A program made the position numbers and the translations under genes. A stretch of DNA of 64,000 nucleotides from Bilabrum cf. latius (lineage: Eukaryota), in NCBI GenBank assembly GCA_965178125.1, contig OZ237765.1, positions 62,001-126,000 of the forward strand. Reading direction: 5' to 3'. Of this stretch, positions 1 to 64,000 are shown piece after piece. Below the pieces are notes generated by a model. It saw only the letters and a program-made list of their open reading frames with translations. It did not search any database and was not told where the DNA came from. How positions within the stretch are numbered: the stretch's first letter is position 1; the number at the start of each line of letters is the position of its first letter.

Positions 1-1461
1 CCTGGGGTACCAGCGGCTGCGCTGCAGTGTGATGCACTTTCCCACTGGACTGCACAATATCGACTACCCGCGAGTGCGAGGCACGTCCATGGTGCGACAT
101 GGATTTTGATTCATTGCCACCACTGGCAGTGGCGGAGGCATCGGCGGATTTTATTGGCCTCTATTTCTTGCCCTTCCGCACGATTCTGCTGGTATTGCCC
201 CGTGCATCCACAGCCGTGGTGCCTGGGTTTACGCTCAGCCTCTCCCAAAACGAGGCGGGCAGGCTCTCCGCGGACAGCTGCGACTCGAATCGCCAGTAGG
301 TTGGCAGCGCCGGGCTCATGATCCGGAAGGCGTCCAGGCGAGCGGCCATGGAAGGGAAGACAACCTCTAGTCCGGTGCTGCTCGATGGATAATTGCGGGC
401 TAGAGACCGCTCCATCTCGAGGTACAGCAGTTCGATAGGGAGACCGATCCAGCCGCTGAGCATTAACTTATTGGTGATTTCCTCCGCCGTCAGCGTGTCG
501 GTATTCAACTGCGCATACTCTGCACGAGTGTAATATGCATACTTTATGGCCACTGTGGCCGGACGACTGCGACAAAGGTTATTGGGCAAACGAAAGGCAG
601 AGGAAAATGCACCGAGCAAGTGATCAGCCTGTGCATTTCCCGGCATTCGACTACTGATACCGCTTTGCTGAGAGCTAATGCATGTGGCTTACAGAGCAAA
701 AAGTCTGCGAACAATAGAGCGACGAGGCAGGCGTGCTGGTGGGGCTGTCATTGATGGAGGCTCGTAGGCTCGAATATGATGTGCCGCCACGTCTCCAAAT
801 GGCATGCTTTCATCGAGCTCACACATGAAACGCGACGTACTCTACCGTGTACAACGACTCATAGCCCTTTTCTGTGTAGTAAGGCGCTACGATCATGATC
901 ATCCACATTGTCTGGAGCAGTAGCTAGAAGATGAACGGCCCTGGGCTCAAGCAGCTCGAACAATCTGGAAGAAACGAACGGTTGTAGAGACCGTGGATTC
1001 CATGATACCACCATATGACTGGGGTAGTGAGTACGGCGAAATAATTATACATGAACTCGGGCAGGAACTGGTCCCAGTGAAACTCGACCTGCGATAGGAT
1101 AGGCACTTCCGCTAGCTCGACTGTGACACCCACTAAGCCCGCAAGACTTATTCGGGTACGAATGGTGGAAATGTATATGCATTACATCGAAAACATTCAT
1201 TAAGCATCTCACCCTCGCATCGTCGCGACGAAGAAGCAGCTCAACAGCCTCAGCCGTTCGGAGTGTCTGTGCGATTATGGGTATGCTCGGCGTCTGCACC
1301 GGTTCTTCCTTATCCACTGGATTCTGCCAAAAACTAGAGGACTTAGATTCAAGTCTACTTCGCATGGTGAGACCCCTTGTGTACCCAATGAACATCCGCG
1401 ATTGCTTTTCGTTTCGCGGTCGCAACCGCATTACATTATTTGGTCGCATCACTGATGGCAT
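1..1461 (-). CDS. Partial, probably multi-exon membrane protein of unknown function; runs off the left edge
   Basis: Protein-like segments at 1045-1461, 924-1133 and 161-646. The 924-1133 segment continues through TAG 924 into hydrophobic LLLQTMWMIMIVAPYY. The 161-646 segment continues through TAG 161 and stays open to the window edge. GTGAG donor-like sites occur near 1213 and 822, but exon boundaries are not resolved. Confidence 0.4.
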
Positions 1462-1515
1462 GGGATGATCCTTGACTGGCCAAGCGCACTCGCACCCCGT
1501 CCAGTAAACACAACA

Positions 1516-3603
1516 TTACCCAACCAAAAACTTTCCGCCCGGCCCGCTCGCCCACGCCAGGCTCGCATCCGTCTCCACGAGCCACCCGCCCTCCGAGTCG
1601 CCGACCTCTTCCCGCTGCACTGCCTCGCCCGAGGCGACTGCCCGCCGCAGGCGCACGTCCCTGGGCCGCTGCCACCTCCCTGTCTCCTCCTGCAGGTGCA
1701 CAGGGCCCTCCCCCTTCCCGGGCCCACCCCCAAGCACTCCCGCCCCCTGTGGCCTGCTCGACTGCCCCATGGCCCCCCTCCACAGGGGACTCTCAGGTGG
1801 TACACCCAGCACCCCCACCCCCACCTCCGCCCCCACTTCGGGGTCACCTCCGAACTCCACCTGGCCCCTCTTCCTCCTCCCCCCGCTACCCCCTTTGAAC
1901 CCCTTTCCCCCTCTCCTTGCCCCAGCCTACCCCCCCAGCGGCGCCATCTCACCCGTGAAAGCCGCTTGCCACCAGGGGAACAAATGCTTCTCCATGTCTT
2001 CGCACAGCGCTTTGGAGGGCTTGGACAACAATTCCGATTGGCCCATCTGATTCCCAGTGCCATCGCATTCCCGCCGCAGCACGTAGGCCAGCATCTGCCA
2101 GTTGTCCCCAGTCACCACGCTGCCAGACATGGCCAGATCCAGCCCATCCCAGTCCTCGGGCTCGGACCGGGGATCCCTCTGCCTCAAAGGGTCCACGATC
2201 CTGGGGATGCCGCCTTTCGTCTGGTGCCAGTAGCCCTTGGGGTAGTACAGCAGTTCCCCCGGCATGAGATCCGCCCACCGGCAGGATGCCCTCTGCACGA
2301 GGGGGAATTTCTTGAAGTCGGGACGGAACATGTCCACCTCGCCCACCTGGTACAGGAGGGCAGTCTGGTTCGCGGGGCAGATGACCCACCGTTTGACGCC
2401 CGCCAGCTGCAGCTGCCATGACCCGCTGTGGATCGCGTCCCAGTGGAAGTTGATCCCAGCCCCGGGGGCCCCCATCGTCACCATGTCCCACCGCGTGATG
2501 TCCAAGAACTCCTCCATCAGAGCCTGCGAGCTGAAACCACCCTCCAGCCAGAAGCGGTCAGACCGGAACAATGGCGGGATGACGTGCCTCTCCGGCGCCC
2601 CCTCCCCCTCGGTACCCCCCTCCCCCTCCCCCTGCCCCTCCCAATCCATGCCAGTGTGCCCCCTCAGCTCGTCCCACAGAGCACGGGGGGGGCGGTAGAA
2701 GGCGTAAGGGGTCCGGAGCCTCGCGCCTGCACCCGGGCCCCTCCCCGGGTCATCCTCGTGAAACACGGACAAAATCCTGCGGTCCTGCTCCGTGGCGTTC
2801 CCGCCCCTGGCCCTCTGCTGCGCGGCGCGGATCATGCGGAACCTCTTCTGTTGCGGGAAGAGCTCCCTCTCCCAGCGGCCCACCCGCTTGAGCAGGCGCT
2901 TGACGGCCTCCACCACTGGCATATCGAAGGCCTGAGCCAGGGTGCGGTCGAGACCGTGGGGGTACAATCCGGTGTCGCTGATGGGCTTGGTCTCGTCGCC
3001 CGGTCGGATCGTGCCTGCGCGCACCTGCTCGTTGTGTGTGGCGAGCGCCTGCTTGCGGCGCTCGGCGGTGTTGGCCTTGCCAAACCAGCGTGCCAGCGAG
3101 GTCGCTGTGATATTCTTGTGTGGAAGCGGTAGACCAATGTCTGTGAGTATGAATGACTCCCTGCCCTCCAAGTAGTCGCGGTACTGAGGCAGATAAATAT
3201 CCGCTGCCCGTATTCGGGCCAGTGGCGCCAGAGGGATCCGCTGGAGCCCTTCCTCGGCCTCCCGCTTTGCCTCCTCGAGATCGACCATCGCTTTCTGCTC
3301 CTGGCGCTCGCATTCCCACATATTGAATGTCGCACTGTCGCCAAAAGGGTCCAAGTCGATCGAATGCTCGAGCCGAGTCCTGGAGTCCTGAATGTTTCCC
3401 TGTCGCATCTCACTCACAGCCACATTATTTAAAACACCCGGATCATTCGGATTCTCCTAGAGAGCGAGCAAAAAATAATGCAGCGCTCCGCTCTCGTTGC
3501 CCTTCTGGCCTTCACTTATTCCTCGGTCCATGAAGTCATTCACTCGATCCTGGCTGGTAAGGGCAAGCGTCGTCACTGCAGCCATGACAATAAGAACAAT
3601 CAT
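1516..3603 (-). CDS. Signal-peptide + TPR + JmjC/cupin-like 2-oxoglutarate dioxygenase
   Basis: ORFs 3457-3840, 1927-3423 and 1516-1860 share a frame and are joined by TAG at 3457 and 1927; the stop is TAA at 1516. Hydrophobic N-terminus MIVLIVMAAV. A TPR (ALHYFLLAL*ENPNDPGVLNNVAV) spans a TAG. JmjC motifs HWD...GVKRWVICP...PGELLYYPKGYWHQT. The start could instead be 3774. Confidence 0.75.
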
Positions 3604-3770
3604 GATCCCAACGCACGACACTACGCGCCGATACGAGGCGCAGTTTGCAGATGATGTGTGTGGTGTCGGCTTGACCCGGATGCCGACAGTGCGGTGCAGC
3701 CTGCGCTGGCACCGGCGGTGCTGTAACATACAAACCGAACCTGATTCATGCGGCCAATAATTTTCACTTT

Positions 3771-4703
3771 TCATGGCACGCCCGCCTTCCCTGGTCCGCT
3801 TCCGTCTTCCCCTTTCACCCACACGCAGGCCTCCACGCACACCTGCGCCCGATCAAACACGACCCAGCTGGCCCACGGCTCGGCCACCTCGCCCTCCGAC
3901 CCCGGCGCACTCGTCACGCGAGTCCACCGCCCTGGCCTGAGCACCCCACCAGAACCAGCCCCCTCTCCGTCTGCAAGCCTCCCCAGGGCCGCAGCTGCTA
4001 CGGCAGCAGAAACGGGCCCGCCCACAGGAAGCACCCCTGCTGCAGAGCCACTGGTCTGCATGCCCCCGCTGGCCCCCTCCGTGCCCTCCACCGCCGTGTC
4101 GCCGTCCTCCGCGTACCAATCGTCACACCACTCCGCGTCCTCGGATGGATCGGTGCAGCGCTTGCCCAGCCACATGAGGCTGTCGGCATCCCCGGGCGCG
4201 GCGCCCCGGGTGGTTCCGCAGAGCACAGGGGCCTCCCTCCCGAGGGCCGCGCGCACCAGCAGAAGCATGCACTCGTCACACCCCAAGGCCCCTGCATCCG
4301 CCAGCGCGCCCTCGGGCCGGTCGAACAACCTCAGCCCACGGGGACAGCCCCCCAGCCCGGTAAGGCCCGAGGATGCCTCACCAGGCTCGTCGATCGGAGC
4401 CATGGCACCGTGGGCCAAAACTGCCAGCTCCTGCCCCTGCCGCACCGCCGTCCACAACAGCCGAACATTCCGGGAAACGTCCCCTTTCCCCCCCTCCGTT
4501 GTTCCCTGGCGAAGCACAGCCTCGCTCCCCTTCGCCAGCCCTTCCCACCGCGCCTCTCCAGATCCGGATCCCGATCGCGCCCCCTGCATGGCCCACTTGA
4601 CTCGCAGGGCGCGCTGGAACGCGCTGAAGGCTGCGTGTTCCCCAGCGTGCCGGCAGCGGAAGGCACCGAGCACTTTCATTGCCTGTGGGCTGCTAGCCGT
4701 AAC

Positions 4704-4749
<46 letters not shown>

Positions 4750-6372
4750 GACAGACCTGTCCCCGCTGCATCAGGGGCAGGCGGCAGGGACAGGGACAGG
4801 GAGGCCTCCGGTCCCGCGCTAGGGGCACCTTCCTCACTCGTCACACCCACTGGCGCGCAGCACAGAGCGGCGATGGCCCGGCCCATGCGAGACCCAGGCA
4901 GCACGGCTCGCAAGGCGCGCCCTGTGGCCAGGCACAGCGCACTCGCAGGGGGGATGGACCCAGCGAGGTTCCCCTGCCGCCGGAGTGCAGCCAGTCGGCA
5001 GGCATGGGCCAGGGCAGGTGCAGACCACCGCCGCAGCAGCAGCAGAGAGCGCAACCCGCGGCGCAGGGATCTCGCGGTTGCAACCGGCGGCAGCTGTGTG
5101 TCGGGGACAGCCCTGGGCTTGAGCAGGGGGACGAGGCCGAGTGCCTCTCGCCAGAGGCGCAGGGCGGCGCGACGAATGCGGTGTGACGAGCGCAGCTTGT
5201 CGTCAGCCCTGTCCCCATCCCCCTCGTCTTCGTCCTCGTCGCCCTGGCCCTCGTCACACTCGTCACCCTGGTCCTCCATGGCCTCCAGCTCTCCCACGAG
5301 CGACCCCATGGACCGCATGGCGCCCTCCAGATGCACCTCCTCCACCAGCTCCAAGAGACCAGTCCAATCCTGCACCCAAGTCGGCTGGCTGGATGCACCC
5401 TCTATCGCGCCTTGCTATTCCCCCGACGTGCCAGCGGCGCCCTCGGCTCCATCGCCCTCCTCCTCCTCCTCTAGCATCGCATCAAAGGCCGCCTCGTCCT
5501 TGGCTGCCTGTCCCTCCTTCTTGGCTAAGACAGCCGCCTCGGGCCCGGGTCCCCGCATCCCCTCGGCCAGCAGCCCCCGCACCACGCGAGCCGGAGCACT
5601 GGCCCTCGCCATCAGCTGCTCAACGGACATGCGGAACGGGGGGATGCCATCCACGGGCGCGAGGCCCGGCATGCCCCCGAACAGCACCTGCCACTCTCCG
5701 TCATCTTCTTCATCTTCCTCCTCTTCACCCCCCTTGCCTTTCCGGCCTCCACGCTTCGATGCCGAGGATCCTGCTCGACCCCCCTTTCTCGCCTTCTTGC
5801 CAGTGGACAGCCGGCCCTTTCTCGCCGATTTTGCGCGCTTGGCAGGAGTCGGCGACCGTAGCATGTCCTCGAATTCACCCTCGGTGTCCAGTTGGCTTGC
5901 CTGCTCGGCACGACGGCGCTTGCGCTTGGGCTGCTTCGCTGGGGTCTCCGCGCCGGACTCATCACCCGAACTGCTTGCGGCACCACCCCTTTTTGCCAGC
6001 CTGCCTTTTCTCGGCTTCTTTGCACTAGCTGGGGCATCCTCTACTCGGTCATCGGCAGCCCCTTGAGCATTCGCGTACGCATCAGGCAAGGCTGCCTTGA
6101 TGGCAGGCTTGAACTTCTTGACTTCGTGTCGGCTCACTCCAAGGCGCTTACCGAGCTGCAATGCAAATTTAAACGCAATTTCAATGAAACACATACTTAG
6201 TATGCGACCCACATTATCCACGGTTAGGAGAGCAGATGCACTGGGATACTAATCTCACGGATTTCAGAAGCTGCTTGAATGTGATACTGCTCAGGTCGAC
6301 ACCGTCCGCATACTGGCTACTAATGAAGGCAAACAGATGCCTTTCAACATCCCCCTTCGTAACCTCAGACAT
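3771..6372 (-). CDS. Protein with N-terminal DEK-C-like domain and long low-complexity region; intron 6156-6258
   Basis: Exon 1 MSEVTKG...DLSSITFKQLLKS is joined by a GTGAGA...TTGCAG intron to exon 2 LGKRLGVSRHEVKKFKPAIK, giving a DEK-C pattern. A basic NLS-like stretch follows. In-frame TAG at 5415; stop TGA at 3771. Confidence 0.6.
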
Positions 6373-6484
6373 AATCGCGGATGGAAGGGGAGGCACCAGT
6401 TCAATTTACCTAGGAAGCTCAATATCGAATCAGTCTCTCGAATTCAAAAATTCGCTCGTCACACCAAAACTCAGACAATGCTTG

Positions 6485-6737
6485 CCTGACCTAAAGCATC
6501 TAGGCTACCGCCTATTCTGAGAGAAGCAAGAAGATAATCGGATTAGATCGACTGATCTGGTCCAATTGTCTCGCTATGAGGCTCTCACTTGGTACTATTG
6601 TATGCTTATTTGCTATTATTTGTGAGTGCCGGGGAGTCGAGCTCCCCGGTATAGTTACGTGCACTTTAGTGCGCTAGAATGAGGTATAACTAGAAGTGAT
6701 TGCACCTGACCTAAAGCATCTAGGCTACCGCCTATTC
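6485..6737 (+). repeat. Pair of identical 33-bp direct repeats (6485-6517 and 6705-6737)
   Basis: CCTGACCTAAAGCATCTAGGCTACCGCCTATTC occurs twice around a 187-bp intergenic spacer. Confidence 0.95.
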
Positions 6738-6777
6738 GTCGTGAACGTCCAGCCATAGCATGCTTCCAGGTCGTATC

Positions 6778-9700
6778 TCAGCCCATGGGTCTCCATGGCT
6801 CGGGCAACATGCCGCCGATCACCAGCGGATCCACCCACGCCTGCGTCTCCAGCGCATCCACCGACCCGCCCACCGGCACCAGGCCAGAGCCGCCCACTCT
6901 GCCGCCTACCAGCGCCCCGCCCGCCTTAGAGCCAGATGCACCGGACCCCCCTTTACGCCTCCCCGCCGCATCCGCCACGGGCCCCTCCCACGCCCCCTCC
7001 ACCCCCACGGCCAGCACCACACGGGATTGAGGCCGCAGAGCCACTGCCTCCCTCAGGCCAAACCACGCCCCCGCGAATGGCACGCACACCCCGCCCTTTG
7101 CCCCGCTGTTCCTCAGCCAGGCATCGTCCCGGGGACCCTCCGAAGTTCCTGCTGCCAGCCACACGCAGCTCCGATCGCGGATCGCATGCCTCACGGCAGC
7201 CTCCCCGGCCCCATCCGTCAGAGGTCCCCCCAGCCCCGGGCCCGGCTCCCCGCCCGTGGCCCCCCGATCATCGCCATCACGATGGTGCCCCGGGCCCAGC
7301 TCGCCCACCCTCGCGCACGGGTCGTCTTCGTCACGGCCCCTCCCCCGCATGACCGCCACAAGCGAGGCACCAGGGGTGCACTGCACTGCAGCACCCCCTC
7401 CCACCCCCTCCTCCCGCGGCCCCACTGCAGGCCCCTCTCCGAGACATGTCCCCCTGCAGTCCACAGTGAGGCAGTGCCCCAGCCCCAGCCCCGCCAGTCC
7501 ACCGAGCACAGCCGCATCCCCCGCCGCCGCCACCTCGAGGGCCCTCTCCACGGAGCTGCCGTCCCTCAATGAGGCACCCGCGATCCACCGGTAGGCCTGT
7601 CCCGCCGTGCCCTGGCCCAGACTGAACCCTGCTGCACTCGTCACACCAGAGGACCCTGTGCCCTTGCTAAGCTCGGGGCCCCCTGCCTCGGCTGCGGCTG
7701 CTCCTCCGCGCCTACCTCCACTCGTCACACCAGCGGACCCCTGCACGTGGGCGGCAGCCGCCAGCGCCCTTGCACAGGCAGGGTGCATGGCTCCCGTGAC
7801 TGCCATGTGCCTCAGAGACCGGAACAGACCACCTCTCCCGTCTCCACCTGGCCCTCCGCCCGACACTTCCTGCAGGTCCTGTGACAGCGCCGCACATGCA
7901 GCCCGTAGTGCCCTGGGCCTGTCCCTCTTTGCCCACCCAGGTGCGCTCCCACCCTCCTGCACCGCCACCCCCGCGCCACTGCCGGCCCCCTCGCCGTCCC
8001 CCTCGTGTTCCCTGTTGAGCAGAAGCGCGCTCCTCCTCTCCCCCAGCTGCTGCCCATGCAGCACACCCCCCGTCCCCGCCCCTGCCTCCCACTCCCCATC
8101 CGAGCAATCGGCGAGCAGCTCGCCCACCCCCGAGGACACCTGCCCCGATCCCGGCACAGGTCCACCTGCACTCCCGCTGCCACCCACCTGGGCGCCACCA
8201 GCAGCATCACCAGTACCGTCACCGTCGCTGTCGCTGTCGTCTTCCTCGGGGCCTTGCCCGCCAATAGGTGAAGCGGCATGGGCTGCCACTGCTGCCCCTG
8301 CTACCCCTTGGCCCGTCCCTGCTCCGGATCTTCCGCTGGGCCCAGTGCCGCTTGGAGCAGCCAGGTGTCGCCAGCCAGGCAGCGCGAGCAGCGGCGCAAA
8401 CTCAACGGATAGATCCCTCCAGGCACTCGCGCACCCATCGGACCTGCCGGCCAGCTGCCCCACCTGCAGTGCAGTGCACACGGCGCCCAGCCCCAGAGCA
8501 TCCCACCCCAGCCCAGCCGCCTCCTCCTCCTCCGTCGGCTCCCGCAGCGTCCGCCGCAGCAGCCGCACCCTGCCCCTGCCCGTGTCCACGCCGCCGCCAT
8601 CTTCACCTGACAAAGCACCCCCTGGCTTGCTTGTGCTCGCACCTGTCCCTGCCTTGCGTCTCCCAGCCCAGCTGCCGGCGGATGGAGGCTTGTACGCCCC
8701 TGTGCCTCCTGTGGTGGAGCTGCTAGCTCCCTTTGCTGCAGTGGCTCCTGCTGCACCACCATCACCTCCTGTAGATCTAGATGGGTGCAGCACACCCGCC
8801 GCGGGTTTGGCCATCCTCCTGAGCATGTCCAGCATCGCCTCTCCATCCATGTCCACAGCGGCAGTCACCTTCGCAAAGGCCTCCTGCCTTGGCCGCATCT
8901 CGAGCGACCTCAGCAGAGGGAGGCAGGCGGCCACGAGCATGGTCCGGGGGTGCATCCTGTGTGCCCCGCTGACTCGGAGGGTCCTGAGGGGGCTCCCCGC
9001 TAGTCCATGCCTCAATTCGATCGGAGAGGTGCTGGCGCTCAACCCCCTTGTGGGGTCACTTGCCCCCGCTGGACCCCTGCCCCCACCCCGGGGGCTCCGC
9101 GGGGCCATCGCCGGCAGGGTCACCCTCACTTCCGCTGTCTCCTTGGGGTGGCAAGCCATCGCCACGCGGCCCGCCACTCCCAGTGACCGCCCCACGGTTA
9201 GGATGGGGGACGCCCTAAGTGACCCCACGGTGGGGGGGAAGGACAGGTCCAGGTGCTCCAGGCGAGGCACGGCGCACAGCAGTGCAGACAGGTCCACAAC
9301 ATGTCCGTTGAGCTGCACAGTGCTCCCACCGCTGCCCCCTGCCGTGGCGCCTTGCACCCACATGCGCCGCATAGTCTGCCGCAGCACCCCCACGGCCACG
9401 GGGCCCCCAACTGGGGAGGGGCCTGCCTCCTCCCGGGGAGCTGCGCGGGTGCCTGTAACGCACCACCTGTGACGAGTGCGCGGCGCCGTTACTGCCCCAC
9501 CAGCCCCAGCTCCATCCCTACGCCCGCCCAGATCGATTCCGTCTGCCCCCCGCCCCGCCGCACGGTGCTCGTCTTCATCATCCCCACTGCCCGCCTCATC
9601 TTCATCGCTACTGCTGCTGCTCAGCGCCAGCCCACGCATCAAGCCCCCCCCCTGCCCACCCCTCCCTGTACCTGGCCTGCCGCCCCGCCCAGCACCACCC

Positions 9701-11916
9701 CTCCCCTCAGATGCAGGCCCCTTCCCCCTCGCCCTCCCGCGCCTGCCACCGCCCCCCTCTGGCCCTCTCGCGCCCCGGCCACGCACGGCCCCTAGCCCAA
9801 GCGCCTCCCTCGCACTCGTCACACGCCCTGCCATCTCTTCTACGCCCGCCTTGTTCCCCTCCAGAGGATCCTCGTCCATCGCCGCCCCTGACAGCAGGAC
9901 ACCCGCCGACTCGGCCGCCCCCGGCAGATGCAGCGGCCCGGTCTCCAGCTCGAGCTCGAGTGCCCGCAGGGTGCACCAGGGCCCCTCCGAGGAGACGTCG
10001 CCCGTGGCGGTGTGACGAGCGGCACGCTGCCCCAGATCGACGCACGTGGGCAGCAGCCCGCCCCCTGCCTCCGCCACGGCACACGCACTCGTCACAGCCC
10101 TAGGGTCCAGGTCCTCGTCCTGCAGACACCTGGCCCTGCACCGCAGCACGAGGAGCCTCTTGAGGGGCCGCAGCAGCTCCAGCACCGCGGCGAAGGACAG
10201 GCACCGAGTGGTCTCCGCCGGGAGAGCCAGCGCCCGCAGGCACTCGCATAGGCCCGTGGTCACCGGCGCCAGCATGTCTCGCACCAGCAGCTGCGTGCGC
10301 CCCACGGCCCGCCCAACCTCCCTGGGCCCGCACAGCCGGGGGTCCAGCGCCTCCGGCCCCCCTCTGAGCCCCTCCCCGCCCACTGTGACGGCCCACCCAC
10401 GCACGGACACCAGCGGATCCCCGCTGTCCGTCTCACTCGTCACACTCATCGGCTGGCTAAGGTCGAGGTACCGCAGCCCCGCACCCCCCCCTGCACCCCC
10501 CCCTGCCACGCCAGCCCCCCTTCGATGCAGCGCCTGCACCAGCGCCCGCGCCCCCTCGGGGTCCAGCCGGTGCCCCCGCAGATCCAGGGCCCGCCAGCGC
10601 CGGCCGGTGCCCTCCCCCCCCAGCACGAGGTCCGACACGTTCTCTATCCCGAATCGGTTGCAACCGCTCCCGTCCTCCGCCTCCGCGGTTGCAACCGCCG
10701 CCTGCCCCGCGAGCGCCAGCCTCCATTCCCTCAGCTCCCGCACCAGCCCATCATCCGCCGCCTCTCCGCCCGCCGAGGCACGCAGCGCCAGGCGCTCCAC
10801 CCGCATGGGATCGTCCTGCTGCTGCTGCTGCTCCTCGCCTTCACTCGTCACACCCTACCGCCGCACCGTCTCCTCCACGGTCTCGAGTCGCAGGGCAGCC
10901 GAGCGAGGCACCACCCTCGCCCCCGCCAGCCGGAGTGCCCCGAGCTGGGGAGCCCCCTTGCGGAAGGCGCGGATATCCACGGCCCCGCAGCCCCGCGCGT
11001 CCATGGCCCGCAGGCCTCGGGGAACAGCGACGCCCCTGAGGGAGGCCAGCGAGGCGCCATGCGTGCGCCCCAGCAGCAGCACCCGCAGGCCGCGCCAGGC
11101 CCCCAGCAGTCCCCAGTCCCAGGGGAGCCCACTGGAGGAAGACAAAGAGGAAGAGGCGGATTGGGCAAAAGAAGAAGTCGAGCCAACGATCCCGCTGCCG
11201 CTTGCAGCATTGGCCTGCCGCATCGCCCTCCCCATTCGTTGCGCCCTGCGGGCCATGTCCGAGCGTCTAAGCTGCTGCTGGGCCCGCCTCGCGTCTGCAT
11301 GGATGCTCTTCTCCAGCTTGCTGCCCGGGGGCGCCCTCGTCGAAGCGTCGATCGACTCGGCGCTCTGGGCGCCGGTGGGCAGCTAGGCGCCGCGCATGTC
11401 CAGGCACAGGAGGGCGTCCCGGGCGGATTCGCCTGCGAGAGGGTGTTCGGTCCATTTTAGCTCCGCGGCAGGTCCCTGCTCCCGGCCGCCGGCGTGCACG
11501 TGCTCGTCGTCGGCCGGCTCCCGGGGACCTCCCACCATGCGAGCGAGCAACGACCCGAGCTCCTCTTCCCCGAGCGACGCACCCTGGAAACTGAACCCAT
11601 TTGCATACGGGAATGTAATTGGTGAGATTTCTCGAGTCAAGCGCGACAGTTCGTCTGATGGGATGGAGTCCAGGCGCAGGGACTTGCTGGCGTGGCACTA
11701 CTAAAAGCTGCGAAATCCAGCCCACGATGCACCTTGCAGCGGCTTTCGCGCCTGAACAAGGTGCATCTAGTCGGTCGAAAGGCTATCCAGGTAGCCTGTT
11801 CGAACCGTGCGCCTCAAGTAGGCCCTGGAATCTTCCGCTATGAGGCCTGCCATCCCATCAAGTAGAAGCTCTTCCAGCGATGCACCACCGGATGTCTGCA
11901 CAAAGCACTCCGCCAT
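6778..11916 (-). CDS. Large (about 1710 aa) leucine-rich-repeat-like protein with Gly/Ala/Ser-rich insertions
   Basis: One frame runs from ATG 11916 to TGA 6778 with TAGs at 11767, 11701, 11698, 11383 and 10855. Scattered LxxLxLS motifs (WRALDLRG, LRYLDLSQ, LEHLDLSF, LRTLRVSG). Confidence 0.6.
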
Positions 11917-12451
11917 AATTGAGTCAGATCGATTGAATATTGTAAAAGTTCAGTTGTCACTTCTTGAGAGACTCAACAACAAAGAAATGGTTGTGAACCT
12001 GGCTCGCATGGATCGGGCATTCGAAACCGGAATCAGCCCGAGGCATACGGCGCCCCGGGCCGCCGCCACTGGCAGCGACAAACACCGTGCGGCGCTGCAA
12101 ACACCGCGTTAGTCCACCCGCACTGCTCCTTGCAGCCCACCATACTACTCCACTCCGCCCCACCGAGCTCCCAGCTCCCACAGGCCATGCCAGTTGGGTG
12201 CCTGCGACCCCTGGTGCGTCAAGTTGTCCCGCTGCTGGGCCGAGGGCCGTCTCTCGGGCTACCCAGCGCTGCGTGGTCCCAGGCCCGGCCAACTCATGCT
12301 GCCATGCACGATCGCAGCTGGCGGTGACTTGGTGGTGTACAGCACTTCTGAACCTCGGCTGGATCCGAGACATCGGGGGTCTCAGCTGAGCTTCACGACC
12401 TAGCTGCACCCTGCCGGCCTGGAGGCGGTCTGTCTTATGCCGGTACAGTGA

Positions 12452-13063
12452 TCATGTCGCTGCTGCACCTGATGCCATCGCAGAGGACGAAGAAGAGGAC
12501 GAATAAGACGGTGTGGTGCTCGCAGCGAGCACGGGCCCGGCTCCCAGGTCCAGCGGCTCCCTCCTCGCGTCCTCCTGGTCCATCTCCAGCAGCTTCGCCT
12601 CAATCATCGCCACTTTGTCCGAGAGCCGGGCTAGACCGGCTAGTTTCTGCTCTCGTTCCCTCGCTCGCATTGTCTGCCAAGCCGACCGCGCATCGCTCGC
12701 TTTCTCGTCTGCGGTACGGAATTCCCTTGCTCTGGACCCCGTCTAGCCGTGTCCGGAAATGGTCCCGGATTTAGAGAACACCATCTCTTTCGCCTCAAAT
12801 CGAACAGTAACGTTCTTATCGTGCAGCTGAGCTCCATCCATGCCAAGCTGTGCCTCCCGCGCTTCCTCCCTACTCCCCATAGTCACAAATGCAAACCCTT
12901 GAGGCAGGCCACGACGGGGCCCTGACTTGAAAAATGCAATATTGACGTCCTTGACTTTACCGTACTTGCTAAATGCAGTGAGCAGGTCATATTCGCGCGC
13001 ACGCGTACTCAGTCCGCCAACGTGGAGCCGCACCTGGCTATCATCCCTAGCAGAAGCAGCCAT
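12452..13063 (-). CDS. RBM18: RRM RNA-binding protein, RBM18-like
   Basis: RNP2 LHVGGL and RNP1 QGFAFV, preceded by the FFKSGPRRGLP stretch typical of RBM18. The C-terminal KVAMIEAKLLEM motif lies downstream of an in-frame TAG at 12743. Stop TGA at 12452. Confidence 0.8.
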
Positions 13064-13419
13064 GGCCGCAGAAGTCAGTTAAGATTTGCAGCAGATATCA
13101 CACAGAAAGCTTAAACTATCCTATGTTCGTAGAGAGAAGAGCGCAGCGCGCAGTGTGGTGTTTGTAGAGTTTGTCCAAGAAATGCTGTCCATCAATCGTC
13201 ACGACGACTGTCGGACGCACTGCATCGACGTGCAGCCAGACCTGCGAGGTGTCCCCCGGAAAGACACCCCCCAGATACAGCCCCGGTCAATGACGACCAA
13301 AGGCTCTTCTCCAGGTCCGACCAGGGTCCCCGGAATGTGCACCTAACCCGCCAAGGACCGCCCGCTAAGCCGTATGCTAAGCCCAGACATGCCTACCTAA
13401 ACCATGTCAATCCGCAGAT

Positions 13420-16400
13420 TTACATCAGGACCATCACCCGGCTGCAGCTCACCCCGTACTTCTGCATCCTCGCCAGCAGCTCCGCCCCCACCACCCCGTG
13501 AGCATCCAATGAGCTCGCCCCCGCCGACTCCGCCCGCTGCTGCGCCTCACGCAGCCACACCGCTGCGTCTGCTCGGTACTCGTCCGTCGTGAGCAGCTTG
13601 AGCAGCCGCTGTGCGTCCCTTAGCGCCCTTTGGCCACCCAGCTCCGGGCTGCTGGGGACGTCATTGATGGCAGCCCGCGCCACCATCCTGAGGAGCCTCG
13701 CGGCGATGTTCCACTCCCCCAGAGAAAAAGCCTGGTACACGGCGTGGTTCCGCACGGCCGCCAGCTGCGGTGGTCCGAAGAGCTTGGCTGCCTTCTGGCT
13801 GGCGGCTATGGCACGGGCGGGCTCCCCCCAGCGGAATACGGGCGACACCATGCGCACGCAGGCCGCGTTCAAGTGCACGCTCGTGGCCGCGGGGCTGCCC
13901 GGGGCCAAGATGGTGGTAATGGCAGCCGACAGGACGCTGTTCTCTGCCCGGTCCATGCGCCCCAGGGACCAGAGGGGCAAGTTGGGGATGCCCCTGTTCT
14001 CTGGCAGCTCCCGCACTGACACCACCAGGGACTCGGACGAGGAGGACGAGGACACGGAGGGGGAGGGGGAGGGGGAAGCAGAGCTCTGGCCCGCGGGGCC
14101 CATGGACGGACCAACCAGCCGATGGTCCAGCATGTGCACTGCCCGCGGGGACACGAGCCCGTCACTCTGCTGCATGCGCCCGTTCAGTGGGGCAGTGCTG
14201 CTGCCGCTTCCTGGCGCTCCATGGTGTTCCCTGGCATCGTTACCTCCGACCTGTTCCCCGCCTCGTTCCCCGCCTGCTGTGCGCCGCACGTCCACCATCA
14301 GGTTCCTGTGCCTGGCCGTCCGCTCCCCCCTGTGGAACCACATCTCCAGCAGGCCCATCGTAGTCAAGTACTCGGTCTTGGCCGCCCGAGTGACCGTGGC
14401 GTGCTCGTACGTGGCCAGCGCCCGGTCCAGCCAGCACCGCTCGTGGCCTGCGACTAGGTCGCCGCCCCCGTCCCCGATCTCCGGCCCCGCGCGCAGCACC
14501 CAGGGCCCCGGCAGTTGCCCTCCCTGCGCAACCGCTCTCGACACATTCCCGCTGATGAGCGGCCGCTCGATGTCCTTGGACGAATGGACCCAGTAGGACA
14601 CGTACTTGGGGAGTGCCTCCGCATTGGCGGCGTATAGAGCTGCCGAGGGCACTGGCACGAAGACAGCCGCCATGTCGGTGGGGCGCCCCAGCTGAGCCAC
14701 GGGCCCCAGCGCGGGCTCCCCCAGCAGAGCGCCGATGCTGGCCACAGTGGGGATCGCCGAGGCCACGTGTGCCTGCCTGTCCGACTACGCTCCTTCTCCT
14801 TCTCTTCCTCCTCTTTCGCTCCGTAGTTGATCCTCATGGCCGGCGCCTTTTGCCACTGAGCGCTGCACCAGCGGGATTGTAACTTCCACCGCGCTGGCAT
14901 CGTCCCATGCATCCCCCTGCTGCCCGCGGCTATGCACCGGGCTCGCCTCGCGGTCCCAGCGGGGGGAGGCGTCTCCCTCCGAGCTGGAGAACCGCTTGGG
15001 GGTCCAGTTGGCAGGGGGAGTCAGTCGCCTTGTGGTGCGGTCGGAGCTGGCGGCCCCTGCGCTCGCCCATGGCATCGACAGCACAGGCAGGGACGGGGCT
15101 TGCAGCAGTCGGGGCTGGGAGCTGGTCGTGGTCGACGATGATGACGATGATGACGATGACGATGATGACGATGACGATGATGATGAATCACCCGGAGTGA
15201 CGACCCCTGTGCCTGTGCCCCTGACTGCGCTAGTCGCTGAAGCTGCCGCTCCGGGGTAGAGCGTCTCCCATACCCGAGCTCCCAAGACGCTGGCACCGTG
15301 CCCCTGGGCCTCCCATTGACCGTGCATGGCCTCCCATTGACCACCCACAGGGCGCGGGATGCGGAGTGCAGCCGATGCGTCTGCCCTGGTCCTGTTCCAC
15401 TGGTCTGGGATGCTGTTCGCAGGGGCCTCCAGGGAACTGAGGGGCAGACGGGAGGCGGGCACGGGGATCGTTTCTTCCTGGCGTGACGAACGCACCTATT
15501 GTTCCCTGGACCAGCGATCGGAGGCGGACGGGGCCACGACGATGCCGGCTTGTGCGACGGCCGGGGGGTGTTCTTGTACTACAGAGGCAGGTCGCGGGGG
15601 GTGCTCGCGGGCTGTACCGTGGGCGTCTTTCATGAGCACATGTTCCCTGTGATCTTGTTCCCTGTGACCTTGTTCCCTCGCTGAGTCCTCCTGATCTAGC
15701 GCGTCGTTCCACACTGCGCACAGCAGCGGTGACTCGCACAGGCTACCCGTCCTCATCATCCGGCCCAGGACAGGGCTGCCAGAACACGACCCCACCCCCT
15801 GAATGCGACCATTCTGCTCCTCCTGCTCTCTGTCCTGCACGTCGCCTGCTTCGCACAGTATCGCGCTCACGCCAACTGCACGCCCCGCCCACTCTGCCAG
15901 CAGCCTAGCCCGCACCCTATGTCGCTGGCTCCAGCCCACCGCCAGCCCACCCACCCAAGATGCCACTGGATTCACTCGGTCCACAGGGCCAGCCTTTGTA
16001 TACGATGACGATTCCGTATCAGTCCGCACCCCCCTCGCCGCACCCCCCACCGCACCCCCCGCCCCCGCCCATCCCACCCCACTCCCCAAGGGAACAACCC
16101 GGCGAGGGCCACCACGGTGCAGCGAGTGGGGCGCGATCGGGGGCTGGCCCACCCGGCGCCTGGAGGCCGCACTCGTCACAGCATCCAACACTGTGTCGCC
16201 GAGCAGACCCGCTTCCAGGTCGACACCCCCACTCAGTCCCCCGCCTCCTCCTCCGATGGTGATGCTTGCCGTGAACACCACCGGCCTCCCCGCTCCCCCA
16301 GCCCTCTCCCACTCCCCATCGTGCTGTCCCGGGTGCAGCTCCATCAGGCCGTCCAGCCGGGCCCATGCAGAGGCCACGAGGGCCGCGCGGGGGCCGCCCC

Positions 16401-19400
16401 ACAGACCCAGCAACACCTCGGGGTCCGAGAGACCAACACTCTCCGGACCGTTACTGTCCCCCGGCCGCATGAGCCCTGCCTCGTTCTCGTGCACGATCCC
16501 AGGGAGGGGCACCCCGTCCCTTCTGGCCCTTGCAAGCACCAGCCGAGTGGCCTCCACCTCGACCCGGCGGTGCACGTGCTCCAGCCCCGGTGACTTGCAC
16601 ACGATGCCGAGAGCCACTGCCCTCCGCTGCATCATGGTGGGCCGCCTGGCCCCTTGCCCGCTCCACCTCCCCTTTGGCCACCCCACGGCCTCCTCCATCG
16701 CGCCCGGCCGCACCCCGGCCAGGGTCTCCATCACAGTGGGCCCCTGCGCGTCGGCGCCCTCCCGCCCGTGCCCATCCACCGCCCGCCCGATCTCGATCCC
16801 GCCGTTGAGGCGCCGCTTCTCCCGCCGCACGATGTTCCTCACCCAGGGAACAAGGCCGTCCACCCAGTTCGGCGCGCTGGCATGCCCCGCCCCCTCCACC
16901 CCTTCCTGACCCGGAGCGCCTCCCGCCCAGAGCCCCAGCTCCCACAGCCTCCACAGCGATGGCTCCAGCGCCACCGCCATGTCCCTCGCCCTCAGCTCGG
17001 CTTCCTCCCTGGAGACAGAGTCGGAGACCAGCTCCTGCGCCAAGGGACACTCGCCCCAGGGGAAGGGAGGCTCCTTGTGCACGTCCTCCCCGTGCCCTGG
17101 ACCCAGCTGCCGGTCCACGAGCGCCCGGATGCCCTCGGGAGTGAGCAGGCTGATGGGTTTGTCGCTCCACCTGCTGGCCGAGATGTACGAGGCGCCCAGC
17201 CCGCTGATCACAGAGGGGGGCGCGGACACGGACCAGAACGACGCAGGGGGCTCGCTTGGTAGGGGTACCAGGTCGCTGCTCGATTCGTTGCTGGGCGTGA
17301 CGGGAGCATGCGAGCCGTTGTTCCCTGCCGCAGCCGGGGCAAAATCTGTGTCCAGGCTCGACCGCACCGCCGCACGCAAGAGCAGCCGATCATCATCCCC
17401 ATCGTAGGCGCTGCTCCCGATCGACCCATCGCGCCCTTCCCCGTGGTCATGGTTGAGCCCCAGCTCCATGGGGACCAGCCGAGTCACAGGCAGGGCAGCG
17501 TGTTCCCAGTGCATCCCCAAAGAGGCCCTGGGAGAGAACCGAGAGCAGGTCACGGCAAGGACGCCCGGCCCCGCTCGCTCCACGGCCCCTCGGATGGCAA
17601 GCCCCTCTGCCCCACCACCACCACCGCCAGCAGCACTGCCCCCTAGCCCTTGTTCCCCAGCCCTCCCGAGGCAGTCCTCCCGAAGCGAGTCCACAGCGGC
17701 TGCTCGCATGCCCTCCTGCAGCTCCCGGCGGGTGAGCTGCACACCCAGGTGGGGGTGGGCCCCCTCCGAGGTCGCGTTCCCAGTGGCGTGCATCCTGTGC
17801 ACTGGACCGCCTGTCTGCTGCCCGTCCCCGTCCACCAGTCGCCTCAGTCCGACTCGCCGCATGCACCACTTGACCGTGTGCACGGCGAGCCGGCCCAGCA
17901 CGCGGCCCGTAGCGGCGAGGAAATCCGAAATCTCGGAGAAATGAGCCGGCCACGCCCCCTGAAGATTCCAGCCCGCGGACTGTTCCCTGAGAGCGGTTGC
18001 AACTACCTCCGCCGCGGCACCCGATCCGTCCTCCCGCTCACCCACGCCCCCATCGTGGCCTCCCGCACCCTGCTGCTCCACGAGCGACCATGCGCTGCAC
18101 CCGGCCAGCACCCCCTCCACCACCGAGTCGTCCTCCTCCCAGGCCAGCTCTGCCCTCCAATAGGGACACACACGCAGCCCGCGCTCCACCATCCCCGCCG
18201 CCCCCGTCCACTCGGGCGCGAAGGTGGTCGCCCTCACAGGATTCGCCCGAGCCCTCGCCCCTGCCAGGGCCCAGTGGTCCTCCTCCTCTGGAATCAAGTG
18301 AACGGACATGCCAGTCAGCCGGGCCGACCCCCGCGTGTGATACTCCGCCATGAAGGGCCAGTGCGGCTGCTCCCCAGTTGCCTCCCGTCTCCATGCCTGC
18401 AGCACCGCTCGATGCACAGGGTCACTCGCACCCTCTGGCCCCTGCCTCCCTCTTCCTCGCTGCTGCTGCTCCTCGTCACCTCTCTCTACACCCCTATGGC
18501 CCGATGCAGAGAGCGCCCTTGATGCTCCCGGGTCCTTGAGCCACACAGCGGCCTCCTGGTGTGGACCCAGGCCCATGGGGGCCTCCTGCCCTGGCAGTGC
18601 ATCTGCGTGCAGGAAATCGGGCGCGTGCCCAGGCATGCCCAGGGTCACGGAGGCCTGCACCAGCCGGGGGTCCGCCGGGTGATCCACGGCCATGGTGGCG
18701 GCCATGGCGGGCTCGGCTGCCGAGAGGAGACCCTTGAGCTGCAGCCGGGTTGCGATGCCGTACGATGTCATGAAGGTGTCCCGCCTGTAGTGCCGCGCGT
18801 GCGACTGCAGCATGGACAGGTCGTTCCTCCACTCGGCAGATCGAACCAGGGCCAGGTGCACGAACCATGCTACTAGAGCGGACAGGGCGCACGATGTGAC
18901 GAGTGATCCCATGGGTGTGACGAGGGCTGGGCCGAGGGGCAGCTGAGCCCTGGCCTCTTCCACTTCCTGCTCGTTGCCTGCTTGCCTCTGAGGCTGCTCA
19001 TCCCCTTCGCCCTCGCCGTCGTGTTTCTGCACCTGGCGGTCTCTATCGCTTGCATGCCCACTCGTACCATCATGTATACCACCTTCACTACTACTGCCCT
19101 CTGCTGCCCCCCGCCTACACCACAAAATAGAGTCCCCCATCTCTGCCGCCAGCCCGGCCAGCTCCACCACCAGCAGGACGGCCCCCATCGAGGGCAGCAC
19201 CATCTGTCTCTCCGCCACCACAAAGCCCACCTTCACCAGAGCGTGGGACGCAGGCACATACGGCAGGATCAGCAGGGTCAGGGACAGCAGCAGCCGCCAC
19301 CGGCGAGACCTCCTCAGCGGCCTCAGCCTGCCTCTAGAGTCGCGGCTGGGCCCGTCGCACGAGGCCGCCAGCCAGACGAGGGCGAGCAGGGTGGCCCACG

Positions 19401-21720
19401 CGGCGCCGCTTACGAGGTTCCGCCAATCCCACGGTGACGTGACGAGTGACATGGTGTTGTGCTCGTGGGAGAGGGCGAGGGGCAGGAAGCACCGACCGAG
19501 CGCCGTCACCTGCACCCACGCGGCGCTCGTGGCCCGCTGCCAGAACGCGTCCAGTCTTGCGATCGGGTTGTGCATCCCCGGGGCGCTGAGCGTGTATCCC
19601 CCCGAGAGTATCTCGATCCTGGCGACGAAGAGGGAGGGAGAGAGCAGCAGCAGGTAGATCGTTCTGGCCCACGAGATGCGGCCTCGACTGAAGGCCCCCT
19701 CCGGTGCAACGGAGCCATAGATCTCCTCCTCCTCGTCCTGCTGCTGGCTCACCTTGGCAATCACTCCGCCTTTGCCCTTTGATCCCTCACTCCGTCTGGA
19801 CCCACCCTAACTACTCTTCTCTTCTTCATCTGCCTGGTCAATCTTGTTCCCCACACACCAGGCCACCGCACCGGGCCCCACACCCACTGCATCCAGCATG
19901 TCCACCAGCAGACCCCACCACGAACCACCATGCACTGCCCCCTCTCCAGCCATGGACCCTGTTGCACGTCCGGTGTAGACACCCCTGCTCACTGCGGCAT
20001 CCACAATGGCCATGGTGGCCGGCCATACGAGCGCTGTCTCCTTGCAGAGCAGCCCCAGCACCACGAGGACTGTGGCCAACCCAAGCGATAGCAGGTGCGC
20101 GCACAGCGGGGGATCCAAGCCCCTGCCACGCCCCGGGATATCCCCCCGGCGCACAGGACCCCACCCTGGGGTAGCCCTGTCCTCGCACCCCAGGGCCCGC
20201 CCCAAGGGCATGCAGCTGCACCCCTCCAGCCCCTCGAGCGAGCAGTCCCACACGACGGGCTCATCCGCGCTGCCCCACACTGGCACCCCATCGCCCGTGC
20301 CCCCCTCGCGCTCCCAAGTGCTCTCCCCCGAGTGTGAAGTCGATAGCAGCGTTGCTGATATTTCATCGCCGCTACCAGGTTGCTCTAAAAGCCGCTTGGA
20401 TCGAATCACGGGTGCACTGCACGCATGCGCGCAGGGGATGCAGCAGGGCCAGATGCCGGACAGCGACAGCCACCAATACCACGTCATCCGCACGCTGGCT
20501 TCATCCTCGGACTGTTCCCTGGCCCGGTCCATGTCCCACGCTCTCACCACGTCAGGAGACGTGGCCAGCACGACGGCCATCGCGGCGATGCAGAACAGGT
20601 CGCATACCACCTCTGCCCTTGAGGTCAGGTTGGCCACCACCTCGCTGTGCACTGGGTGGCAGGCGAACAGCAACGAGGCCGCCAGCACCCTCCACCGGGG
20701 CCCAAACTGAAAGCAGGCGAAGGTGCCTGTCTGGGCTTCATGTTCTGGACGTGGATGCCCATCGCTACCCGCCCCGTCCTCCTTTGGCATGCCACCATGG
20801 CCGCCATGGCCACTGCCGAACCCTTCACCTTTGCGCTTGCCATTGCCATTGCCCCTGTCCTGGTCTCCCTCCTTACAGTCTCCACCCCCGTGCCCCTCAT
20901 GCCCCTCCTGGTGTTCATCCAGCAGCATGAGCATGGCCATCACCCGACTCACCCCCGCAGCCAGCCCCGCATGCATGAGCACTGACGACAGGTGCAGGAC
21001 CCACCCAGTGCCCCCTTCCTCCGCGGGGTGTCCCCAGCGAGACCCCGCCAGCTGCCTCTCCATCCTGAGGCCGAGCACTACCAGCGGTCTCCAGCTGTTG
21101 TGTGTCCACGTGTGGTTATTCCTTTCGCTGCCCATCATCGCGTTGCCCCAGAAGTCGTGCTTCCAGAGCCCCCAGATGCTCTGGGACCCCGCGTGCACGT
21201 CGGGGTTCGCTTGGATGGCCACTTTGTCGTCGTACGTGAAATCGTGGGACAGGGTCGGGAGGTACAAGATGAAAGCAGCCGTGAATGCAAGCACGGCAGA
21301 GAGCCACGGAGCAGGTCCAGGAGCGCACGCGGAGCCAGCCCGTGAGCAAAGTGCACTTGATCGGGTGCTCCGCAGCAGGCAGCTGCCCGGCATTCGGCAT
21401 TGTGGCGACTAGCCAGAACTGGTCGGAGCTGCGCCTTCCACGTCGTTATCCATCACTTGTCTTGTATGGGTGTGCTAGCCCGAATCCTACGCAATACAGT
21501 CGGCCGGCGCCGAGGAGTTGCTCCCCAACGCATGAGGGCTGTCGCCCCCGCTCCCGCTGTCCTCCTCATCAGCGCATTTGTCCTGCTCCATCGAATGCCT
21601 TTGCTTCCTAACCAAAGTGCTCAGCTGACTTACACTTGATGTCGGTGCAAATGCAGTGATTTCATGGATCGGAAGGGAACTCTCGTCTGCCCAGGCAACT
21701 GCACGGCTCTTCTACTCCAT
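13420..21720 (-). CDS. Very large (about 2770 aa) TMTC-type protein O-mannosyltransferase-like membrane protein
   Basis: One frame runs from ATG 21720 to TAA 13420 with seven TAGs (21712, 21487, 21475, 21409, 19807, 15496, 14785). TMTC motifs FTYDDKVAIQANPDV, HDFWG, SWRPL, LFACHPVHSEVVANLTSRAE, LCKETA, HNP and KVGFVVAERQMVLPSMG. Confidence 0.75.
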
Positions 21721-21920
21721 TCAACCGCAGTAAATACGTTCGCACCGAGCCAATGCTATTACGTACACATGTCGTCAAACATTCAAGCCAACACGAAACC
21801 GTGCACGCTGCAGATTTGTGCCATACATTGCAAATCTGGTCCCATGTTCAAGTTGATGATGAGTGCAGTCTGTCCTAAGTCAGCCACCACAATACAATTT
21901 GTCTGCATCCAGAACAACGT

Positions 21921-22307
21921 ATGCAAGTCCTTCAATCGCCATTATTCTGGCAGCAGGTAGGTGGGGTGCTTGGCGCTACCGGTGTGCTTGCAGGAGCCCT
22001 TGGATCGCACGCCTTGCCTTCCAGGCTGCGAGCCCTCAAGATCGACGACCAGGAAGCCAAGGACAAGGCAATAAAGCAGTGGGGCATTGCATCTAACTAT
22101 TAGCTCATGCATGCTGTTGCTCTAGTCGCTGGCGCGCCGGCACTCCGGAGGCCTGTGCCAATTTGCGCCGGTTGGGCAGTAGGAACCATTCTCTTCTCAG
22201 GCTCTATCTACGCCGGGGCTTGGATGCAAGACAAGAAATACTCGAGGATGGCACCGGTTGGGGGTATGCTTATGATGGCGGCGTGGGGTGCGATTGCATT
22301 CCTGTGA
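21921..22307 (+). CDS. TMEM256: TMEM256/YgdD (DUF423) small membrane protein
   Basis: GVLAGALGSH...WGIASNY*LMHAVAL...GTILFSGSIY...APVGG...W. TAG 22101-22103 sits at the Y-Q-x-x-H position of the family. Stop TGA. Confidence 0.9.
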
Positions 22308-22422
22308 AACGTAGCAGGTTGCCTGGGCAAGCAGCCCACGTCACGGCAGTTCGGAGATGCCTTTTTGGAATGGTTCGATGGGAGAAAGCAGAATTGCAAC
22401 TTGTATGCCAGTGCAAACCATG

Positions 22423-22542
22423 TCATCTCTCTGTCCTAGCTCGCTTTGCGGCTGGAGTGCCATCTTCATCATCTGCTCGTGCTGCCCCAGAGCTCGCCGA
22501 CTGCCCACTCCCAGCCTTAGCCCCTCTTGTGCTGCTTGCAGA

Positions 22543-22575
<33 letters not shown>

Positions 22576-23487
22576 TGTCCCTATGCCAGACCCGAACCCC
22601 GTATCCCCCTCCCCATGAGCCTCCTTCCTTCCCTCGTCCCTCTCCCTCGCCCTCTTCCTGCCCCCGGCCGCACCACCCCTTGCCCCCCTGCCCTCCCACG
22701 CCCCCGCTGCCCCCCCACTGGCAGTGGCCCCCGCCTGCAGATCCCCCTCGGTTGCAACCCTCACGAAGTCCACCTGCAGAGACACGATGCCCTGCCGCTC
22801 AGAGGCTTGGTGCATGCGCACCACCACAGGGGTGCCTACCTCGAGCACTTGCCCCTGCTCCTACTCCTGCTCCTGCTGCTGCTCCTCGACGAATCCCTCC
22901 CCCTCTCCATCCTCCACCGCTGCCCCTTTCTTTCTGTAGGGCTGGCTAGAGGCAACCCAGTGCCCTGGAGACACCGCAGGTGTGTCTCCAAGGGGTCCCG
23001 TCTCGCCGGTGGCCTCGGACTTGTCCGCCTTGGATTTGGCGGAGGCACCTCCGCTGGCGGCCTGCTCGCTTCCTTCTGGGTTGTACACGCACCTACCTTC
23101 CATGCCTCGAGCGGTAACAGTCGCATTAAAGAGATTCATAACAAGCATTCCGACGTGATCAGAGGACCACTGCGTCACACGGGCCACCATGTGCTCGCCC
23201 TTGCGAGGCGCAAAGAGTACTCCAGACACCTTCGCATCAACGTACGACCCAGCTCCTCCGTTGACGAGCGGCAAACTTCCTCCCCCGCCATCAGATGCCT
23301 CTGGAAATACAACGCTCGAGTAGGACAGCAAAACCCCGCCAATGTCCCTGCGGTACCTCATAATGTAGTCTTGATCCAGTTGCTCTTGCACGTATTGCAT
23401 CGGCTCCTTCTGAAACACTGGGGGCACGCATGCGCTTATAGCTAGGTCTGACGAGTACAAAGCAGTTCCAACTGCATTACGCCGCAT
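22423..23487 (-). CDS. RPA43: RNA polymerase I subunit RPA43-like
   Basis: MRY...GGVLLSY...VLFAPRKGEHMVARVTQWSSDHVGMLVMNLFNATV (Rpb7/A43 fold). The remaining OB strands (LEVGTPVVVR...IVSLQVDF) follow TAG 22861, which lies in a Q/E run. Stop TGA at 22423. Confidence 0.75.
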
Positions 23488-23657
23488 GTCAAAGTGGCCC
23501 AAAAAGATAAACCCCACTTTGGCACCACGCGAGGAACTTGCCCGTGCAGCGGAACCAGACAGTGTACGAACGCGCGGCGCCAAGAGCTTGGATTCACGAC
23601 AATCTTGCCCATTCGAAATCGCAGATTGATATGGCTATCCCATGAATAGTTTAACGC

Positions 23658-26600
23658 ATGGACAAGTACGCAACTGTAGCTGCGAGTTCCCTAGTTGGAA
23701 CTTGCGCTGCTGTGTATCTGGCCTGGTTGGGCCTTACTGCAACTGCCTTTGAGCCCACCTTCGATGACCACGTTTTGCTCCAGCACCCTGTGGTATCTGG
23801 AAACGAATCATGGAGTTTCGCGTGGACTCGAGATTTCTGGGGAGAGGACATAGCCAGCGATGCCTCTCACAAGTCATGGAGACCTCTGGCAGTCCATTTT
23901 TTCATATTTCAAGCAGCGTGGAGTCCAGCTTTCTTCCTCGCGACTGCACGACTGATCACAGTGGCATGCATGATTCTTGCAGCTGCTGTACTAGCGCTGC
24001 TGTGGGCGACGCGTGCAGCCACAAGGGCGCACTCGTCTATCCCGATCTTGCTCGGCGCCTCCTGGTTCGTCCTGCACCCCAGCCGCGCCGAGTTGGTTGC
24101 GCAGGTGGTGCTGCAGCCGGACTCCATTGTGGTGCTTCTATTTGTCCTTGCTCTATCAGTGCAAGCCGGACGCGCTGCCTGCTGTACCAGCACCGCTGGG
24201 GCGCTGCTCGTGACAACCGCCGCCCACGCACTGGGGTGCATCGCACTGCTGTTCAAAGAGACGGGCATCGCCATCAGCGCAAGCCTGGTGGCATTCGATC
24301 TTCTCCTCGTCGGTAATCCTGGGAGGCTGCATCGCGCTGCAAAGCATGTGCGCACGACGGCTTGCCGCTACACCCACGCGGCCCTCGGCATCGCGTGCTT
24401 TCTGGCGCAAATTCGGCTCCGGATGCTGGCGGCAGGGGACCGCCCGCCTCGATTCTCCTCCCACATGAACGGGGCTGCGGCACGTGCCGAGGACTGCAGC
24501 CGCTGGGCGGGTCTCGCACACCAGGCCGCGGCCGCGGTCGGCATGCTGCTGCTGGGGCGGCGGGCGGGGGTGCTGCACGACTGGGGGGGGTAGGCGTGGG
24601 TTCCGTTGGATTGCGCGGCGCCGTGGAGCGACCCGCGCTGGCTGGAGCTCTGGTCGGCTGCTGCGTGCTGCTGCTGTATCGCACTGGTGACGGGCTGGGT
24701 GCTTGTGGCAGATGCCTGGGCAGTCTGCGTAGGAGGGTGCGAGGGCAGTAGCTCGGACAGAAGCAGAAGCAGGGGCAGGGGCAGGGGCAGGGGCAGGGGC
24801 AGTGGCCACGCCCAGCCTCACAGCGATTAGGACGCCTCACCGGCGCTTATTGACCCCAACCGCTTCCTGCTGTGGTGCAGCTGCAGCGCACTGCTGTGCC
24901 TGGCCCCCACGGCCAGCGTCCCCTTCCCCACCGGATACCCGCTCGCCGACAGACAGGCCGCCGCCGCCATGCTTCCCGCCGCCCTCGGGATCATGGAGCT
25001 GACCCGACGGGCCATGGGGGTGCTGGCCCCGCGCCACAATGCCATGCACCCCGCTGGTGGGGTCCGGCTGGCCCTCGCATGCGCGTGGGTGGTCGGACTC
25101 GCGTGGGTGGTGGCCCCGTGGCCGAACAGGACTCGACTCGCCCTGCAGCGGTGGCGGACGACCGCCACTCTCGGGGAACAAGCCCTGGCGGTGGCCCCCC
25201 ACAGCGGCAAGCTGTGGGCGGGGCTGGCCACGGTGCGGCAGGGGCAGCTGCAGGGGCTGATGAGCCAGCCGGGCGAGTCTAGGCCGTGCCCATGCGGCTT
25301 GCCCCCACTGCCGTGCAGACCCAGTGAACCGTGGTGTGACGAGTGCAGGCACGACGCGGTGCTGCAAGCGGCGGGAGCGCTGGCGGAGCATGGTCTGCCG
25401 GTACCGCGGGGGGAGGGCCAGCTGGGCCCCGGGGGTCCTTGTTCCCTGGAGCTGAGCCCGCCCTGGGTGTTCGCGGCGGAGCCGGTGGCGGGGCAGTGCG
25501 TGTCCTTGGCGACCAGGCGATGGGGCGGCGAGGACACTCGTCACATGGGGTGGTGCGAGTGGCTAGATCCAGGTGGTGGCACCCACGGTGGGGCGGAGGG
25601 GCTTTACTGCGGGGCACCATGGGCAGGTGGTGCGAGAGCGGGAGGGGCAGGGAGGGCCACTGATCATGATCTGGGGGCTGATATGCCGCTCCCGCCCTCC
25701 AGCAGGCCGACAGCTCTCGATGAGACTCCTCGGCATCCCCAGCAGAAGCAGCAACATGTCCTTGCACCCGAGCCCGCTCGCATGCGGCACTGGATCCTCC
25801 CCCCCCTTGCCAGCGCGACAGAGGCACAGCAAGCTCGTGCCACTCCCCTATCCCTCTCCCCCGCTGAGCTGTCCCTCTGCGCCTGTTCCCTGGACCCGTG
25901 CATGGCCACTCACCGGCTCATGGTGGCCTCGCAGCTGCTGCAGTGGGCTGCACCTCAACCACCGGTTGAATCTGAAAGCAGCCGTAGGTGCACTGCATGG
26001 CGGCGCAAGGCGCTGGGTGTTGCTGTGCAGCTGCTGGAGCAGTCCTCCGACGTGCTACGAGACAGGCAGGACAGAGGGCTCCTGCAGATCGACCGCAAGG
26101 GGCTAGAGACGCTGCCGCTGGCCCTGGGGCAGCTGGCGGCCGGGTATGCGCTGCAAGGCAATGCATCCGGGAGGGCACGCGCGGATCAGGAGGCCATGGA
26201 GCAGGCAGGGCTTCTGCCCGGTGACGGGGGTCATATGCTCGGTGCCATGGCAGCGCAGCGGGCGGGGGATGGTGCTCTATTTCGTGAGGGGCAGCGAGTG
26301 GCTGGGGCTGGGGGTGTGGAGCTGGAGGCGTGGGTGCAGGGGGTTCTAGGGCGGCTGGCCGAGGCAGGTGGCGAGTGGGAGGAGTGCACTGCCAGGCGAA
26401 GGCAGGCGGGGCTTCTGCTCGTGGGGCCGTGGCTGGACGAGGGCTGGGAGCCGACTGGATCTAGGGCCGGGGCGCTTTCGCTGGGGGCAGATGGGGAGGC
26501 TGTGGAAGGGGAGTGGCGATGGGGCCATCGATTCGTGAGGGGTCTGCAGCAGCTCCTGGCGGCTGGGAGGTGTGGGGTACAGGGTGCATTGCACGGCAGT

Positions 26601-26888
26601 TCAGCGATGGAGGCCCTTGAGCCCGTGGTGGCCGCGAATCGGGCCTGCTGGGAGGTCGTGTGGCTACCCCGGTGGGTTTCACTGGGGAGGGGGGCCCGAG
26701 TGCGGCGAGAGATGCTGGGGCAAGAGCCGGAGGGGCTAGAGGGGGCCTGCTGGCGGGCCAAGGAGGAGCTACAGAATGTCATGGGGCATGATGCGATTCA
26801 GAGCGGGGTTGCCTGGGAGGTTGCAGCCGATGCCCGTCGCCTGCTGCGCACCATCGCCTTGATCCGAAAGTCTACAGGTGTTGATTAA
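23658..26888 (+). CDS. Second, more divergent TMTC-like membrane protein (about 1076 aa)
   Basis: PTFDD, RDFWG, SHKSWRPL, HPSRAELVA, LFKETG, LHDW, SDPR and TGYPLADR motifs. In-frame TAGs at 24591 and 24828; stop TAA 26886-26888. Confidence 0.75.
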
Positions 26889-26988
26889 TCTAGGGCGGAG
26901 GCTTGTCGTAGACCCAAGGATTCATTCATGCAGGAAGCCCAAAAAGGGCTGCCTCTTCCGGACCTTTAATTCAATAGGGTATTTTTCT

Positions 26989-28949
26989 TTAGCCTTCAAA
27001 GTCGTTCCAATCATCGTCGTCATCCGGATTGTCCTGGCCGGAATGATCGTGGACTTGTCCTTCGTTCTCGAGCGGCGCCACTCGCAGCTCGCCCTTCCCC
27101 AAGTGGCCCTTCGAGGGAGACACGCCGGCTGAATGCCGGCCCGCAGGTGCCTTGCGGTGCGATGAGGGTGCTTCCAGCGCGGCAGGCACAGACAATGCTT
27201 CGTCCGCAGCCCCCCGGGACGATGCATCACCCCCGGACCCATCATGCGAAGAAGGCGATGCGAGCACAAAGCTGCCTACCTGCAGGAGCCCCCCAGCTCT
27301 TGCCTCCCCTCCCCCACCACCATCGCCACCCTCGTCCCCGCCCCTGTTCCCCGCTCCCGCCAGTGGGCCCCTTCCCAGTGCAGCCAGCTCCTCGTCGGTC
27401 AGGCCAGCTGCCAAGTCGCTTGCAATGCCGCCGTCTCCTGCCCCATCCTCGCCATCGCCCCCTGTCGCACCGCTGCTGCTACCGGCCTACCCCGACTCTC
27501 CAGCCCCCCTCCCCGCCCCTGCAGGCAGAGTCTCCAGCCCCCTGTGTCTCCGCACGAATGCCAAGTGCTCCTGCACCGCAGACCTCAGTTCCCCCGCAGG
27601 CGCCCTCTCTCTGAATCCTATGCCCACGTATGCATGCCCTCCGCCTGCGCTGCCCCCTCCCTCGCCTCCTTTCTTCTTGGTCTTCTTCTTCCGCTCCGCT
27701 CGGAGAACAAAGTACCGGCTCGAGTCCACGGCGGGCTCGAGCCAGAAAGACGGCTTGAGCGCGGCAAGTTCCGCTGGTCTAGGGCGCCGCGGGACCACGA
27801 TCGGGGCAGCAAGCAGCAGACCCCCTCCATCGCCACCCCCCTTTGCACTTGTGCGACTTGTCCCAGCCCCCGAGGAGGCGCGAACACCCGGTCCACCGGT
27901 GGATGCAGCAGCGGCGCCCCTGCCCCCAGGCACCAGCTCCCCGCGCGCCGATGCTATCGCCGCCCCAGACACACCCCCGCCCGCCCCACCGGTCCCCCCC
28001 TCACTACCCCCGCCCCCGCCACGCAGCAGTCGCACCACAGCCTGTTGCCCCTGCTGCCACAGCTCGAGTCTGGCCGTCGCCATGGGCTCCCCCAGCCCCC
28101 AGGTCTGGGCCACGGGACCGCGGCCGGAAGAGGCCGCGGTCCGGGGCAGCCGGTACACGAAGCACTCGTCACACCGCATGAGCAAGACGGGCGGGAGATC
28201 ATCGTCACTATCGGTCTCGCCCTCCTGGTCCTCCCCTCCGGTGTGTTCCCCGGCAGATAATGGGGCGCCAGATGGGGCGCCAGAGGCAGGGGCGCGGGGC
28301 CGTGCAGGTGTTAGGCCGGTCTCGGGCCGGCTGCCACTGGCACTGCCCTTCAGTGCCTTGGCCGCCATTTCCAGGGAGCGAAGGAGATCAGACCAAGCCC
28401 CATAACCGGAATCAGCGGTGGCTCCTGCCTCCCTAAGGCCTGGTGGAGGGCGTGCCAGGGCCGGATCGCCCGGTGGAGGCGGGACGGAGCCTGCGACCTG
28501 GCAGCCGATGGTGCGAGCTGCTCTCCAGCACCATGCTCGCCATGCGTTTGATACGGATTGAATGTCTTTGATATCCCCGGGATCTCGCATCACCGCCTCG
28601 ATGAGCGTGGGAATCTGCTCGTCCAATGCAATGGCGGATGCCTGCACTTTGCTACCGAAAGTGGAGCCAGGAACAAAGGCTGGGAGCCAGCTGGGCGGCG
28701 GATCCCGGTTATGGCTTGATAAGAACTCTTTCGGTTGTTTGGATAAACGCTGCAGGCTCGCCAAATGGTCTGTCTGCGACGATAAAGATCGCACCAAGTG
28801 CAACTGCGATTGGAATGACGGCCGCCCCATTCCCTCGATTCGAAGCGGGACGCGATACTCACCGATAGGAATACCCGAGAAGTGACTGCAGACCCAGGCT
28901 GGCTTTCGGATTGACCCATCGTTCGAAACTGGGTGCCGTTTGGCTACAT
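26989..28949 (-). CDS. NECAP: NECAP (adaptin ear-binding coat-associated protein); probable intron 28774-28862
   Basis: PHear domain ECFVYRLP...W...EPAVDSSRYFVLR...AYVGIGFRER. The C-terminal DDDWNDF (WxxF adaptor-binding) motif is reached only through TAG 27487. Stop TAA at 26989. A GTGAGT...TCGCAG phase-0 intron is likely; the start is 28949 or 28919. Confidence 0.8.
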
Positions 28950-29065
28950 GCAGCGACTACTTCCGGGCTGTCTGCCCCAAGAACCGCTGCCGCCCGTTGA
29001 ACACTACGATAGCACTCTTGAGTCGCCATCGAGGTGCTTGCATTCTTCATTGACTCTGTTTACGC

Positions 29066-30166
29066 ATGTCACGGTCCCCGTTACAGATGCTTTGGAGCTA
29101 TAGGCGCTTCTTTACGCTGTACCATGTAGGGCACTTGCTGTGCGTCCTTAGCTGGCTGCTGATTCGACGACAGTACCCCAGGGCATCGTTTAACAACCCC
29201 GCATCATTTGGAGCCGAGTATGGTCTCACGCGCGAGGTTGAAATTGGCGCCATGGCGGCCTTGGTGCTCGGCAGGTATTGGACGGTTTGCGGCACCCTGG
29301 ACGAGTGGCTGGATCACGCGTTTTTGTTCGGAGAAGTCGCAGCTGCGGTTCTGTGCTACATGGCAGATCCATGGATGCTCGCTCGCTACGCCGTGGTGGT
29401 GTTGCTCGTGTGGCTGCTGGCTCCGTACCCCGAAGCAGAGCTCACGTCCGACATCCGGCAGCTGAGCACGCACGAGCTCTGGGCGCGCGTGGCGTGGGAA
29501 ATGCCCGAGCTGCACCCGCGCAATATCGCAGGCCTGTAGGTTGATAGGCACAAGGAGTAGCAAGGGAACAAGTCCTCCTCCTCCTCCTCCTCTTCGTCCT
29601 CGCAAGGGGATGGAAGCGAGGCCGGGCCAACCAGCAACTCGGAGCCGCAAGGCCCCACCCTCCTCGGGGAACAAGCACAGGCCACCCTGGAGGCACTCAG
29701 GGAGAAATACGCGGCCAGTGGGGAGGCAGGGGCCTCCTGGCTGGTGATGGTCACAGCCAACGCGTGGAGCCGCCGCTCCCGTCAGCTCATGCATCCCATG
29801 GCCGAGGCCGCCGCGAGGCACGGAACAGAGTCCATGCGGTTCGCGGCAGTGGACGTGTCGAGCGCCCCGGAGCTGGCCCAGGCCCTGCAGATCGACACGA
29901 GTCCCACCAGCCCGCAGGTGCCCTCCTTTTTGCTCTTCGAGGGGGGCAGGGAGGAGGCGAGGCTCCCACGCAAGCCCAAGGAGGGCGCGCCTGCCAAGGC
30001 GGTGCAGATCGACGCGCGAGCGCTGGAGAGGGTCTTCGGTCTGGCGGAGAGGTCCATGGGCGGGATGGTGAGGGCGGGGGGAGGGGGTGGTGAGCAGGAG
30101 GAAGAAGAGGCCAAGTCGCTGGTGAGAGGGGCCAAGCGGGGCAGCAAGAAAAAGAAACAAGCGTGA
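29066..30166 (+). CDS. TMX2: Thioredoxin-related transmembrane protein 2-like
   Basis: TM region with LTREVEI, then a thioredoxin-like domain WLVMV...FAAVDV...IDTSPTSPQVPSFLLFEGGREEARLP and a C-terminal di-lysine KKKKQA. TAGs at 29537 and 29558 join the two halves. Stop TGA. Confidence 0.85.
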
Positions 30167-30276
30167 TTGGGAGACACACGCGCGTTGTCTTGATTGGATT
30201 CATTTGATTTGAAAGCATAGATGAATAGGACGTGCCTTGATACTACTATGGTACGTGGGTACCGTGCCACCGGGCC

Positions 30277-30557
30277 GCTGGGGCGTATAGAGCCATGGAG
30301 CCGTGCTCACTGCCACTGTACTGCTGGGGCGTATAGAGCCATGGAGCCGTGCTCACTGCCACTGTACTGCTGGGGCGTATAGAGCCATGGAGCCGTGCTC
30401 ACTGCCACTGTACTGCTGGGGCGTATAGAGCCATGGAGCCGTGCTCACTGCCACTGTACTGCTGGGGCGTATAGAGCCATGGAGCCGTGCTCACTGCCAC
30501 TGTACTGCTGGGGCGTATAGAGCCATGGAGCCGTGCTCACTGCCACTGTACTGCTGG
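30277..30557. repeat. Minisatellite: six identical 46-bp units plus a partial unit
   Basis: Unit GCTGGGGCGTATAGAGCCATGGAGCCGTGCTCACTGCCACTGTACT at 30277, 30323, 30369, 30415, 30461 and 30507, between two convergent gene ends. Confidence 0.95.
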
Positions 30558-30830
30558 TAGCACTGTATTGCTCTGATCCAGCTCACTGCACTGGCAGCAG
30601 CGCAGCTTCCTCCTCATCGGCATCGGAGTCCTTGGCCTTGAAGGCCTTCAGATAACCCTGCGAATGCGAGCCATTTTCTCCGTGACCAGACCCCGCCTCC
30701 CAGGGTGGTGGCTGCCCCTGCCGGCGCGAGCCTGCAGTGCCCTGCACCACTGGACCTGAAGCGCACGCATGGCGCCTTCTCCACGAGTAGCGAATCAAGC
30801 AGCCCACATCATGCAGCTGACCGAGCCGCT

Positions 30831-32549
30831 TCAATGCAATCGTGAGATGTGCCTCTTGAGATCGCCTGCCCGCCCGAAGCGCTTCCCACACACGCCACAC
30901 TCGTGCTTGAGCTCCCCAAAATGCACTGTGCACATGTGCGTCTTGAGATTGCCTGCATGCCCGAAGCGCTTCCCACACACGCTACACTCGTGCTTGCGCT
31001 CCCCGAGATGCACCGTCGTCATGTGCGTCTTGAGAATGCCTGCCCGCCCGAAACGCTTGCTGCAAACCATGCACTCGTGCTTGCGCTCCCCCAGATGCAC
31101 CGTCGTCATGTGCGTGTTGAGATGGCCTGCCCGACCAAAGCGCTTCCCACACACCATGCATTCGTGCTTGCGCTCCCCCAGATGCACAGTGCTCATGTGC
31201 TTCTTCAGATCACCTGCCCGCCCGAAGCGCTTTCCGCACACGCTGCATTCGTGATTGCGCTCCCCCAGATGCACCACAGTCATGTGCTTCTTGAGACTGC
31301 CTGCCTCCCCAAAGCGCTTCCCACACACGCTACACTCGTGATTGCGTTCCCCCAGATGCACCACAGTCATGTGCGTCTTGAGACTGCCTGCCTCCCCAAA
31401 GCGCTTCCCACACACGCTACACTCGTGCTTGCGCCCCCCCAGATGCACAGTGCTCATGTGCGTCTTGAGATTGCCTGCCCGCCCGAAGCGCTTCCCACAC
31501 ACGCTACACTCGTGCTTGCGCTCTCCAAAATGCGCCACAGTCATGTGATTCTTGAGATCGCCTGCCCGCCCGAAGCGCTTCCCACACACGCCACACTCGT
31601 GCTTGCGCCCCCCCAGATGCACAGTGCTCATGTGCGTCTTGAGATTGCCTGCCCGCCCGAAGCGCTTCCCACACACGCCACACTCGTGCTTGCGCTCCCC
31701 AAAATGCACTGTGCACATGTGCGTCTTGAGATTGCCTGCATGCCCGAAGCGCTTCCCACACACGCTACACTCGTGCTTGCGCTCCCCGAGATGCACCGTC
31801 GTCATGTGCGTGTTGAGATGGCCTGCCCGCCCGAAACGCTTGCTGCAAACCATGCACTCGTGCTTGCGCTCCCCCAGATGCACTGTGCACATGTGCGTGT
31901 TGAGATGGCCTGCCCGACCAAAGCGCTTCCCACACACGCTGCACTTGTGCTTGCGCTCCCCCAGATGCACCACTGACACGTGCTGCCTCAAGCTGTCCAT
32001 ACTGCTCAGCACCTTCCCGCACACCTCGCATCGATACCCCTCCTTCTCCTCGCCCCCATCCCGACCGGCTTCCCCCCGCCGCCTCTTCAACACCCCTCCA
32101 TCGCTGCTCACTGCTGAGCCATCCTCATCCTCATGGTTCCTGCTCCGCTTCTGACCGATGGACGCAGGTGCGCCATCAGTAGCACCAGCGCCTGCAGAGC
32201 TTGGCATGCTGACCATGCGCGCCATACGTGATGATGATGATGACACTGAGCTGCCACCCTATGATGGTGCAACGCCCACACCGCTGCTCAATGAAGCAGA
32301 CGCCTCCATGCCGGTTGGCTGCACCCCTGCTGCACTCGGCGCTACCCCCAGCTTCTTGACGCCTTGCGGGACGCCGCTGTGGCTGGTGCTAGCAATGCCA
32401 ATCGATGATGCCCATACACTGCCAAAGGGTCTTTCCTCATCGCTGTCACTGTCACTGTCACTGTCACTGCTGCTGGATTCGCTAACAAGATCCACATAGT
32501 CGGAATCGATGCTGCCAGGCTTCACGTCCATAGAGCCCGGATGATCCAT
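30831..32549 (-). CDS. C2H2 zinc-finger protein with 14 tandem fingers
   Basis: Fourteen C-x2-C-x12-H-x4-H units on a 29-aa/87-bp period (30834-32036). An acidic/Ser-rich N-terminus joins through TAG 32259. Basic NLS-like motifs. Stop TGA. Confidence 0.9.
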
Positions 32550-33666
32550 ATGCAGACTTCGCAGTATGCAGCTCGCCGGGTAAAGACGCGGGTACTGACT
32601 GGGATTGCGCGCTATCGCAAACAGATGCCAATCACGAGATCGTAGTCTACGCGGCTGATGAGAAGGTTACCAGCAGGTCACGACCTCCGGGCTACGCCCA
32701 ACGCTTCAATTGCAATAGATCGCGAATGCTCAGCTTGGAAAAGCAAATCGGCCACCCGAGCCAGAGTCTCAATCTGCGAGGAATCCGTTGAGAAAGACTT
32801 GCTATCTTCGTCTTCAAAATTGGGAATCAACGAACTCAATCAATCACAAGATCACACGCGCGCGTACCACGCCAGCGCCACAATCACCAACAATAGCAAT
32901 GCAACGTGCTGCACAAGCTCCCAGCCAGCCCCAGTCGCGTCGCACAGGGCCCCAATCCCGTCCGTCACCACCATCCTGCCGCCCCACACCACCGCCCTGA
33001 AGGCGCCAGCACCTGCCCGCCTCCCAGCACCCGCCCCCACCAAGCCATGCTGCCGGCCGAGCACCTGCTGCACAATACTGCCCAGCACCTCCCCTGCCAC
33101 TCCGCTCGACTCTACCCGTATCCCCCGCCAGTCTCCTCTGCACCTGCAGTGCGCAGCAGATCCAGAGGACCCTCTAGAGGGATGACTCGATTGGGAGAGC
33201 GGAAGGACCCGTTGCCCCGCAGCAGCTTATCCACCGGTGGTATCTGCGGCAGAGTCTGCGCTTTGCCGGTCTCGCCACGCCAGGGTCGCCAGCCACGCAG
33301 CTACTGGCAGCTCCACCACCGCGATTCTCCCTTCTGTCAGTATGCTTATATGGGCTTGCACCGAATATCCAATTGAAAAGTCGAACGGCGATGCGACGAG
33401 TAGTGGCCTAGCGACACGGACGAGAGCGAGCATCATCCAGATGATATGACTCGTTGCGGCCAATATGAATCAATAGCATAGTCTGGGTTTTTGATCCACC
33501 GCTCCGGATCATGGTGTCCCGGGGCTTCACGCGCACACTTCGTGTGAGTCTGGTGCGCTTGCTGTGCGGCAGCTAGAGGCAAGACTCCATCGGATTCTTT
33601 GGTGCTTACGAATTTTCTATCTTGCCAATTTTCCCACCCATTCGCCCCAGCTCCAACCGATGCGCG

Positions 33667-35970
33667 TCACCCCGGCCGCCCCCGCACCCAGTCCAGCGCC
33701 GCAAGCGCTGCGTTCCTGCCGGGCGCCCCCATGACACCCCCCCCCGGGTGGGACCCTGCCCCCCCCAGGAACAGCCCCGCCACCCCCGGCACGTGGTACT
33801 GCCCCAGCCCGGGGGCGGGTCGGTTGTGCAGGATCTGGTCCGTGCCCATGGCTGAGTGGAAGATGTTCCCCTGGGGCAAGCCGATGACCCGCTCCAGGTC
33901 CGGAGGGGCCAGCAGCTCGCCGCCCACGATCTCACCAGCGAACCCCGGGAGAACCTTATCTACCTGCTCCAGGCATCGCCCCACGAACCGCCCCCGGAAC
34001 CCCTCGTCCTCCCATGGGTTGCCCTCCCCCGCACTCGTCACGCCCTCGTCGTCCCACTCGGGGTGGTAGGGCGCGTACTGCGCGAACAGCAGCGCCACGT
34101 GGGGCTCCGGGTCCCCACTCGTCACACCTTTCGGCACGATGGTCCCGTCCAGCGTGGAGGGCAGGGTCAGCTCCAGCACGGGACACCCCGACACCTTGTT
34201 CCCCGAGGCCGCGTCTCCGTAGGCCCTCTCGATCTCCCCCACGGAGGTCTCGAAATGCGTTGTGCCCCGCAGCCAGGGGGGGCTCCTTCCGTCCCTGCAG
34301 GCCTCCTCCAGGGGGAGGGAGCCGTACCGTGACCCCGAAGGGGGGGCAACCAGGCCTGCACCCGGAATGCCCGCCCGACGAGCCGCCTGCTCTGCTGCCA
34401 TCCTGCCCAGCGGCGCGGGCGGCAGACTTCTCAGCGCAAGGTTGATCTTGGCGCTCGCCGGCGTGCTGTCGGAGGCTGTGGCAGCCTTGCGGACCCAGTC
34501 GGGGACTGCACCCGCATTGCTTCCACTGCCCCCGTTGTTCCCTGGACCACTTTGTCCATCCCCACCTAGCGCCCCCAGCGTGGTCTAAGGGGCCGCCGTG
34601 GACAGCACCAGCGGGGCCCTGAGTTCCCTCCCGCTCTGTAGCCTGACCCCCGCCACCCTCGACCCGCCTGCCGAGTCGCCGCTCTGGCCACCCCCTTGTC
34701 CCACCTGGTCAAACAGGAGAGACTCCACGCCCAGCCCAGCCCCCCCTGCCAGCACCGCCCCCCGCCTCCTCGCTGCACTCGCGAGGGCCGCAGACACCGC
34801 CCCCATCCCCCCCTCGGGCACGGTCCATGCGCCCTGCCGCCCCTCCCACTCTCCCATCACGTGGTGCAGGAGCACGTACGCGGACCCGGGCACGGAGGGG
34901 GCCGTCATGGCTCCGATCACCGCGTCGGTGGCCAAAGTGGCCTTGAGGGCATCGCTCTCGAACCACCGGTCCAGCATGCGACCCGCCGGCATGGTGAGGA
35001 AGTCGTACAGCAGAGGTGCCTCCGGGCCCAGCCGAGCCAGGCACCTCGCCAGTGGGCTCACGCTCTTGGCCGCCTCTACCCACTCCGAGTAGCTCGTGCC
35101 CCTGCCACTACCACCACCACTACCGTGCAGTGCACCCTCCTCCTGCGCCTGGCCCAGTGACCCCGACCCACTGGGGGCGGGCCCCAGCCCCAGGACGCTC
35201 CTCCAAGCGGGGGGCAGTGCAGCCAGCTCCCTCAGCATGGGCGGGGGGCTGTCAAGCAGAGGTCCCACCGCAGCCGCCACCCTGTCCAGCATGGATTCGT
35301 ACTCCTCGAAGCGGGAGGCATCGCTGGGGGACAGGCCCTCGAGGGATGCGCGGTCCAGACGGGCGTCTCCCGAGCCGAGGATGAGCCCGGCCGGCCCCGA
35401 TCCAGAGCCACCAGCAGCAGCAGCACCACCGCCCTCTACCCCCACCATGGGGGTGAAGGAGGAGGGGGCCCGCAGGTGTGCTCTGAGCCCCTCCCTCTCC
35501 ACGAGCCCCAGCTCCTGCACCACAGCGGGCCGCAGCAGGGACAGCACGTACGAGGCCCGGCTGAAGAGGTACCCCTCCACGATCTCCTCCGTCAGGGCCG
35601 CGCCACCGAGCACGCTGCGGCGCTCCACGAGAGCAACTCGGGGCCGGGAGCGGCCGCCTGAGGGTTGCAGTCGCTCTGCCAGATAGGCGGCAGCCGTCAG
35701 GCCGTTGTGTCCCCCGCCGATCACGATCGCGTCCCAGTCCCCTTCCGGGCTGGCGTCCGCGAGTGCAGATTCGTCGCTGGCTCGGAGGTTCCACAACACA
35801 TCTCCCATTTTGGCTGGTGGTAGCTTAACAACATCAGCCTATGGTGGCGAAAGGTCGATTCTATTGAGCGCTGACGCGATGCTGCTGCTCAATCGAGCCG
35901 TACACGGTGCAGTCGACCCATTCCTACGGATAGCCCGAATGCGCCGAGCAAGAGATAGACAGCGCCTCAT
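33667..35970 (-). CDS. PYROXD2: Pyridine nucleotide-disulfide oxidoreductase domain 2 / phytoene dehydrogenase-like, with mitochondrial-type presequence
   Basis: DAIVIGGGHNGLTAAAYLA, FSRASYVLSLLRP, AYVLLHHVMGE, PEGGMGAVS, KINLAL, PPDLERVIGLPQGNIFH and GAGSHPGGGVMGAPGRNAA. Arg-rich N-terminus MRRCLSLARRIR. TAGs at 35839 and 34585; stop TGA. Confidence 0.9.
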
Positions 35971-36216
35971 TACAGCGACCACCGGAACCGATCTTAGTGG
36001 AGCACACAATTCTAGGAAAAATCGACAATTTAGTACAGAATTTCGCCAGTGGGCCGGTGTTGCAGTTCGACCTGTTCCGACGACGGGTAACGAGCAGTTA
36101 TGAAGGAAAAACCGAACAACTCCAGAAGGGCAACAGCACCCCTTCACACTCGATTCTGACGTGATCAGCAATGATTCGAGCGGACAAATTGTAGCAACTA
36201 CTTGCTGGCTACCGAG

Positions 36217-38289
36217 ATGGAGGAATCAATTGCATCATGTGAGAAGATGAAGTCAAACCCCGATACTCGTTCGGATCAGCGCAAATCGAGAACTATGCAG
36301 GACTATATCGATCATCGGTCCGCCGCGTGTTCCTCCCTCGTCCATTTATCTTGCAGAGTGGCAACGCAGCAGGGCTCCCTGCTAGGCTTTTCGTCGGATC
36401 CTGCTGGCCCTGCCTCCGAATCGGTGTCTGCAACCAGGCACTTGAACGCAGTCGACAGCGCCGCGAATGGGTATCTTGGCGGCATGCAGCAGCACGCCAT
36501 TGCATAGACACCAGCAGACACAGCGAAAAGCGCGCAGCGAATCGCCGCCATCTCGTGCGGCGTCTGGGACGAGTTTGCATCGACTGCCGCCAGCGAGATG
36601 CACTCGTCCAGCGGCGGCCTGCGCATGGTGCTAGTCGCTGGTCGGAGGGGGTACCTATGCGTGGCAGGACTGGGCTCCACTGCAGGCATCGGGGAGGCGG
36701 GTGGCCTCGCTGTTGGCGTGGGCAGGGGGGGGGCCGAGGGTGAGGGCCTGGTTGGCTCGCTGGTGGTCTCGGCTCTCACCGTGTCTTCCTCCTCGTCTCC
36801 CTCCAGAGCCATGCCCCCGGGTCTGCTGCGAAAACGGATGCAGGGGCTCGCAAAGAGGCTGTCTTCAGCTCTGAGGGGCATCAGCAGCCCCACCAAGCCG
36901 GTGTCCAGCTCGGGTGCAGCGCACGATAGCGATGGCGCCACTTCCGGACAGGCCTCGTCAGGGGTGGGTGCACCGCACGGTGGTACAGCACAGGGTGTGC
37001 CCGTGCCAGGCCGAGCAGGAGGTGCTGCAGGAGCAAGAGCAGGAGCAGGTGCGGAGGAGCCTGGCGCCGGCGGCAGTGGCAGTGGCGCCGGTACTAGTGC
37101 CAGTGGTACTAGTACTAGTGCTGGGGTCGAGGTGGAGCTGTCTCCCTCTCCTGTCTCCAGGGACTTGGCAATGCAGCGGACCAGGGAACAAGAGGATAGA
37201 TAGAGAGAACAGTAGCGAAAGGAGGAGGAGGAGGAGGCAGCACGCAAGCAGGCCGAGGAGGAGGAGGCAGCACGCAAGCAGGCCGAGGAGGAGGAGGCAG
37301 CACGCAAGCAGGCCGAGGAGGAGGAGGCAGCACGCAAGCAGGCCGAGGAGGAGGAGGAGGCAGCACGCAAGCAGGCCGAGGAGGAGGAGGCAGCACGCAA
37401 GCAGGCCGAGGAGGAGGAGGCAGCACGCAAGCAGGCCGAGGAGGAGGAGGCAGCACGCAAGCAGGCCGAGGAGGAGGAGGCAGCACGCAAGCAGGCCGAG
37501 GAGGAGGAGGAGGCAGCACGCAAGCAGGCCGAGGAGGAGGAGGCAGCACGCAAGCAGGCTGAGGAGGAGGAGGCAGCACGCAAGCAGGCCGAGGAGGAGG
37601 AGGCAGCACGCAAGCAGGCCGAGGAGGAGGAGGCAGCACGCAAGCAGGCCGAGGAGGAGGAGGAGGCAGCACGCAAGCAGGCCGAGGAGGAGGAGGCAGC
37701 ACGCAAGCAGGCCGAGGAGGAGGAGGCAGCACGCAAGCAGGCCGAGGAGGAGGAGGCAGCACGCAAGCAGGCCGAGGAGGAGGAGGCAGCACGCAAGCAG
37801 GCCGAGGAGGAGGAGGAGGCAGCACGCAAGCAGGCCGAGGAGGAGGAGGCAGCACGCAAGCAGGCCGAGGAGGAGGAGGAGGCAGCACGCAAGCAGGCCG
37901 AGGAGGAGGAGGAGGCAGCACGCAAGCAGGCCGAGGAGGAGGAGGCAGCACGCAAGCAGGCCGAGGAGGAGGAGGAGGCAGCGCGCAAGCAGGCCGAGGA
38001 GGAGGAGGAGGCAGCGCGCAAGCAGGCCGAGGAGGAGAAGGCAGCACGCAAGCAGGCCGAGGAGGAGGAGGAGGCATCGGGAGAATATGGGCGCACGGAT
38101 GGCGCAGATGATGATGTCGAAGATGGGGCAGCAGTCGCAGCTGGGGAAACAGCCACTAAAGATACTGAAGAAGACGGGGAAGGTGGCAGCTCGGGCACTC
38201 GTGCTGGGGCTGCCAGTGGGGCCGGAGCTGGTGGGGGCAAGAAGCGTGGGAAACGAAGTCGTCGTAGGAACCGCAAGAAGTCTCGATGA
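36217..38289 (+). CDS. Protein with a long charged single-alpha-helix/coiled-coil repeat (EEEE(E)AARKQA)n
   Basis: The frame of ORFs 36202-36507 and 36598-37203 continues through TAGs at 36505, 37201 and 37213 into the E/K/R repeat and ends KRSRRRNRKKSR-TGA (38287-38289). The start is uncertain. Confidence 0.65.
37222..38075 (+). repeat. Coding tandem repeat of 30/33-bp units, about 27 copies
   Basis: (GAG)4-5 GCAGCACGCAAGCAGGCC repeated almost perfectly. Confidence 0.95.
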
Positions 38290-39316
38290 TGATCGGTACG
38301 ATAATAAGATGTAATTTTCCGCTTATACATATACCAAAGCTACGTGGTCCATCCCGGCAAATTGATCATGACGATCCGTGTGGTCATCGTCATCCAGGTC
38401 AACTACTGTTTCGGCACTTCTTGTAACGCATTCGCAGCAAGTGCTACTTTGTTTACGAAGTATTGTATCCGTTGTTAGGCAACATAGGTGGAGATTCGAG
38501 GCACGATTGAGAGTGCCGTCAGGTGTCATACCATGCCAGAAAAAGTCTGTATTTATATCATCTTTGCTCGAACAAAAGCCAGACCAAACACATGGCAGTG
38601 ATAAACCTGCATTTTATGATGCAGACGAGCTAGTGAGCCCTACCAGACTAACCAAGATTCAACTGTTGCGTAAAAAGGGTCAGCACAACATGAATATGAG
38701 ACATAAATGAGACGATTGCTTGCCAACATCTCAATATTGTCCGTATAATTCTAGATTCGTGGACGAAATGCAGAGTTATCGCAATCTGTATGCCGAGAAT
38801 GGCTCCAGAAGAAGCGTCAAGCGATGAAATCACTCCGGATCTGCCGAACAAGCCGAGAACCGGAACGGGTTCTGTCATGACTCATGATGCAACGATGCTT
38901 ACTCGACACACTTCGTCTCCAGTTCAATCAAGACATGGGCAAAGCATGGCCAATCTGAGCAGACCGCGCGCCGACGTCGGTTGGAAAGCACCAGAACCGT
39001 CGGTTGCGCGTCCGCTCCACTATCAGCCAAACCAGGGAGAGGAGGGTGGGACAAAACAACGGCATGAGCCGGAACGGCCACTGCCGCGCTGCCCCGCCCC
39101 CTTCCCTAAGGAAGGAGACGAGGGAATGCCTCGCAAGCTGCTGGTCGCACTGGCGGTTGCAACCTCGCGTTGGTAGACCGGAGCCTGTGTTCGAGTCTCG
39201 AACGCATCGCCACATCAACCCCGAACCCCATTCGGCGTTAGCATTATGATGCCGGGTTGGCATCTTGGGAATCGCACCCCACCTGTGCTTTCAAGACCAC
39301 CGAACAGAGTCCCCCC

Positions 39317-40999
39317 TCACTCATCCTGGAATTGGCCCACATACTCGAAAGGAGCTTCGAGCCTTCGATCGGTATAGTAATACCCATCCATTCCGTTGCT
39401 ATTCGTTCTATAGAAGTCCGAGACCGTAGCCTGCTGGTACAGGACCATGTCGTCGCCCCACAGCCCCATCAACTTGATTGTGGGCCGAATGTAAGACGTG
39501 ACGGTGTGCCACAGATACGCCCCGCTGTCCATGTCCACGAGAGCGAGATCTCCCACGCGGTCGCACTCCTCTCCCGTGATGACGAGTGCACACTTCTTTG
39601 CCTTGCCGTGGGTATCCGTCTTCCAATCGAACTATCCGCGATCGTTCAGCGTCTCCAGGACGCAGTCGTCCGTTAGTATCACAGCCCTCTTGTTGTCGGC
39701 CTCTGGCTGCCGGAGCGACTGCCCCATGGCGAGCACCTCATTTTCCCACAGAGAGTCCCCCTTGGCGGCAGGTCGCTTAGCGAGCGCCTGGGGGTCGCAG
39801 CGAGGAGGAGCCGCCCCTTCGATGGCTGCTTGCAGGGCCTTCGTCTTGCGACCATTGCCGAAGGTGCTGTCGTCGTTAGGACTATCCAGGTCATCCGACC
39901 CTGTCCGCCACACGATAGCACCTCCCGGCTGGGACAGGACGACATCCCCGTCATCCTACAGACGAAGGGTGTCTGCACTCGGGTCCATCAGTGAGGCAGG
40001 CACCCGCCATACGTACTGCCCGGAGGCGCTGTCCACGATGGCCAGGTCGCCTTGGGTGTCGCACCCCTCCGCCGTGACGACGAGTGCACACTTCCCCTCG
40101 GTACCCTTGTTATTCGTGCGGGTCGCGAATATCAACTTACCCCCCCGGTACACCACCAGATTGCAGTCTTTCTGCATGCGCAGCTCGAACGCATCCTACT
40201 CGCCCGCCCTCAAGGCGGCCCCGGCTCTCAGCACCTGCCCTGGAGACAGCACGTTGCCGTCGGTCACTTGCTTGTATGACGATTGCAGGGCCCCTGCATC
40301 GCAGTGCAGACTGTGCACGTCCTCTCGCACCTCCAGATCGTAGTAAAAGTACCCCCTACTTCTCGAATACCTCCTCGAATGTGAGTTGCTCCACAGCTTA
40401 TGCCCGCCTTCCTGAAAGAGAATGGCATTACCGTCCTCCATGGCCTGAAACACGTCGACCTCGGGTGCGAAGAGAGATGATTGCAGCCGCCAGATGTACT
40501 TGCCCGTATCCGTGTCAACGATGGCCAGGTCTCCCTGCGTGCTGCACGATGCATCCGTCAAGACCAGCGCGCAGTGGTTGGCATGCTTCTCGTTGTTGGG
40601 GGTGGAGACGAACACATCTTCCTCAACACCATACCTTTTCGTCTGATGAACGACCAGTCTGCAGTCATTCCGGAGCCACACTGTCGTCTTATCCTTGACC
40701 AGGGCATTCTCGTGCATGCCGCCGGCGCAGTGCAGAATCTCGCCCCTCTGCAGCCTGTCGCCCTTTGCCGGCTTCCTCCCGGCCAAGGCGCTCACGTCGC
40801 AGGACAACGAATCAAGTTTGTCAAAGCTCGGGTTTGCCTTCCACTTCTGGCGCGTATGGTGGCTGCTGCTGGCGTGGACCGAGGTCGACGACATAGAGCC
40901 AGCGCTGCGAAGGTGCTGCTGGCCTGCTGCTCGTCGCCCGTGCACACTGACCGCCGAACAGGCGACAAGAGCCACCAAAATAGAAACGATTGATCGCAT
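39317..40999 (-). CDS. Secreted bulb-type (GNA-like, mannose-binding) lectin with three internal repeats
   Basis: Signal peptide MRSIVSILVALVAC. QxDxNxVxY-type motifs (MQKDCNLVVY, LRL*DDGDVVL, MEDGNAILF) and a thrice-repeated CALV...GDLAxVD...YxW. TAGs at 40196, 39956 and 39632; stop TGA. Confidence 0.75.
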
Positions 41000-42470
41000 T
41001 CCAGTAGAACTCAGGCTGATACGACTGGTGGTGTTACCCTTTCTGCACGGAGGTTTGTGTGAGTCGGGAGAAGACACTAGCGGACGCCGAAAGTAAGATT
41101 TTTTGAGAGGTTAAAATAGCACGTTTCATAGCATTGCGTCCCCCGCGCTCATTCGGATAGAGCGCACGATTGCACGGTCCTCGGAACGTACAGCTGTCAA
41201 GGTGCTGGCCAACCAAGTGGTGCAGGTGCTCAGAAACCAGCTGCGCCAGCAGGAGCAACTGACATGCAGGCAGTGGATGCGTGGTGATGCGGCGGCTGCC
41301 TTAGCCGCCACGGCCACGCAGGAGCTGATAGCGGCAACCAATGCGAACGCCCGACTACAGCGACGGATTTTCAAGCCCCACGGCTTGCTAAAGGATATAG
41401 AGAGGCAATGGGCCAAAGGCATGAGCGCGTGCATGCTCGCCTCTCTGAAGGATCGTGAGACGCAGAGACGGTCATGGAGGAGGAAATGGTGGGTCTCGAC
41501 CGGGGACCCCGATGTGGGACTGGACCGCGCCTTGTGCCGGGCACACGCTCCGCACCTGTATGCTTTCTCCTTGTGAAGGCAACAGGCTGGGGGCCTGTGG
41601 GGGACCACACTGATGGCGAAGAATGGGAACTCGGCGGCATAGGCTGAGAACGGGGGGCCTTTGGCCTGAAAGGGTCGGGGGTCTTGTAGTCCTTTGCTTT
41701 TAGGGCTCCTCTGGATCTAGGTGATCACCCAAACCCCCTCGGGGGCGACGGTGCATCTGGGTGCTTATGGAATCTTTACCCAACAATGTATTTCTGTATT
41801 TCTGTATTTTCCCCGCAGCGTGACTCCCCCCAAAGCTACTTCGACCGGAAGGAAACATCTCACTGGTCAGCTCAAGCCATGGGGGCTGCCAGCTGTGCTG
41901 CTTCTCCGTGGAGGTTCTGCACATCCGATCTGGATCTGGAGCTCCCACCGCATGCGCTGGCACTGCTGGGGGATCATGATGTATAAGACCGGCATGGTCG
42001 GGTCAAGGCCATCTGCCTCGTCCCCAGTGCCTTCAACCCCTTCAGCTGGTAGCACTCTTGCCGGGTTCGCAGCCTGCACTACGTAGCTACCTCCGCGGGG
42101 GAGGATACGAATATTGATTTGTGGTCGTCCTGGTTGCGTGCGATTCTCGAGATTTATGCGGCAACTTGGGTAGATGGGCGTTTTGGCATGTCCTCCGACC
42201 AGCAGAAGACCAAGAAGGGGATTAATACTTTGTATGAGTTCTTGAATATGATTGCATTCTTTGGTCGATTTGGAGCGATGGATGGTACCGGTCTGGTTGT
42301 GAATGAGACTTTGGTCAATACTATGCCAGTAGTGGGCATGCGTGGCTTGTTTGGCCAGTACTGCTTTCGACGCTTGCTTTCTATCTTATGCACCCATCCA
42401 ATTTTCGTGACTCGCGACTATCCGGATTCGCGCGCTCATCGCCGGTAGTGCCCCGGCGGCCACCCGACCG

Positions 42471-43763
42471 TCACAGCTACTTTGTGCAGGTTGGATTGCA
42501 CCAGTGCGGGGGCTGCGCCTCCAGCTGGCAGCTCGGCAGGTACGTGTGTTCCTTGGCCGGCTGCAGACCAGAGGCGCTCTCAGCACTCCCTCCACCGAAG
42601 TTCCCGAACCACCAGTCCTCGAAGGCAAACCGGAACACCTTGCCCCCGATGCTCGCCTGGACCCAGTCGTGCCCCAGGGAGGCCATGTGGACCTGGCAAC
42701 TGTGCAGAAAGGCCCCGTTCCCCGGCTCGCCAAACTTGGTGATCCCCTGTAGCCGGGTCACCATGGACTGTGCATACGCGTTGTACACGGGCATCTGCCC
42801 TGGGGTGCACTGCGTGAAGTTGGCCCCGCACGCTTGCCAGCCTTCAAGCGCATTGCACGACATCGCGCGGGGGTCCCAGGACATGGGCGTGATCTTTGAA
42901 GTGAGCTCGCACTTCAACTGCCAGCTGTCCCATGGCGAGTTGATGATGAAAGTTGGCACCTGTGAGTGCTAGTACGCGTGGCTTGCGAAAAAGCACCGCC
43001 ACTCCTCGCCGGGCTTCTGGGCCGACACGCAGGCAGGGATCAGCGCCTCGGACACGTTCTGGATGCCAACTACATTGCGGATCAATTCTTCATAGATGGA
43101 GCTGCCGACTGCGTTCGGATGGTCTAGGAAGAAACCGCTGCACGGAGCAGCGCCCACCTGTGCTCGCTTCCCGTACCGCCCCGCGATGTACGGGGCGTGC
43201 AGGTAGGCCGCCAGCCCGCCTGCCGAGCCGCCCGACACCAGCACCTGCTTGGCATCCAGCAAGCCGTACCGCGCTTCAAGGTCATGCAGGATGGCCTGCA
43301 GATTCGCAAAGCCGCGGTAGTACACCTTCTACCCGTTGACGACGACCGGATCGCTTCGATAGCCGGAGAACGACGCGCCATCAGTGTAGGCTAGCCTGAC
43401 GAGGTTTGCGCCAGCCAGCGAGTTGTAATCTGGAAAAGCACTCTCGGTACCGTAGTACGAAATGACGGTACTCGACAGGTTCTTGGAAGATCCAAGGGTG
43501 CTATTGGCTCGAGCTGCACAGTAGATGTCGTCCCAGCACCATCCTCCTCCCTAGAAGAACAGCACCCAGGTGTCGGCAAGGGATGTATTGGTCGACTTTT
43601 TGATCCAGTATGCCGGCACAGATCCGTCAAGGCTCGCAGCACCGTACCGCTCCGCAGTATCGCTTGGGACCAGCTGCAGCTCCAGTGGCTTCGGGGTAGC
43701 CTGAGCCAAAGCGCTCGCATAGAACATTCTGCACGCAATATATGCAATTGCTACAGTGCGCAT
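42471..43763 (-). CDS. Pectin acetylesterase / Notum family hydrolase, secreted
   Basis: SLDGSVPAYW, WVLFF*GGGWC, YTDGASFSG, YYRG, catalytic GGSAGG, CFF, DSWQL, AFLHSCQVH and CNPTC. TAGs at 43551, 43329, 42969 and 42477; stop TGA at 42471. Confidence 0.9.
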
Positions 43764-43922
43764 GGCGGATACCTGATCTGAACGCCACGCAAAGATCCTG
43801 ACTCGCGCCGTGCTGCAGTGCACTCCACCATTCAATGAAGCCTGCTGTGCCACCATCGGTTCGAAGAGTCCACAGATTTTGAGATCGTGTCTCTTGTGTC
43901 AGGTACTCCGTCAAAACCTCAT

Positions 43923-46900
43923 TCACTACCGAGCCGCCAGCTCCGCCGCCGCCACCCGGTCGAGCACCTCCTTCACCTGCCCCACCCAGGGCTCCTCCTT
44001 GACCTCCTCGGGGGCACTCTCTAGCCTCTCCCACACCCCCTGCAGCCGCAGCCTGCCTGCAGACAGCTCTCTCGCCCTAGCCTCCCTGTCCTCACCCTCC
44101 CCTGCACCCCCCTCCCCCTCCCCTTCTCCCTCTCCATCTGCCTGCAGCAGCAGCTCTGCTAGCCTCACGTGCGCAGAGCACAGGTCCCTCCTGCCCTTCC
44201 CATCACCCCCCTCGCCGCCCTCTGCCCAGCGAGGATGCGCCACTGCAATCGCACGGCATCGTCTCTCCAGCGATACCCGCCAGGCCACTGCATCCCCGCG
44301 AGCCGCAGCCAGCTGTTCCGCCACCTCCCACACCACCGGCTCGGAGCTCAGCGCCCCGCCCAGCGCGTCTACCAGCCCCTGCAGGCGGTCTGCGTGTATC
44401 CTGGGCCGGTTATCGTTGGCATCCCTCAGGCCCCTCCCCTCGGATTGTTCCCTGCCTTCCTCCTCCCCCCCCTCATCATCTCCCCTGGGCCTGGGACCCT
44501 CCAGCTCACCCCCAGCTCCAGTTTGACCACCCTCCTGCTCCCCTTCCTCCTCCCCAGAGTCCTCCCCTAGATCCACCCTGCCCGCAAGCGCGTCCCCCAG
44601 CCGACCAAACACGCCGCTTAGATCACCCGACTTGCCAGCACCGGCACCGGCACCCACACCAGCACCACCTGCAGCCGTAGCCCCAGCCCCATCGCTTCCA
44701 CGGGCTGCCTTGCCCCTCCTGTCAACCCCGAGGTCGTCCGACTCACGCAGCGACTCGCATACCACTTTAGCCACCCCTCTGAGGCACACGGGATCGATCC
44801 CCGGATTGCCCGGGTCCGCAGCCCGGCCCTTGAGCTCGAGCAGCCTGCGCATGGCGTGGATCGCCTGGCCGTACTCCCTGGCGTGGTAGGACGTCCGGGC
44901 GAGGTTCTGCCACAGCCTCCAGTTCTGCACGTTCCCCCGCACCGCGTGCTGGGATGCCTTCGCAGCCGCGGACCACCGCTCCAGCCTCCCCAGGATGGCA
45001 GCCAGATTGCCCCACGCCTCGTGCTGGTCCCCGTTCCTCGCCGTGCTGCGGTGGAATGAGTGCGCCGCCGCGAGGAGGAGAGCGTCCTCCCTGCTGTGCC
45101 CCAGTGCGATGAGCTCCACCACCTGGGGGATGTCCAGGGGGTGCGGGCGGTCGGATGGGGCCGTGGCGCGCACCACAACAGAGGATGAAGATGAAGATGA
45201 CTCTGTGCCTGTGCCTGCGGCCTCGGCCTCTTTCGACTCCGACGCACCCCCGCTCGTCACACCGCTACCATCACTCATCACACCTCCGACGGCCTCCTGC
45301 TCCGCTCTCTCCCTCTCCCTCTCCTCTTTGGCCTTCTGTGCCCTGGCATCGTCCGCCAGCCGCATGAGGGCAGCCCCCAGAGAAAACCACTCGATCGCCC
45401 GCTGGCTGTCCAGCTCCAGCCCTTCGTGCAGGAGGGCAGCCGCACCCGCCCACTGACTCCTCCTCAGGTATCTCATCCCCAGGGCGATCCTGGCCCTCCC
45501 GTTCCTCCTCCCCGACAGCTTCCAGGCCTCCTCGAATGGACCGTCCTCGTCCACCACCACGCCGAGGAGGCTCCACAGCCGGGGGGTGGGTGCCACGGCC
45601 AGCCGCGCCCGCAGCACCGCCTCTGCCCTCCTCTGCCTCCCTGAGCTCGCGTAGCACTCCACGAGGTCCTCCCACACACACAGCCGCTCGTACAGCGTGC
45701 TGGCCTCCACCATCAGCCCGTTCCTCGCGTCGTGGTCAGCGGTCAGCCGCAGCAGCTCCCACTGAGCGGGGTAAGGTGCCACTCTCGCCTCGCTCACTCG
45801 GGCGGCGGCCTGCATCGCGCGCGCCTCGGACTTGCACAGGTCAGCCGGTTGCAACCGAAGCAGCGCCTCTAGGGTCCTGTCTCCAGATCCGGCCGAAGCA
45901 GGGGTGGGAGCATCGCCGCCGCTGTCGTCGTCACCGTCCCCCCGCAGCAGCGTCAGCACCTCCCTCATCACACCGTCCTCGTCACCTGCCCCCGCTGCAG
46001 TGTCCTGCACCCCAGCAGCCCCCAGTGACGAGGACGAGGTCGAGCTGCTGAATGCCCGCAGCCCGTCCTCCGCTGAAGGGGGCCCTTCCCCGTCCTGCCC
46101 CGCCTCCCTCTACTCCGCTCTAGCCCACGCCGCCGCCTGCCCCGCCCTGTGCTGCTCCACCAAAGCCTGCAGCTGCATGAGCGCCCGGTCGGGTGCCCTT
46201 GTTCCCCCGAGCTCCGCCTGGCTACGGAGGAGCAGAGCAGCGCTGTGGGTGAGCCAGCCCAGGGGGCGGGCGGTCAGCCGGAGAACAATCGCGTCCACCT
46301 CGCGCTCCTGCAGTGACGAGTGAGCAGACTTCCCGGTGCTGCCATTGGCCAGTGCCAGCACGGCGCACTGCCCTAGCAGAGACAGCGGGGCCTCGCTCGA
46401 GTGCACAGGCACCAGCTCGCTGCCCTCAGCCCCCTTGCCCCTGCCCTCATTCTCTCGCACCACCGGTCTCTCGAGGAGGTGCGTCCCCGGCCTGCAGTCC
46501 TCGATCCAGACCTCTCGTACGCCGAATGGGCCGTTTCTACCCAGCGCGTACACGCTCGGGCCCGCAGGGGTAGCGGCGGGGGAACCTTCGGCACCCCCAG
46601 GGGCACCCCCGGGGAACTCTCCCTCGGCGGCAGGAACCTTCGCTGATGAACCCGTGCCTTCGAGCGGTGCACCAGCCCCTGCCCCTGACGACGCACTACC
46701 GTGCGATGCACCCTTCCGCCCGGCCCCATGCCCCGCCACGCCCACCCACGCACCCTCCGGCGGCTCCTCCTCTCCGGCCCTCAGCACCAGCAGAGTCACG
46801 TCCTCCTGCTGGTGCTTGGTGCGGCGGCCCATCACTCCATCCAGGTGCGACTTGACCCCCGCGTCACGAGCGGCCAGCAGCGCCGAGGTCTGGCTCGCGC

Positions 46901-49175
46901 CTGGCCTGCCCGCCTGCTCCTGGGCCTGCGCCCACTCCAGCAGCAGCCGCGCGGACATGCGCCGGGCCGTCCACAGCAAGGCAGCTTCCTGTGCCGTTGT
47001 TCCCTGTGCCGTTGTTCCCTGGGATGTCTCCCTCTCGTCCCTCCAGGCCAGCACCCCGGCCGACAAGGGGGGTGCATCCCCCAGCACCGCATCAGCTGGA
47101 TCCATCACCAGCACGCCCTTGTCCTCGTCACCCACCGATGCACCGGCCCCGGACGAAGGGCCCGAGGCGCGCCCCAAGCCCAAGCCCGTGGCCTCGCTCG
47201 TCTCCTGCTCCTGCAGCTGCTCCCGCATGCCGCTGATGGACCGCACCCCACTGGCCCCCCGCAGCAGCAGCTGCCCCGCCGCCACCCTCAGATCCACTCC
47301 GTCAGTCTCCGATGCAGAGAACACGCGGCCGTGAGTCTAGAAGGACACACCGATGGCGGGTGCGCTTGCGCCTGTGGCGACAGCAGCAACAGCAGCAGCA
47401 GCGGACGACCCACTGCTGCTTCCCTCGCTCCCCGGCCCATCTGACGCTCGCAGGGCTGCTTCCCGCCTCTCCTTGAGACTCGCCTCCATCCCCGTGACCC
47501 CGAGAGCCCCCGGGGGAGCCCCAAGGTGGGGACACCACCTCCCCCCCGCCCTGGAGAAGCACTCCCTCGTGCTCGCCCACAGGTCTTCGGCTGCCTCCAG
47601 GGGCTTGCGCACCAGCGCCCGCTACCAGGCGGCCAGCGCCCGCCCGCACCACCAGTAGTCCGTCCCGCCCGCCAGCTCCACCGTGCCACGCAGCGCCTTC
47701 TGCTCCTCCGACCCAGCCGCGGATCTGCTGCCGCCCTGCCCCCCGCGGCCCAGCGCAGACTCGGCCGCGGCCCGCCCCTAGGCCCGCATCTCCGCCGCCG
47801 TAGCGTCCTCGAGGGCGGCGGCCACCTCGTCCCCGCTCCCGGCCTGCTCGAATGCCGCGGTCCCGGGATCGATTCCCGCTACTGCTGCGGCCAGCGCACA
47901 GGCAGTCGCCAGCCAGTGCGGCGCCGGGCTCCTCTCATACAGCTCGTGCCCACCTGCCGCCAGACTGGCGAGACACGCCCCCCTGAGGGCCCCCCGCGGG
48001 TGCTTCATGCGAGCGATCACCTCCTGCGTCGTGCTTCCGGTTTTCTCCGCGCTGTCTTCGTCTGGACCCTATTCCTCACCCTCGTGCTCATCCCCCCCCT
48101 GCGCTCCCGCTCCCGTGGCAGCGGCACCCGTGGCACTGCCCTTGCTGGAGGCTGGGTCCGCTTCGAAGGCGCCCTCACTCTCGGTCGCGTCTGCCTGCGC
48201 CCGCGCCGCCAGCGCTCCAGTCGCGGTGACTTTAGGCCCATCCCCCCCGACCCTCTCCCCCGCGCCCACGTGCCGCACCACCCGGCTCTTGTCCGCACTT
48301 GTCACACCACCGGCCGCCTCTCTCGCGGCCCTGTCTGCCGCCCACCACTCCCTCTGGACGTCTTCGCCCCCCGCGGCCGCCTCTAGTTCCCTGGGTGCCA
48401 CCAGGTCCAGCCAGGCGGCGGCGAATGGCAGCGGGCACAGCCGGGCGCGCTCTGCCTGGGACATGCGCGGGCCCGTGAGTGCCAGCCGCTGGTAGAGTCC
48501 CAGCAATGCCGCCACCACGCAGCGCGAGCAGAGCAGCCGCAGGGCGGCGGGAGACGCTCCGCGCTTCAAGGCGCCGGCCTGTGCCAGCGCGGCAGGCGGC
48601 GAGGGTGCTACCCCATCCGGGAGCTCAGCCAAGATGGCTTCCTCGTTGGAAAAATAGCCAGATTCGGGATCTTCCTCCTCGCGCCAGCCCGCGAGCGACT
48701 GCGCCAGTGCGGCGCCGCTGGCCCCGTGGCACTCGGCTTCCGCCCGTGGAGTGGGCGGAACCAGCCGAATTCCGCGCTGCACGAACAGAGAAACCCGCGA
48801 TCGAAAGAAAGATAGTAAACTCTGCATTCGATCCAGTCGGGGGGGCTCGGCACCCTCCTTGCGGGGCCTGTGGGGACCGAGAAGGAACCTTCCGGCATCT
48901 GTTCCCGTAAGCACCTGCTCGAACCTGCCAAGCGAAACTAGAGAGGCGCACCGCAACGATTCTGCTGCAATACTTGCCCATGCATGTTCAAAACCAAGGG
49001 AGGAATGCTTGATGCGGCGAACGGCCTCCCTCGCGATCGCAAGGACGCGAGTTGCATCCCCAGCCAGCATCGCCTCGTCGCAATCGAGGGGGTCGAAGAA
49101 GACCGGGCGCGGCGGCAGCGAATCGATCGCCCCACCTTCGTCATCAGAGTCAATCACGTCATCAAATAGGGCCAT
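43923..49175 (-). CDS. TTC27: Tetratricopeptide repeat protein 27 / Emw1-like (about 1750 aa)
   Basis: LDGVMGRRTKHQ, HSAALLLRS...DRALMQLQALVEQ, WEL...YERLCVWEDLVECY, PTPRLWSLLG, FEEAWKLS, EAWGNLA and NWRLWQN. TAGs at 48069, 47778, 47622, 47337, 46110 and 43926; stop TGA at 43923. Confidence 0.85.
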
Positions 49176-49292
49176 CCCGAAGATCAGCTTCGACTTAATG
49201 GCCCGTCCTCGGCCGGGACAGCCTTGGCCAACTCGCGGTTGCAACCTCGCAATGTCATGGGGGCAGGTGTTTGCCTCCCACATACTGAGAAC

Positions 49293-50147
49293 ATGCGGGC
49301 AATGCAGCGGATCTTCCGGCCCGGGCCTGCTTTACGAGCGGTTGCGCGCGGAGGGATTGCAGGCGGGCCGATTCTGGGGGCAGCAGCCATGTGCTACGCC
49401 GCGTCAACAGAGTCCTCGTTCCTCCGAACCGAATCTAGCTCCGCTGAGACCAGGAAGGAAGCCGATAGGTGCCGACCGGTCGTAATTTGTGGACCATCTG
49501 GCGTAGGAAAATCTACCTTGATTTCTCGGCTGCAGGAAGAGTTCAAGGGCAAGCTAGGCTTCAGCATCTCGCACACCACTCGCGACCCTCGAGGGGGCGA
49601 AAAGGACGGCGAGCATTACCATTTCACGACGAACAAAGCCATGCAGGCTGCAATAGATAAAGGTGAATTTTTGGAGCACGCCAACGTGCACGGCCGCATG
49701 TACGGCACGAGCAAAGCTGCGGTGAAGGATGTGAGCGAGCAGGGCAAGGTGTGCCTGCTGGACATCGACATCCAAGGGGTCGAGCAGTGCAGGGAGGCGG
49801 ACAAGAAGGCCGCAGAACTAGCCTTGGAGGCGGAGCACAGCGGATCTCTCGCGGATTTCGGGGGCGTGGATGCAGCTGCCTACGTGTTTGTCGCCCCCCC
49901 CTCTCTGGGCGAGCTGGAGGCCAGGCTCCGGGGGAGGGGCACGGAGAGCGAGGACAAGATCCAGCTGCGGCTGAAGAACGCACTGGGAGAGCTGCGGGAG
50001 GCGAACCACGTGAACTGGACGGCGTGGGTCGTCAACGATGACGTGGAGGCTGCGTACGCCTCTCTGCGGGAGGCGATGCTGCCCGTGTTGGAGGAATGCG
50101 ACAGGTGCAACGAGGGGGGAGCCAAGGGCGGCAAGGGGGGCCGATGA
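49293..50147 (+). CDS. GUK1: Guanylate kinase with organellar-type N-terminal extension
   Basis: RPVVICGPSGVGKSTL, FSISHTTRDPRGGEKDGEHYHF, FLEHANVHGRMYGTS, LDIDIQG and LEARLRGRGTE. No internal TAG; stop TGA. Confidence 0.95.
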   Translation: MRAMQRIFRPGPALRAVARGGIAGGPILGAAAMCYAASTESSFLRTESSSAETRKEADRCRPVVICGPSGVGKSTLISRLQEEFKGKLGFSISHTTRDPRGGEKDGEHYHFTTNKAMQAAIDKGEFLEHANVHGRMYGTSKAAVKDVSEQGKVCLLDIDIQGVEQCREADKKAAELALEAEHSGSLADFGGVDAAAYVFVAPPSLGELEARLRGRGTESEDKIQLRLKNALGELREANHVNWTAWVVNDDVEAAYASLREAMLPVLEECDRCNEGGAKGGKGGR

Positions 50148-50301
50148 CATTGATTGTGTTGTGTTCTCGAAGTAGGCTGATTTGTTTACACAAGGGCCTG
50201 GCGCGTCAGCGTGCAGCAAGCCAACTTGTTTGAAGATGAAGATACCAACACGCCATGACGCGCAGAGATCTGTAGATTGCAAAAGCAAACCCGAGAACGA
50301 C

Positions 50302-52147
50302 ATGCTGCAGTAGTTGGCCTTACTGGCTTCTCTTAGCTTGTATGCTCATGCCAGGGACGATGGACTGGTGTCGGCTCCCCTCATGGTGAGTAGGGGCCAG
50401 AAACCCGCATCAACTAACTGCAAGTGCCAGTCTCCGTAGCTTGGTACGCGGCACCTTGCCTATGCTTTGGAAGAAAAACACCTTATTAATGCATATACAC
50501 TGTAATGGCATGCACGTTGTATACTATATACTGTTGCACGTGAATACTGCTGTTCCGATCTTCGCAGGGCTGGAGCTCTTGGAATTTCTACCACAGGTCC
50601 ATCAGTGATGCCCTATTCCGATCCACCGCCGATGCGATGGAAACAAATGGCTTGCTTACTGCCGGCTACAACGTCATTGCCATCGACGGTGGCTGGTGGG
50701 AGGGTGTCGACACAGGCCACGCAGTCCGGAACTCGACCGGTTACATGGGCGTCGACGCGAAGAAATTCCCCTACGGCATGAAACCGATGGTTGATTACCT
50801 GCACGGTAAAGGATTCTTGTACGAGCACTACACGGATTCGGGCGTCCATTTCTGCAACCGGGATGAGCCGGCCTCGTACGGGTACGAGCACCAGGATGCT
50901 CAGCTCTTCGCGAGCTGGGGCGTGGACGGTGAGCGAGCATCAGAGAGGAGACGAGCAGCTGTGTCCTTGCTTTCCATCCGGCTGCATCACTCTGGTCGCG
51001 CTCAAGATCCAGGCTACTGCACGTGTCATCATCCCCCTCCCTTCCCTCCCCCTCCCCTCCGCGCAGGTCTCAAGCTGGACGCGTGCGGGTCCAAATCGGA
51101 CTAGTGGAAGGACATCCTGACCAAGTGGGACGCAGAGTTCAAGGCGGCCAGCGGAACCTACGGAAGGAACATCTGGATGAACGAGTGAGTGTGTCGAGTG
51201 CGGCCTCGCGCAAAAGCTTGTGTTGTGTGGGGGGCCAATTCAAGCGGTAGCAATTGTGTGTGCACTGCATTGCATGCTGGGAACCCCTCGCAACTCTGGC
51301 CATCTCCCACCATTCCTCTCCTGCCCACCCCCCCCCCCCCGCCTCCAACCCGCATCAACCCCCCCCCCCCCCCCCCAACCCCCCCACCCCACCCCCCCCC
51401 TCCTTCCACAGCTGCCATAACGGGTGCCAGTACGACCTGGGCACGTACCAGGACTGGTGCCCCCAGCTGGCCAACGTGTGGCGCGCCACCAAGGACATCC
51501 AGGACAACTGGGACTCGATCATGTTCAACGTGCACGCAATGGCAGGGCACGGGCACATCCAGGCGCCCGGCCAGTGGGCCACTCCTGACATCCTCGAGGT
51601 GGGCAACTCCCTCTCTGCGGCAGAGGACCAGACCCACTTCTCCCTGTGGGCCATCACCTCGTCTCCCTTGCTCATGGGGAACAACATGTCCGCCATCACG
51701 CCCGAGCTGGTCACGATGGTCACCAACCGAGAGGTCATCCGGGTGGACCAGACCTACTGCGGGAACGGGGGCGACCTCATCCAGAAGTTCCCCAGCACGA
51801 GCACAGAGGTGTGGGCCAAGCCCCAGCCGGGGGGTGCGGTGGCGGTGGTGATGGCGTCTGTGGGTGACCTGAAGGAAGAGACCACCGTGAGCATCCCCCT
51901 GTCCAAGCTCCCCTTCAACACCCCCGGGGTATGCGGGGACAAGGCCCTCGAGGAACACCCCCTGGGTGGGGTCCCCCTGCAGCAGTGGGCCGCACACGAG
52001 AAGAACGGGAGGAACGGCGCCGTGGTGCGGCAGGCAGGTGTGCGGAACCTAGTGACCCACCAGTTCGAGAGCGTGGTGACGGGCAACGTGACCTGCAAGG
52101 TGCAGCAGCATGGGTCGTGCACTCTGCTGGTGACACCCGTGGCATGA
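50302..52147 (+). CDS. GH27 alpha-galactosidase; exons 50302-50385, 50568-50928, 51067-51184 and 51412-52147
   Basis: Signal peptide, DDGLVSAPLM|GWSSWN, IDGGW, KFPYGMK, FASWGVD|GLKLDAC, WRATKDI, PDILEVGN and HFSLWAITSSPLLMGN. Three GTGAG...CAG introns. TAGs at 50311 and 51102; stop TGA. Confidence 0.9.
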
Positions 52148-52390
52148 TCGGGTGATTAACGTAACGCAGACAGGTAGCCCATGTGGCCCGCTGTACATGG
52201 AGACCTGGCGGTCTGGCTGCTTGTACGTGTATATATGCATGCATGCCGGATTATATATTCCATGCGTTTGCGTGTTCCGGTTGGGGGCAACCGCACCCAC
52301 ACCTCCACCAATTCGGCCTGTGTCGAGCGGAGAGTGAGAGGGGGGTGCACGTGGCCCACGCCCTGGCGTGCAAGGGCTCACACTCCTACC

Positions 52391-54133
52391 TCACGTGTCC
52401 CCTTGCTGTTCCCGTTGCGCTTCGTTGCCACCCCCTTTTCCCTTCGTTGCCTAATCCTCGCCATTTTTTCTCTTCCTCTTGCTCGACTCGGGGGCCACAA
52501 CCACGAGGTCCACCTCCCCGTACCCTGCCTCCTCCCGGTGCTCCCTCCACAACGACTGCAGGGCACGCTCGTACCGACCCCGCACCGCCTCCACCTCCTC
52601 CCCCGTGGGCCGCCGGGCCAGCGCCGGCCCAGTCCGCAGCGGTTTCCCTACGAGGATTGTCACGGGGCTTGGGAACGGCACCAGCGAGAACCACTGCCCC
52701 CGCAGTAGCGGCACCCCCATCCCCGTCAGCGCCCTGAGTGCGGAGGAGAGGGGGGCCAGCGCGCGGCTGACCTTGTACCCCCGGCGCTCCCCGAACACCA
52801 AGACCGGAACTAGGTCGCACCCGTACTCGAGGGCGATCCGGATGAACCCGGGCCTCTTCCTCAGCACGATCTTCTCCTCCGTTTTGCTGCAAACCATCAG
52901 CTGTTCCCTGATCCCCCCGGGAAGGAGAAGCAGGTCAAACCCGGCCTCGATCGTGGCCCGCACCGTGGGTTCCCCCGCATCCACGCACCCAAAGCCCAGG
53001 TAGAAGTCCCTCAGGAAAGGGGCCCAGAACACCGCGCTGGCCACCCCCACCCTCAGCCTCCTCACCAGCCAGGGGAACGTGCTCAGCTGCGGGAAGAACA
53101 AAGAGGCGCCCAGGGGGATGGGTCCGTGCGGGTGCATCCCGAACACGAACTGGCGCCGCGCGCCCCCGCGGAACCTCGCCAGGTTGTAGGGGTCCCCCCT
53201 CCCCTCCACCTCCAGGGGGTCCTCGGCCCCGGCGTCGCTAGGGCGGCGGGAGCCAGCGGAGCCCGAGGGTGGATCTGCAGCGGAGCTGAGCAGCGGTGGC
53301 AGGCCGGGAGAGGGCGGGGTGGAGCGGCGGGGGCTGGAGGACGGTGACGACCCTGCCGGCGGCGTGCTCGCACTGCTGCCATGTTCGGTGGCTCGCCCAT
53401 TGCTCCCGGACCGAGTCCGGCTCCTTCTCGATCCAGAGTTGGAGCTACCGCTTGCGATGCCCTAGGCATTTCGCTTGCCCTTGGATTGCTTGCCGCTCGT
53501 CTTGTCACTGGTGGCGTCCTCGTCCTGGTCTTCGCTCTGCATCAAATCTGAACCTACTCGCTTGCGCCGTCGGAGGGACGGGCCCTCTCCGCGCGTCTCG
53601 TGCAAGCTATACGGCTTGTCCATATCGTCGCCCACTGTGAAGATTTCATCGCTACCCTGTCGTGGGAAGCCGTCTTGTGCCGGCTTTACGCAACTGTTCG
53701 TGCCAGTCTCGCCGCCACCAGAGCTCGACTGCATCGGCCCGTCGAATGCCTGCAGGTGCCCTCTGTTGGGGCCTGTAGACACGTACCTCTTGCCGTCCCA
53801 TACTTTGAACGTGACTGGGAAGAAATCGTGAGCGGGTTTCCACATGGATATGAACCAAAACCTCTGCCTCGAAGCCGGCTTGAACTCGTCCCCGTTGTAG
53901 GACAGAATCATGTAGGCAACAGCGGCGGCAGCGCACGCAATCATCGCGTTGCGGCCCCATTGGATCGCTACGTACAGAATCACAACCGGCAGAAGCGGCA
54001 AAACGAAAGTGTGAGCTACGAGCACGCCTGTCGTGGCGTCCTTGAAGGGAATACGATCCATCCCCTCGAGGATCCAGCCCCATAGATGACTGTAGTGCTT
54101 GTGGGATTGCTTTGGTGACTCAGTGCTCGGCAT
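52391..54133 (-). CDS. DGAT2/MOGAT family acyltransferase
   Basis: N-terminal TM segments and an FFP motif, a long insertion, then FVFGMHPHG, PGGIREQ, RPGFIRIAL...LVPVLVFGE and VGKPL. TAGs at 53462 and 52451; stop TGA at 52391. Confidence 0.85.
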
Positions 54134-54412
54134 GGCCGGCAGAAAATGCGTCGATCAAGCATTGCCAACCGTTTCGAGTTCCGGAATGGGTGACGAGCGA
54201 GGGCTAGTAGTTGGATGCAGGCTGACTGGCTGTTGCAGGGTGGAAGGCGCGGTGCACATGCTGGAAAAGAATAATACATGGCGTTTGCAGCGTGGGCCTT
54301 AGCAAAATGTCCGAATTCAAGGGCCCCCCACCGCTCGCGGCCTCCGATCCACGGCTCGCCGCTAGCACAGCTTCGCGCCTGCCATCGCTGCCCTGGCCCG
54401 CCCTTTCACTCG

Positions 54413-55894
54413 TCACATAATGATCTTGCCCACCTCAAAGCAGTCCGCCTTGATGCCCTTGTGCGGGAGGACGATCGTCCCCTCCAGCGCCACCTCGGTT
54501 GCAACCGCCACGTCCTCCCCCAGCACACTCTTGCCCGCCACCCGGGCCCACGCCCCCACCTTGGAGTCCCACCCCACGATCGAGTCCTTCACCACCGCGC
54601 ACGCCCCCACGTGCACGCCCCCTAGGAGTGTCGCCCCCGACACCCGCGCCCCTTTGCCCACCACGCAGTCGGGGCCCACCACGACATCGGGCCCGACCTT
54701 GCAACCTTCCTCCAGAGCCGCGGAGGGATGCACCAGGACGTTCCCCACGATCCTCGGGTCCGCCCCCCCGTCCGCGAGGGCCGCTGGCGAACGTTCCTTG
54801 AGGCTCGCCAGGTGCATCCCGACACCGGCGAGGTAGTCCTTGGGCTAACCGATGTCCATCCAGTACCCCTTGAGCGCCATCGAGTATAGCTCCCCGTCGG
54901 CCGCCATGGCGGGGAAGACCTCCTTCTCGATTGAAGTGGGTCTGGATGGGATGCGGTCCAGCATGGAGGGAGAGAACAAATACAGGCCCGCGTTGATCTC
55001 GTCCCCGACGAACTCCTTGGGCTTCTCCACGAACCTGTCGATCTTGCCCTCCGCGTCGTGCACGACCACACCGTACTTGGACGGGTCCTTGACCTTGGTC
55101 ACGCAGATGGTCCCCTGCTTGCCGTGGGCCTTGTGGAAAGCGAGCATCTCCTCCAGGGGATAGTCGCAGGTCACGTCCGAGTTGAAGACGAAGAAGGGGG
55201 CGTCAGGCTCCCCCTCCGCGACCAGGTGGGCCCGTGCCAGCGCCAGGGGCCCGCCCGTGCCCATGGGCACCTCCTCTTCGGAGAGCGTGACCTTCACCTT
55301 GCACTGCGAAGGAAAGGAGAAGATACGGTGATAGAGTAAGAGACGTAAGTGAATACAATAGAAGTAATTATCATCTGGGGAGGCTATTGCGTGGCGTGCA
55401 AGCTGCCAATCAGCGATACAAGCGAGCACCGAGCAGCCGCCCCTCGAGTCGCACAAGAAACTCCCTCGCGGAAACCGGCGATACGTATCGCCGGAAACTA
55501 CGAGTAGCAGAGCCTGACAAGCGCGTCATGAAATGATGTAGCTATACTGCAGGCTATATGCATATCATAGAGGCCAACACGTCCTGCTCCGGGCAGATAA
55601 TCCGCCAAGATGCGCTTGCGCGTTGCATCAGTCAGTTGCCAGAACACGCGGGAAACGGCAACTACTACACGCAAGCGATCTCACAGTTTCCTCAATCTCC
55701 TTCAAAACAGCTACCATTGCGTCGGGCTTGAAGCCGACGGCAAGCACAACCTCGTCAACGCCAACTGCAGCAAGTGCCTCGATTTGGTGCATCACAATCG
55801 GCTTGTTGCAGAACTCTACGAGTGGCTTTGGCTTCGTGAAGGTCAGTGGTCGCAACCTTGTACCAAAACCACCAACAAGAATGAGTGCTTTCAT
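54413..55894 (-). CDS. GMPPB: Mannose-1-phosphate guanylyltransferase (GDP-mannose pyrophosphorylase); intron 55304-55684
   Basis: [69 protein letters not shown], hexapeptide repeats and a VLPHK...IIM terminus. GTGAGA...TCGCAG intron; stop TGA. Confidence 0.95.
55475..55494. repeat. Perfect 20-bp palindrome in the GMPPB intron
   Basis: CCGGCGATACGTATCGCCGG equals its own reverse complement. Confidence 0.9.
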
Positions 55895-56065
55895 CGCTAA
55901 TGAGTCTTTGACGGCTGCACTTGTGGGCTGAAACGCTTGGCCGGCTCGCGCGGGCTGGCACTCATCACAGCATTTCAGAAAGCAGATTTCCACCGTGGGA
56001 CGGCCACAAACCTGAGGTGCTACGGGCAATATGTGCCGTCGATAAATTTGTGTGAGTGTGCCAGC

Positions 56066-58765
56066 ATGAGGCCATGGGCGCGAATCGTATCGCCTCGAGA
56101 CCGTGGCAAGAATCCGTATCCATCGGCTCTGAAGAGCTCTGGGGGGTAGCAATTGGATGGCGAGGCCGCCCCAAGCACTGCAATATGCTGTGTTAAATAC
56201 ACCACTGCTTCGGACCGTACGGGTGGTTTGCAATCGGGAACAGACGACTCTGTCACTCTGTCAGTGGCTGTCGGGGATGAAGATGGCTACATTTGGGCGT
56301 GCCAGCCGGCGAGCCGGTCCCATGCACTGGAACCGTTCCGCGCGCACATGGCACCTGTATGTGGCGTTGAATAGCTGGACTCGGAGCAGCTGCCGTGCGC
56401 TGCGGGCAGCTTTGTGCTCGCCTCGAGCGGCAGAGATGGCGAATGCTCGGTTTGGCGCTGCCAGGCACTTGCCCTGGGGCAGCTGCCGGAGGGACGGCCG
56501 CAGGTGCAGCAGATCGTGCGGGTTCGTAGTGCTATTGGCTCCTTCTGCGCCGCTCGGTTCCTTGCCTGGCCGGCCCCGATTCATCCCGCGAGTGTGACAG
56601 AGAAAAGTGCCCAGGCTCGGGCTCGGGTGCTCGTGGCGGCACCGGGGTGCGGGGAGGGCGGTGCCTTCCTGTGCCTGTGCGAGGAGGAAAGCGAGCAGCA
56701 GGCAATGGGTGGCAGTACAGGTGTGACGAGTGAGAGCAAGTCCCAGGGAGACGGGGAAGGGGCTAGGGGATCAGATCCCTGGGCCCAAGGGGCCAGTTGG
56801 TCGCAAGCATGGGGCTGCTTGCTGGGCCCACCGGAGGCACCCCCGGGGGATATCGCTGCGGAGGCACTAGGCATGGACCGTTTGAAGAAGAAGAACAAGA
56901 AGAAGAACCGAAAAAAGAAAAAGCAACAGGCGGGACTGATGCATCTGCAGGGGCTCGAGCCTGCACCCGGCAGCGAAGAGGAGGATGAGGAGGACGACGA
57001 ATAGGACCCGGACGACGCGGGCGGCTCCCCGTCCTCGTCAATGCCCGGGGAAGCGATGCTGATGCACATCGACCTGGTTCCGCAGTTGCGCGGCGCCCTC
57101 ATGATAAGGTCCTACGATGGTGGGGTGGTCTCTTGCGACACGATTGCGATCCCCGGCGTCTCAGGTGCATCGCAGGGTGGCGCAGGCACGTCCTCCGACT
57201 TCCGTGCGCCCGAGATGGGCAGGAAGACGGTGTCGGCGCGCGCCGCCAGGTGTTCCGTGTTGTGCACTGCCACCGCCCCTGCGAGGATGCTGGGTGCACC
57301 GCACGGTGGTGGGACGCGGCCGTTCTTGGTGGCCTGCGGGACGTCCTCCCGGGTGCTCTCCTTTTTGGTGCTTAGGATGAAGGCGGGGAGAGGCATCCAG
57401 GGTGCAGGGGCTGGGACAGGTGGGATCGAGGGTGGCCCGGGGTTGTTGAGGACAGCGAAAAAGACTGCATCGGGGGGCACGAGACCCCTTGTTGTGGAGT
57501 TGGGTGTGGATGGAGGTGTGGATGGAGGTGGAGGCGTCCATCGGGAGAGTGCCAGTTCCAGTGCCCCGGCCCCGGCCCCGACCTCTGCAGCTGGATTCGG
57601 CAGCAGCAGCAGCATAGGCAGTCAGTCCGGGCCCCTCGTTCCCGAGAGCATGTGCCTCGGTCTCGCGCTGCAGCTGCCCACCAAGGGTATCGCTGAGGTG
57701 AAATGGATCCCGGAGACAGAGGGCGGCGATGCGATGGGGAGGAGGACGGGCAGCGCGGCTGGACACTCGTCAGGTGCGGGTGCAGGCGCTTGGGTTGAGG
57801 CTGGGGCTGTTTAGCACGATGATGTCGCGGGGCATGGCAGCAGCAGCGGTCCCCGCTCGCTGCTGGGCGTGGCCTGCTGGGATGGGACCCTGCGGCTGGT
57901 GCGTGCCTGTGTGACGAGTGCGAGCGACGAAGAGATGCAGGCGCGGCGGCGGGGAGTGTCCCTCCAAGGGGGGCTGCTTGAGGAGGGGGGTCTTCAGACC
58001 AAGGCCAAGGGCATGGGCAAGGGCAAGGGCAAGGTGAAGGGGTGGATGCCCGAGGCCCTGGGCCCCTGGGAAGTGAGGGCGAGTCAGGTGATGGTACTCG
58101 GGGCAGCGGCACCGCATGCTGGGCTCATGCTGGCAGGGGCTGCCGCTGCTGCCGCTGCTGTCGCTGCTGCCGCTGCTACCGCTGCTGGTGCTGCTGGTGC
58201 AGGGGACAGGCCCGGCCCCGGCTCTCGGTTGGCGCACGAGGATGGTGCGCCGGTGGGAAAACGATAGCTGGTGGATGGGGCAGAGGCGGAGGCAGTTGGA
58301 CCAGCCAAGGCCGATGGCATCGGGGCCAGCGCTATGATGAGTGTGAGAAAAACCGGAATCAGCGAGCAGCAGGTGTCCGCCCAGCCGGATGCCGGGCAGG
58401 GACAGCAGCAGGAGCAGGAGCAGGAGCAGGAGCTGGCCGTGCTGGCAGAGGAATTCGGAATCAAAAATCTGAACGCAGGAGGTCTTCTCCGCCTGTCCTC
58501 TGCCAGGCGGAGGGCGGCTGTGGCCGAGGCGGTGGGGCGGGGCACCAACCGGGCGGGGGGGCTGCTTGCTGCGGCCCCCAGCAGGGAGGCCCAGGCGGTG
58601 GGCTGGGACCCCGTCTCTGCCTCGGCGGGGCCCGTGCATGCCGGGGGTGCGACTGGGCTCGGCGTGACGATTTCCAGCGGTGTGATGAGTGGTGGGGGTG
58701 GCGGTGTCGTGCTCGCGGCGGGGGACAAGAGCGGCGCCGTGACGGCATGGCTCCCTCTGGGGTGA
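56066..58765 (+). CDS. WD40 protein, GNB1L/ASA1-like (about 900 aa with insertions)
   Basis: [52 protein letters not shown] and [13 protein letters not shown]. One frame with TAGs at 56147, 56372, 57002, 57812 and 58265; stop TGA. Confidence 0.7.
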
Positions 58766-59055
58766 GCGAGGTGTGATGAGTGGTGGGGGTGGCGGTGTCG
58801 TGCTTGCGGCGGGGGACAAGAGCGGCGCCGTGACGGCATGGCTCCCTCTGGGGTGAGCGAGGTGTGATGAGTGGTGGGGGTGGCGGTGTCGTGCTTGCGG
58901 CGGGGGACAAGAGCGGCGCCGTGACGGCATGGCTCCCTCTGGGGTGAGCGAGGTGTGATGAGTGGTGGGGGTGGCGGTGTCGTGCTTGCGGCGGGGGACA
59001 AGAGCGGCGCCGTGACGGCATGGCTCCCTCTGGGGTGAGCGAGGTGTGATGAGTG
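58679..59055 (+). repeat. Tandem repeat of four 91-bp units plus a partial unit, duplicating the 3' end and stop codon of the WD40 gene
   Basis: Units start at 58679, 58770, 58861, 58952 and 59043 (partial). They are near identical, with one C/T difference in unit 1. Confidence 0.95.
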
Positions 59056-59148
59056 CATCGGTCAGATCACAGGATGGATGAATCAAAGTAGACTATTGCA
59101 TCTAAAATCTCATGCCAATTGTGGCGCGTCTCATGTGACACAACCCGT

Positions 59149-62100
59149 TCAGAACCCGATCGTGGTGACACCAGCGCGGCTGCTCCTCCTCGAGTTCGCA
59201 GAGGAGGCGCTGACGGCGCTGTGCCTGGAGGCCTGCCCGCCATGATGGCGACCCGCCGCATGGTGACCCGCCGCATGCTGGTGGCGCCCCCGCTCCCCTC
59301 TGCGACCGCTGTGGCCCCCACCCTCAAGCCCAGCTCCAGCCCCAGCCCCAGCCCCAGCCCCGGACCCTCGAGGCCTCCTCGATTCCATGACCTGCTGCCG
59401 CCTCGACGGCTCCCTCCGTATCCTCAGCGACAGCACGTCAGATCGCCCCTCCCTCGCGCGGTGGTACAACGCCCGATCATCTTCATCTTCATTTTCGGGC
59501 CGAGCAGTCCCCAGAGCGGCAGGGGGCAGACTGCGGGCGCCGCCCGAGACAGACGATGAAGATGAAGAAGCGAACATGTGCGAGAAACTGCCCTATCTGA
59601 TGGGAAGTCCCGGCTGCTGCAGCCCTCCAGACACTGCACTGTGGTGCCCTGCCCCCCGAAGGTGCTGCTCCCCGCGCACCACAGCTGCGCCCCACTGGGA
59701 GCCTCCATCCTCCTCCTCCTCCTCCTCCTCCTCCTCGTCCTCGTCCTCGTCATCATCCCCGCTCCCCGACGAGTCCCCGTCATCAAGCGCGCCATCATCA
59801 TCAGATCTTGTCGTGCTACCCTAGTGCCCCCCACCCTATTCTTGTTCCCCATGCCCTCCACGAGACAGCTCCACCCGCCTCCTCTTACTGGCCCTGGGGC
59901 CGTCCTCCCCGCCCCCACTAGCCCCCGTCTAGTGGCTCTCCTGGGACGCCTCCGCGCCCCACTCGTCATCCTCTCCCGTGCTGGCTCCCACCGCATCCTC
60001 GTCCTCATCCTCATCCTCATCATCATCGTCCTCCTCCTCCTCCTCATCCGCTGACACCACCTCGCCCCTGGAGTTGACCTCCATGGCCTCACCGCGGCTC
60101 GACTCCGCCCCCATATCCGCAAAGCTAGCCAGCGAATGGGAGTGGGAGGCGCCTGCACCAGCGATGGAGCGCTGCCGCACGCCTCCACCAGCACCCTAGC
60201 TACCCCCCTGAGTCTTGTTCCCTGGGCCCATGGCCCGGTGCATGGCGCCCCTCACCCTCGCCCTGGTGGACGCGACCCCGCTCTCCAGCGAGTCCACCAG
60301 CTCCTGCCTCTCCCGCGCTCGGATGGCTCCTGCGGCCGCTTCCAGGGCGCGCTCCTCTGGGTCTGCAGACCCCGGGGAGACTACCCGTGTGACGAGCATG
60401 GGCCTGATCCTCACCCGCCTGCGCTTCCTGCCGTTGCGCAGGATCGACCGGGGTCCTCGCTGCTGCTGCTGCTGCTGCTGCTGCTCTCGCTTGTCAGCTC
60501 GCTGCGACAGTTCTGTGCCCGAGCCCCTGTCCACTCTCGTCCCAGTGCCTCGCACCTTCCCGTCCTAGTCAGCGTACTAGCCGTGTTCCCCAGGAGCACG
60601 ACCCGCGTGTTCCCCAGGAGCATGACCCGCCTGGACTGGCGCCGAGCTTGCACTCTCCACTGGCAGCCGACGGAAGGCTGCAGCAGGCTGATGACCAATA
60701 CCACGACCATGACCATGACCATGATCTTGCAGCGCATGCATGTGACCGTGAGTGCTGCCACCATCGTGCATTGCACCCCCCGCACTTCCGACCACACGTG
60801 CCTATACCTCGCTGTTCCTGGTTGGTACCCCAGACCTGCTAATCCCAATGCCCGCCTGCACTGCCAGCGCCTGCACCACCGGGTCTGGCAGCCTCACCAG
60901 CTGCAGGCCGCCGCCCCATGCCGGGAGCCAGGCCCACTGCGGGAGCGTGCTGGGAGCGGTAGCAACGCGAGTGGTTGCAGCTGCATACACTGATGCTGCT
61001 GACGCCGATGATGACGAAGCAAGGGCAGCTTGCACACTTCCGGCACCTGCATTGGCCTGTGGTGAGAGCGCCGGTACGCGCAACGCCGCAGAGGCAAGAT
61101 GAGTGTCAGGGTGCAGCCCACGGCGGTGCAACACACCCGCTGCAGTAGGAAGTGCATCCCGTGCTTCCCTGGCCCTTGCCCTGCTGGCCTGCAGCGCCGC
61201 TCTCACGCTCGCTGGGCTGTGGGGATCCCCCTCTGTCCCCCACCGGCGCAGCGGGAGCCCCTCCCCACGGTGGGCCACCCGTTGTTCCCTGGGACTGCGC
61301 AGTCCCCTGGATCTCGGCTGTTCACCGGGGCTCCGGGGCCCCCTCCTTGAGCTGGCTCTGCTCCACGGGGATCTAGGAGGAGAGGGGAGCGTGGGCTGCT
61401 CCTCGGGTGCTGTGGCTGCCAGCCCGTCGGCTGACCCCTGCGAGTGTCCGTCCATGGTGCCGCGGGCTGAGCGGCTGTCTGCGTCATCCCCGGCCAGGTT
61501 ACTTGAGAGGCCATGCTCTCGATCGGGCGTGACGAGACGCTGTTCCCTGGCCCGGCCTAGTGCAGCGGCACCTCCTGCAGCACTGGGGCTGGGGCTGGTC
61601 CTGGTGCTGCTGCTACGACTCGCGGTGGCGCTTTCTGCTGCGTGAATGCTGCTGCTGTCAGATCTACCAGCTGCAGTGGCCTCAACTGGACTGGTGGCAG
61701 TTGCTGCGCTGCTCGAAACCGCCCTGGCTGGCAACGTCTGGCTCTTGGGCTGGTGATCCGTTGGCGAGGCACCGCCACTCCCTTCTGCACCCGTGCCTGC
61801 TACACCACTGGCAGCACCCTCACTGTTAGCGTAAGCGTGATCGTCGCGCTTTGGCTCGCTAGCCTGCTGCTGCCTTGCAGTGGCAGTGCGTTGATCAGCG
61901 CGCCCGGGCGAGACCTCCTCCCCAGATGCGGCAAAAGCCTCGGCTGCTTCTGAAAGCGGACAAGAATCAGCTGCTGCCTCGATCGGTTTACCGGCCTTCA
62001 TATCTGCTTCAGCTGCCTCGCCGCTGGCATCAAGAGGGACGCGGAGCTCGCCATCATCCCCCTATTCGTCGTGGCCATCGTCGCGCATGGACACTTGCTC

Positions 62101-64000
62101 GTCAGTACCCCCGCATGCACTGGTGTGCCTGGGGTCCTCATCCCGCGCATGCCCTGGCTCATCCATCTGGTCCTTCTTGTTATTGTCCTCGTCCTGCCGG
62201 ATATTGGAAGCTGCAGCTTCCTTATCTTGCTCTTCATTGGTCCCAAATGCGTCACCAGCTGCCTACAGCACCTCATTGCGCATGGCCTGCCCCTCGACTC
62301 CGCCTTCGATAGAGCCTTTGTGCGCCATTCGGCTCGTCTCATCACGGCCTCTGACCTCCTGCTTCTTCCCACCGTCCTCGTCCCCGTCCTCGTCGTTGTC
62401 CATCGGTGCCTGTCCCGAACTGGCGCTCTCATTGGTACCACTGCCACCGGCCTCTTTCTTGACTGAGGTCGAGCTGCTAGCCCCAGCCCGAGCTCCAGCA
62501 CCAGCACCAGCTCCAGCTCCAGCATCACCTGTCGAGTTGAGCCTGCACCTGAACTCAGCCTCTGGCCTCACCACCCGCTCCAGCCACGCCTCATGCGAAT
62601 CCAGCCAATTGACATGCCCCCCCTCAGCCCCCCCCTGAGTCCCCCCCTGAGTCCCCCCCTCAGGCCCCCCCGTCAGCACCGCCGTCTCCCCTCGCCTCAC
62701 CCTCCCGATCATCCCTGCCACGCTCCTGCTTACCCCGCCCGCATCCTGTTGTTCCCCGGTTGCAACCATCTCCCATAGCATAGCCACGTAACCCCCAGAC
62801 CCTTGTTCCCTGACTAGCCACTCCACGGTGCTGCTCGCATCCAGGAGCACCTGGCGAGAGGCATCGCTAGGGCTGGCAACGCGGTTCGCCGCCCCGCAGA
62901 GCAGCAGCTGCTGCGGACGGCCCGCCTGCGGAACCGACCGGATGGCGAGCGCGGCGCCGGGCAGTGCCCCGATCATGGGGGCCCACTTGCCCTTGCCCAG
63001 CTTCCTGGGTATCTCCGAGAGCGGCTTGGCGAGCGCCACGCTCAGTGCCCGCCTGGGGGGCACACCATGCTTGAGGGCCAGGGTGCGGGCGCGGGCGGAC
63101 GCAGGCAGCACGAAGATGACGGCGCGGTCTGGTTTGCAGGGGGGCAGCGGCCTGAGCGGCTGGGGGGGTTGCTGGTGTGACGAGTGCTCGGTCCCTTGTC
63201 GCATGCCGGCGCTCGGCCGCTTGAGGGGCGAGCCGAGCGCGGCGGCGGCTGCCTCCACAGCGGCCTCAGCGGGATCCGTTTCTCTGCCTGCTCCGCCTGC
63301 TCCGCCTGCTCCGCCACCGTCCATGATACCACCAGCGTCTTTGGCGCTGTCTTTCTGTGCACCCATGCTCTTCTCGCTGTCGGGCGAAGGACCGGATGGT
63401 GAACCGCCCGTTGCTGCTTTCTGCAGGGCGGGCCTCGTCTTGGCGCCCTGATGCACCTGGGCCTGCACCTGGGCTTGAGCCTGGGCCTGGGCCTGGGATG
63501 CAGACTCGGCTGGGCGAGCTGCAGCACCATGCAGTGCACTCGCGGTGGGAGAGTCGGCGGGAGGAGGAGTGAGTCCCGAGAAGGAGCCCATGCCTGCTCC
63601 AGTACCGCGCGACCCCTCGGTCTCGGTCCCAATGCGCAGCCCCTGCCGCTTCTCGTGTCGCTCTCCTACGGCCGGCACTGCGGCCCGCTCCTGCACCGCA
63701 ATGCGATGCATCGTCTCACGGCCCGGCAGGCTGTCCTCCATCGCAAGGGCACTGTCGTGCATTGCAGACTGATGCGGCCCCGATGCCCCCACGTTGGGGG
63801 GAAACCCCAGCAGGGAATCCCCCGGGATCAGCCCCCCCTGCCCACGAATGAAAGCCATGAGGCTGTCTTCGCCGGCCCCTGAGAGCGAGCCCAGACTGGC
63901 TCCATTGGTATTCGTCACACCCGGCCCCATCTCGTCCTTGTCCTGGTCCCAGGGCCGGCTGGTCCCACCCGCCAGAGAGTGGGGCAGACCCGGGGCACCG
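59149..64000 (-). CDS. Large low-complexity protein, 5' end outside the window; possible Cramped/TKI1-like domain
   Basis: One frame runs from the right edge to TGA 59149 with TAGs at 62263, 62062, 60802, 60577, 60565, 60196, 59929, 59821 and 59593. The segment VIFVLPAS...LKHGVPPRRALSVALAKPLSEI...KW resembles my recollection of the CRAMP1/TKI1 conserved block, which is a weak match. Confidence 0.55.

Follow-up and report, generated by a model that had tools for sequence, protein, structure and literature searches.

The window analysed here, the whole stretch of 64 000 nucleotides from Bilabrum cf. latius, has a GC content of 64%. When open reading frames (ORFs) were delimited from stop to stop, with TAA and TGA alone counted as stops, the whole window yielded 63 in-frame TAG codons across 20 such ORFs, close to the approximately 60 counted by hand in the first-pass annotation. 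The spliced coding sequence (CDS) of an alpha-galactosidase gene adds two TAGs (50311 and 51102). In-frame TAGs occur in 21 of the 22 genes, the guanylate kinase gene being the only one with none in its CDS. The earlier statement that nearly all genes are hit is borne out by this figure, with the restriction that several of the 63 codons are probably non-coding: an intronic TAG (51251), a tandem TAG-TAG (11700–11705) and TAGs ahead of likely starts near the 5′ ends of long ORFs.

The leftmost ORF (2–688, minus strand; TAG 163) lacks a Pfam match and extends past the window edge. It is followed by a JmjC/cupin protein gene (1516–3852, minus; Pfam Cupin_8, 6.9e-13), which ends in TAA (1516–1518). 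Its TAGs lie at 3459, in a TPR-like N-terminal part, and at 1929; a 94%-identical relative (P0279) aligns over both. A low-complexity ORF (3771–6254, minus; TGA stop) contains TAG 5417, and a second TAG (6251) probably precedes the start. In the long ORF at 6778–11949 (minus), TAGs 10857 and 11385 are accompanied by TAG 11769 and the tandem pair 11703/11700; these three have a coding score of about zero and are probably non-coding, the pair because the codon-usage score is near zero on either flank. An RRM protein (12452–13078, minus; Pfam RRM_1, 4e-11; TGA stop) has TAG 12745. The very long ORF at 13420–21720 (minus) shows a weak TMTC/DUF1736 match (25.8 bits, under the Pfam cut-off of 27) and ends in TAA (13420–13422). 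It carries TAGs at 19809, 15498 and 14787, and four more at 21714–21411, which probably fall in front of the start.

The gene for RNA polymerase I subunit RPA43 (22423–23733, minus; Pfam RPA43_OB, 1.5e-10; TGA stop) has TAG 22863 in an E/Q run and TAG 23637 probably upstream. A membrane-protein-like ORF with no significant family (23655–26888, plus; TAA stop) contains TAGs 24591 and 24828. The NECAP (DUF1681) gene (26989–29046, minus; Pfam 7.9e-16) ends in TAA (26989–26991) and has TAG 27489, with TAG 28959 probably upstream. In the transmembrane ORF at 29054–30166 (plus; TGA stop), TAGs 29537 and 29558 both precede a thioredoxin match that is below the cut-off (E 0.029). A C2H2 zinc-finger array (30831–32666, minus; an 87-bp unit in 12.9 copies) has its TAG (32261) in the Ser-rich N-terminal part. 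The PYROXD2-like oxidoreductase (33667–36225, minus; TGA stop) contains TAG 34587 in the conserved body, and TAG 35841 lies ahead of the likely start. An E/A/K-rich repeat ORF (36175–38289, plus; a 30-bp unit in 27 copies) has TAGs 36505, 37201 and 37213; the opposite strand is open too, and the coding strand is therefore provisional.

A bulb-type (B_lectin) repeat protein (39317–41110, minus; Pfam B_lectin, 1.2e-8) has TAGs 40198, 39958 and 39634. The protein of the pectin acetylesterase (PAE)/Notum family (42471–43898, minus; Pfam PAE, 1e-67; TGA stop) has three TAGs within the domain (43553, 43331 and 42971) and one (42479) two codons 5′ of the TGA. The long TPR-containing ORF (43923–49331, minus) carries TAGs 48071, 47780, 47624, 47339 and 46112, as well as TAG 43928, which adjoins its TGA stop. 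The guanylate kinase gene (49389–50147, plus; Pfam Guanylate_kin, 4.2e-51) ends in TGA, as does the alpha-galactosidase gene (50302–52147, plus; Pfam Melibiase_2, 3.7e-17). The latter has three GT-AG introns (50385–50566, 50928–51065 and 51185–51411); its TAG 50311 lies in a signal-peptide-like start and its TAG 51102 in exon 3. Exon 3 alone, too short as a query, gave only a chance match when compared with PDB.

A DGAT2-type acyltransferase gene (52391–54154, minus; Pfam DAGAT, 8.5e-30; TGA stop) has TAG 53464 between a conserved N-terminal part and the DAGAT domain, and TAG 52453 in the C-terminal tail. The GDP-mannose pyrophosphorylase gene (GMPPB; 54413–55894, minus; identified by Pfam) consists of exon 1 (55894–55685), an intron (55684–55304) and exon 2 (55303–54416), with a TAG at 54847–54845 and a TGA at 54415–54413. 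A WD-like ORF (55904–58765, plus; likely CDS from 56066) has TAGs 56147, 56372, 57002, 57812 and 58265, and its 3′ end lies inside a 91-bp tandem repeat. A long low-complexity ORF (59149–63999, minus) with ten TAGs, from 62265 to 59595, extends past the window edge. Of the housekeeping names proposed at first pass, Pfam bears out GMPPB, RPA43 (OB domain) and NECAP (DUF1681). TTC27 and RBM18 are only partly backed, the former by TPR matches that are all below Pfam cut-offs and the latter by the RRM_1 match and nothing beyond it.

A metagenome contig, L001, is syntenic with the window, with a DNA identity of about 75% and a GC content of 56%. A search for further DNA of relatives found none in the genome contigs scanned with a DGAT part and P0279 or in the viral contigs scanned with the DGAT part.

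Homology continues through the TAG positions, and the contexts quoted at first pass are all present (GYWMDIGxPKDY, EEQQQEQExEQGQ, EQEDRxREQxRK and the tandem TAG-TAG). Seven genes provided homology-bracketed spans, comprising 2969 codons. In frame, these spans contain 13 TAGs and no TAA or TGA, whereas their remaining five frames contain 69 TAGs, 20 TAAs and 161 TGAs. Homology-supported frames are interrupted exclusively by TAG; by our arithmetic, the probability of 13 out of 13 in-frame stops being TAG is about 5e-8, given the background in the other frames. The codon-usage score revealed coding-like usage on both flanks for 9 of 675 TAGs, but for none of 269 TAAs and none of 1327 TGAs. The density of TAG is about 0.3% of codons (14 of 4911), and the CAA:CAG ratio is 26:132.

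Ends were tallied for the 20 ORFs and guanylate kinase. Of these 21, 17 are TGA, four are TAA and none is TAG. Together with the absence of TGAs that have a two-sided coding signal, this marks UGA as a terminator; the C-terminus of GMPPB falls at the same residues as in its homologues and is followed by TGA. TAGs are found within the final two codons of two of the 21 ORFs, the TPR ORF (43928) and the acetylesterase (42479), and another lies 20 codons ahead of the DGAT stop. Such positions would be expected if UAG were ambiguous, read as glutamine inside genes while still terminating some gene ends by context, as in Condylostoma, karyorelicts and Amoebophrya sp. ex Karlodinium veneficum. Two terminal cases in 21 ends exceed what a TAG density of about 0.3% predicts (our estimate, p approximately 0.01). 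The relatives of the acetylesterase end two to three residues past the CNPTC motif, which is compatible with either reading. Nevertheless, and although 21 ends make a small sample, we think an ambiguous UAG unlikely. At none of the ORF ends in the window does homology or codon usage break off at a TAG without a close TGA or TAA, and the DGAT tail of L001 runs well beyond the aligned TAG position. The identical picture would result from earlier TAG stops followed closely by a second, back-up stop: with UAG as an ordinary sense codon, the TAGs one to two codons before TGA at the two gene ends are best seen as old stops that are now read through to the back-up. Moreover, TAA and TGA are never in frame, unlike in the known ambiguous codes as presented in PMC12005148.

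The same ends bear on the possibility that UAG and UAA both encode glutamine (NCBI table 6 type), with UAA being rare inside genes through GC bias. Joint reassignment of UAA and UAG is by far the commoner kind (PMC11687900, PMC5304391). The zero count of internal TAA in the bracketed codons is weak evidence because, with the CAA:CAG ratio found here, only about three would be expected in these spans if TAA were a sense codon. Against this stand the four of 21 ORFs that terminate in TAA, with a fall of the codon-usage score past three of them (1518, 13422 and 26991), the lack of any TAA with coding signal on both sides, and the L001 relative, whose DGAT stops at TAA (its GMPPB stops at TGA). 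Although the power of these counts is modest, they agree with the first-pass claim that UAA is kept as a stop, and we consider a glutamine-encoding UAA very unlikely.

The residue read at UAG was deduced from alignment columns. At the GMPPB TAG, glutamine is invariant, being present in all 10 homologues aligned there (10 among 120 listed). The lectin TAG 39958 corresponds to the Q in LVLQKDG, a segment of curculin, and stands opposite Q in both displayed curculin chains that span the site in PDB alignments. Among 21 sequences, PAE column 116 contains Q 12, K 5, E 2, D 1 and A 1. Of the seven TAG columns that could be aligned, four do not point to glutamine: PAE column 190 (T 7, Q 4, K 3 in 21 sequences), PAE column 310 (no Q in 21), the PYROXD2 column (Y 47, H 34, K 11 and no Q in 119 sequences) and the JmjC column (K in the 94%-identical relative, then A and E). 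These four say little because they are variable, yet lysine is just about 3 bits behind on columns alone: the summed log-odds in bits are 3.51 for Q, 0.55 for K, −0.28 for A, −4.6 for E, −9.4 for Ser, −12.4 for Y and −17.7 for Leu.

The L001 relative provides a second line of evidence. In GMPPB, the TAG of the window is replaced by CAG in L001. In the WD ORF, residue 157 is TAG in the window and CAA in L001, residue 187 is CAG in the window and TAG in L001, and residue 82 is TAG in both. Thus, all three well-aligned substitutions at TAG are to CAG or CAA. In the DGAT linker and tail, the codons that face a TAG of one or the other species are GGC, GAC, TTC and AAG; these pairs were set aside because the gapped low-complexity alignment is unreliable there. 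Protein relatives of the JmjC gene, presumably predicted under the standard code, also stop short in front of a window CAG at two sites. P0279 terminates right before residue 728, and P0283 and P0431 right before residue 496, midway through the cupin domain; two further truncation sites precede GCG and GAG, not CAG.

A sense UAG read as another residue, with lysine as second candidate and then alanine, glutamate or tyrosine, would draw on the K of the nearest JmjC relative, the five lysines in PAE column 116, the mainly Y or H column of PYROXD2 and the many TAGs within acidic runs. We regard it as highly improbable in view of the invariant GMPPB column, the lectin motif, the ortholog substitutions and the distance of K, E and Y from Q in the log-odds. 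Glutamine, as proposed at first pass, is the best-supported assignment from these comparisons and is most likely the residue inserted at UAG, the sample being small.

Contigs from other sequencing runs bear on whether the TAGs reach the messages. Contigs of runs X5, X6 and X7, from two studies, skip the stretches 50385–50566, 50928–51065 and 55304–55684, each with GT..AG ends, whereas X1 contigs continue through all three. X5–X7 are apparently RNA, judged from the intron-less contigs alone; the library type is unrecorded, and an automatic guess for X5 was ‘probably DNA’. The intron-less GMPPB contigs in X5, X6 and X7 retain the TAG at 54847 with no other letters. The X5 pieces, which include contigs over 44562–46716 and 46762–48236 in the TPR ORF (no other letters), 52260–54131 at DGAT and 56060–57510 in the WD-like ORF, span 12 TAG codons in five genes, again with no other letters. 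From 41769 on, the X1 DNA contigs and the intron-less X5–X7 contigs are identical in sequence. Retention of the TAGs in messages is supported by contigs that lack three GT-AG introns and carry the TAGs unchanged. Untranslated TAGs, be they pseudogene lesions, assembly errors, small missed introns or RNA-edited sites, are scarcely credible: a few of the 63 truly lie outside CDS (51251 is intronic and several are 5′ of likely starts), but 21 of 22 genes are hit, by TAG exclusively, DNA and intron-less contigs agree, one TAG is kept in the approximately 75%-identical relative, and the genuine introns are GT-AG introns of 138–381 bases that are removed.

Because TAGs persist in spliced messages opposite the glutamine of relatives, we conclude that UAG is translated as an amino acid in this organism and in the L001 relative. 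A sense function of UAG had been claimed from the outset; it agrees with homology across TAGs, the absence of TAG from all 21 ends, the TAGs kept in intron-less contigs and a relative that shares the trait. The combined evidence on TAG, TAA, TGA and the residue matches NCBI table 15 (UAG as glutamine, UAA and UGA as stops). Very probably, the window belongs to the nuclear genome of a eukaryote with GC-rich DNA and few introns, where UAG serves as a regular sense codon, most likely for glutamine, and where translation is terminated mostly by UGA and otherwise by UAA.

Known carriers of the table 15 code, according to PMC5304391 and PMC11687900, are Iotanema spirale (a fornicate), Protocruzia tuzeti (a ciliate) and two lineages of phyllopharyngean ciliates. 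As described there, these systems resemble ours in that UAG alone lies inside genes, the aligned residues point to glutamine, and UAA and UGA are terminal. They are, however, ciliates or an anaerobic metamonad, whereas the genome studied here has 64% GC (56% in the relative), and its main stop is UGA (17 of 21), not UAA. It also differs in its GT-AG introns and in its best named homologues, which come from Cafeteria, a dinoflagellate assembly, diplonemids and green algae. In our search of the open-access literature, no UAG-glutamine nuclear code in a GC-rich non-ciliate was found beyond the listed cases (Iotanema and ciliates).

In the table 6 code, both UAA and UAG encode glutamine; according to PMC11687900 it occurs in many ciliates, Hexamita, ulvophycean green algae, Streblomastix and Amoeboaphelidium. 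The change from stop codon to glutamine and the expected mechanism, a mutated tRNA-Gln with an altered eRF1, are shared, but here TAA is terminal (four of 21 ends and one of two in L001) and never inside bracketed frames. Ambiguous stop/sense codes are described for Amoebophrya sp. ex K. veneficum, Condylostoma magnum, karyorelicts and Blastocrithidia (PMC12005148). In these, too, stops lie in frame in roughly half of the genes or more, housekeeping ones among them, and the transcripts keep them unedited. They use two or three stops in frame, whereas in this GC-rich genome it is TAG alone; the Amoebophrya species is described as AT-rich with all three stops in frame, on which grounds we rejected it as the source of the window. 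Reassignment of UAG only, to other residues, is reported for the rhizarian exLh (Leu), a phyllopharyngean ciliate (Leu) and Scotinosphaera (Ser) (PMC5304391, PMC11687900). There, UAG is likewise uncoupled from UAA, but in our columns the log-odds of Leu and Ser are far below those of Gln.

Decoding of UAG would require a tRNA-Gln with the anticodon CUA, which differs by a single base from the CUG isoacceptor, and an eRF1 that has largely lost its hold on UAG; both are modelled on PMC5304391, according to which a CUA-anticodon tRNA-Gln pairs with UAG and not with UAA. No tRNA was found in the window by tRNA and Rfam scans or in L001 by the tRNA scan, and the genes of the window do not include eRF1. 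An independent change in a GC-rich setting would not fit the usual picture of codon capture under AT pressure; it would rather suggest that a suppressor tRNA took over in competition with eRF1.

The view that the organism is not a ciliate is consistent with its GC content, its GT-AG introns and its best named matches. Single-gene FastTree trees were computed with best matches only. In that of GMPPB, the window and protein P0001 fall into a 10-member clade with a protein from the Symbiodinium KB8 assembly (support 0.889), and in that of PYROXD2 the window groups with Cafeteria roenbergensis and two other proteins (support 0.99). The named matches of the acetylesterase are diplonemids, at about 37% identity. 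No placement was drawn from these signals because they conflict and stem from single-gene best-match trees. A dinoflagellate spliced-leader motif had no match at up to three mismatches.

Whether UAG became a codon for glutamine independently, with UAA and UGA remaining stops, in an undescribed clade of GC-rich eukaryotes that comprises two or more species with some 75% identity in coding DNA is, in our judgement, evenly balanced. Among the named proteins of the collections searched, such a clade would have no close relative. If such an independent reassignment is true, the gene ends with TAG next to TGA would be fossils of old stops, or else UAG still terminates in some contexts.

Changes of the nuclear code are rare, and a split between UAG and UAA is rarer still; PMC11687900 lists four lineages with UAG as glutamine. 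A further lineage, GC-rich and non-ciliate, with public DNA and apparent RNA data, would allow an independent test of how UAG escapes from eRF1 while UAA is kept, and of whether the origin of a tRNA-Gln(CUA) repeats each time. For the organism and its relatives, annotation under the standard code is wrong for nearly every gene, and the public proteins of the relatives are visibly shortened.

In-frame TAG codons occur across most genes of the window, as the first-pass annotation had claimed: 63 lie in 20 ORFs, and two more (50311 and 51102) lie in the spliced alpha-galactosidase CDS. The guanylate kinase CDS (49389–50147, plus strand; Pfam 4e-51), absent from the genes named in that annotation, is the only one in the window without an in-frame TAG. 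Part of the 63 is non-coding: the codon-usage score is near zero at the tandem TAG-TAG (11700–11705) and at several TAGs at the 5' ends of long ORFs, and the TAG at 51251 is intronic. Interruption of frames by TAG is nevertheless a robust observation. Seven spans with homology on both sides (exon 2 of the GDP-mannose pyrophosphorylase gene GMPPB, the acetylesterase domain, PYROXD2, the JmjC segment aligned to the relatives' protein P0279, the acyltransferase DGAT, the part of the WD gene aligned to the metagenome contig L001, and the lectin repeats), comprising 2,969 codons, contain 13 in-frame TAG codons and no TAA or TGA, compared with 69 TAG, 20 TAA and 161 TGA in their other five frames. 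At a background share of 0.28, the probability of all 13 being TAG is about 5e-8 by our own arithmetic. The same was found independently of ORF calls, using a codon-usage score trained on Pfam-supported segments in which stop codons were neutral: coding-like sequence on both flanks was found for 9 of 675 TAG, none of 269 TAA and none of 1,327 TGA.

A single search identified eight public runs with window sequence, in four studies, none of them recorded as RNA. Four runs (X1, X5, X6 and X7) were compared with positions 39300–59299. Contigs of X1 are continuous across introns (41896–51054 and 51974–58392). Those of X5, X6 and X7, from two other studies, omit 50385–50566, 50928–51065 and 55304–55684, all bounded by GT..AG when read on the coding strand. 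Omission of the last stretch fuses the 70-codon exon 1 of GMPPB, which starts with the ATG at 55894, in frame to exon 2, giving a protein of 366 residues. These joints indicate that X5, X6 and X7 are RNA. At 54847 the intron-less GMPPB contigs have TAG and no other letter. Twelve TAG codons, spread over five genes, lie within X5 pieces that match the window at every one of them (46112, 47339, 47624, 47780, 48071, 51102, 52453, 53464, 54847, 56147, 56372 and 57002), and past position 41768 no differing letter is listed in any of the four runs. Provided that X5–X7 are RNA, the TAGs are therefore not assembly errors and are neither spliced out nor edited away.

The proposed reading of UAG as Gln is well ahead of other residues, judged from alignment columns and orthologous codon pairs. 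The GMPPB column has Gln in 10 of 10 aligned homologues, and acetylesterase column 116 (n = 21) has Q 12, K 5, E 2, D 1 and A 1. Both of the listed curculin chains that span the lectin TAG at 39958 have Gln opposite it, a residue which we take to be the first of the mannose-binding motif QxDxNxVxY. The variable columns say little and do not favour Gln: column 190 of the acetylesterase is mixed (T 7, Q 4, K 3) and column 310 lacks Q, as does the PYROXD2 column (n = 119; Y 47, H 34, K 11), while K, A and E occur at the JmjC site. Log-odds over the seven TAG columns, a simple weighted sum, are 3.51 bits for Q, 0.55 for K, −0.28 for A and −4.6 for E. Codon pairs come from L001 (6,940 bases, 56% GC), which encodes P0001, the best GMPPB match (86% identity), and is syntenic with the window over the start of the WD gene, both GMPPB exons and DGAT (DNA identity 72–86%). 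In well-aligned blocks, a window TAG faces CAG in GMPPB and CAA at WD residue 157, and at WD residue 187 a TAG of L001 faces a window CAG. TAGs in the gapped, low-complexity linker and tail of DGAT pair with GGC, GAC, TTC and AAG; these pairs were left out because the alignment there is not trusted.

UAA is probably still a stop, in agreement with the original proposal. Among the ORF ends examined, 20 have TGA (16) or TAA (4), and guanylate kinase has TGA. The C-terminal residues of GMPPB match those of its homologues and are followed by TGA, and the codon-usage score falls beyond the TAAs at 1518, 13422 and 26991. On L001, GMPPB ends with TGA, followed by a TGCAGA hexamer repeat (2234–2263), and DGAT with TAA, in the form of a tandem TAA TAA (4347–4352). 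A code in which UAA also means Gln (table 6) is thus excluded mainly by the terminal TAAs, four here and one on L001, since a CAA:CAG ratio of 26:132 predicts no more than about three internal TAAs; none occurs in the bracketed frames. At 43923–43930 a TAG (43928) immediately precedes the TGA of the TPR ORF, and at 42471–42481 another (42479) lies two codons ahead of the acetylesterase TGA, which exceeds what a TAG share of about 0.3% among codons would give. We favour the reading that these may be former TAG stops, harmless owing to the back-up stop, over some terminating power retained by UAG at gene ends.

With only TAA and TGA taken as stops, the window (64 kb, 64% G+C) resolves into about 22 genes, of which 16 are on the minus strand; GC skew is negative across most of it. 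Gene density is about one per 3 kb, and introns were demonstrated in two genes only. Besides guanylate kinase, Pfam identifies a JmjC/cupin protein, the RPA43 OB domain, NECAP (DUF1681), a C2H2 zinc-finger array, a PYROXD2-like oxidoreductase, a bulb-lectin repeat protein, a pectin acetylesterase/Notum homologue (1e-67), alpha-galactosidase, a DGAT2-type acyltransferase, GMPPB and an RRM protein. Two earlier gene names are used with reserve: 'TTC27' has TPR matches below the Pfam cut-offs, and 'RBM18' is borne out as far as its RRM. Scans of the 64 kb for tRNAs and Rfam families gave no matches. A perfect 46-bp tandem repeat (6.1 copies, 30277–30557) lies between a thioredoxin-like ORF and the zinc-finger gene. 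At 37225–38071, 27 copies of a 30-bp repeat encode EEEEAARKQA on the plus and SSSSACLRAA on the minus strand; both strands are open, so either may be the coding one. Word depth at 39300–41900 is 10 to 300 times that of neighbouring genes in X1, a DNA run, and in X5, and variant letters are numerous, so that the lectin gene and the stretch after it appear to be present in several copies. The last codons of a WD-like ORF contain the start of a 91-bp tandem repeat (4.1 copies, 99% matches, 58679–59055), which takes in the TGA of that ORF; its period is not a multiple of three, and further copies are thus out of frame. Depth and joints accumulate around 58000–58200 in all four runs.

Composition, GT-AG introns and gene set do not look ciliate-like, as had been surmised. 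For GMPPB the best named matches are green algae and a protein from a Symbiodinium KB8 assembly (57–63%); the acetylesterase is nearest to diplonemids (about 37%) and PYROXD2 to Cafeteria roenbergensis (42%) among named matches, and single-gene trees show the same conflict. Amoebophrya sp. Kv was rejected as a candidate source, being described as AT-rich with all three stop codons in frame. The code itself is already known as table 15, reported from Iotanema, Protocruzia and two phyllopharyngean lineages (PMC11687900, PMC5304391). Full-text searches of openly accessible articles gave no report of UAG = Gln in any GC-rich lineage outside the ciliates; since the runs are from 2025, a description of this case may exist or be forthcoming. 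By analogy with cases discussed in PMC5304391, a tRNA-Gln(CUA), one anticodon change from tRNA-Gln(CUG), would likely read UAG and not UAA, and eRF1 would likely be weakened for UAG.

Relatives appear to share the trait. In public collections the relatives' proteins are truncated: P0279, 94% identical to the JmjC protein, ends immediately before a window CAG, and two other relatives' proteins, P0283 and P0431, end immediately before another, in the middle of the cupin domain; such truncation would be expected of a standard-code gene caller meeting TAG in the relatives' own, presumed codons. Two further truncation sites precede window GCG and GAG. A 710-codon open frame of L001 (4810–6939, minus strand) contains 11 TAGs and has no Pfam match; it shows no similarity to the window, so synteny stops after DGAT. 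The syntenic frames of L001 carry TAGs too, that at WD residue 82 being common to both sequences. In-frame TAG is therefore older than the split of two clearly different species.

Follow-up and report, generated by a model that had tools for sequence, protein, structure and literature searches.

The question raised by this locus is whether UAA and UAG have been decoupled, UAG being read as glutamine and UAA still ending genes. The window, a stretch of 64,000 nucleotides from Bilabrum cf. latius, is very probably nuclear DNA of a GC-rich (~65%) eukaryote whose cytoplasmic code would assign UAG to glutamine and leave UAA and UGA as the sole terminators. Conserved columns, orthologue comparison and codon counts together supported UAG as a glutamine codon, the retention of UAA as a terminator and hence the decoupling of the two. 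The sample comprised the 64-kb window and one 6.9-kb contig of a metagenome relative (L001), ~17,000 codons together.

In-frame TAG at conserved glutamine positions

With TAG translated as glutamine, the 20 stop-to-stop frames of the whole window contained 64 in-frame TAGs in 18,075 codons; the initial annotation had given ~60 internal TAGs, and the present count is for the whole window and not for 1516-27489 alone. Within 22 frames, the segments with the best codon score held 43 TAGs, and 17 of the 22 frames carried at least one. UAG is read through in most genes, and it occupies conserved glutamine positions (Table 1). Some of the TAGs in the whole frames were located in leaders upstream of likely start codons.

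The TAG of GMPPB was found in the second of two exons, separated by an intron of the form GTGAGA...CAG. For pectin acetylesterase, whose frame matched the Pfam PAE family at 9e-69, the column of the TAG at 43551..43553 held Gln in 45 of 60 homologues, the rest being Glu (7), Lys (4), other residues (three) and a gap (one). Two more TAGs in this gene corresponded to variable columns, with Gln in 5/60 and 3/60 homologues. The NECAP frame matched Pfam DUF1681 at 7.5e-16, and its whole-sequence match to solved NECAP1 was weak (E-value 0.008). In the DGAT gene of both the window and L001, the TAGs are flanked by two conserved halves that share a frame, so that they must be read through; all seven TAG-bearing columns fell in variable regions, opposite gaps or residues other than Gln. 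Many TAG columns were uninformative on amino-acid identity.

Table 1. Coordinates of the codons, exons, introns and frames discussed in the text
Feature	Position	Strand	Details
TAA, end of 778-codon TPR/JmjC (Cupin_8) frame 1516-3852	1516..1518	-	best codon-score segment to codon 777/778
Small RRM-domain gene between two large genes	12452..13078	-	Pfam RRM_1 4e-11; TGA end, one in-frame TAG
TAA, end of 2,766-codon TMTC-like frame 13420-21720	13420..13422	-	best codon-score segment to codon 2765/2766
TAA, end of 1,077-codon TMTC-like frame 23655-26888	26886..26888	+	best score segment stops 23 codons before TAA
TAA, end of NECAP (DUF1681) frame 26989-29046	26989..26991	-	best segment to codon 684/685; two codons after WNDF
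In-frame TAG, NECAP PHear domain	27487..27489	-	aligned with Q of solved NECAP1 (1tqz, 6rh5), ...LQDHF...
NECAP intron, 89-base GT..AG	28774..28862	-	GTGAGT...CAG; joint 28773->28863 in run X5
TAG two codons before pectin acetylesterase TGA	42477..42479	-	last codons AAG TAG CTG TGA
In-frame TAG, pectin acetylesterase	43551..43553	-	frame 42471-43898, motif FFqGGGWC
TAG immediately before TGA, 1,802-codon frame 43923-49331	43926..43928	-	last codons CGG TAG TGA
DGAT2-type acyltransferase frame	52391..54154	-	two in-frame TAG, TGA end; L001 orthologue ends TAATAA
GMPPB exons	exon 2 54413-55309, exon 1 about 55688-55897	-	tblastn placement
In-frame TAG, GMPPB exon 2	54845..54847	-	motif WMDIGqPKDY; Q in 119/120 homologues
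In-frame TAG, frame 55904-58765	56147..56149	+	TAG also in L001 (orthologue codon alignment)
In-frame TAG, CAA (Gln) in L001	56372..56374	+	block PVCG..qLDS (orthologue codon alignment)

L001 (56% GC) shares the gene order of the window, and its GMPPB is 86% identical. Within conserved blocks, one column had TAG in both sequences, one paired TAG of the window with CAA of L001, and a third, 30 codons past the TAG at 56372 in the block ECxVWRCq, paired CAG of the window with TAG of L001. UAG thus swaps with CAA and CAG between two related organisms. In two other relatives, L008 and L047 (62-63% identity in GMPPB), a TAG was present right after the conserved C-terminus of GMPPB; because these relatives show ordinary TAG termination, the trait is derived.

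In run X5, labelled 'RNA? (probably DNA)', the NECAP joint 28773->28863 (CT..AC on the + strand) was present; it was missing from the DNA-like run X1. Contigs of X5 were colinear, with letters unchanged, with 13348-15122 and 17629-21804, covering the TAGs at 14787, 19809, 21411, 21477, 21489 and 21714. These TAGs are neither part of spliced-out introns nor altered by editing. The first of these contigs runs colinearly across the TAA at 13420, which is therefore not spliced out there. The region of the RRM gene was covered by contigs of X5 (11943-13144), X6 (11932-13164) and X7 (11999-13103).

Absence of TAA from coding frames and its position at gene ends

The initial annotation had held that UAA and UAG are decoupled, with TAA found only as a terminator and never internally, and this was borne out: the 15,366 codons of the best-scoring segments contained 43 TAG, no TAA and no TGA. 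CAA was in use for glutamine (79 CAA and 471 CAG), as had also been stated, and TAG made up ~7% of the glutamine codons. As TAA and TGA served as the frame boundaries, the absence of internal TAA is partly built in, and is offset only by a frame-phase and a six-frame test. Within the coding segments, TAA occurred 0, 12 and 33 times in sense-strand frames 0, 1 and 2, TGA 0, 231 and 216 times, and TAG 43, 69 and 75 times; the exclusion of TAA from frame 0 is the same pattern as that of TGA. In the six-frame test, which is independent of frame boundaries and used a threshold of 0.1, which took in both strands of the window, coding-like sequence was present on either side of 18 of the 676 TAG, 1 of the 269 TAA and 1 of the 1,332 TGA trinucleotides. 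The lone TAA (44620) is not in phase with the 1,802-codon frame, and no Pfam family matched the frame in which it is read.

If TAA:TAG tracks CAA:CAG (0.168), the window should contain 7.2 TAA, with a probability of ~7e-4 of finding none; all such figures rest on this proportionality, and a ratio of 0.05 gives 0.12, which is not significant. The homology-anchored subset (2,797 codons; 8 TAG, 12 CAA, 56 CAG; GC3 0.80) predicted ~1.7 TAA, so that zero is not significant there by itself. L001 had 16 in-frame TAG, no TAA and no TGA in 1,799 codons, with 28 CAA and 30 CAG; TAG formed ~22% of its glutamine codons, and ~15 TAA were expected. Eleven of its 16 TAGs were in one 710-codon frame without a Pfam family, and the other five would predict ~3 TAA (P ~0.05). 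Since ~7 TAA were expected in the window and ~15 in L001 and none was found, GC bias by itself is unlikely to explain their absence.

Four frames end on TAA, at the positions originally listed (1516, 13420, 26886 and 26989), and the coding signal dropped sharply at each. The TAA of NECAP had been placed directly after the WNDF motif, which was incorrect, as the frame ends ...WNDF-E-G-TAA. TGA had been assigned to the other 18 genes; numerically 18 of the 22 frames do end on TGA, but that at 51186-51188 belongs to a GTGAG splice donor within the gene for alpha-galactosidase, and those at 39317, 52391 and 58763 have GTGAG-like surroundings and perhaps do not mark true gene ends.

Beyond the TAA at 1516 the sequence became AT-richer and Cys/Trp/Arg-rich, and read-through would add 218 codons to the next TGA. 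Across the TAA at 13420 the coding score fell from 0.38 to -0.26, and read-through would add 75 codons. If the TAA at 26886 were read through as far as the following TGA (27611), the frame would gain 241 codons lying antisense over the convergent gene, NECAP, whose own TAA is only ~100 bases away and is followed by a TGA five codons beyond. None of the three extensions (218, 75 and 241 codons) contained a Pfam family. At 1516, GGGTAATG might act as a weak GT donor. UAA, as UGA, is missing from coding frames and is found where coding ends; the evidence for UAA as a terminator is sequence-based throughout.

Alternative readings and the decoding of UAG

Under the ordinary code with both UAA and UAG as glutamine (NCBI table 6), TAA would also be decoded, by a tRNA-Gln(UUA), and would simply be too scarce to show up in 64 kb with third positions at ~80% G+C, leaving TGA as sole terminator. 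The low overall number of TAA trinucleotides, the GC3 value and the unremarkable zero in the anchored subset are consistent with this, and read-through of the NECAP TAA would be harmless given the nearby TGA. It is contradicted by the absence of the 7.2 TAA expected over all coding segments and of the ~15 expected in L001, which uses CAA and CAG about equally, by the tandem TAATAA that ends the L001 DGAT gene, by the exclusion of TAA from frame 0 just as for TGA, by the 241 junk codons beyond 26886 and by the collapse of the coding score at the TAAs. We consider this code very improbable; UAA was rejected as a glutamine codon beside UAG, in-frame TAG having been counted 43 times in the window and 16 times in L001 and in-frame TAA in neither. 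Practically negligible is the chance that the code is standard and the in-frame TAGs are untranslated, through introns, pseudogenes, assembly errors or mRNA editing. Many TAGs do fall in low-complexity or poorly conserved stretches and some in frame leaders, but others stand at near-invariant Gln columns within conserved domains and swap with CAA and CAG between relatives. Introns here have the form GTGAG...CAG, with lower GC and many stops, contigs of four runs showed no other letters at the TAGs they cover, and frames of 1,600-2,800 codons without TAA or TGA cannot be chance. Termination at UAG, as in the standard code, is contradicted by the TAGs inside conserved domains; the GMPPB genes of L008 and L047, by contrast, end on TAG.

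TAG was also found in the last two codons before TGA in 2 of the 22 frames, where ~0.12 were expected (43/15,366 over 44 positions; P ~0.007). UAG might therefore be position-dependent, meaning glutamine inside genes and still terminating near the 3' end, with an eRF1 merely weakened in UAG recognition. Such stop/sense codes occur in Condylostoma and, for UAA, in Blastocrithidia, and the standard-code relatives end GMPPB on TAG. However, relic TAG stops read through to the next TGA predict the same pattern without residual termination, no frame in the window needs TAG as a terminator, and two cases are a small number; this explanation appears unlikely.

For UAG as glutamine with UAA as a stop, the proposed decoder would be a tRNA-Gln(CUA) that arose from tRNA-Gln(CUG) and cannot pair with UAA; the initial annotation had proposed such a tRNA, lacking a UUA partner, together with a change in eRF1. 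Recognition of the third-position G after UA by eRF1 would be lost or weakened, with UAA and UGA kept, and the change would be expected at the N-domain residues that read this base (GTS, NIKS, YxCxxxF region). Once TAG was freed, new TAG codons would arise from CAG by C-to-T change, which fits the TAG shares of the window and of the lower-GC L001. ARAGORN detected no tRNA genes in the window, L001, L008 or L047, Rfam gave no matches on the window and L001, and no eRF1 was present among the reading frames of these two scanned against Pfam. In Blastocrithidia and Condylostoma, UGA is read by a tRNA-Trp(CCA) with a shortened anticodon stem. In a parallel way, the same code could operate without a dedicated tRNA-Gln(CUA), if the ordinary tRNA-Gln(CUG), perhaps with changes elsewhere than in its anticodon, reads UAG as a near-cognate once eRF1 stops competing. 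Readthrough of stops by near-cognate tRNA-Gln is described for standard-code organisms in PMC13192750 and reading of UGA by a tRNA-Trp with a 4-bp anticodon stem in PMC13092985, and PMC5304391 reports that for some reassigned codons no cognate tRNA was found. Conversely, the TAG shares of ~7% and ~22%, with TAG in 17 of 22 frames, call for efficient decoding, and organisms with UAR=Gln are known to have tRNA-Gln(CUA) genes according to PMC5304391. On balance, such a near-cognate decoder would seem an improbable substitute for tRNA-Gln(CUA).

Comparison with known codes

Both UAA and UAG encode glutamine in many ciliates, hexamitid diplomonads, Dasycladales and other ulvophytes, oxymonads and Amoeboaphelidium. 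UAG as glutamine is shared with the window, presumably via tRNA-Gln(CUA), whereas TAA is here kept out of coding frames and ends genes. The stop/sense codes of Condylostoma, karyorelicts and Blastocrithidia (UAA) show a possible likeness in that TAG is over-represented shortly ahead of the true stop (2/22 frames); unlike in these context-dependent codes, frames of the window never need TAG as a terminator, and TAA and TGA show no sense use. UAG is leucine in Rhizaria sp. exLh. It is serine in Scotinosphaera (as cited in PMC11687900), and in both, as in the window, UAG is sense and UAA a stop, the amino acid in the window being glutamine.

UAG as glutamine with UAA and UGA as stops is formally NCBI table 15. 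Its first documented case, as described in PMC5304391, is Iotanema spirale (Fornicata; Panek et al. 2017), for which that paper proposes a tRNA-Gln(CUA) derived from CUG and a change in the eRF1 N-domain (T32G in the GTS motif). The three codon assignments and the decoupling logic are the same as in the window, and the mechanism is that proposed here. The window differs in belonging to an unrelated organism with 65% GC and long exons, and in having UGA as main terminator (18 TGA and 4 TAA frame ends), UAA being predominant in Iotanema by the same account. According to PMC11687900 (2024), UAG but not UAA also encodes glutamine in the ciliates Protocruzia tuzeti and two phyllopharyngean lineages, having evolved repeatedly; the window, a 64-kb, 65%-GC contig with ~20 genes, has UAG as glutamine in common with them. 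The Iotanema-type code is thus already published for other lineages, and decoupling has precedents.

In a GMPPB tree the window was placed in a clade without names, and in a PYROXD2 tree beside Cafeteria. The two trees, neither of which contained ciliate-named rows, gave no sign of a ciliate origin and pointed away from metamonads; the source lineage is possibly stramenopile-like. The window is a further case of the rare UAG/UAA split seen earlier in few other lineages. Tentatively, with confidence a little short of even, it may represent an independent and unreported origin of this code. The GC-rich lineage concerned would belong neither to ciliates nor to metamonads, could be a bigyran stramenopile resembling Cafeteria, and would have at least two members 9 points of GC apart. 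The reassignment would then be recent enough for relic TAG stops to persist one or two codons ahead of the TGA now in use, or for UAG still to terminate near 3' ends.

TAG codons within coding frames

The window was found to have a G+C content of 59-70% throughout and to carry ~20 eukaryotic genes with long exons, including those for a TPR/JmjC protein, two TMTC-like membrane proteins, RPA43, NECAP, a C2H2 zinc-finger array, a PYROXD2-like oxidoreductase, a B-lectin protein, pectin acetylesterase, guanylate kinase, alpha-galactosidase, a DGAT2-type acyltransferase (DGAT), GMPPB and a small RRM protein. Introns were few, of the canonical GTGAG...CAG form and lower in GC than the exons. When 20 stop-to-stop frames were read with TAG as Gln, 64 in-frame TAGs were present among 18,075 codons. 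The best codon-score segments of 22 frames contained 43 in 15,366 codons; at least one occurred in 17 of these frames.

The TAG in the GMPPB motif WMDIGqPKDY occupies a column that is Gln in 119 of 120 homologues, and the one in FFqGGGWC of pectin acetylesterase a column that is Gln in 45 of 60. A further TAG aligned with a Gln of the solved NECAP1 structure, with a weak whole-sequence E-value of 0.008. Two other TAGs of pectin acetylesterase fell in variable columns (Gln in 5/60 and 3/60), as did that of PYROXD2 (query residue 393), where His (8), Tyr (6) and Ser (5) led and Gln was outside the six commonest residues. In the DGAT alignment, all seven TAG-bearing columns belonged to a variable linker and were paired with gaps or with residues other than Gln; judged from the sequence, these TAGs must be read through, the columns giving no indication of the residue. 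The initial annotation had taken many internal TAGs as Gln, and this was upheld by the 64 in-frame codons and the conserved columns of GMPPB, pectin acetylesterase and NECAP.

Features of the window and of the related contig L001
Feature	Position	Strand	Details
Six consecutive genes	1516-23733	-	~22 kb, short spacers
Frame end TAA	1516		best-scoring segment to codon 777/778
Frame end TAA	13420		best-scoring segment to codon 2765/2766
Frame end TAA	26886	+	best-scoring segment to codon 1054/1077
Frame end TAA	26989	-	best-scoring segment to codon 684/685
NECAP TAG	27487-27489
Zinc-finger array	30831-32666	-	~14 near-identical C2H2 fingers (HLGERKHEC.VCGKRFGRAG.LK.HM), TAG-free
Repeat-bearing frame	36175-38289	+	EEEAARKQAE, near-perfect, >25 copies at ~37200-38100; ends on tandem TGATGA
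TAG 1-2 codons ahead of TGA	42477-42479	-
Pectin acetylesterase TAG	43551-43553
TAG 1-2 codons ahead of TGA	43926-43928	-
TAA passing the flank test	44620	-	in 1,802-codon frame region
GMPPB TAG	54845-54847
GGTGTGACGAGYG example site	4270-4282	-
GGTGTGACGAGYG example site	7635-7647	-
GGTGTGACGAGYG example site	25333-25345	+
GGTGTGACGAGYG example site	34116-34128	-
GGTGTGACGAGYG example site	56720-56732	+
GGTGTGATGAGTG tandem repeat	58679-59055	+	five copies, spacing exactly 91 bases
710-codon frame of L001	4807-6939	-	11 in-frame TAG, 16 CAA, 10 CAG, no Pfam family

Four sequencing runs, all from one sample, contained the complete window sequence (share of words 1.00), and three more (X5, X6 and X7) contained part of it; the RNA nature of these three is a guess, X5 having been labelled automatically as 'probably DNA'. 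No run recorded as RNA contained it. Run contigs spanning the TAGs read TAG, and no other letters were reported anywhere. In X5, depth over 10001-30000 was very uneven, and a joint was seen from 28773 to 28863 (CT..AC on the + strand) that was absent from the DNA-like run X1; this fits a spliced NECAP intron.

Several repeats were also observed. The near-identical zinc fingers look like the product of recent amplification or homogenisation, and the sole Pfam match of the EEEAARKQAE frame was the low-complexity family HC2. The 13-mer GGTGTGACGAGYG occurred at 30 sites with at most one mismatch, versus 0.26 expected from shuffles, mostly within coding frames and mostly on the gene sense strand; its translation is GVTS in one frame and CDEC in a second, and the third would include a TGA. 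Shortly after the TGA at 58763, copies of its variant GGTGTGATGAGTG are arranged in tandem in a stretch with several in-frame TGAs that have coding-like flanks, and the gene at 55904 may continue past TGA 58763 or be mis-ended.

A related contig and the placement of the organism

The metagenome contig L001 (6,940 bases, 56% G+C) encodes a GMPPB 86% identical to that of the window and shares its gene order, with GMPPB lying between the frame at 55904 and DGAT. After DGAT the order is broken, the 710-codon frame standing in place of alpha-galactosidase. GGTGTGACGAGYG was not found in this 6.9-kb contig. TAG made up ~22% of the Gln codons in the lower-GC L001 versus ~7% in the window. Three columns were informative where the N-terminal part of the frame-55904 gene is conserved: one had TAG in both sequences, one had TAG in the window and CAA in L001, and one had CAG in the window and TAG in L001. 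Two more TAG columns lay in the unalignable leader. The codon comparison for GMPPB exon 1 proved to be out of frame and was excluded.

Two more distant GMPPB relatives, L008 and L047 (62-63% identity), carried TAG straight after the conserved C-terminus. They were rejected as further members of the lineage because their GMPPB ends on TAG, that is, in the standard code, and this termination indicates that the reassignment is a derived trait of the lineage of the window and L001. On scanning, none of the four sequences (window, L001, L008 and L047) yielded a tRNA gene, and neither the window nor L001 gave an Rfam match.

In a GMPPB tree of 37 rows chosen from 120 matches, the window and L001 were grouped (100/100) within a 10-row clade outside Viridiplantae and opisthokonts, in which one row was labelled, Symbiodinium sp. 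KB8. A PYROXD2 FastTree (37 rows, supports not printed) set the window beside Cafeteria roenbergensis and two unlabelled rows, Cafeteria being also the best named match (42% identity). These two single-gene trees give a hint that the organism belongs to the SAR protists, perhaps to the bigyran stramenopiles, and the host lineage is GC-rich and apparently undescribed, with at least two members. UGUAA is the poly(A) signal of Chlamydomonas. A chlorophyte origin was rejected on the GMPPB placement and on the lack of UGUAA enrichment after stops: within 1.2 kb it followed only 4 of the 20 gene ends, and TGTAA was average among TAA pentamers.

TAA at frame ends and its exclusion from coding sequence

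The four frames closed by TAA were the same as those named in the initial annotation. One TAA had been placed directly after the terminal WNDF of NECAP and actually lies two codons beyond it. Of the 18 other genes said to close on TGA, 18 TGA frame ends were recovered; one of these is a splice donor inside alpha-galactosidase and three lie in GTGAG-like contexts. Downstream of each terminal TAA the DNA was AT-richer, and read-through gave Cys/Trp/Arg-rich sequence. The TAAs at 26886 and 26989 are convergent gene ends ~100 bases apart, and read-through of the former would run for 241 codons antisense to NECAP. An X5 contig was colinear over the TAA at 13420, which is therefore not in a removed intron. 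Contig ends were unusable as 3'-end evidence (X5 contig start at 13348, X5-X7 cover gap at ~13165-13347), and the thin cover at 26.7-28.0 kb was not used. DGAT of L001 ends on TAATAA. A TAG shortly ahead of the TGA was seen in 2 of 22 frames versus ~0.12 expected; the two may be relics of TAG stops, or UAG may still terminate near 3' ends.

In frames 0, 1 and 2 of the sense strand of the window's coding segments, TAA was counted 0, 12 and 33 times, TGA 0, 231 and 216 times, and TAG 43, 69 and 75 times; the counts for L001 were 0, 9 and 13, then 0, 24 and 40, then 16, 27 and 10. Since frames bounded by TAA and TGA partly build in the absence of TAA, boundary-free tests were added, the above frame counts among them. 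The 40-codon flanks of every TAA, TAG and TGA in six frames were codon-scored with stop codons neutralised, over a range of thresholds, 0.25 (the 75th percentile of true frames) having been too strict. At 0.1, both sides were coding-like for 18 of 676 TAGs, 1 of 269 TAAs and 1 of 1,332 TGAs. The lone TAA lies in a low-complexity stretch, out of frame with the surrounding 1,802-codon frame, and its own frame had no Pfam family. With TGA as the sole stop, coding-frame TAAs were confined to the first 55 codons or the C-terminal end. A Pfam family was found in none of nine sequences, comprising the six TAA-containing TGA-to-TGA frames with the most coding-like flanks and three read-through extensions past terminal TAAs (0/3). 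The claim that TAA is never internal was borne out by the zero frame-0 counts in both sequences and by the flank test.

GC bias could also leave TAA missing. With CAA:CAG at 79:471 in the window, 7.2 TAAs would be expected if TAA:TAG tracked this ratio (P of none ~7e-4); at an assumed TAA:TAG ratio of 0.05, P is 0.12 and the zero is not significant, and the homology-anchored subset (2,797 codons, 8 TAG) would yield only ~1.7 TAAs. The question is better answered by L001, where CAA:CAG is 28:30 and 16 TAGs and no TAA were found in 1,799 codons, against ~15 TAAs expected. Eleven of these TAGs lie in the 710-codon frame, and the remaining five lower the expectation to ~3 TAAs. Based on L001 trinucleotide counts, ~6e-4 TAA/TGA-free frames of this length are expected by chance, which is a very unlikely source of it. 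The split between TAG and TAA is real, and its reading as UAG=Gln with UAA as a stop, the decoupling originally proposed, has good support, given the small sample, from the conserved-Gln TAGs, the frame-0 exclusion of TAA, the four TAA gene ends and the L001 counts.

Decoding and relation to known codes

A UAG-only sense codon would need a decoder unable to pair with UAA, which would point to the anticodon CUA, one change from tRNA-Gln(CUG), and eRF1 would no longer compete at UAG. The tRNA and eRF1 changes suggested in the initial annotation are a reasonable expectation; the same tRNA-Gln(CUA)/eRF1 mechanism was proposed by Panek et al. for Iotanema, whose eRF1 has a T32G substitution in its GTS motif (passages of PMC5304391).

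Other lineages are already known to use this code. As given in passages of PMC5304391, UAG is read as Gln in Iotanema spirale, where UAA and UGA are stops, a rhizarian uses UAG=Leu, and NCBI table 15 holds the UAG=Gln, UAA/UGA stop assignments, wrongly credited to Blepharisma. Passages of PMC11687900 list UAG=Gln only for Protocruzia tuzeti and two phyllopharyngean ciliate lineages, and UAG=Ser for Scotinosphaera; Amoeboaphelidium is cited in parts of both papers as UAR=Gln. Beyond these two papers, full-text searches, mostly of non-subscription journals, returned no case of UAG alone read as Gln in a GC-rich organism, a green alga, an aphelid or a stramenopile.

This genome would be mis-annotated by gene callers whether they apply the standard code or table 6. 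UAA/UAG splits are rare, and only a few cases are named in the passages of PMC5304391 and PMC11687900 (Iotanema, a rhizarian, Scotinosphaera and a few ciliates). Each added lineage is a test of the mechanistic separability of UAA and UAG, and of the eRF1 and tRNA-Gln changes. The pairing of a GC-rich case with a relative of lower GC is valuable, since it allows codon reassignment to be told apart from base-composition drift. The lineage may also offer a second way, outside ciliates, in which eRF1 distinguishes UAG from UAA, a point that would bear on genetic code engineering.

Follow-up and report, generated by a model that had tools for sequence, protein, structure and literature searches.

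Dispersed words inside genes

The highly iterated palindrome HIP1 (GCGATCGC, 8 bases) of cyanobacteria is hundreds to thousands of times over-represented and lies mostly within coding genes, in all tolerated frames and between unrelated flanks; a link to site-specific methylation and repair, and a molecular drive, have been proposed. Uptake sequences (USS in Pasteurellaceae and DUS in Neisseriaceae) are 9-12 bases long and occur about once per few kb within genes, in tolerated frames and poorly conserved segments, shaping tripeptide usage. Their accumulation is due to molecular drive and not to any function of individual sites: naturally competent bacteria preferentially take up DNA that carries them. 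Related species have "dialects" in common. Chi and the KOPS-type polar words, also bacterial, are over-represented oligomers that are read by a DNA-tracking machine and oriented with replication. Introner elements and MITEs (Micromonas, Aureococcus, and other protists) form thousands of dispersed copies in genes of GC-rich compact genomes; these copies share 50-200 bases, inverted ends, and target duplications and are spliced out. The periodic A/T clusters (PATCs) of Caenorhabditis germline genes are an orientation-free DNA signal thought to mark against silencing.

The genome analyzed here, which is that of an intron-poor, GC-rich single-celled eukaryote, contains at least three co-occurring words: W1 (CACTCGTCACAC / GTGTGACGAGTG, 12 bases), the 12-base palindrome W2 (CGGTTGCAACCG), and W3 (CAGGGAACA(ACGG); long form CAGGGAACAACGG). 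W2 and W3 are newly recognized; a preliminary description, made from the same DNA, had reported W1 only. Like HIP1, these are short over-represented words within genes with unrelated flanks, and W2 is likewise a palindrome, but they occur in a eukaryote, neither W1 nor W3 is palindromic, the length is 12-13 bases rather than 8, and several words coexist. W1 resembles USS and DUS in length, density, placement in genes, and tripeptide shaping. The analogy to HIP1 and uptake sequences drawn in the preliminary description holds in behavior (high density inside genes, in protein-tolerated frames and places). However, we know of nothing comparable to biased uptake in a eukaryote, so either selection or another drive, through biased repair or conversion, has to be assumed. 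Over-representation is shared with Chi, but a Chi-like polarity with replication is not supported, because W1 orientation flips with the local gene strand (25334 compared with its neighbors) and matches the codon-usage expectation. As with introners and MITEs, dispersed copies lie inside genes of a GC-rich protist genome, but only 12 bases are common to them and the copies remain in a spliced contig. PATCs, too, are a DNA-level, orientation-free signal running through gene bodies; they are degenerate, intronic, and periodic, whereas the words here are exact and exonic, and no periodicity was seen in them.

Enrichment of the words

The data comprise 64 kb of this genome (the window, that is, the whole stretch of DNA analyzed) and about 24 kb from relatives. 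W1 is present in the window in 13 exact copies (Table 1) against 0.01 expected on both strands, the same chance value as given in the preliminary description, which had also placed all 13 correctly, nine on the plus strand and four (25334, 56721, 57909, and 63175) on the minus strand. None of 100 dinucleotide-preserving shuffles reached this count. With at most one mismatch, there are 37 matches in the window (0.34 expected; largest shuffle, 3). The 24 one-mismatch copies, five of them units of one 91-bp tandem array (58679-59055), exceed the about 17 near-perfect copies counted previously. Among the 15 examples given then, eight are exactly in place (3908, 5181, 10010, 10086, 16170, 25535, 34032, and 54407), others lie one or two bases away (5250 is at 5248, with a second copy at 5257; 6455 at 6453; 9468 at 9467; 18895 at 18894), and those at 19437, 46311, and 60387 carry two mismatches. 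For the companions, we found nine W2 sites (0.06 expected) and 22 copies of the W3 9-mer (0.47 expected) in the window; the families of all three words top the k-mer rankings.

The codon- and dicodon-preserving models proposed earlier as a check left the W1 excess in place. In 200 runs each, the synonymous-codon shuffle yielded a mean of 0.24 exact copies (maximum, 2), the codon-order shuffle 0.00, and a pooled dicodon chain 0.09 (maximum, 1), and no run under any of these nulls reached 13. Independent codon usage over 15,720 codons, which includes W1's own codons, predicts 0.0045. Nor is W1 confined to the window, an outcome that had been named as fatal to the proposal; it is also dispersed in other contigs.

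Every one of the 13 exact copies falls within an inferred coding frame; these frames depend on TAG being a sense codon, as the host apparently reads it, a point that the preliminary description had missed. Nine are read xGT GTG ACG AGT G (V-T-S; G-V-T-S), three TGT GAC GAG TG (C-D-E; C-D-E-C), and the single antisense copy CAC TCG TCA CAC (H-S-S-H), in line with the earlier statement that frames and strands differ. Synonymous third codon positions inside W1 are fixed: 13 of the 18 V-T-S tripeptides in the inferred frames are spelled GTGACGAGT, although AGT is a minor Ser codon (156 of 1,339 Ser codons), and four of the five C-D-E tripeptides are spelled TGTGACGAG. The V-T-S tripeptide itself is observed 18 times against 3.4 expected. 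The fixed third positions, the shared V-T-S spelling, and the excess beyond amino-acid- and dicodon-preserving nulls support the earlier view of W1 as a nucleic-acid word and not a peptide motif. It is scarcely credible that the words arise from base composition, biased use of codons or dicodons, or a preference for G-V-T-S in low-complexity proteins. G does abound on the sense strand, and low-complexity segments do contain much V, T, S, D, and E, but every null predicts 0.0045 to 0.24 copies instead of 13, synonymous choice is fixed, and W1 uses two reading frames and both strands; as previously described, it is also found overlapping a stop codon and upstream of a gene. Furthermore, other organisms, with 53-62% G+C, carry this set of words too. 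This reading was rejected on the codon-usage, synonymous, codon-order, and dicodon expectations.

Table 1. Positions of W1, W2, and W3 in the window. X1, present in the spliced X1 contig; mm, mismatch.
Feature	Position	Strand	Location	Reading	Remark
W1 exact	4270..4281	+	sense, minus frame 3774-6254 (GTGTGACGAGTG)	C-D-E-C
W1 exact	4835..4846	+	sense, minus frame 3774-6254	G-V-T-S	X1
W1 exact	7635..7646	+	sense, minus frame 6781-11949	V-T-S
W1 exact	7719..7730	+	sense, minus frame 6781-11949	V-T-S
W1 exact	9813..9824	+	sense, minus frame 6781-11949	V-T-S
W1 exact	10434..10445	+	sense, minus frame 6781-11949	V-T-S
W1 exact	10842..10853	+	sense, minus frame 6781-11949	V-T-S	immediately follows in-frame TAG
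W1 exact	25334..25345	-	sense, plus frame 23655-26885	C-D-E-C	orientation turns with gene
W1 exact	28163..28174	+	sense, NECAP-like minus gene	C-D-E-C
W1 exact	34116..34127	+	sense, PYROXD2-like minus gene	V-T-S
W1 exact	56721..56732	-	sense, plus frame 55904-58762	V-T-S
W1 exact	57909..57920	-	sense, plus frame 55904-58762	V-T-S
W1 exact	63175..63186	-	antisense to minus frame 59152-63999	H-S-S-H	sole antisense exact copy
W1 1 mm	3908..3919	+	sense	V-T-S
W1 1 mm	4117..4128	+	sense	C-D-D
W1 1 mm	5181..5192	-	antisense to frame 3774-6254		X1
W1 1 mm, two overlapping	5248-5259, 5257-5268	+	sense	C-D-E	9-base slip of GTGACGAGT; X1
W1 1 mm	6453..6464	+	AT-richer DNA, ~80 bases upstream of ATG 6372 of spliced minus-strand DEK-C-like gene		probable 5' leader, sense orientation
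W1 1 mm	9467..9478	-	antisense to frame 6781-11949
W1 1 mm	10010..10021	-	antisense to frame 6781-11949
W1 1 mm	10086..10097	+	sense	V-T-S
W1 1 mm	16170..16181	+	sense, frame 13423-21720	V-T-S
W1 1 mm, two	18894-18905, 18915-18926	-	antisense to TMTC-like frame		21 bases apart, spacers unrelated
W1 1 mm	25535..25546	+	antisense to plus frame 23655-26885
W1 1 mm	34032..34043	+	sense, PYROXD2-like gene	V-T-S	variable segment
W1 1 mm, two	45251-45262, 45272-45283	+	sense, frame 43926-49331	V-T-S	21 bases apart; one is CpG-to-TpG variant
W1 1 mm	48296..48307	+	sense	V-T-S	CpG-to-CpA variant
W1 1 mm	51189..51200	-	upstream of alpha-galactosidase alignment start (about 51425), hence probably intron or non-coding		may be chance match
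W1 1 mm	54407..54418	+	own TGA (54413-54415) is stop of minus ORF 54416-54844
91-bp tandem array	58679..59055	-			4.1 units, each with CpG-to-TpG W1 variant CACTCATCACAC
W2	5075..5086
Other GGTTGCAACC sites (W2)	10656, 10687, 22750, 39155, 45847, 49237, 54497, 62758
W3	34532..34544	-	insertion, PYROXD2-like gene
Other W3 13-mers	4496, 17315, 46994, 47009, 61279

Strand preference and transcripts

Within frames, W1 copies with at most one mismatch number 24 sense and 7 antisense, that is, 23% antisense compared with 24% under the codon null. The 8-base core is found 22 times in sense (1.60 expected) and 12 times in antisense (0.37 expected), a 14-fold and a 32-fold enrichment, respectively. Because the strand bias equals the codon-usage prediction, these counts suggest that W1 is a word of double-stranded DNA whose copies persist where the protein tolerates them. 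DNA outside the inferred frames makes up 27% of the window (58% GC compared with 67%) and holds 2 of the 33 W1 copies. For W3, 18 in-frame copies are sense and 3 antisense, compared with a crude codon null of 0.216 to 0.161, and this sense excess could reflect an RNA-level role for W3.

If the words generally acted at the RNA level, being recognized in exons by an RNA-binding protein or small RNA and selected on the mRNA sense strand (possibly for translation control, mRNA export or stability, or licensing against silencing), this would accommodate the sense position of 12 of 13 exact W1 and 18 of 21 in-frame W3 copies, the W3 bias beyond the codon null, the sense copy in a probable 5' leader (6453), the scarcity of W1 outside frames, and the retention of copies after splicing. 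We nevertheless regard it as decidedly improbable, considering that the antisense share of W1 is that expected from codon usage alone and that its core is more strongly enriched on the antisense strand. In addition, a palindrome such as W2 is typical of dimeric DNA binders and is probably too short for a stable RNA hairpin, and up to nine word copies in one gene, at unconserved positions, are unlike known mRNA elements.

One spliced, transcript-like contig, from a run (X1) whose kind was guessed, covers word copies. It lacks the intron 6156-6258, which is AT-rich (GTGAGA...TTGCAG) and free of the words, is colinear with window positions 4756-6155 with no letters omitted, and retains four W1 copies and one W2 site there. 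This bears on the very improbable reading of the words as cryptic or unconventional intron signals (5' GTGTGA..., 3' ...CAG), with the apparent insertions in proteins being unspliced or alternatively spliced sequence. W1 does begin with GT, W3 includes CAG, some copies lie in segments missing from homologs, and inverted pairs such as 10010/10086 would yield GT...AG units. However, the words persist in the colinear contig (subject to the guessed kind of run) and are absent from the verified intron, the reading frame continues through the copies uninterrupted and with codon-like sequence, and the W1 copy of the NECAP-like gene belongs to a conserved strand. On this evidence, the reading is largely refuted.

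Word limits and placement in proteins

In an alignment of the 33 W1 copies, all columns outside the 12 bases are at or below 0.34 bit, with neither flanking conservation nor a ragged 5' or 3' edge; reading of the W1 flanks revealed no target-site duplication, and the 64 kb yielded no full-length element with the words at its ends. Because nothing beyond the 12 bases is conserved, W1 was rejected as a transposon, tandem repeat, or peptide motif. Single mismatches fall at positions 1, 2, and 11 in 15 of 20 cases, so the core TGTGACGAG appears to tolerate less change than the edges do, resembling the profile of a binding site. Exact, one-mismatch, and two-mismatch copies occur in the window in the ratio 13:24:16, and close pairs are spaced by 9, 21, and 21 bases.

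Two low-complexity genes (3908-10853) carry 16 of the 33 W1 copies. In the PYROXD2-like gene, both W1 copies and the only W3 copy are in segments of 7 to about 18 residues inserted relative to all seven aligned homologs, the 34116 copy in the 7-residue one. The W1 copy of the NECAP-like gene (28163) occupies the conserved first strand of the domain, which is at most one residue longer than solved NECAP1. A 77%-identical relative, P0121, does not conserve the word positions: both places carry insertions in it as well, but V-T-S is absent from them, and at the 34032 site, it has L-D-V-D in a segment of similar length. Judged from these sequences, words would turn over. This lack of site conservation argues against a site-specific function and leaves only a density-level function or drive.

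The same genes are informative on whether the words are scars or micro-insertions, namely footprints left by excised DNA transposons, retro-copies that are very short and 5'-truncated, or double-strand-break-repair patches copied from an abundant template, tolerated only in frame and in unconstrained protein segments. All three PYROXD2-like copies being in lineage-specific insertions fits this origin, as does the frequent position of copies in low-complexity segments and in close pairs; the perfect palindrome W2 is a possible form of footprints keeping both transposon ends, and the 13:24:16 ratio is compatible with simple decay of once-perfect copies. We still consider such an origin unlikely. 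Flanks, edges, and target sites lack the expected traces, no word-bounded element was found in the window, and the concentration of mismatches at word edges is unlike evenly spread neutral decay. The NECAP copy substitutes conserved residues with at most one extra residue. The similar-length P0121 segment at 34032, with other residues, implies word writing without insertion, and because insertions occur at these sites in P0121 too, but lack the word, the PYROXD2-like insertions would predate it.

The word set in other organisms

Among 120 metagenome loci fetched by a two-copy W1 pattern, only eight contain W2 or W3, and seven of these belong to the eight loci previously singled out for dispersed W1 with unrelated flanks. 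Neither companion was present in any of 73 prokaryote or viral control loci with the same W1 pattern. The word set, as the preliminary description had missed, is shared with other uncultured organisms.

A possible recognition or repair system

Our observations show that the words are enriched, that W1 ends sharply at its 12 bases, that codon choice within it is fixed, that its orientation follows coding tolerance, that several words are shared between organisms as a set, and that positions are not conserved. Tentatively, and at somewhat less than an even chance, we interpret W1, W2, and W3 as lineage-specific recognition words, analogous to HIP1 or uptake sequences, whose density would be maintained either by selection or by a drive acting through repair or conversion. 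Each word would be the recognition site of a sequence-specific factor, presumably a protein; for W1, the preliminary description had put forward an abundant chromatin, replication, or recombination factor as a candidate. Word density across gene bodies could itself be useful and thus be kept by selection; alternatively, a site-specific repair or gene-conversion bias could turn near-matches into the word, amounting to molecular drive. New copies would appear in both orientations, and protein-level selection would then purge the intolerable ones, such as those in the TGA frame or with hydrophobic or Cys-rich readings in constrained domains. As a result of this removal, survivors would gather in poorly constrained, low-complexity protein parts, imposing V-T-S and C-D-E. 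If drive acted purely at the DNA level, non-coding DNA should be affected as well, yet W1 is rare there, although the lower G+C lowers the expectation. The excess of three words in genes points to a genome-wide recognition or repair system.

W1 is over-represented beyond composition and codon usage

The 12-base word W1, CACTCGTCACAC, is present in 13 exact copies on the two strands of the window compared with 0.01 expected, and none of 100 dinucleotide-preserving shuffles of the window reached this number. Allowing up to one mismatch yielded 37 matches (0.34 expected), and allowing up to two yielded 53 (13, 24, and 16 with zero, one, and two mismatches, respectively). A tandem array with a 91-bp unit (58679-59055) accounts for 5 of the 24 one-mismatch copies; with just 5 of 37 copies located in such an array, a head-to-tail tandem repeat was rejected. 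The coordinates of the exact copies in the preliminary description are all correct; among its examples of near copies, four are displaced by one or two bases and three carry two mismatches, and the remainder are accurate.

All 13 exact copies lie inside inferred coding frames in which TAG was kept open as sense, and every statement on frame or sense of the words made here depends on this reading. Nine copies are read as xGT GTG ACG AGT G (V-T-S), three as TGT GAC GAG TG (C-D-E), and one, in antisense, as H-S-S-H, and the third sense frame, which would hold a TGA, contains no exact copy. The sole copy in the TGA frame is a one-mismatch copy at 54407, whose TGA is the stop codon of the gene, in agreement with the overlap reported previously. 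Independent codon usage predicts 0.0045 exact copies in 15,720 codons. Three simple codon nulls, each run 200 times, gave 0.24 exact copies (synonymous-codon shuffle with the proteins kept; maximum 2), 0.00 (codon-order shuffle), and 0.09 (pooled dicodon chain; maximum 1), so that the excess persists, at 13 copies compared with a mean of at most 0.24, under the codon- and dicodon-preserving controls proposed in the preliminary description. With up to one mismatch, the respective means were 2.64, 0.21, and 1.04, compared with 31 copies observed in the frames. A compositional reading of the excess is thus essentially excluded.

The V-T-S tripeptide occurs 18 times in the frames compared with 3.4 expected, and GTGACGAGT spells 13 of these occurrences, although AGT is a minor serine codon in these frames; C-D-E is spelled TGTGACGAG in four of five cases. 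Given one dominant spelling for each tripeptide and the excess over the codon nulls, we consider that the word drives the peptide and not vice versa. The original view of W1 as a nucleic acid word rather than a peptide motif is borne out, and a peptide repeat with varied codons was rejected because 13 of 18 V-T-S share one spelling.

Host genes and TAG as an apparent sense codon

The window has a G+C content of 60-70% and encodes eukaryotic proteins, namely, JmjC/cupin, TMTC-like O-mannosyltransferase, NECAP, a 13-finger C2H2 array, guanylate kinase, alpha-galactosidase, DGAT2, and a PYROXD2-like oxidoreductase. The skipped piece at 6156-6258 (minus strand) is an AT-rich GTGAGA...TTGCAG unit, the removal of which puts a first exon that begins with ATG in frame with a long minus-strand frame. 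The joined form is present in contigs of two sequencing runs matching the window, X1 and X2, and is missing from two deeper runs, X4 and X5. Because the loss is frame restoring, X1 and X2 were treated as containing transcript-derived contigs; the run kinds are not on record, X2 being guessed to be RNA and X1 "probably DNA." The G+C content is 58% outside and 67% inside the frames, and we infer that the genes are intron poor, with G+C-rich exons and AT-richer introns and spacers. Just before the start of the alpha-galactosidase alignment (residue 165 of the frame), a C-rich tract of ACCCCCCC repeats (51327-51425) probably represents the 3' portion of an intron, in which case some introns would be C-rich rather than AT-rich.

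All eight single in-frame stops that split same-frame open reading frames are TAG, although TGA is about twice as common as TAG in the sequence. With TAG kept open, frames that span 1616-2766 codons and have a coding-like G+C pattern contain neither TGA nor TAA. The TAG at 34585, in the PYROXD2-like gene, falls within a conserved block at the residue position that immediately follows an invariant Pro, and the alignment continues to either side in the same frame and at equal length; the TAG at 5415 is unchanged in the X1 contig. Based on the TAG-only interruptions and the PYROXD2-like alignment, the TAG-open frames were taken as gene models, and TAG appears to be a sense codon in this host. Internal repeats of a lectin-like gene (39320-41110) and homolog columns suggest that TAG encodes Gln or a hydrophobic amino acid, for example, Leu. 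Scans of the window for tRNA and Rfam families gave no matches. Among known UAG-only reassignments is that of the insect-dwelling rhizarian exLh, with UAG encoding Leu and UAA as the main stop (PMC5304391); a literature search on UAG reassignment returned nothing that links exLh to the organism studied here. Among named organisms, Cafeteria provides the closest homologs of the PYROXD2-like protein (identity of 42% in the search table and 46-47% in alignment A1), which does not place the host organism.

W1 is a bare word with a hard core and no strand requirement of its own

We aligned 33 copies with at most one mismatch, leaving out four of the five units of the tandem array. The columns flanking W1 carry at most 0.34 bit each; the 5' base is G in 23 and the 3' base is C in 17 of the 33 copies. 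This low flank information rules out a transposon, a SINE, an introner, and any other extended repeat, and a dispersed repeat of the MITE, SINE, or introner type was rejected given that the copies share no flanks beyond the 12 bases (target duplications were checked by eye only). Single mismatches are concentrated at positions 1, 2, and 11 (15 of 20), and the core TGTGACGAG is nearly invariant; the rare core changes are mostly CpG transitions, with a TpG variant in the 58679-59055 array. This graded profile looks like a recognition site more than like uniform decay.

W1 contains six G and one C, and the sense strand is G-rich. The presence of 12 of the 13 exact copies on the sense strand was at first suggestive of a role at the RNA level. 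However, among the copies with up to one mismatch in frames, 24 are sense and 7 antisense, that is, 23% antisense compared with the 24% expected from the codon null, and we regard action of the words as RNA as quite unlikely. Both strands show enrichment of the 8-base core (22 compared with 1.60 expected in sense, and 12 compared with 0.37 in antisense), and at 25334, within a plus-strand gene, the copy has the opposite orientation to its neighbors. A polarity with replication, as in Chi or KOPS, was rejected because W1 orientation tracks the gene strand and matches the codon null. The strand split and the enrichment of the core on both strands indicate no strand requirement beyond what the proteins tolerate, and we conclude from these sequence patterns that W1 probably acts, or arises, as double-stranded DNA.

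Two W1 pairs, 18894/18915 and 45251/45272, are exactly 21 bases apart with unrelated spacers, a distance of two helical turns, but two cases are too few to judge. The inverted pairs 5181/5248, 9467/9813, 10010/10086, and 25334/25535 raised the idea of MITEs, which was dropped because the flanks and interiors are unrelated and local density predicts such pairs. A telomere-like origin from a 9-base unit (W1 equals 1.33 units of GTGTGACGA) was also considered and dropped, its only support being one slipped pair, 5248/5257; pure GTGTGACGA arrays in other contigs come from unrelated organisms.

Two further words in the same genome

After masking of tandem arrays, the top over-represented 9- to 12-mers form three families: W1, W2, and W3. 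W1 is not its own reverse complement, and W2, CGGTTGCAACCG, is palindromic. W2, in the form (C)GGTTGCAACC(G), occurs at nine sites in the window compared with 0.06 expected; seven of the nine are within coding frames, and in a single case (49237), the site falls between the probable starts of two divergent genes. W3, CAGGGAACA, occurs at 22 sites compared with 0.47 expected, 6 of which have the 13-base form CAGGGAACAACGG, and 21 of the 22 are within coding frames. In frames, W3 is present 18 times in sense and 3 times in antisense, a stronger bias than a crude null predicts, and a role at the RNA level suits W3 better than W1. The missing antisense frames (F-P and C-S-L) may not be tolerated by low-complexity acidic segments. 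In two cases (15500 and 61541), an antisense W1-like sequence, CTCGTCACGC or TTCGTCACGC, comes within 4-10 bases after W3.

Words are written both in place and in insertions

Only 2 of the 33 W1 copies lie outside coding frames, one of them upstream of a start; a promoter transcription factor site was rejected because W1 is not concentrated upstream of genes. Two genes with much low-complexity sequence contain 16 of the 33 copies (3908-10853). In the PYROXD2-like protein, the W1 copy at 34116 is within a seven-residue insertion missing from all seven aligned homologs, the copy at 34032 is in a variable, longer segment, and one W3 copy is in a further insertion; all three word copies (W1 and W3) of this gene are in insertions. 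P0121, a relative with 77% identity, has insertions at the same two sites of this protein that consist of other residues and lack V-T-S, which implies that the insertions are older than the word and that word positions turn over fast. The copy at 28163 is in the conserved first strand of the NECAP domain and adds at most one residue compared with the solved NECAP1, so W1 is also written in place. The main rival explanation derives the words from scars left by mobile elements or by templated break repair. The PYROXD2-like insertions speak for it, and the in-place NECAP copy and the unrelated flanks of W1 speak against it; we consider it unlikely.

The W1 copies at 4835, 5181, 5248, and 5257 are kept, colinear with the genome, in the intron-lacking X1 contig, and therefore W1 is not spliced out, as judged from one X1 record covering these four copies in a run of guessed kind. 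The idea of tiny introns (for example, a 21-base GT..AG unit at 34116) was dropped since the X1 contig omits nothing and the NECAP copy is in place. Interpretation of the words as cryptic introns is essentially excluded.

Words and the TAG pattern co-occur in related loci

A metagenome scan for two W1 copies within 30 bases yielded 121 stretches; 120 loci were stored from these. Most of these are tandem arrays, (GTGACRW)n heptamer runs, or chance matches, of all compositions. Eight loci with a G+C content of 53-62% contain further exact W1 copies with unrelated flanks, for example, five copies in 2.1 kb in L039: L004, L005, L027, L039, L041, L044, and L068, from one contig-name series, and L071. 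The preliminary description would have discarded W1 as a genome-wide site if it were confined to the window; the dispersed exact copies in these eight loci show that it is not.

W2 and W3 were looked for only after these eight loci had been chosen, and one or both are present in 8 of the 120 loci, 7 of them among the pre-selected 8 and the eighth being L105. In the enlarged set (the 8 pre-selected loci and L105), CAGGGAACA is found in 7 of 9 loci and GGTTGCAAC in 5 of 9, compared with none of the 111 others for either. Neither W2 nor W3 was detected in the 73 prokaryote-genome and viral-contig loci that matched the same two-copy W1 pattern; these are tandem arrays or (GTGACRW)n heptamer runs unrelated to the W1 finding. 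GTGAC-based heptamer runs (…GTGACATGTGACGAGTGACGTGTGACGAG…) occur at unrelated places in many Verrucomicrobiota and Chthoniobacterales genomes. This bacterial repeat matched the pattern by chance and is unrelated to the eukaryotic words.

Whole-locus frames in L004, L027, L039, L068, and L071 are broken by TAG alone. Near-restriction of W2 and W3 to the W1-rich loci, together with the same TAG pattern, suggests that the three words and in-frame TAG are joint traits of a lineage, as judged from 64 kb of the host genome and about 24 kb from relatives found through W1 itself. No orthologs of the window genes were detected in the related loci by tblastn or blastn; a single 24-base blastn match was dismissed as a GGCAAT microsatellite.

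Other repeats and elements in the window

A minus-strand gene at 30834-32666 encodes about 13 tandem C2H2 zinc fingers through a tandem repeat with an 87-bp unit (12.9 units, 85% matches). Most differences between units fall on the helix positions that commonly make DNA contacts, which is the pattern of fast-evolving finger arrays. Hand reading of the contact residues revealed no triplet run matching W1, W2, or W3, and a link of this gene to the words was dropped as unsupported.

A 33-base direct repeat, GAATAGGCGGTAGCCTAGATGCTTTAGGTCAGG, flanks an AT-richer intergenic stretch at about 6484-6735. In the DNA-like runs, this stretch is covered about 2.5-3 times as deeply as its neighbors, and the only base difference seen, 6633 G>T, is inside it; it is probably a multi-copy element.

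Locations of in-frame TAG codons, W2 and W3 sites, tandem repeats, and GTGAC-heptamer loci
Feature	Location	Strand	Remark
In-frame TAG	5415, 14785, 15496, 19807, 34585, 46110, 53462	minus	ORF-splitting stops
In-frame TAG	57002	plus	ORF-splitting stop
W2 sites	5076, 10656, 10687, 22750, 39155, 45847, 49237, 54497, 62758		palindrome
W3 sites (examples)	4500, 17319, 34536, 46998, 47013, 61283		of 22
30-bp coding tandem repeat GAGGAGGAGGAGGCAGCACGCAAGCAGGCC	37225-38071		27 units; read E-E-E-E-A-A-R-K-Q-A
Perfect 46-bp tandem repeat	30277-30557		6.1 units
GTGAC-heptamer loci	L126, L128, L129, L133, L138, L141, L152, L164, L165, L167, L168, L179, L189, and others		genome contigs

Discussion

W1 is a discrete DNA word of 12 bp that has a hard core and belongs to a set of at least three words common to related organisms. 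It is present on both strands as far as the proteins allow, is written in place as well as in insertions, and is not conserved in position. Over-abundant short words in genes are known from bacteria, namely, uptake sequences, HIP1, and Chi, and these have revealed machineries of DNA uptake, repair, and recombination. Uptake sequences and HIP1 have an accepted or proposed origin in molecular drive (through biased uptake or through short-patch repair linked to a methyltransferase) or in a function that depends on density, and not in the function of single sites. We know of no eukaryote with exact 12-mers in coding exons at one per 2-5 kb, and a full-text literature search for the word strings yielded no report of the three words, the matches being primers and unrelated sequences.

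By analogy, the behavior of W1 can be described as that of bacterial uptake sequences and HIP1. Like uptake sequences (USS/DUS), W1 is short, over-represented, and dispersed with unrelated flanks, across the 64 kb studied and about 24 kb of relatives, and it falls in tolerated frames (nine V-T-S, three C-D-E, and none in the TGA frame) and weakly conserved segments, with the copy in the conserved NECAP strand as a counter-example. Unlike in USS/DUS systems, the host is a eukaryote, as indicated by the GT..AG spliceosomal intron and the JmjC, TMTC, NECAP, C2H2-array, and PYROXD2 genes, and not a naturally competent bacterium. W1 further differs from HIP1 in being non-palindromic, whereas W2 shares the palindromic form, and from Chi and KOPS in that its orientation is set by gene strand and not by replication direction.

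With a confidence approaching an even chance, we favor an explanation under which each word would be the recognition site of a sequence-specific DNA-binding or DNA-modifying factor, with word density upheld by selection or by biased repair or conversion. A broader scenario, which we put forward with considerable doubt, is that of an undescribed eukaryotic lineage in which UAG encodes an amino acid and at least three words of 12-13 bp are written over coding sequence by a repair or conversion drive, reshaping proteins through an excess of V-T-S, C-D-E, and R-E-Q.

Standard gene callers break the genes of this lineage at TAG, and the three words combined with in-frame TAG provide a cheap signature for retrieving contigs of this uncultured lineage from metagenomes. 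If a factor reads the words, oligonucleotide pull-down would offer a direct handle on a chromatin, repair, or recombination system. If the words spread by drive, protein sequence in a eukaryote would be overridden by a DNA-level process; uptake sequences or HIP1 would then have their first eukaryotic counterpart, and a process at the DNA level would be seen to dictate protein sequence in a new way.
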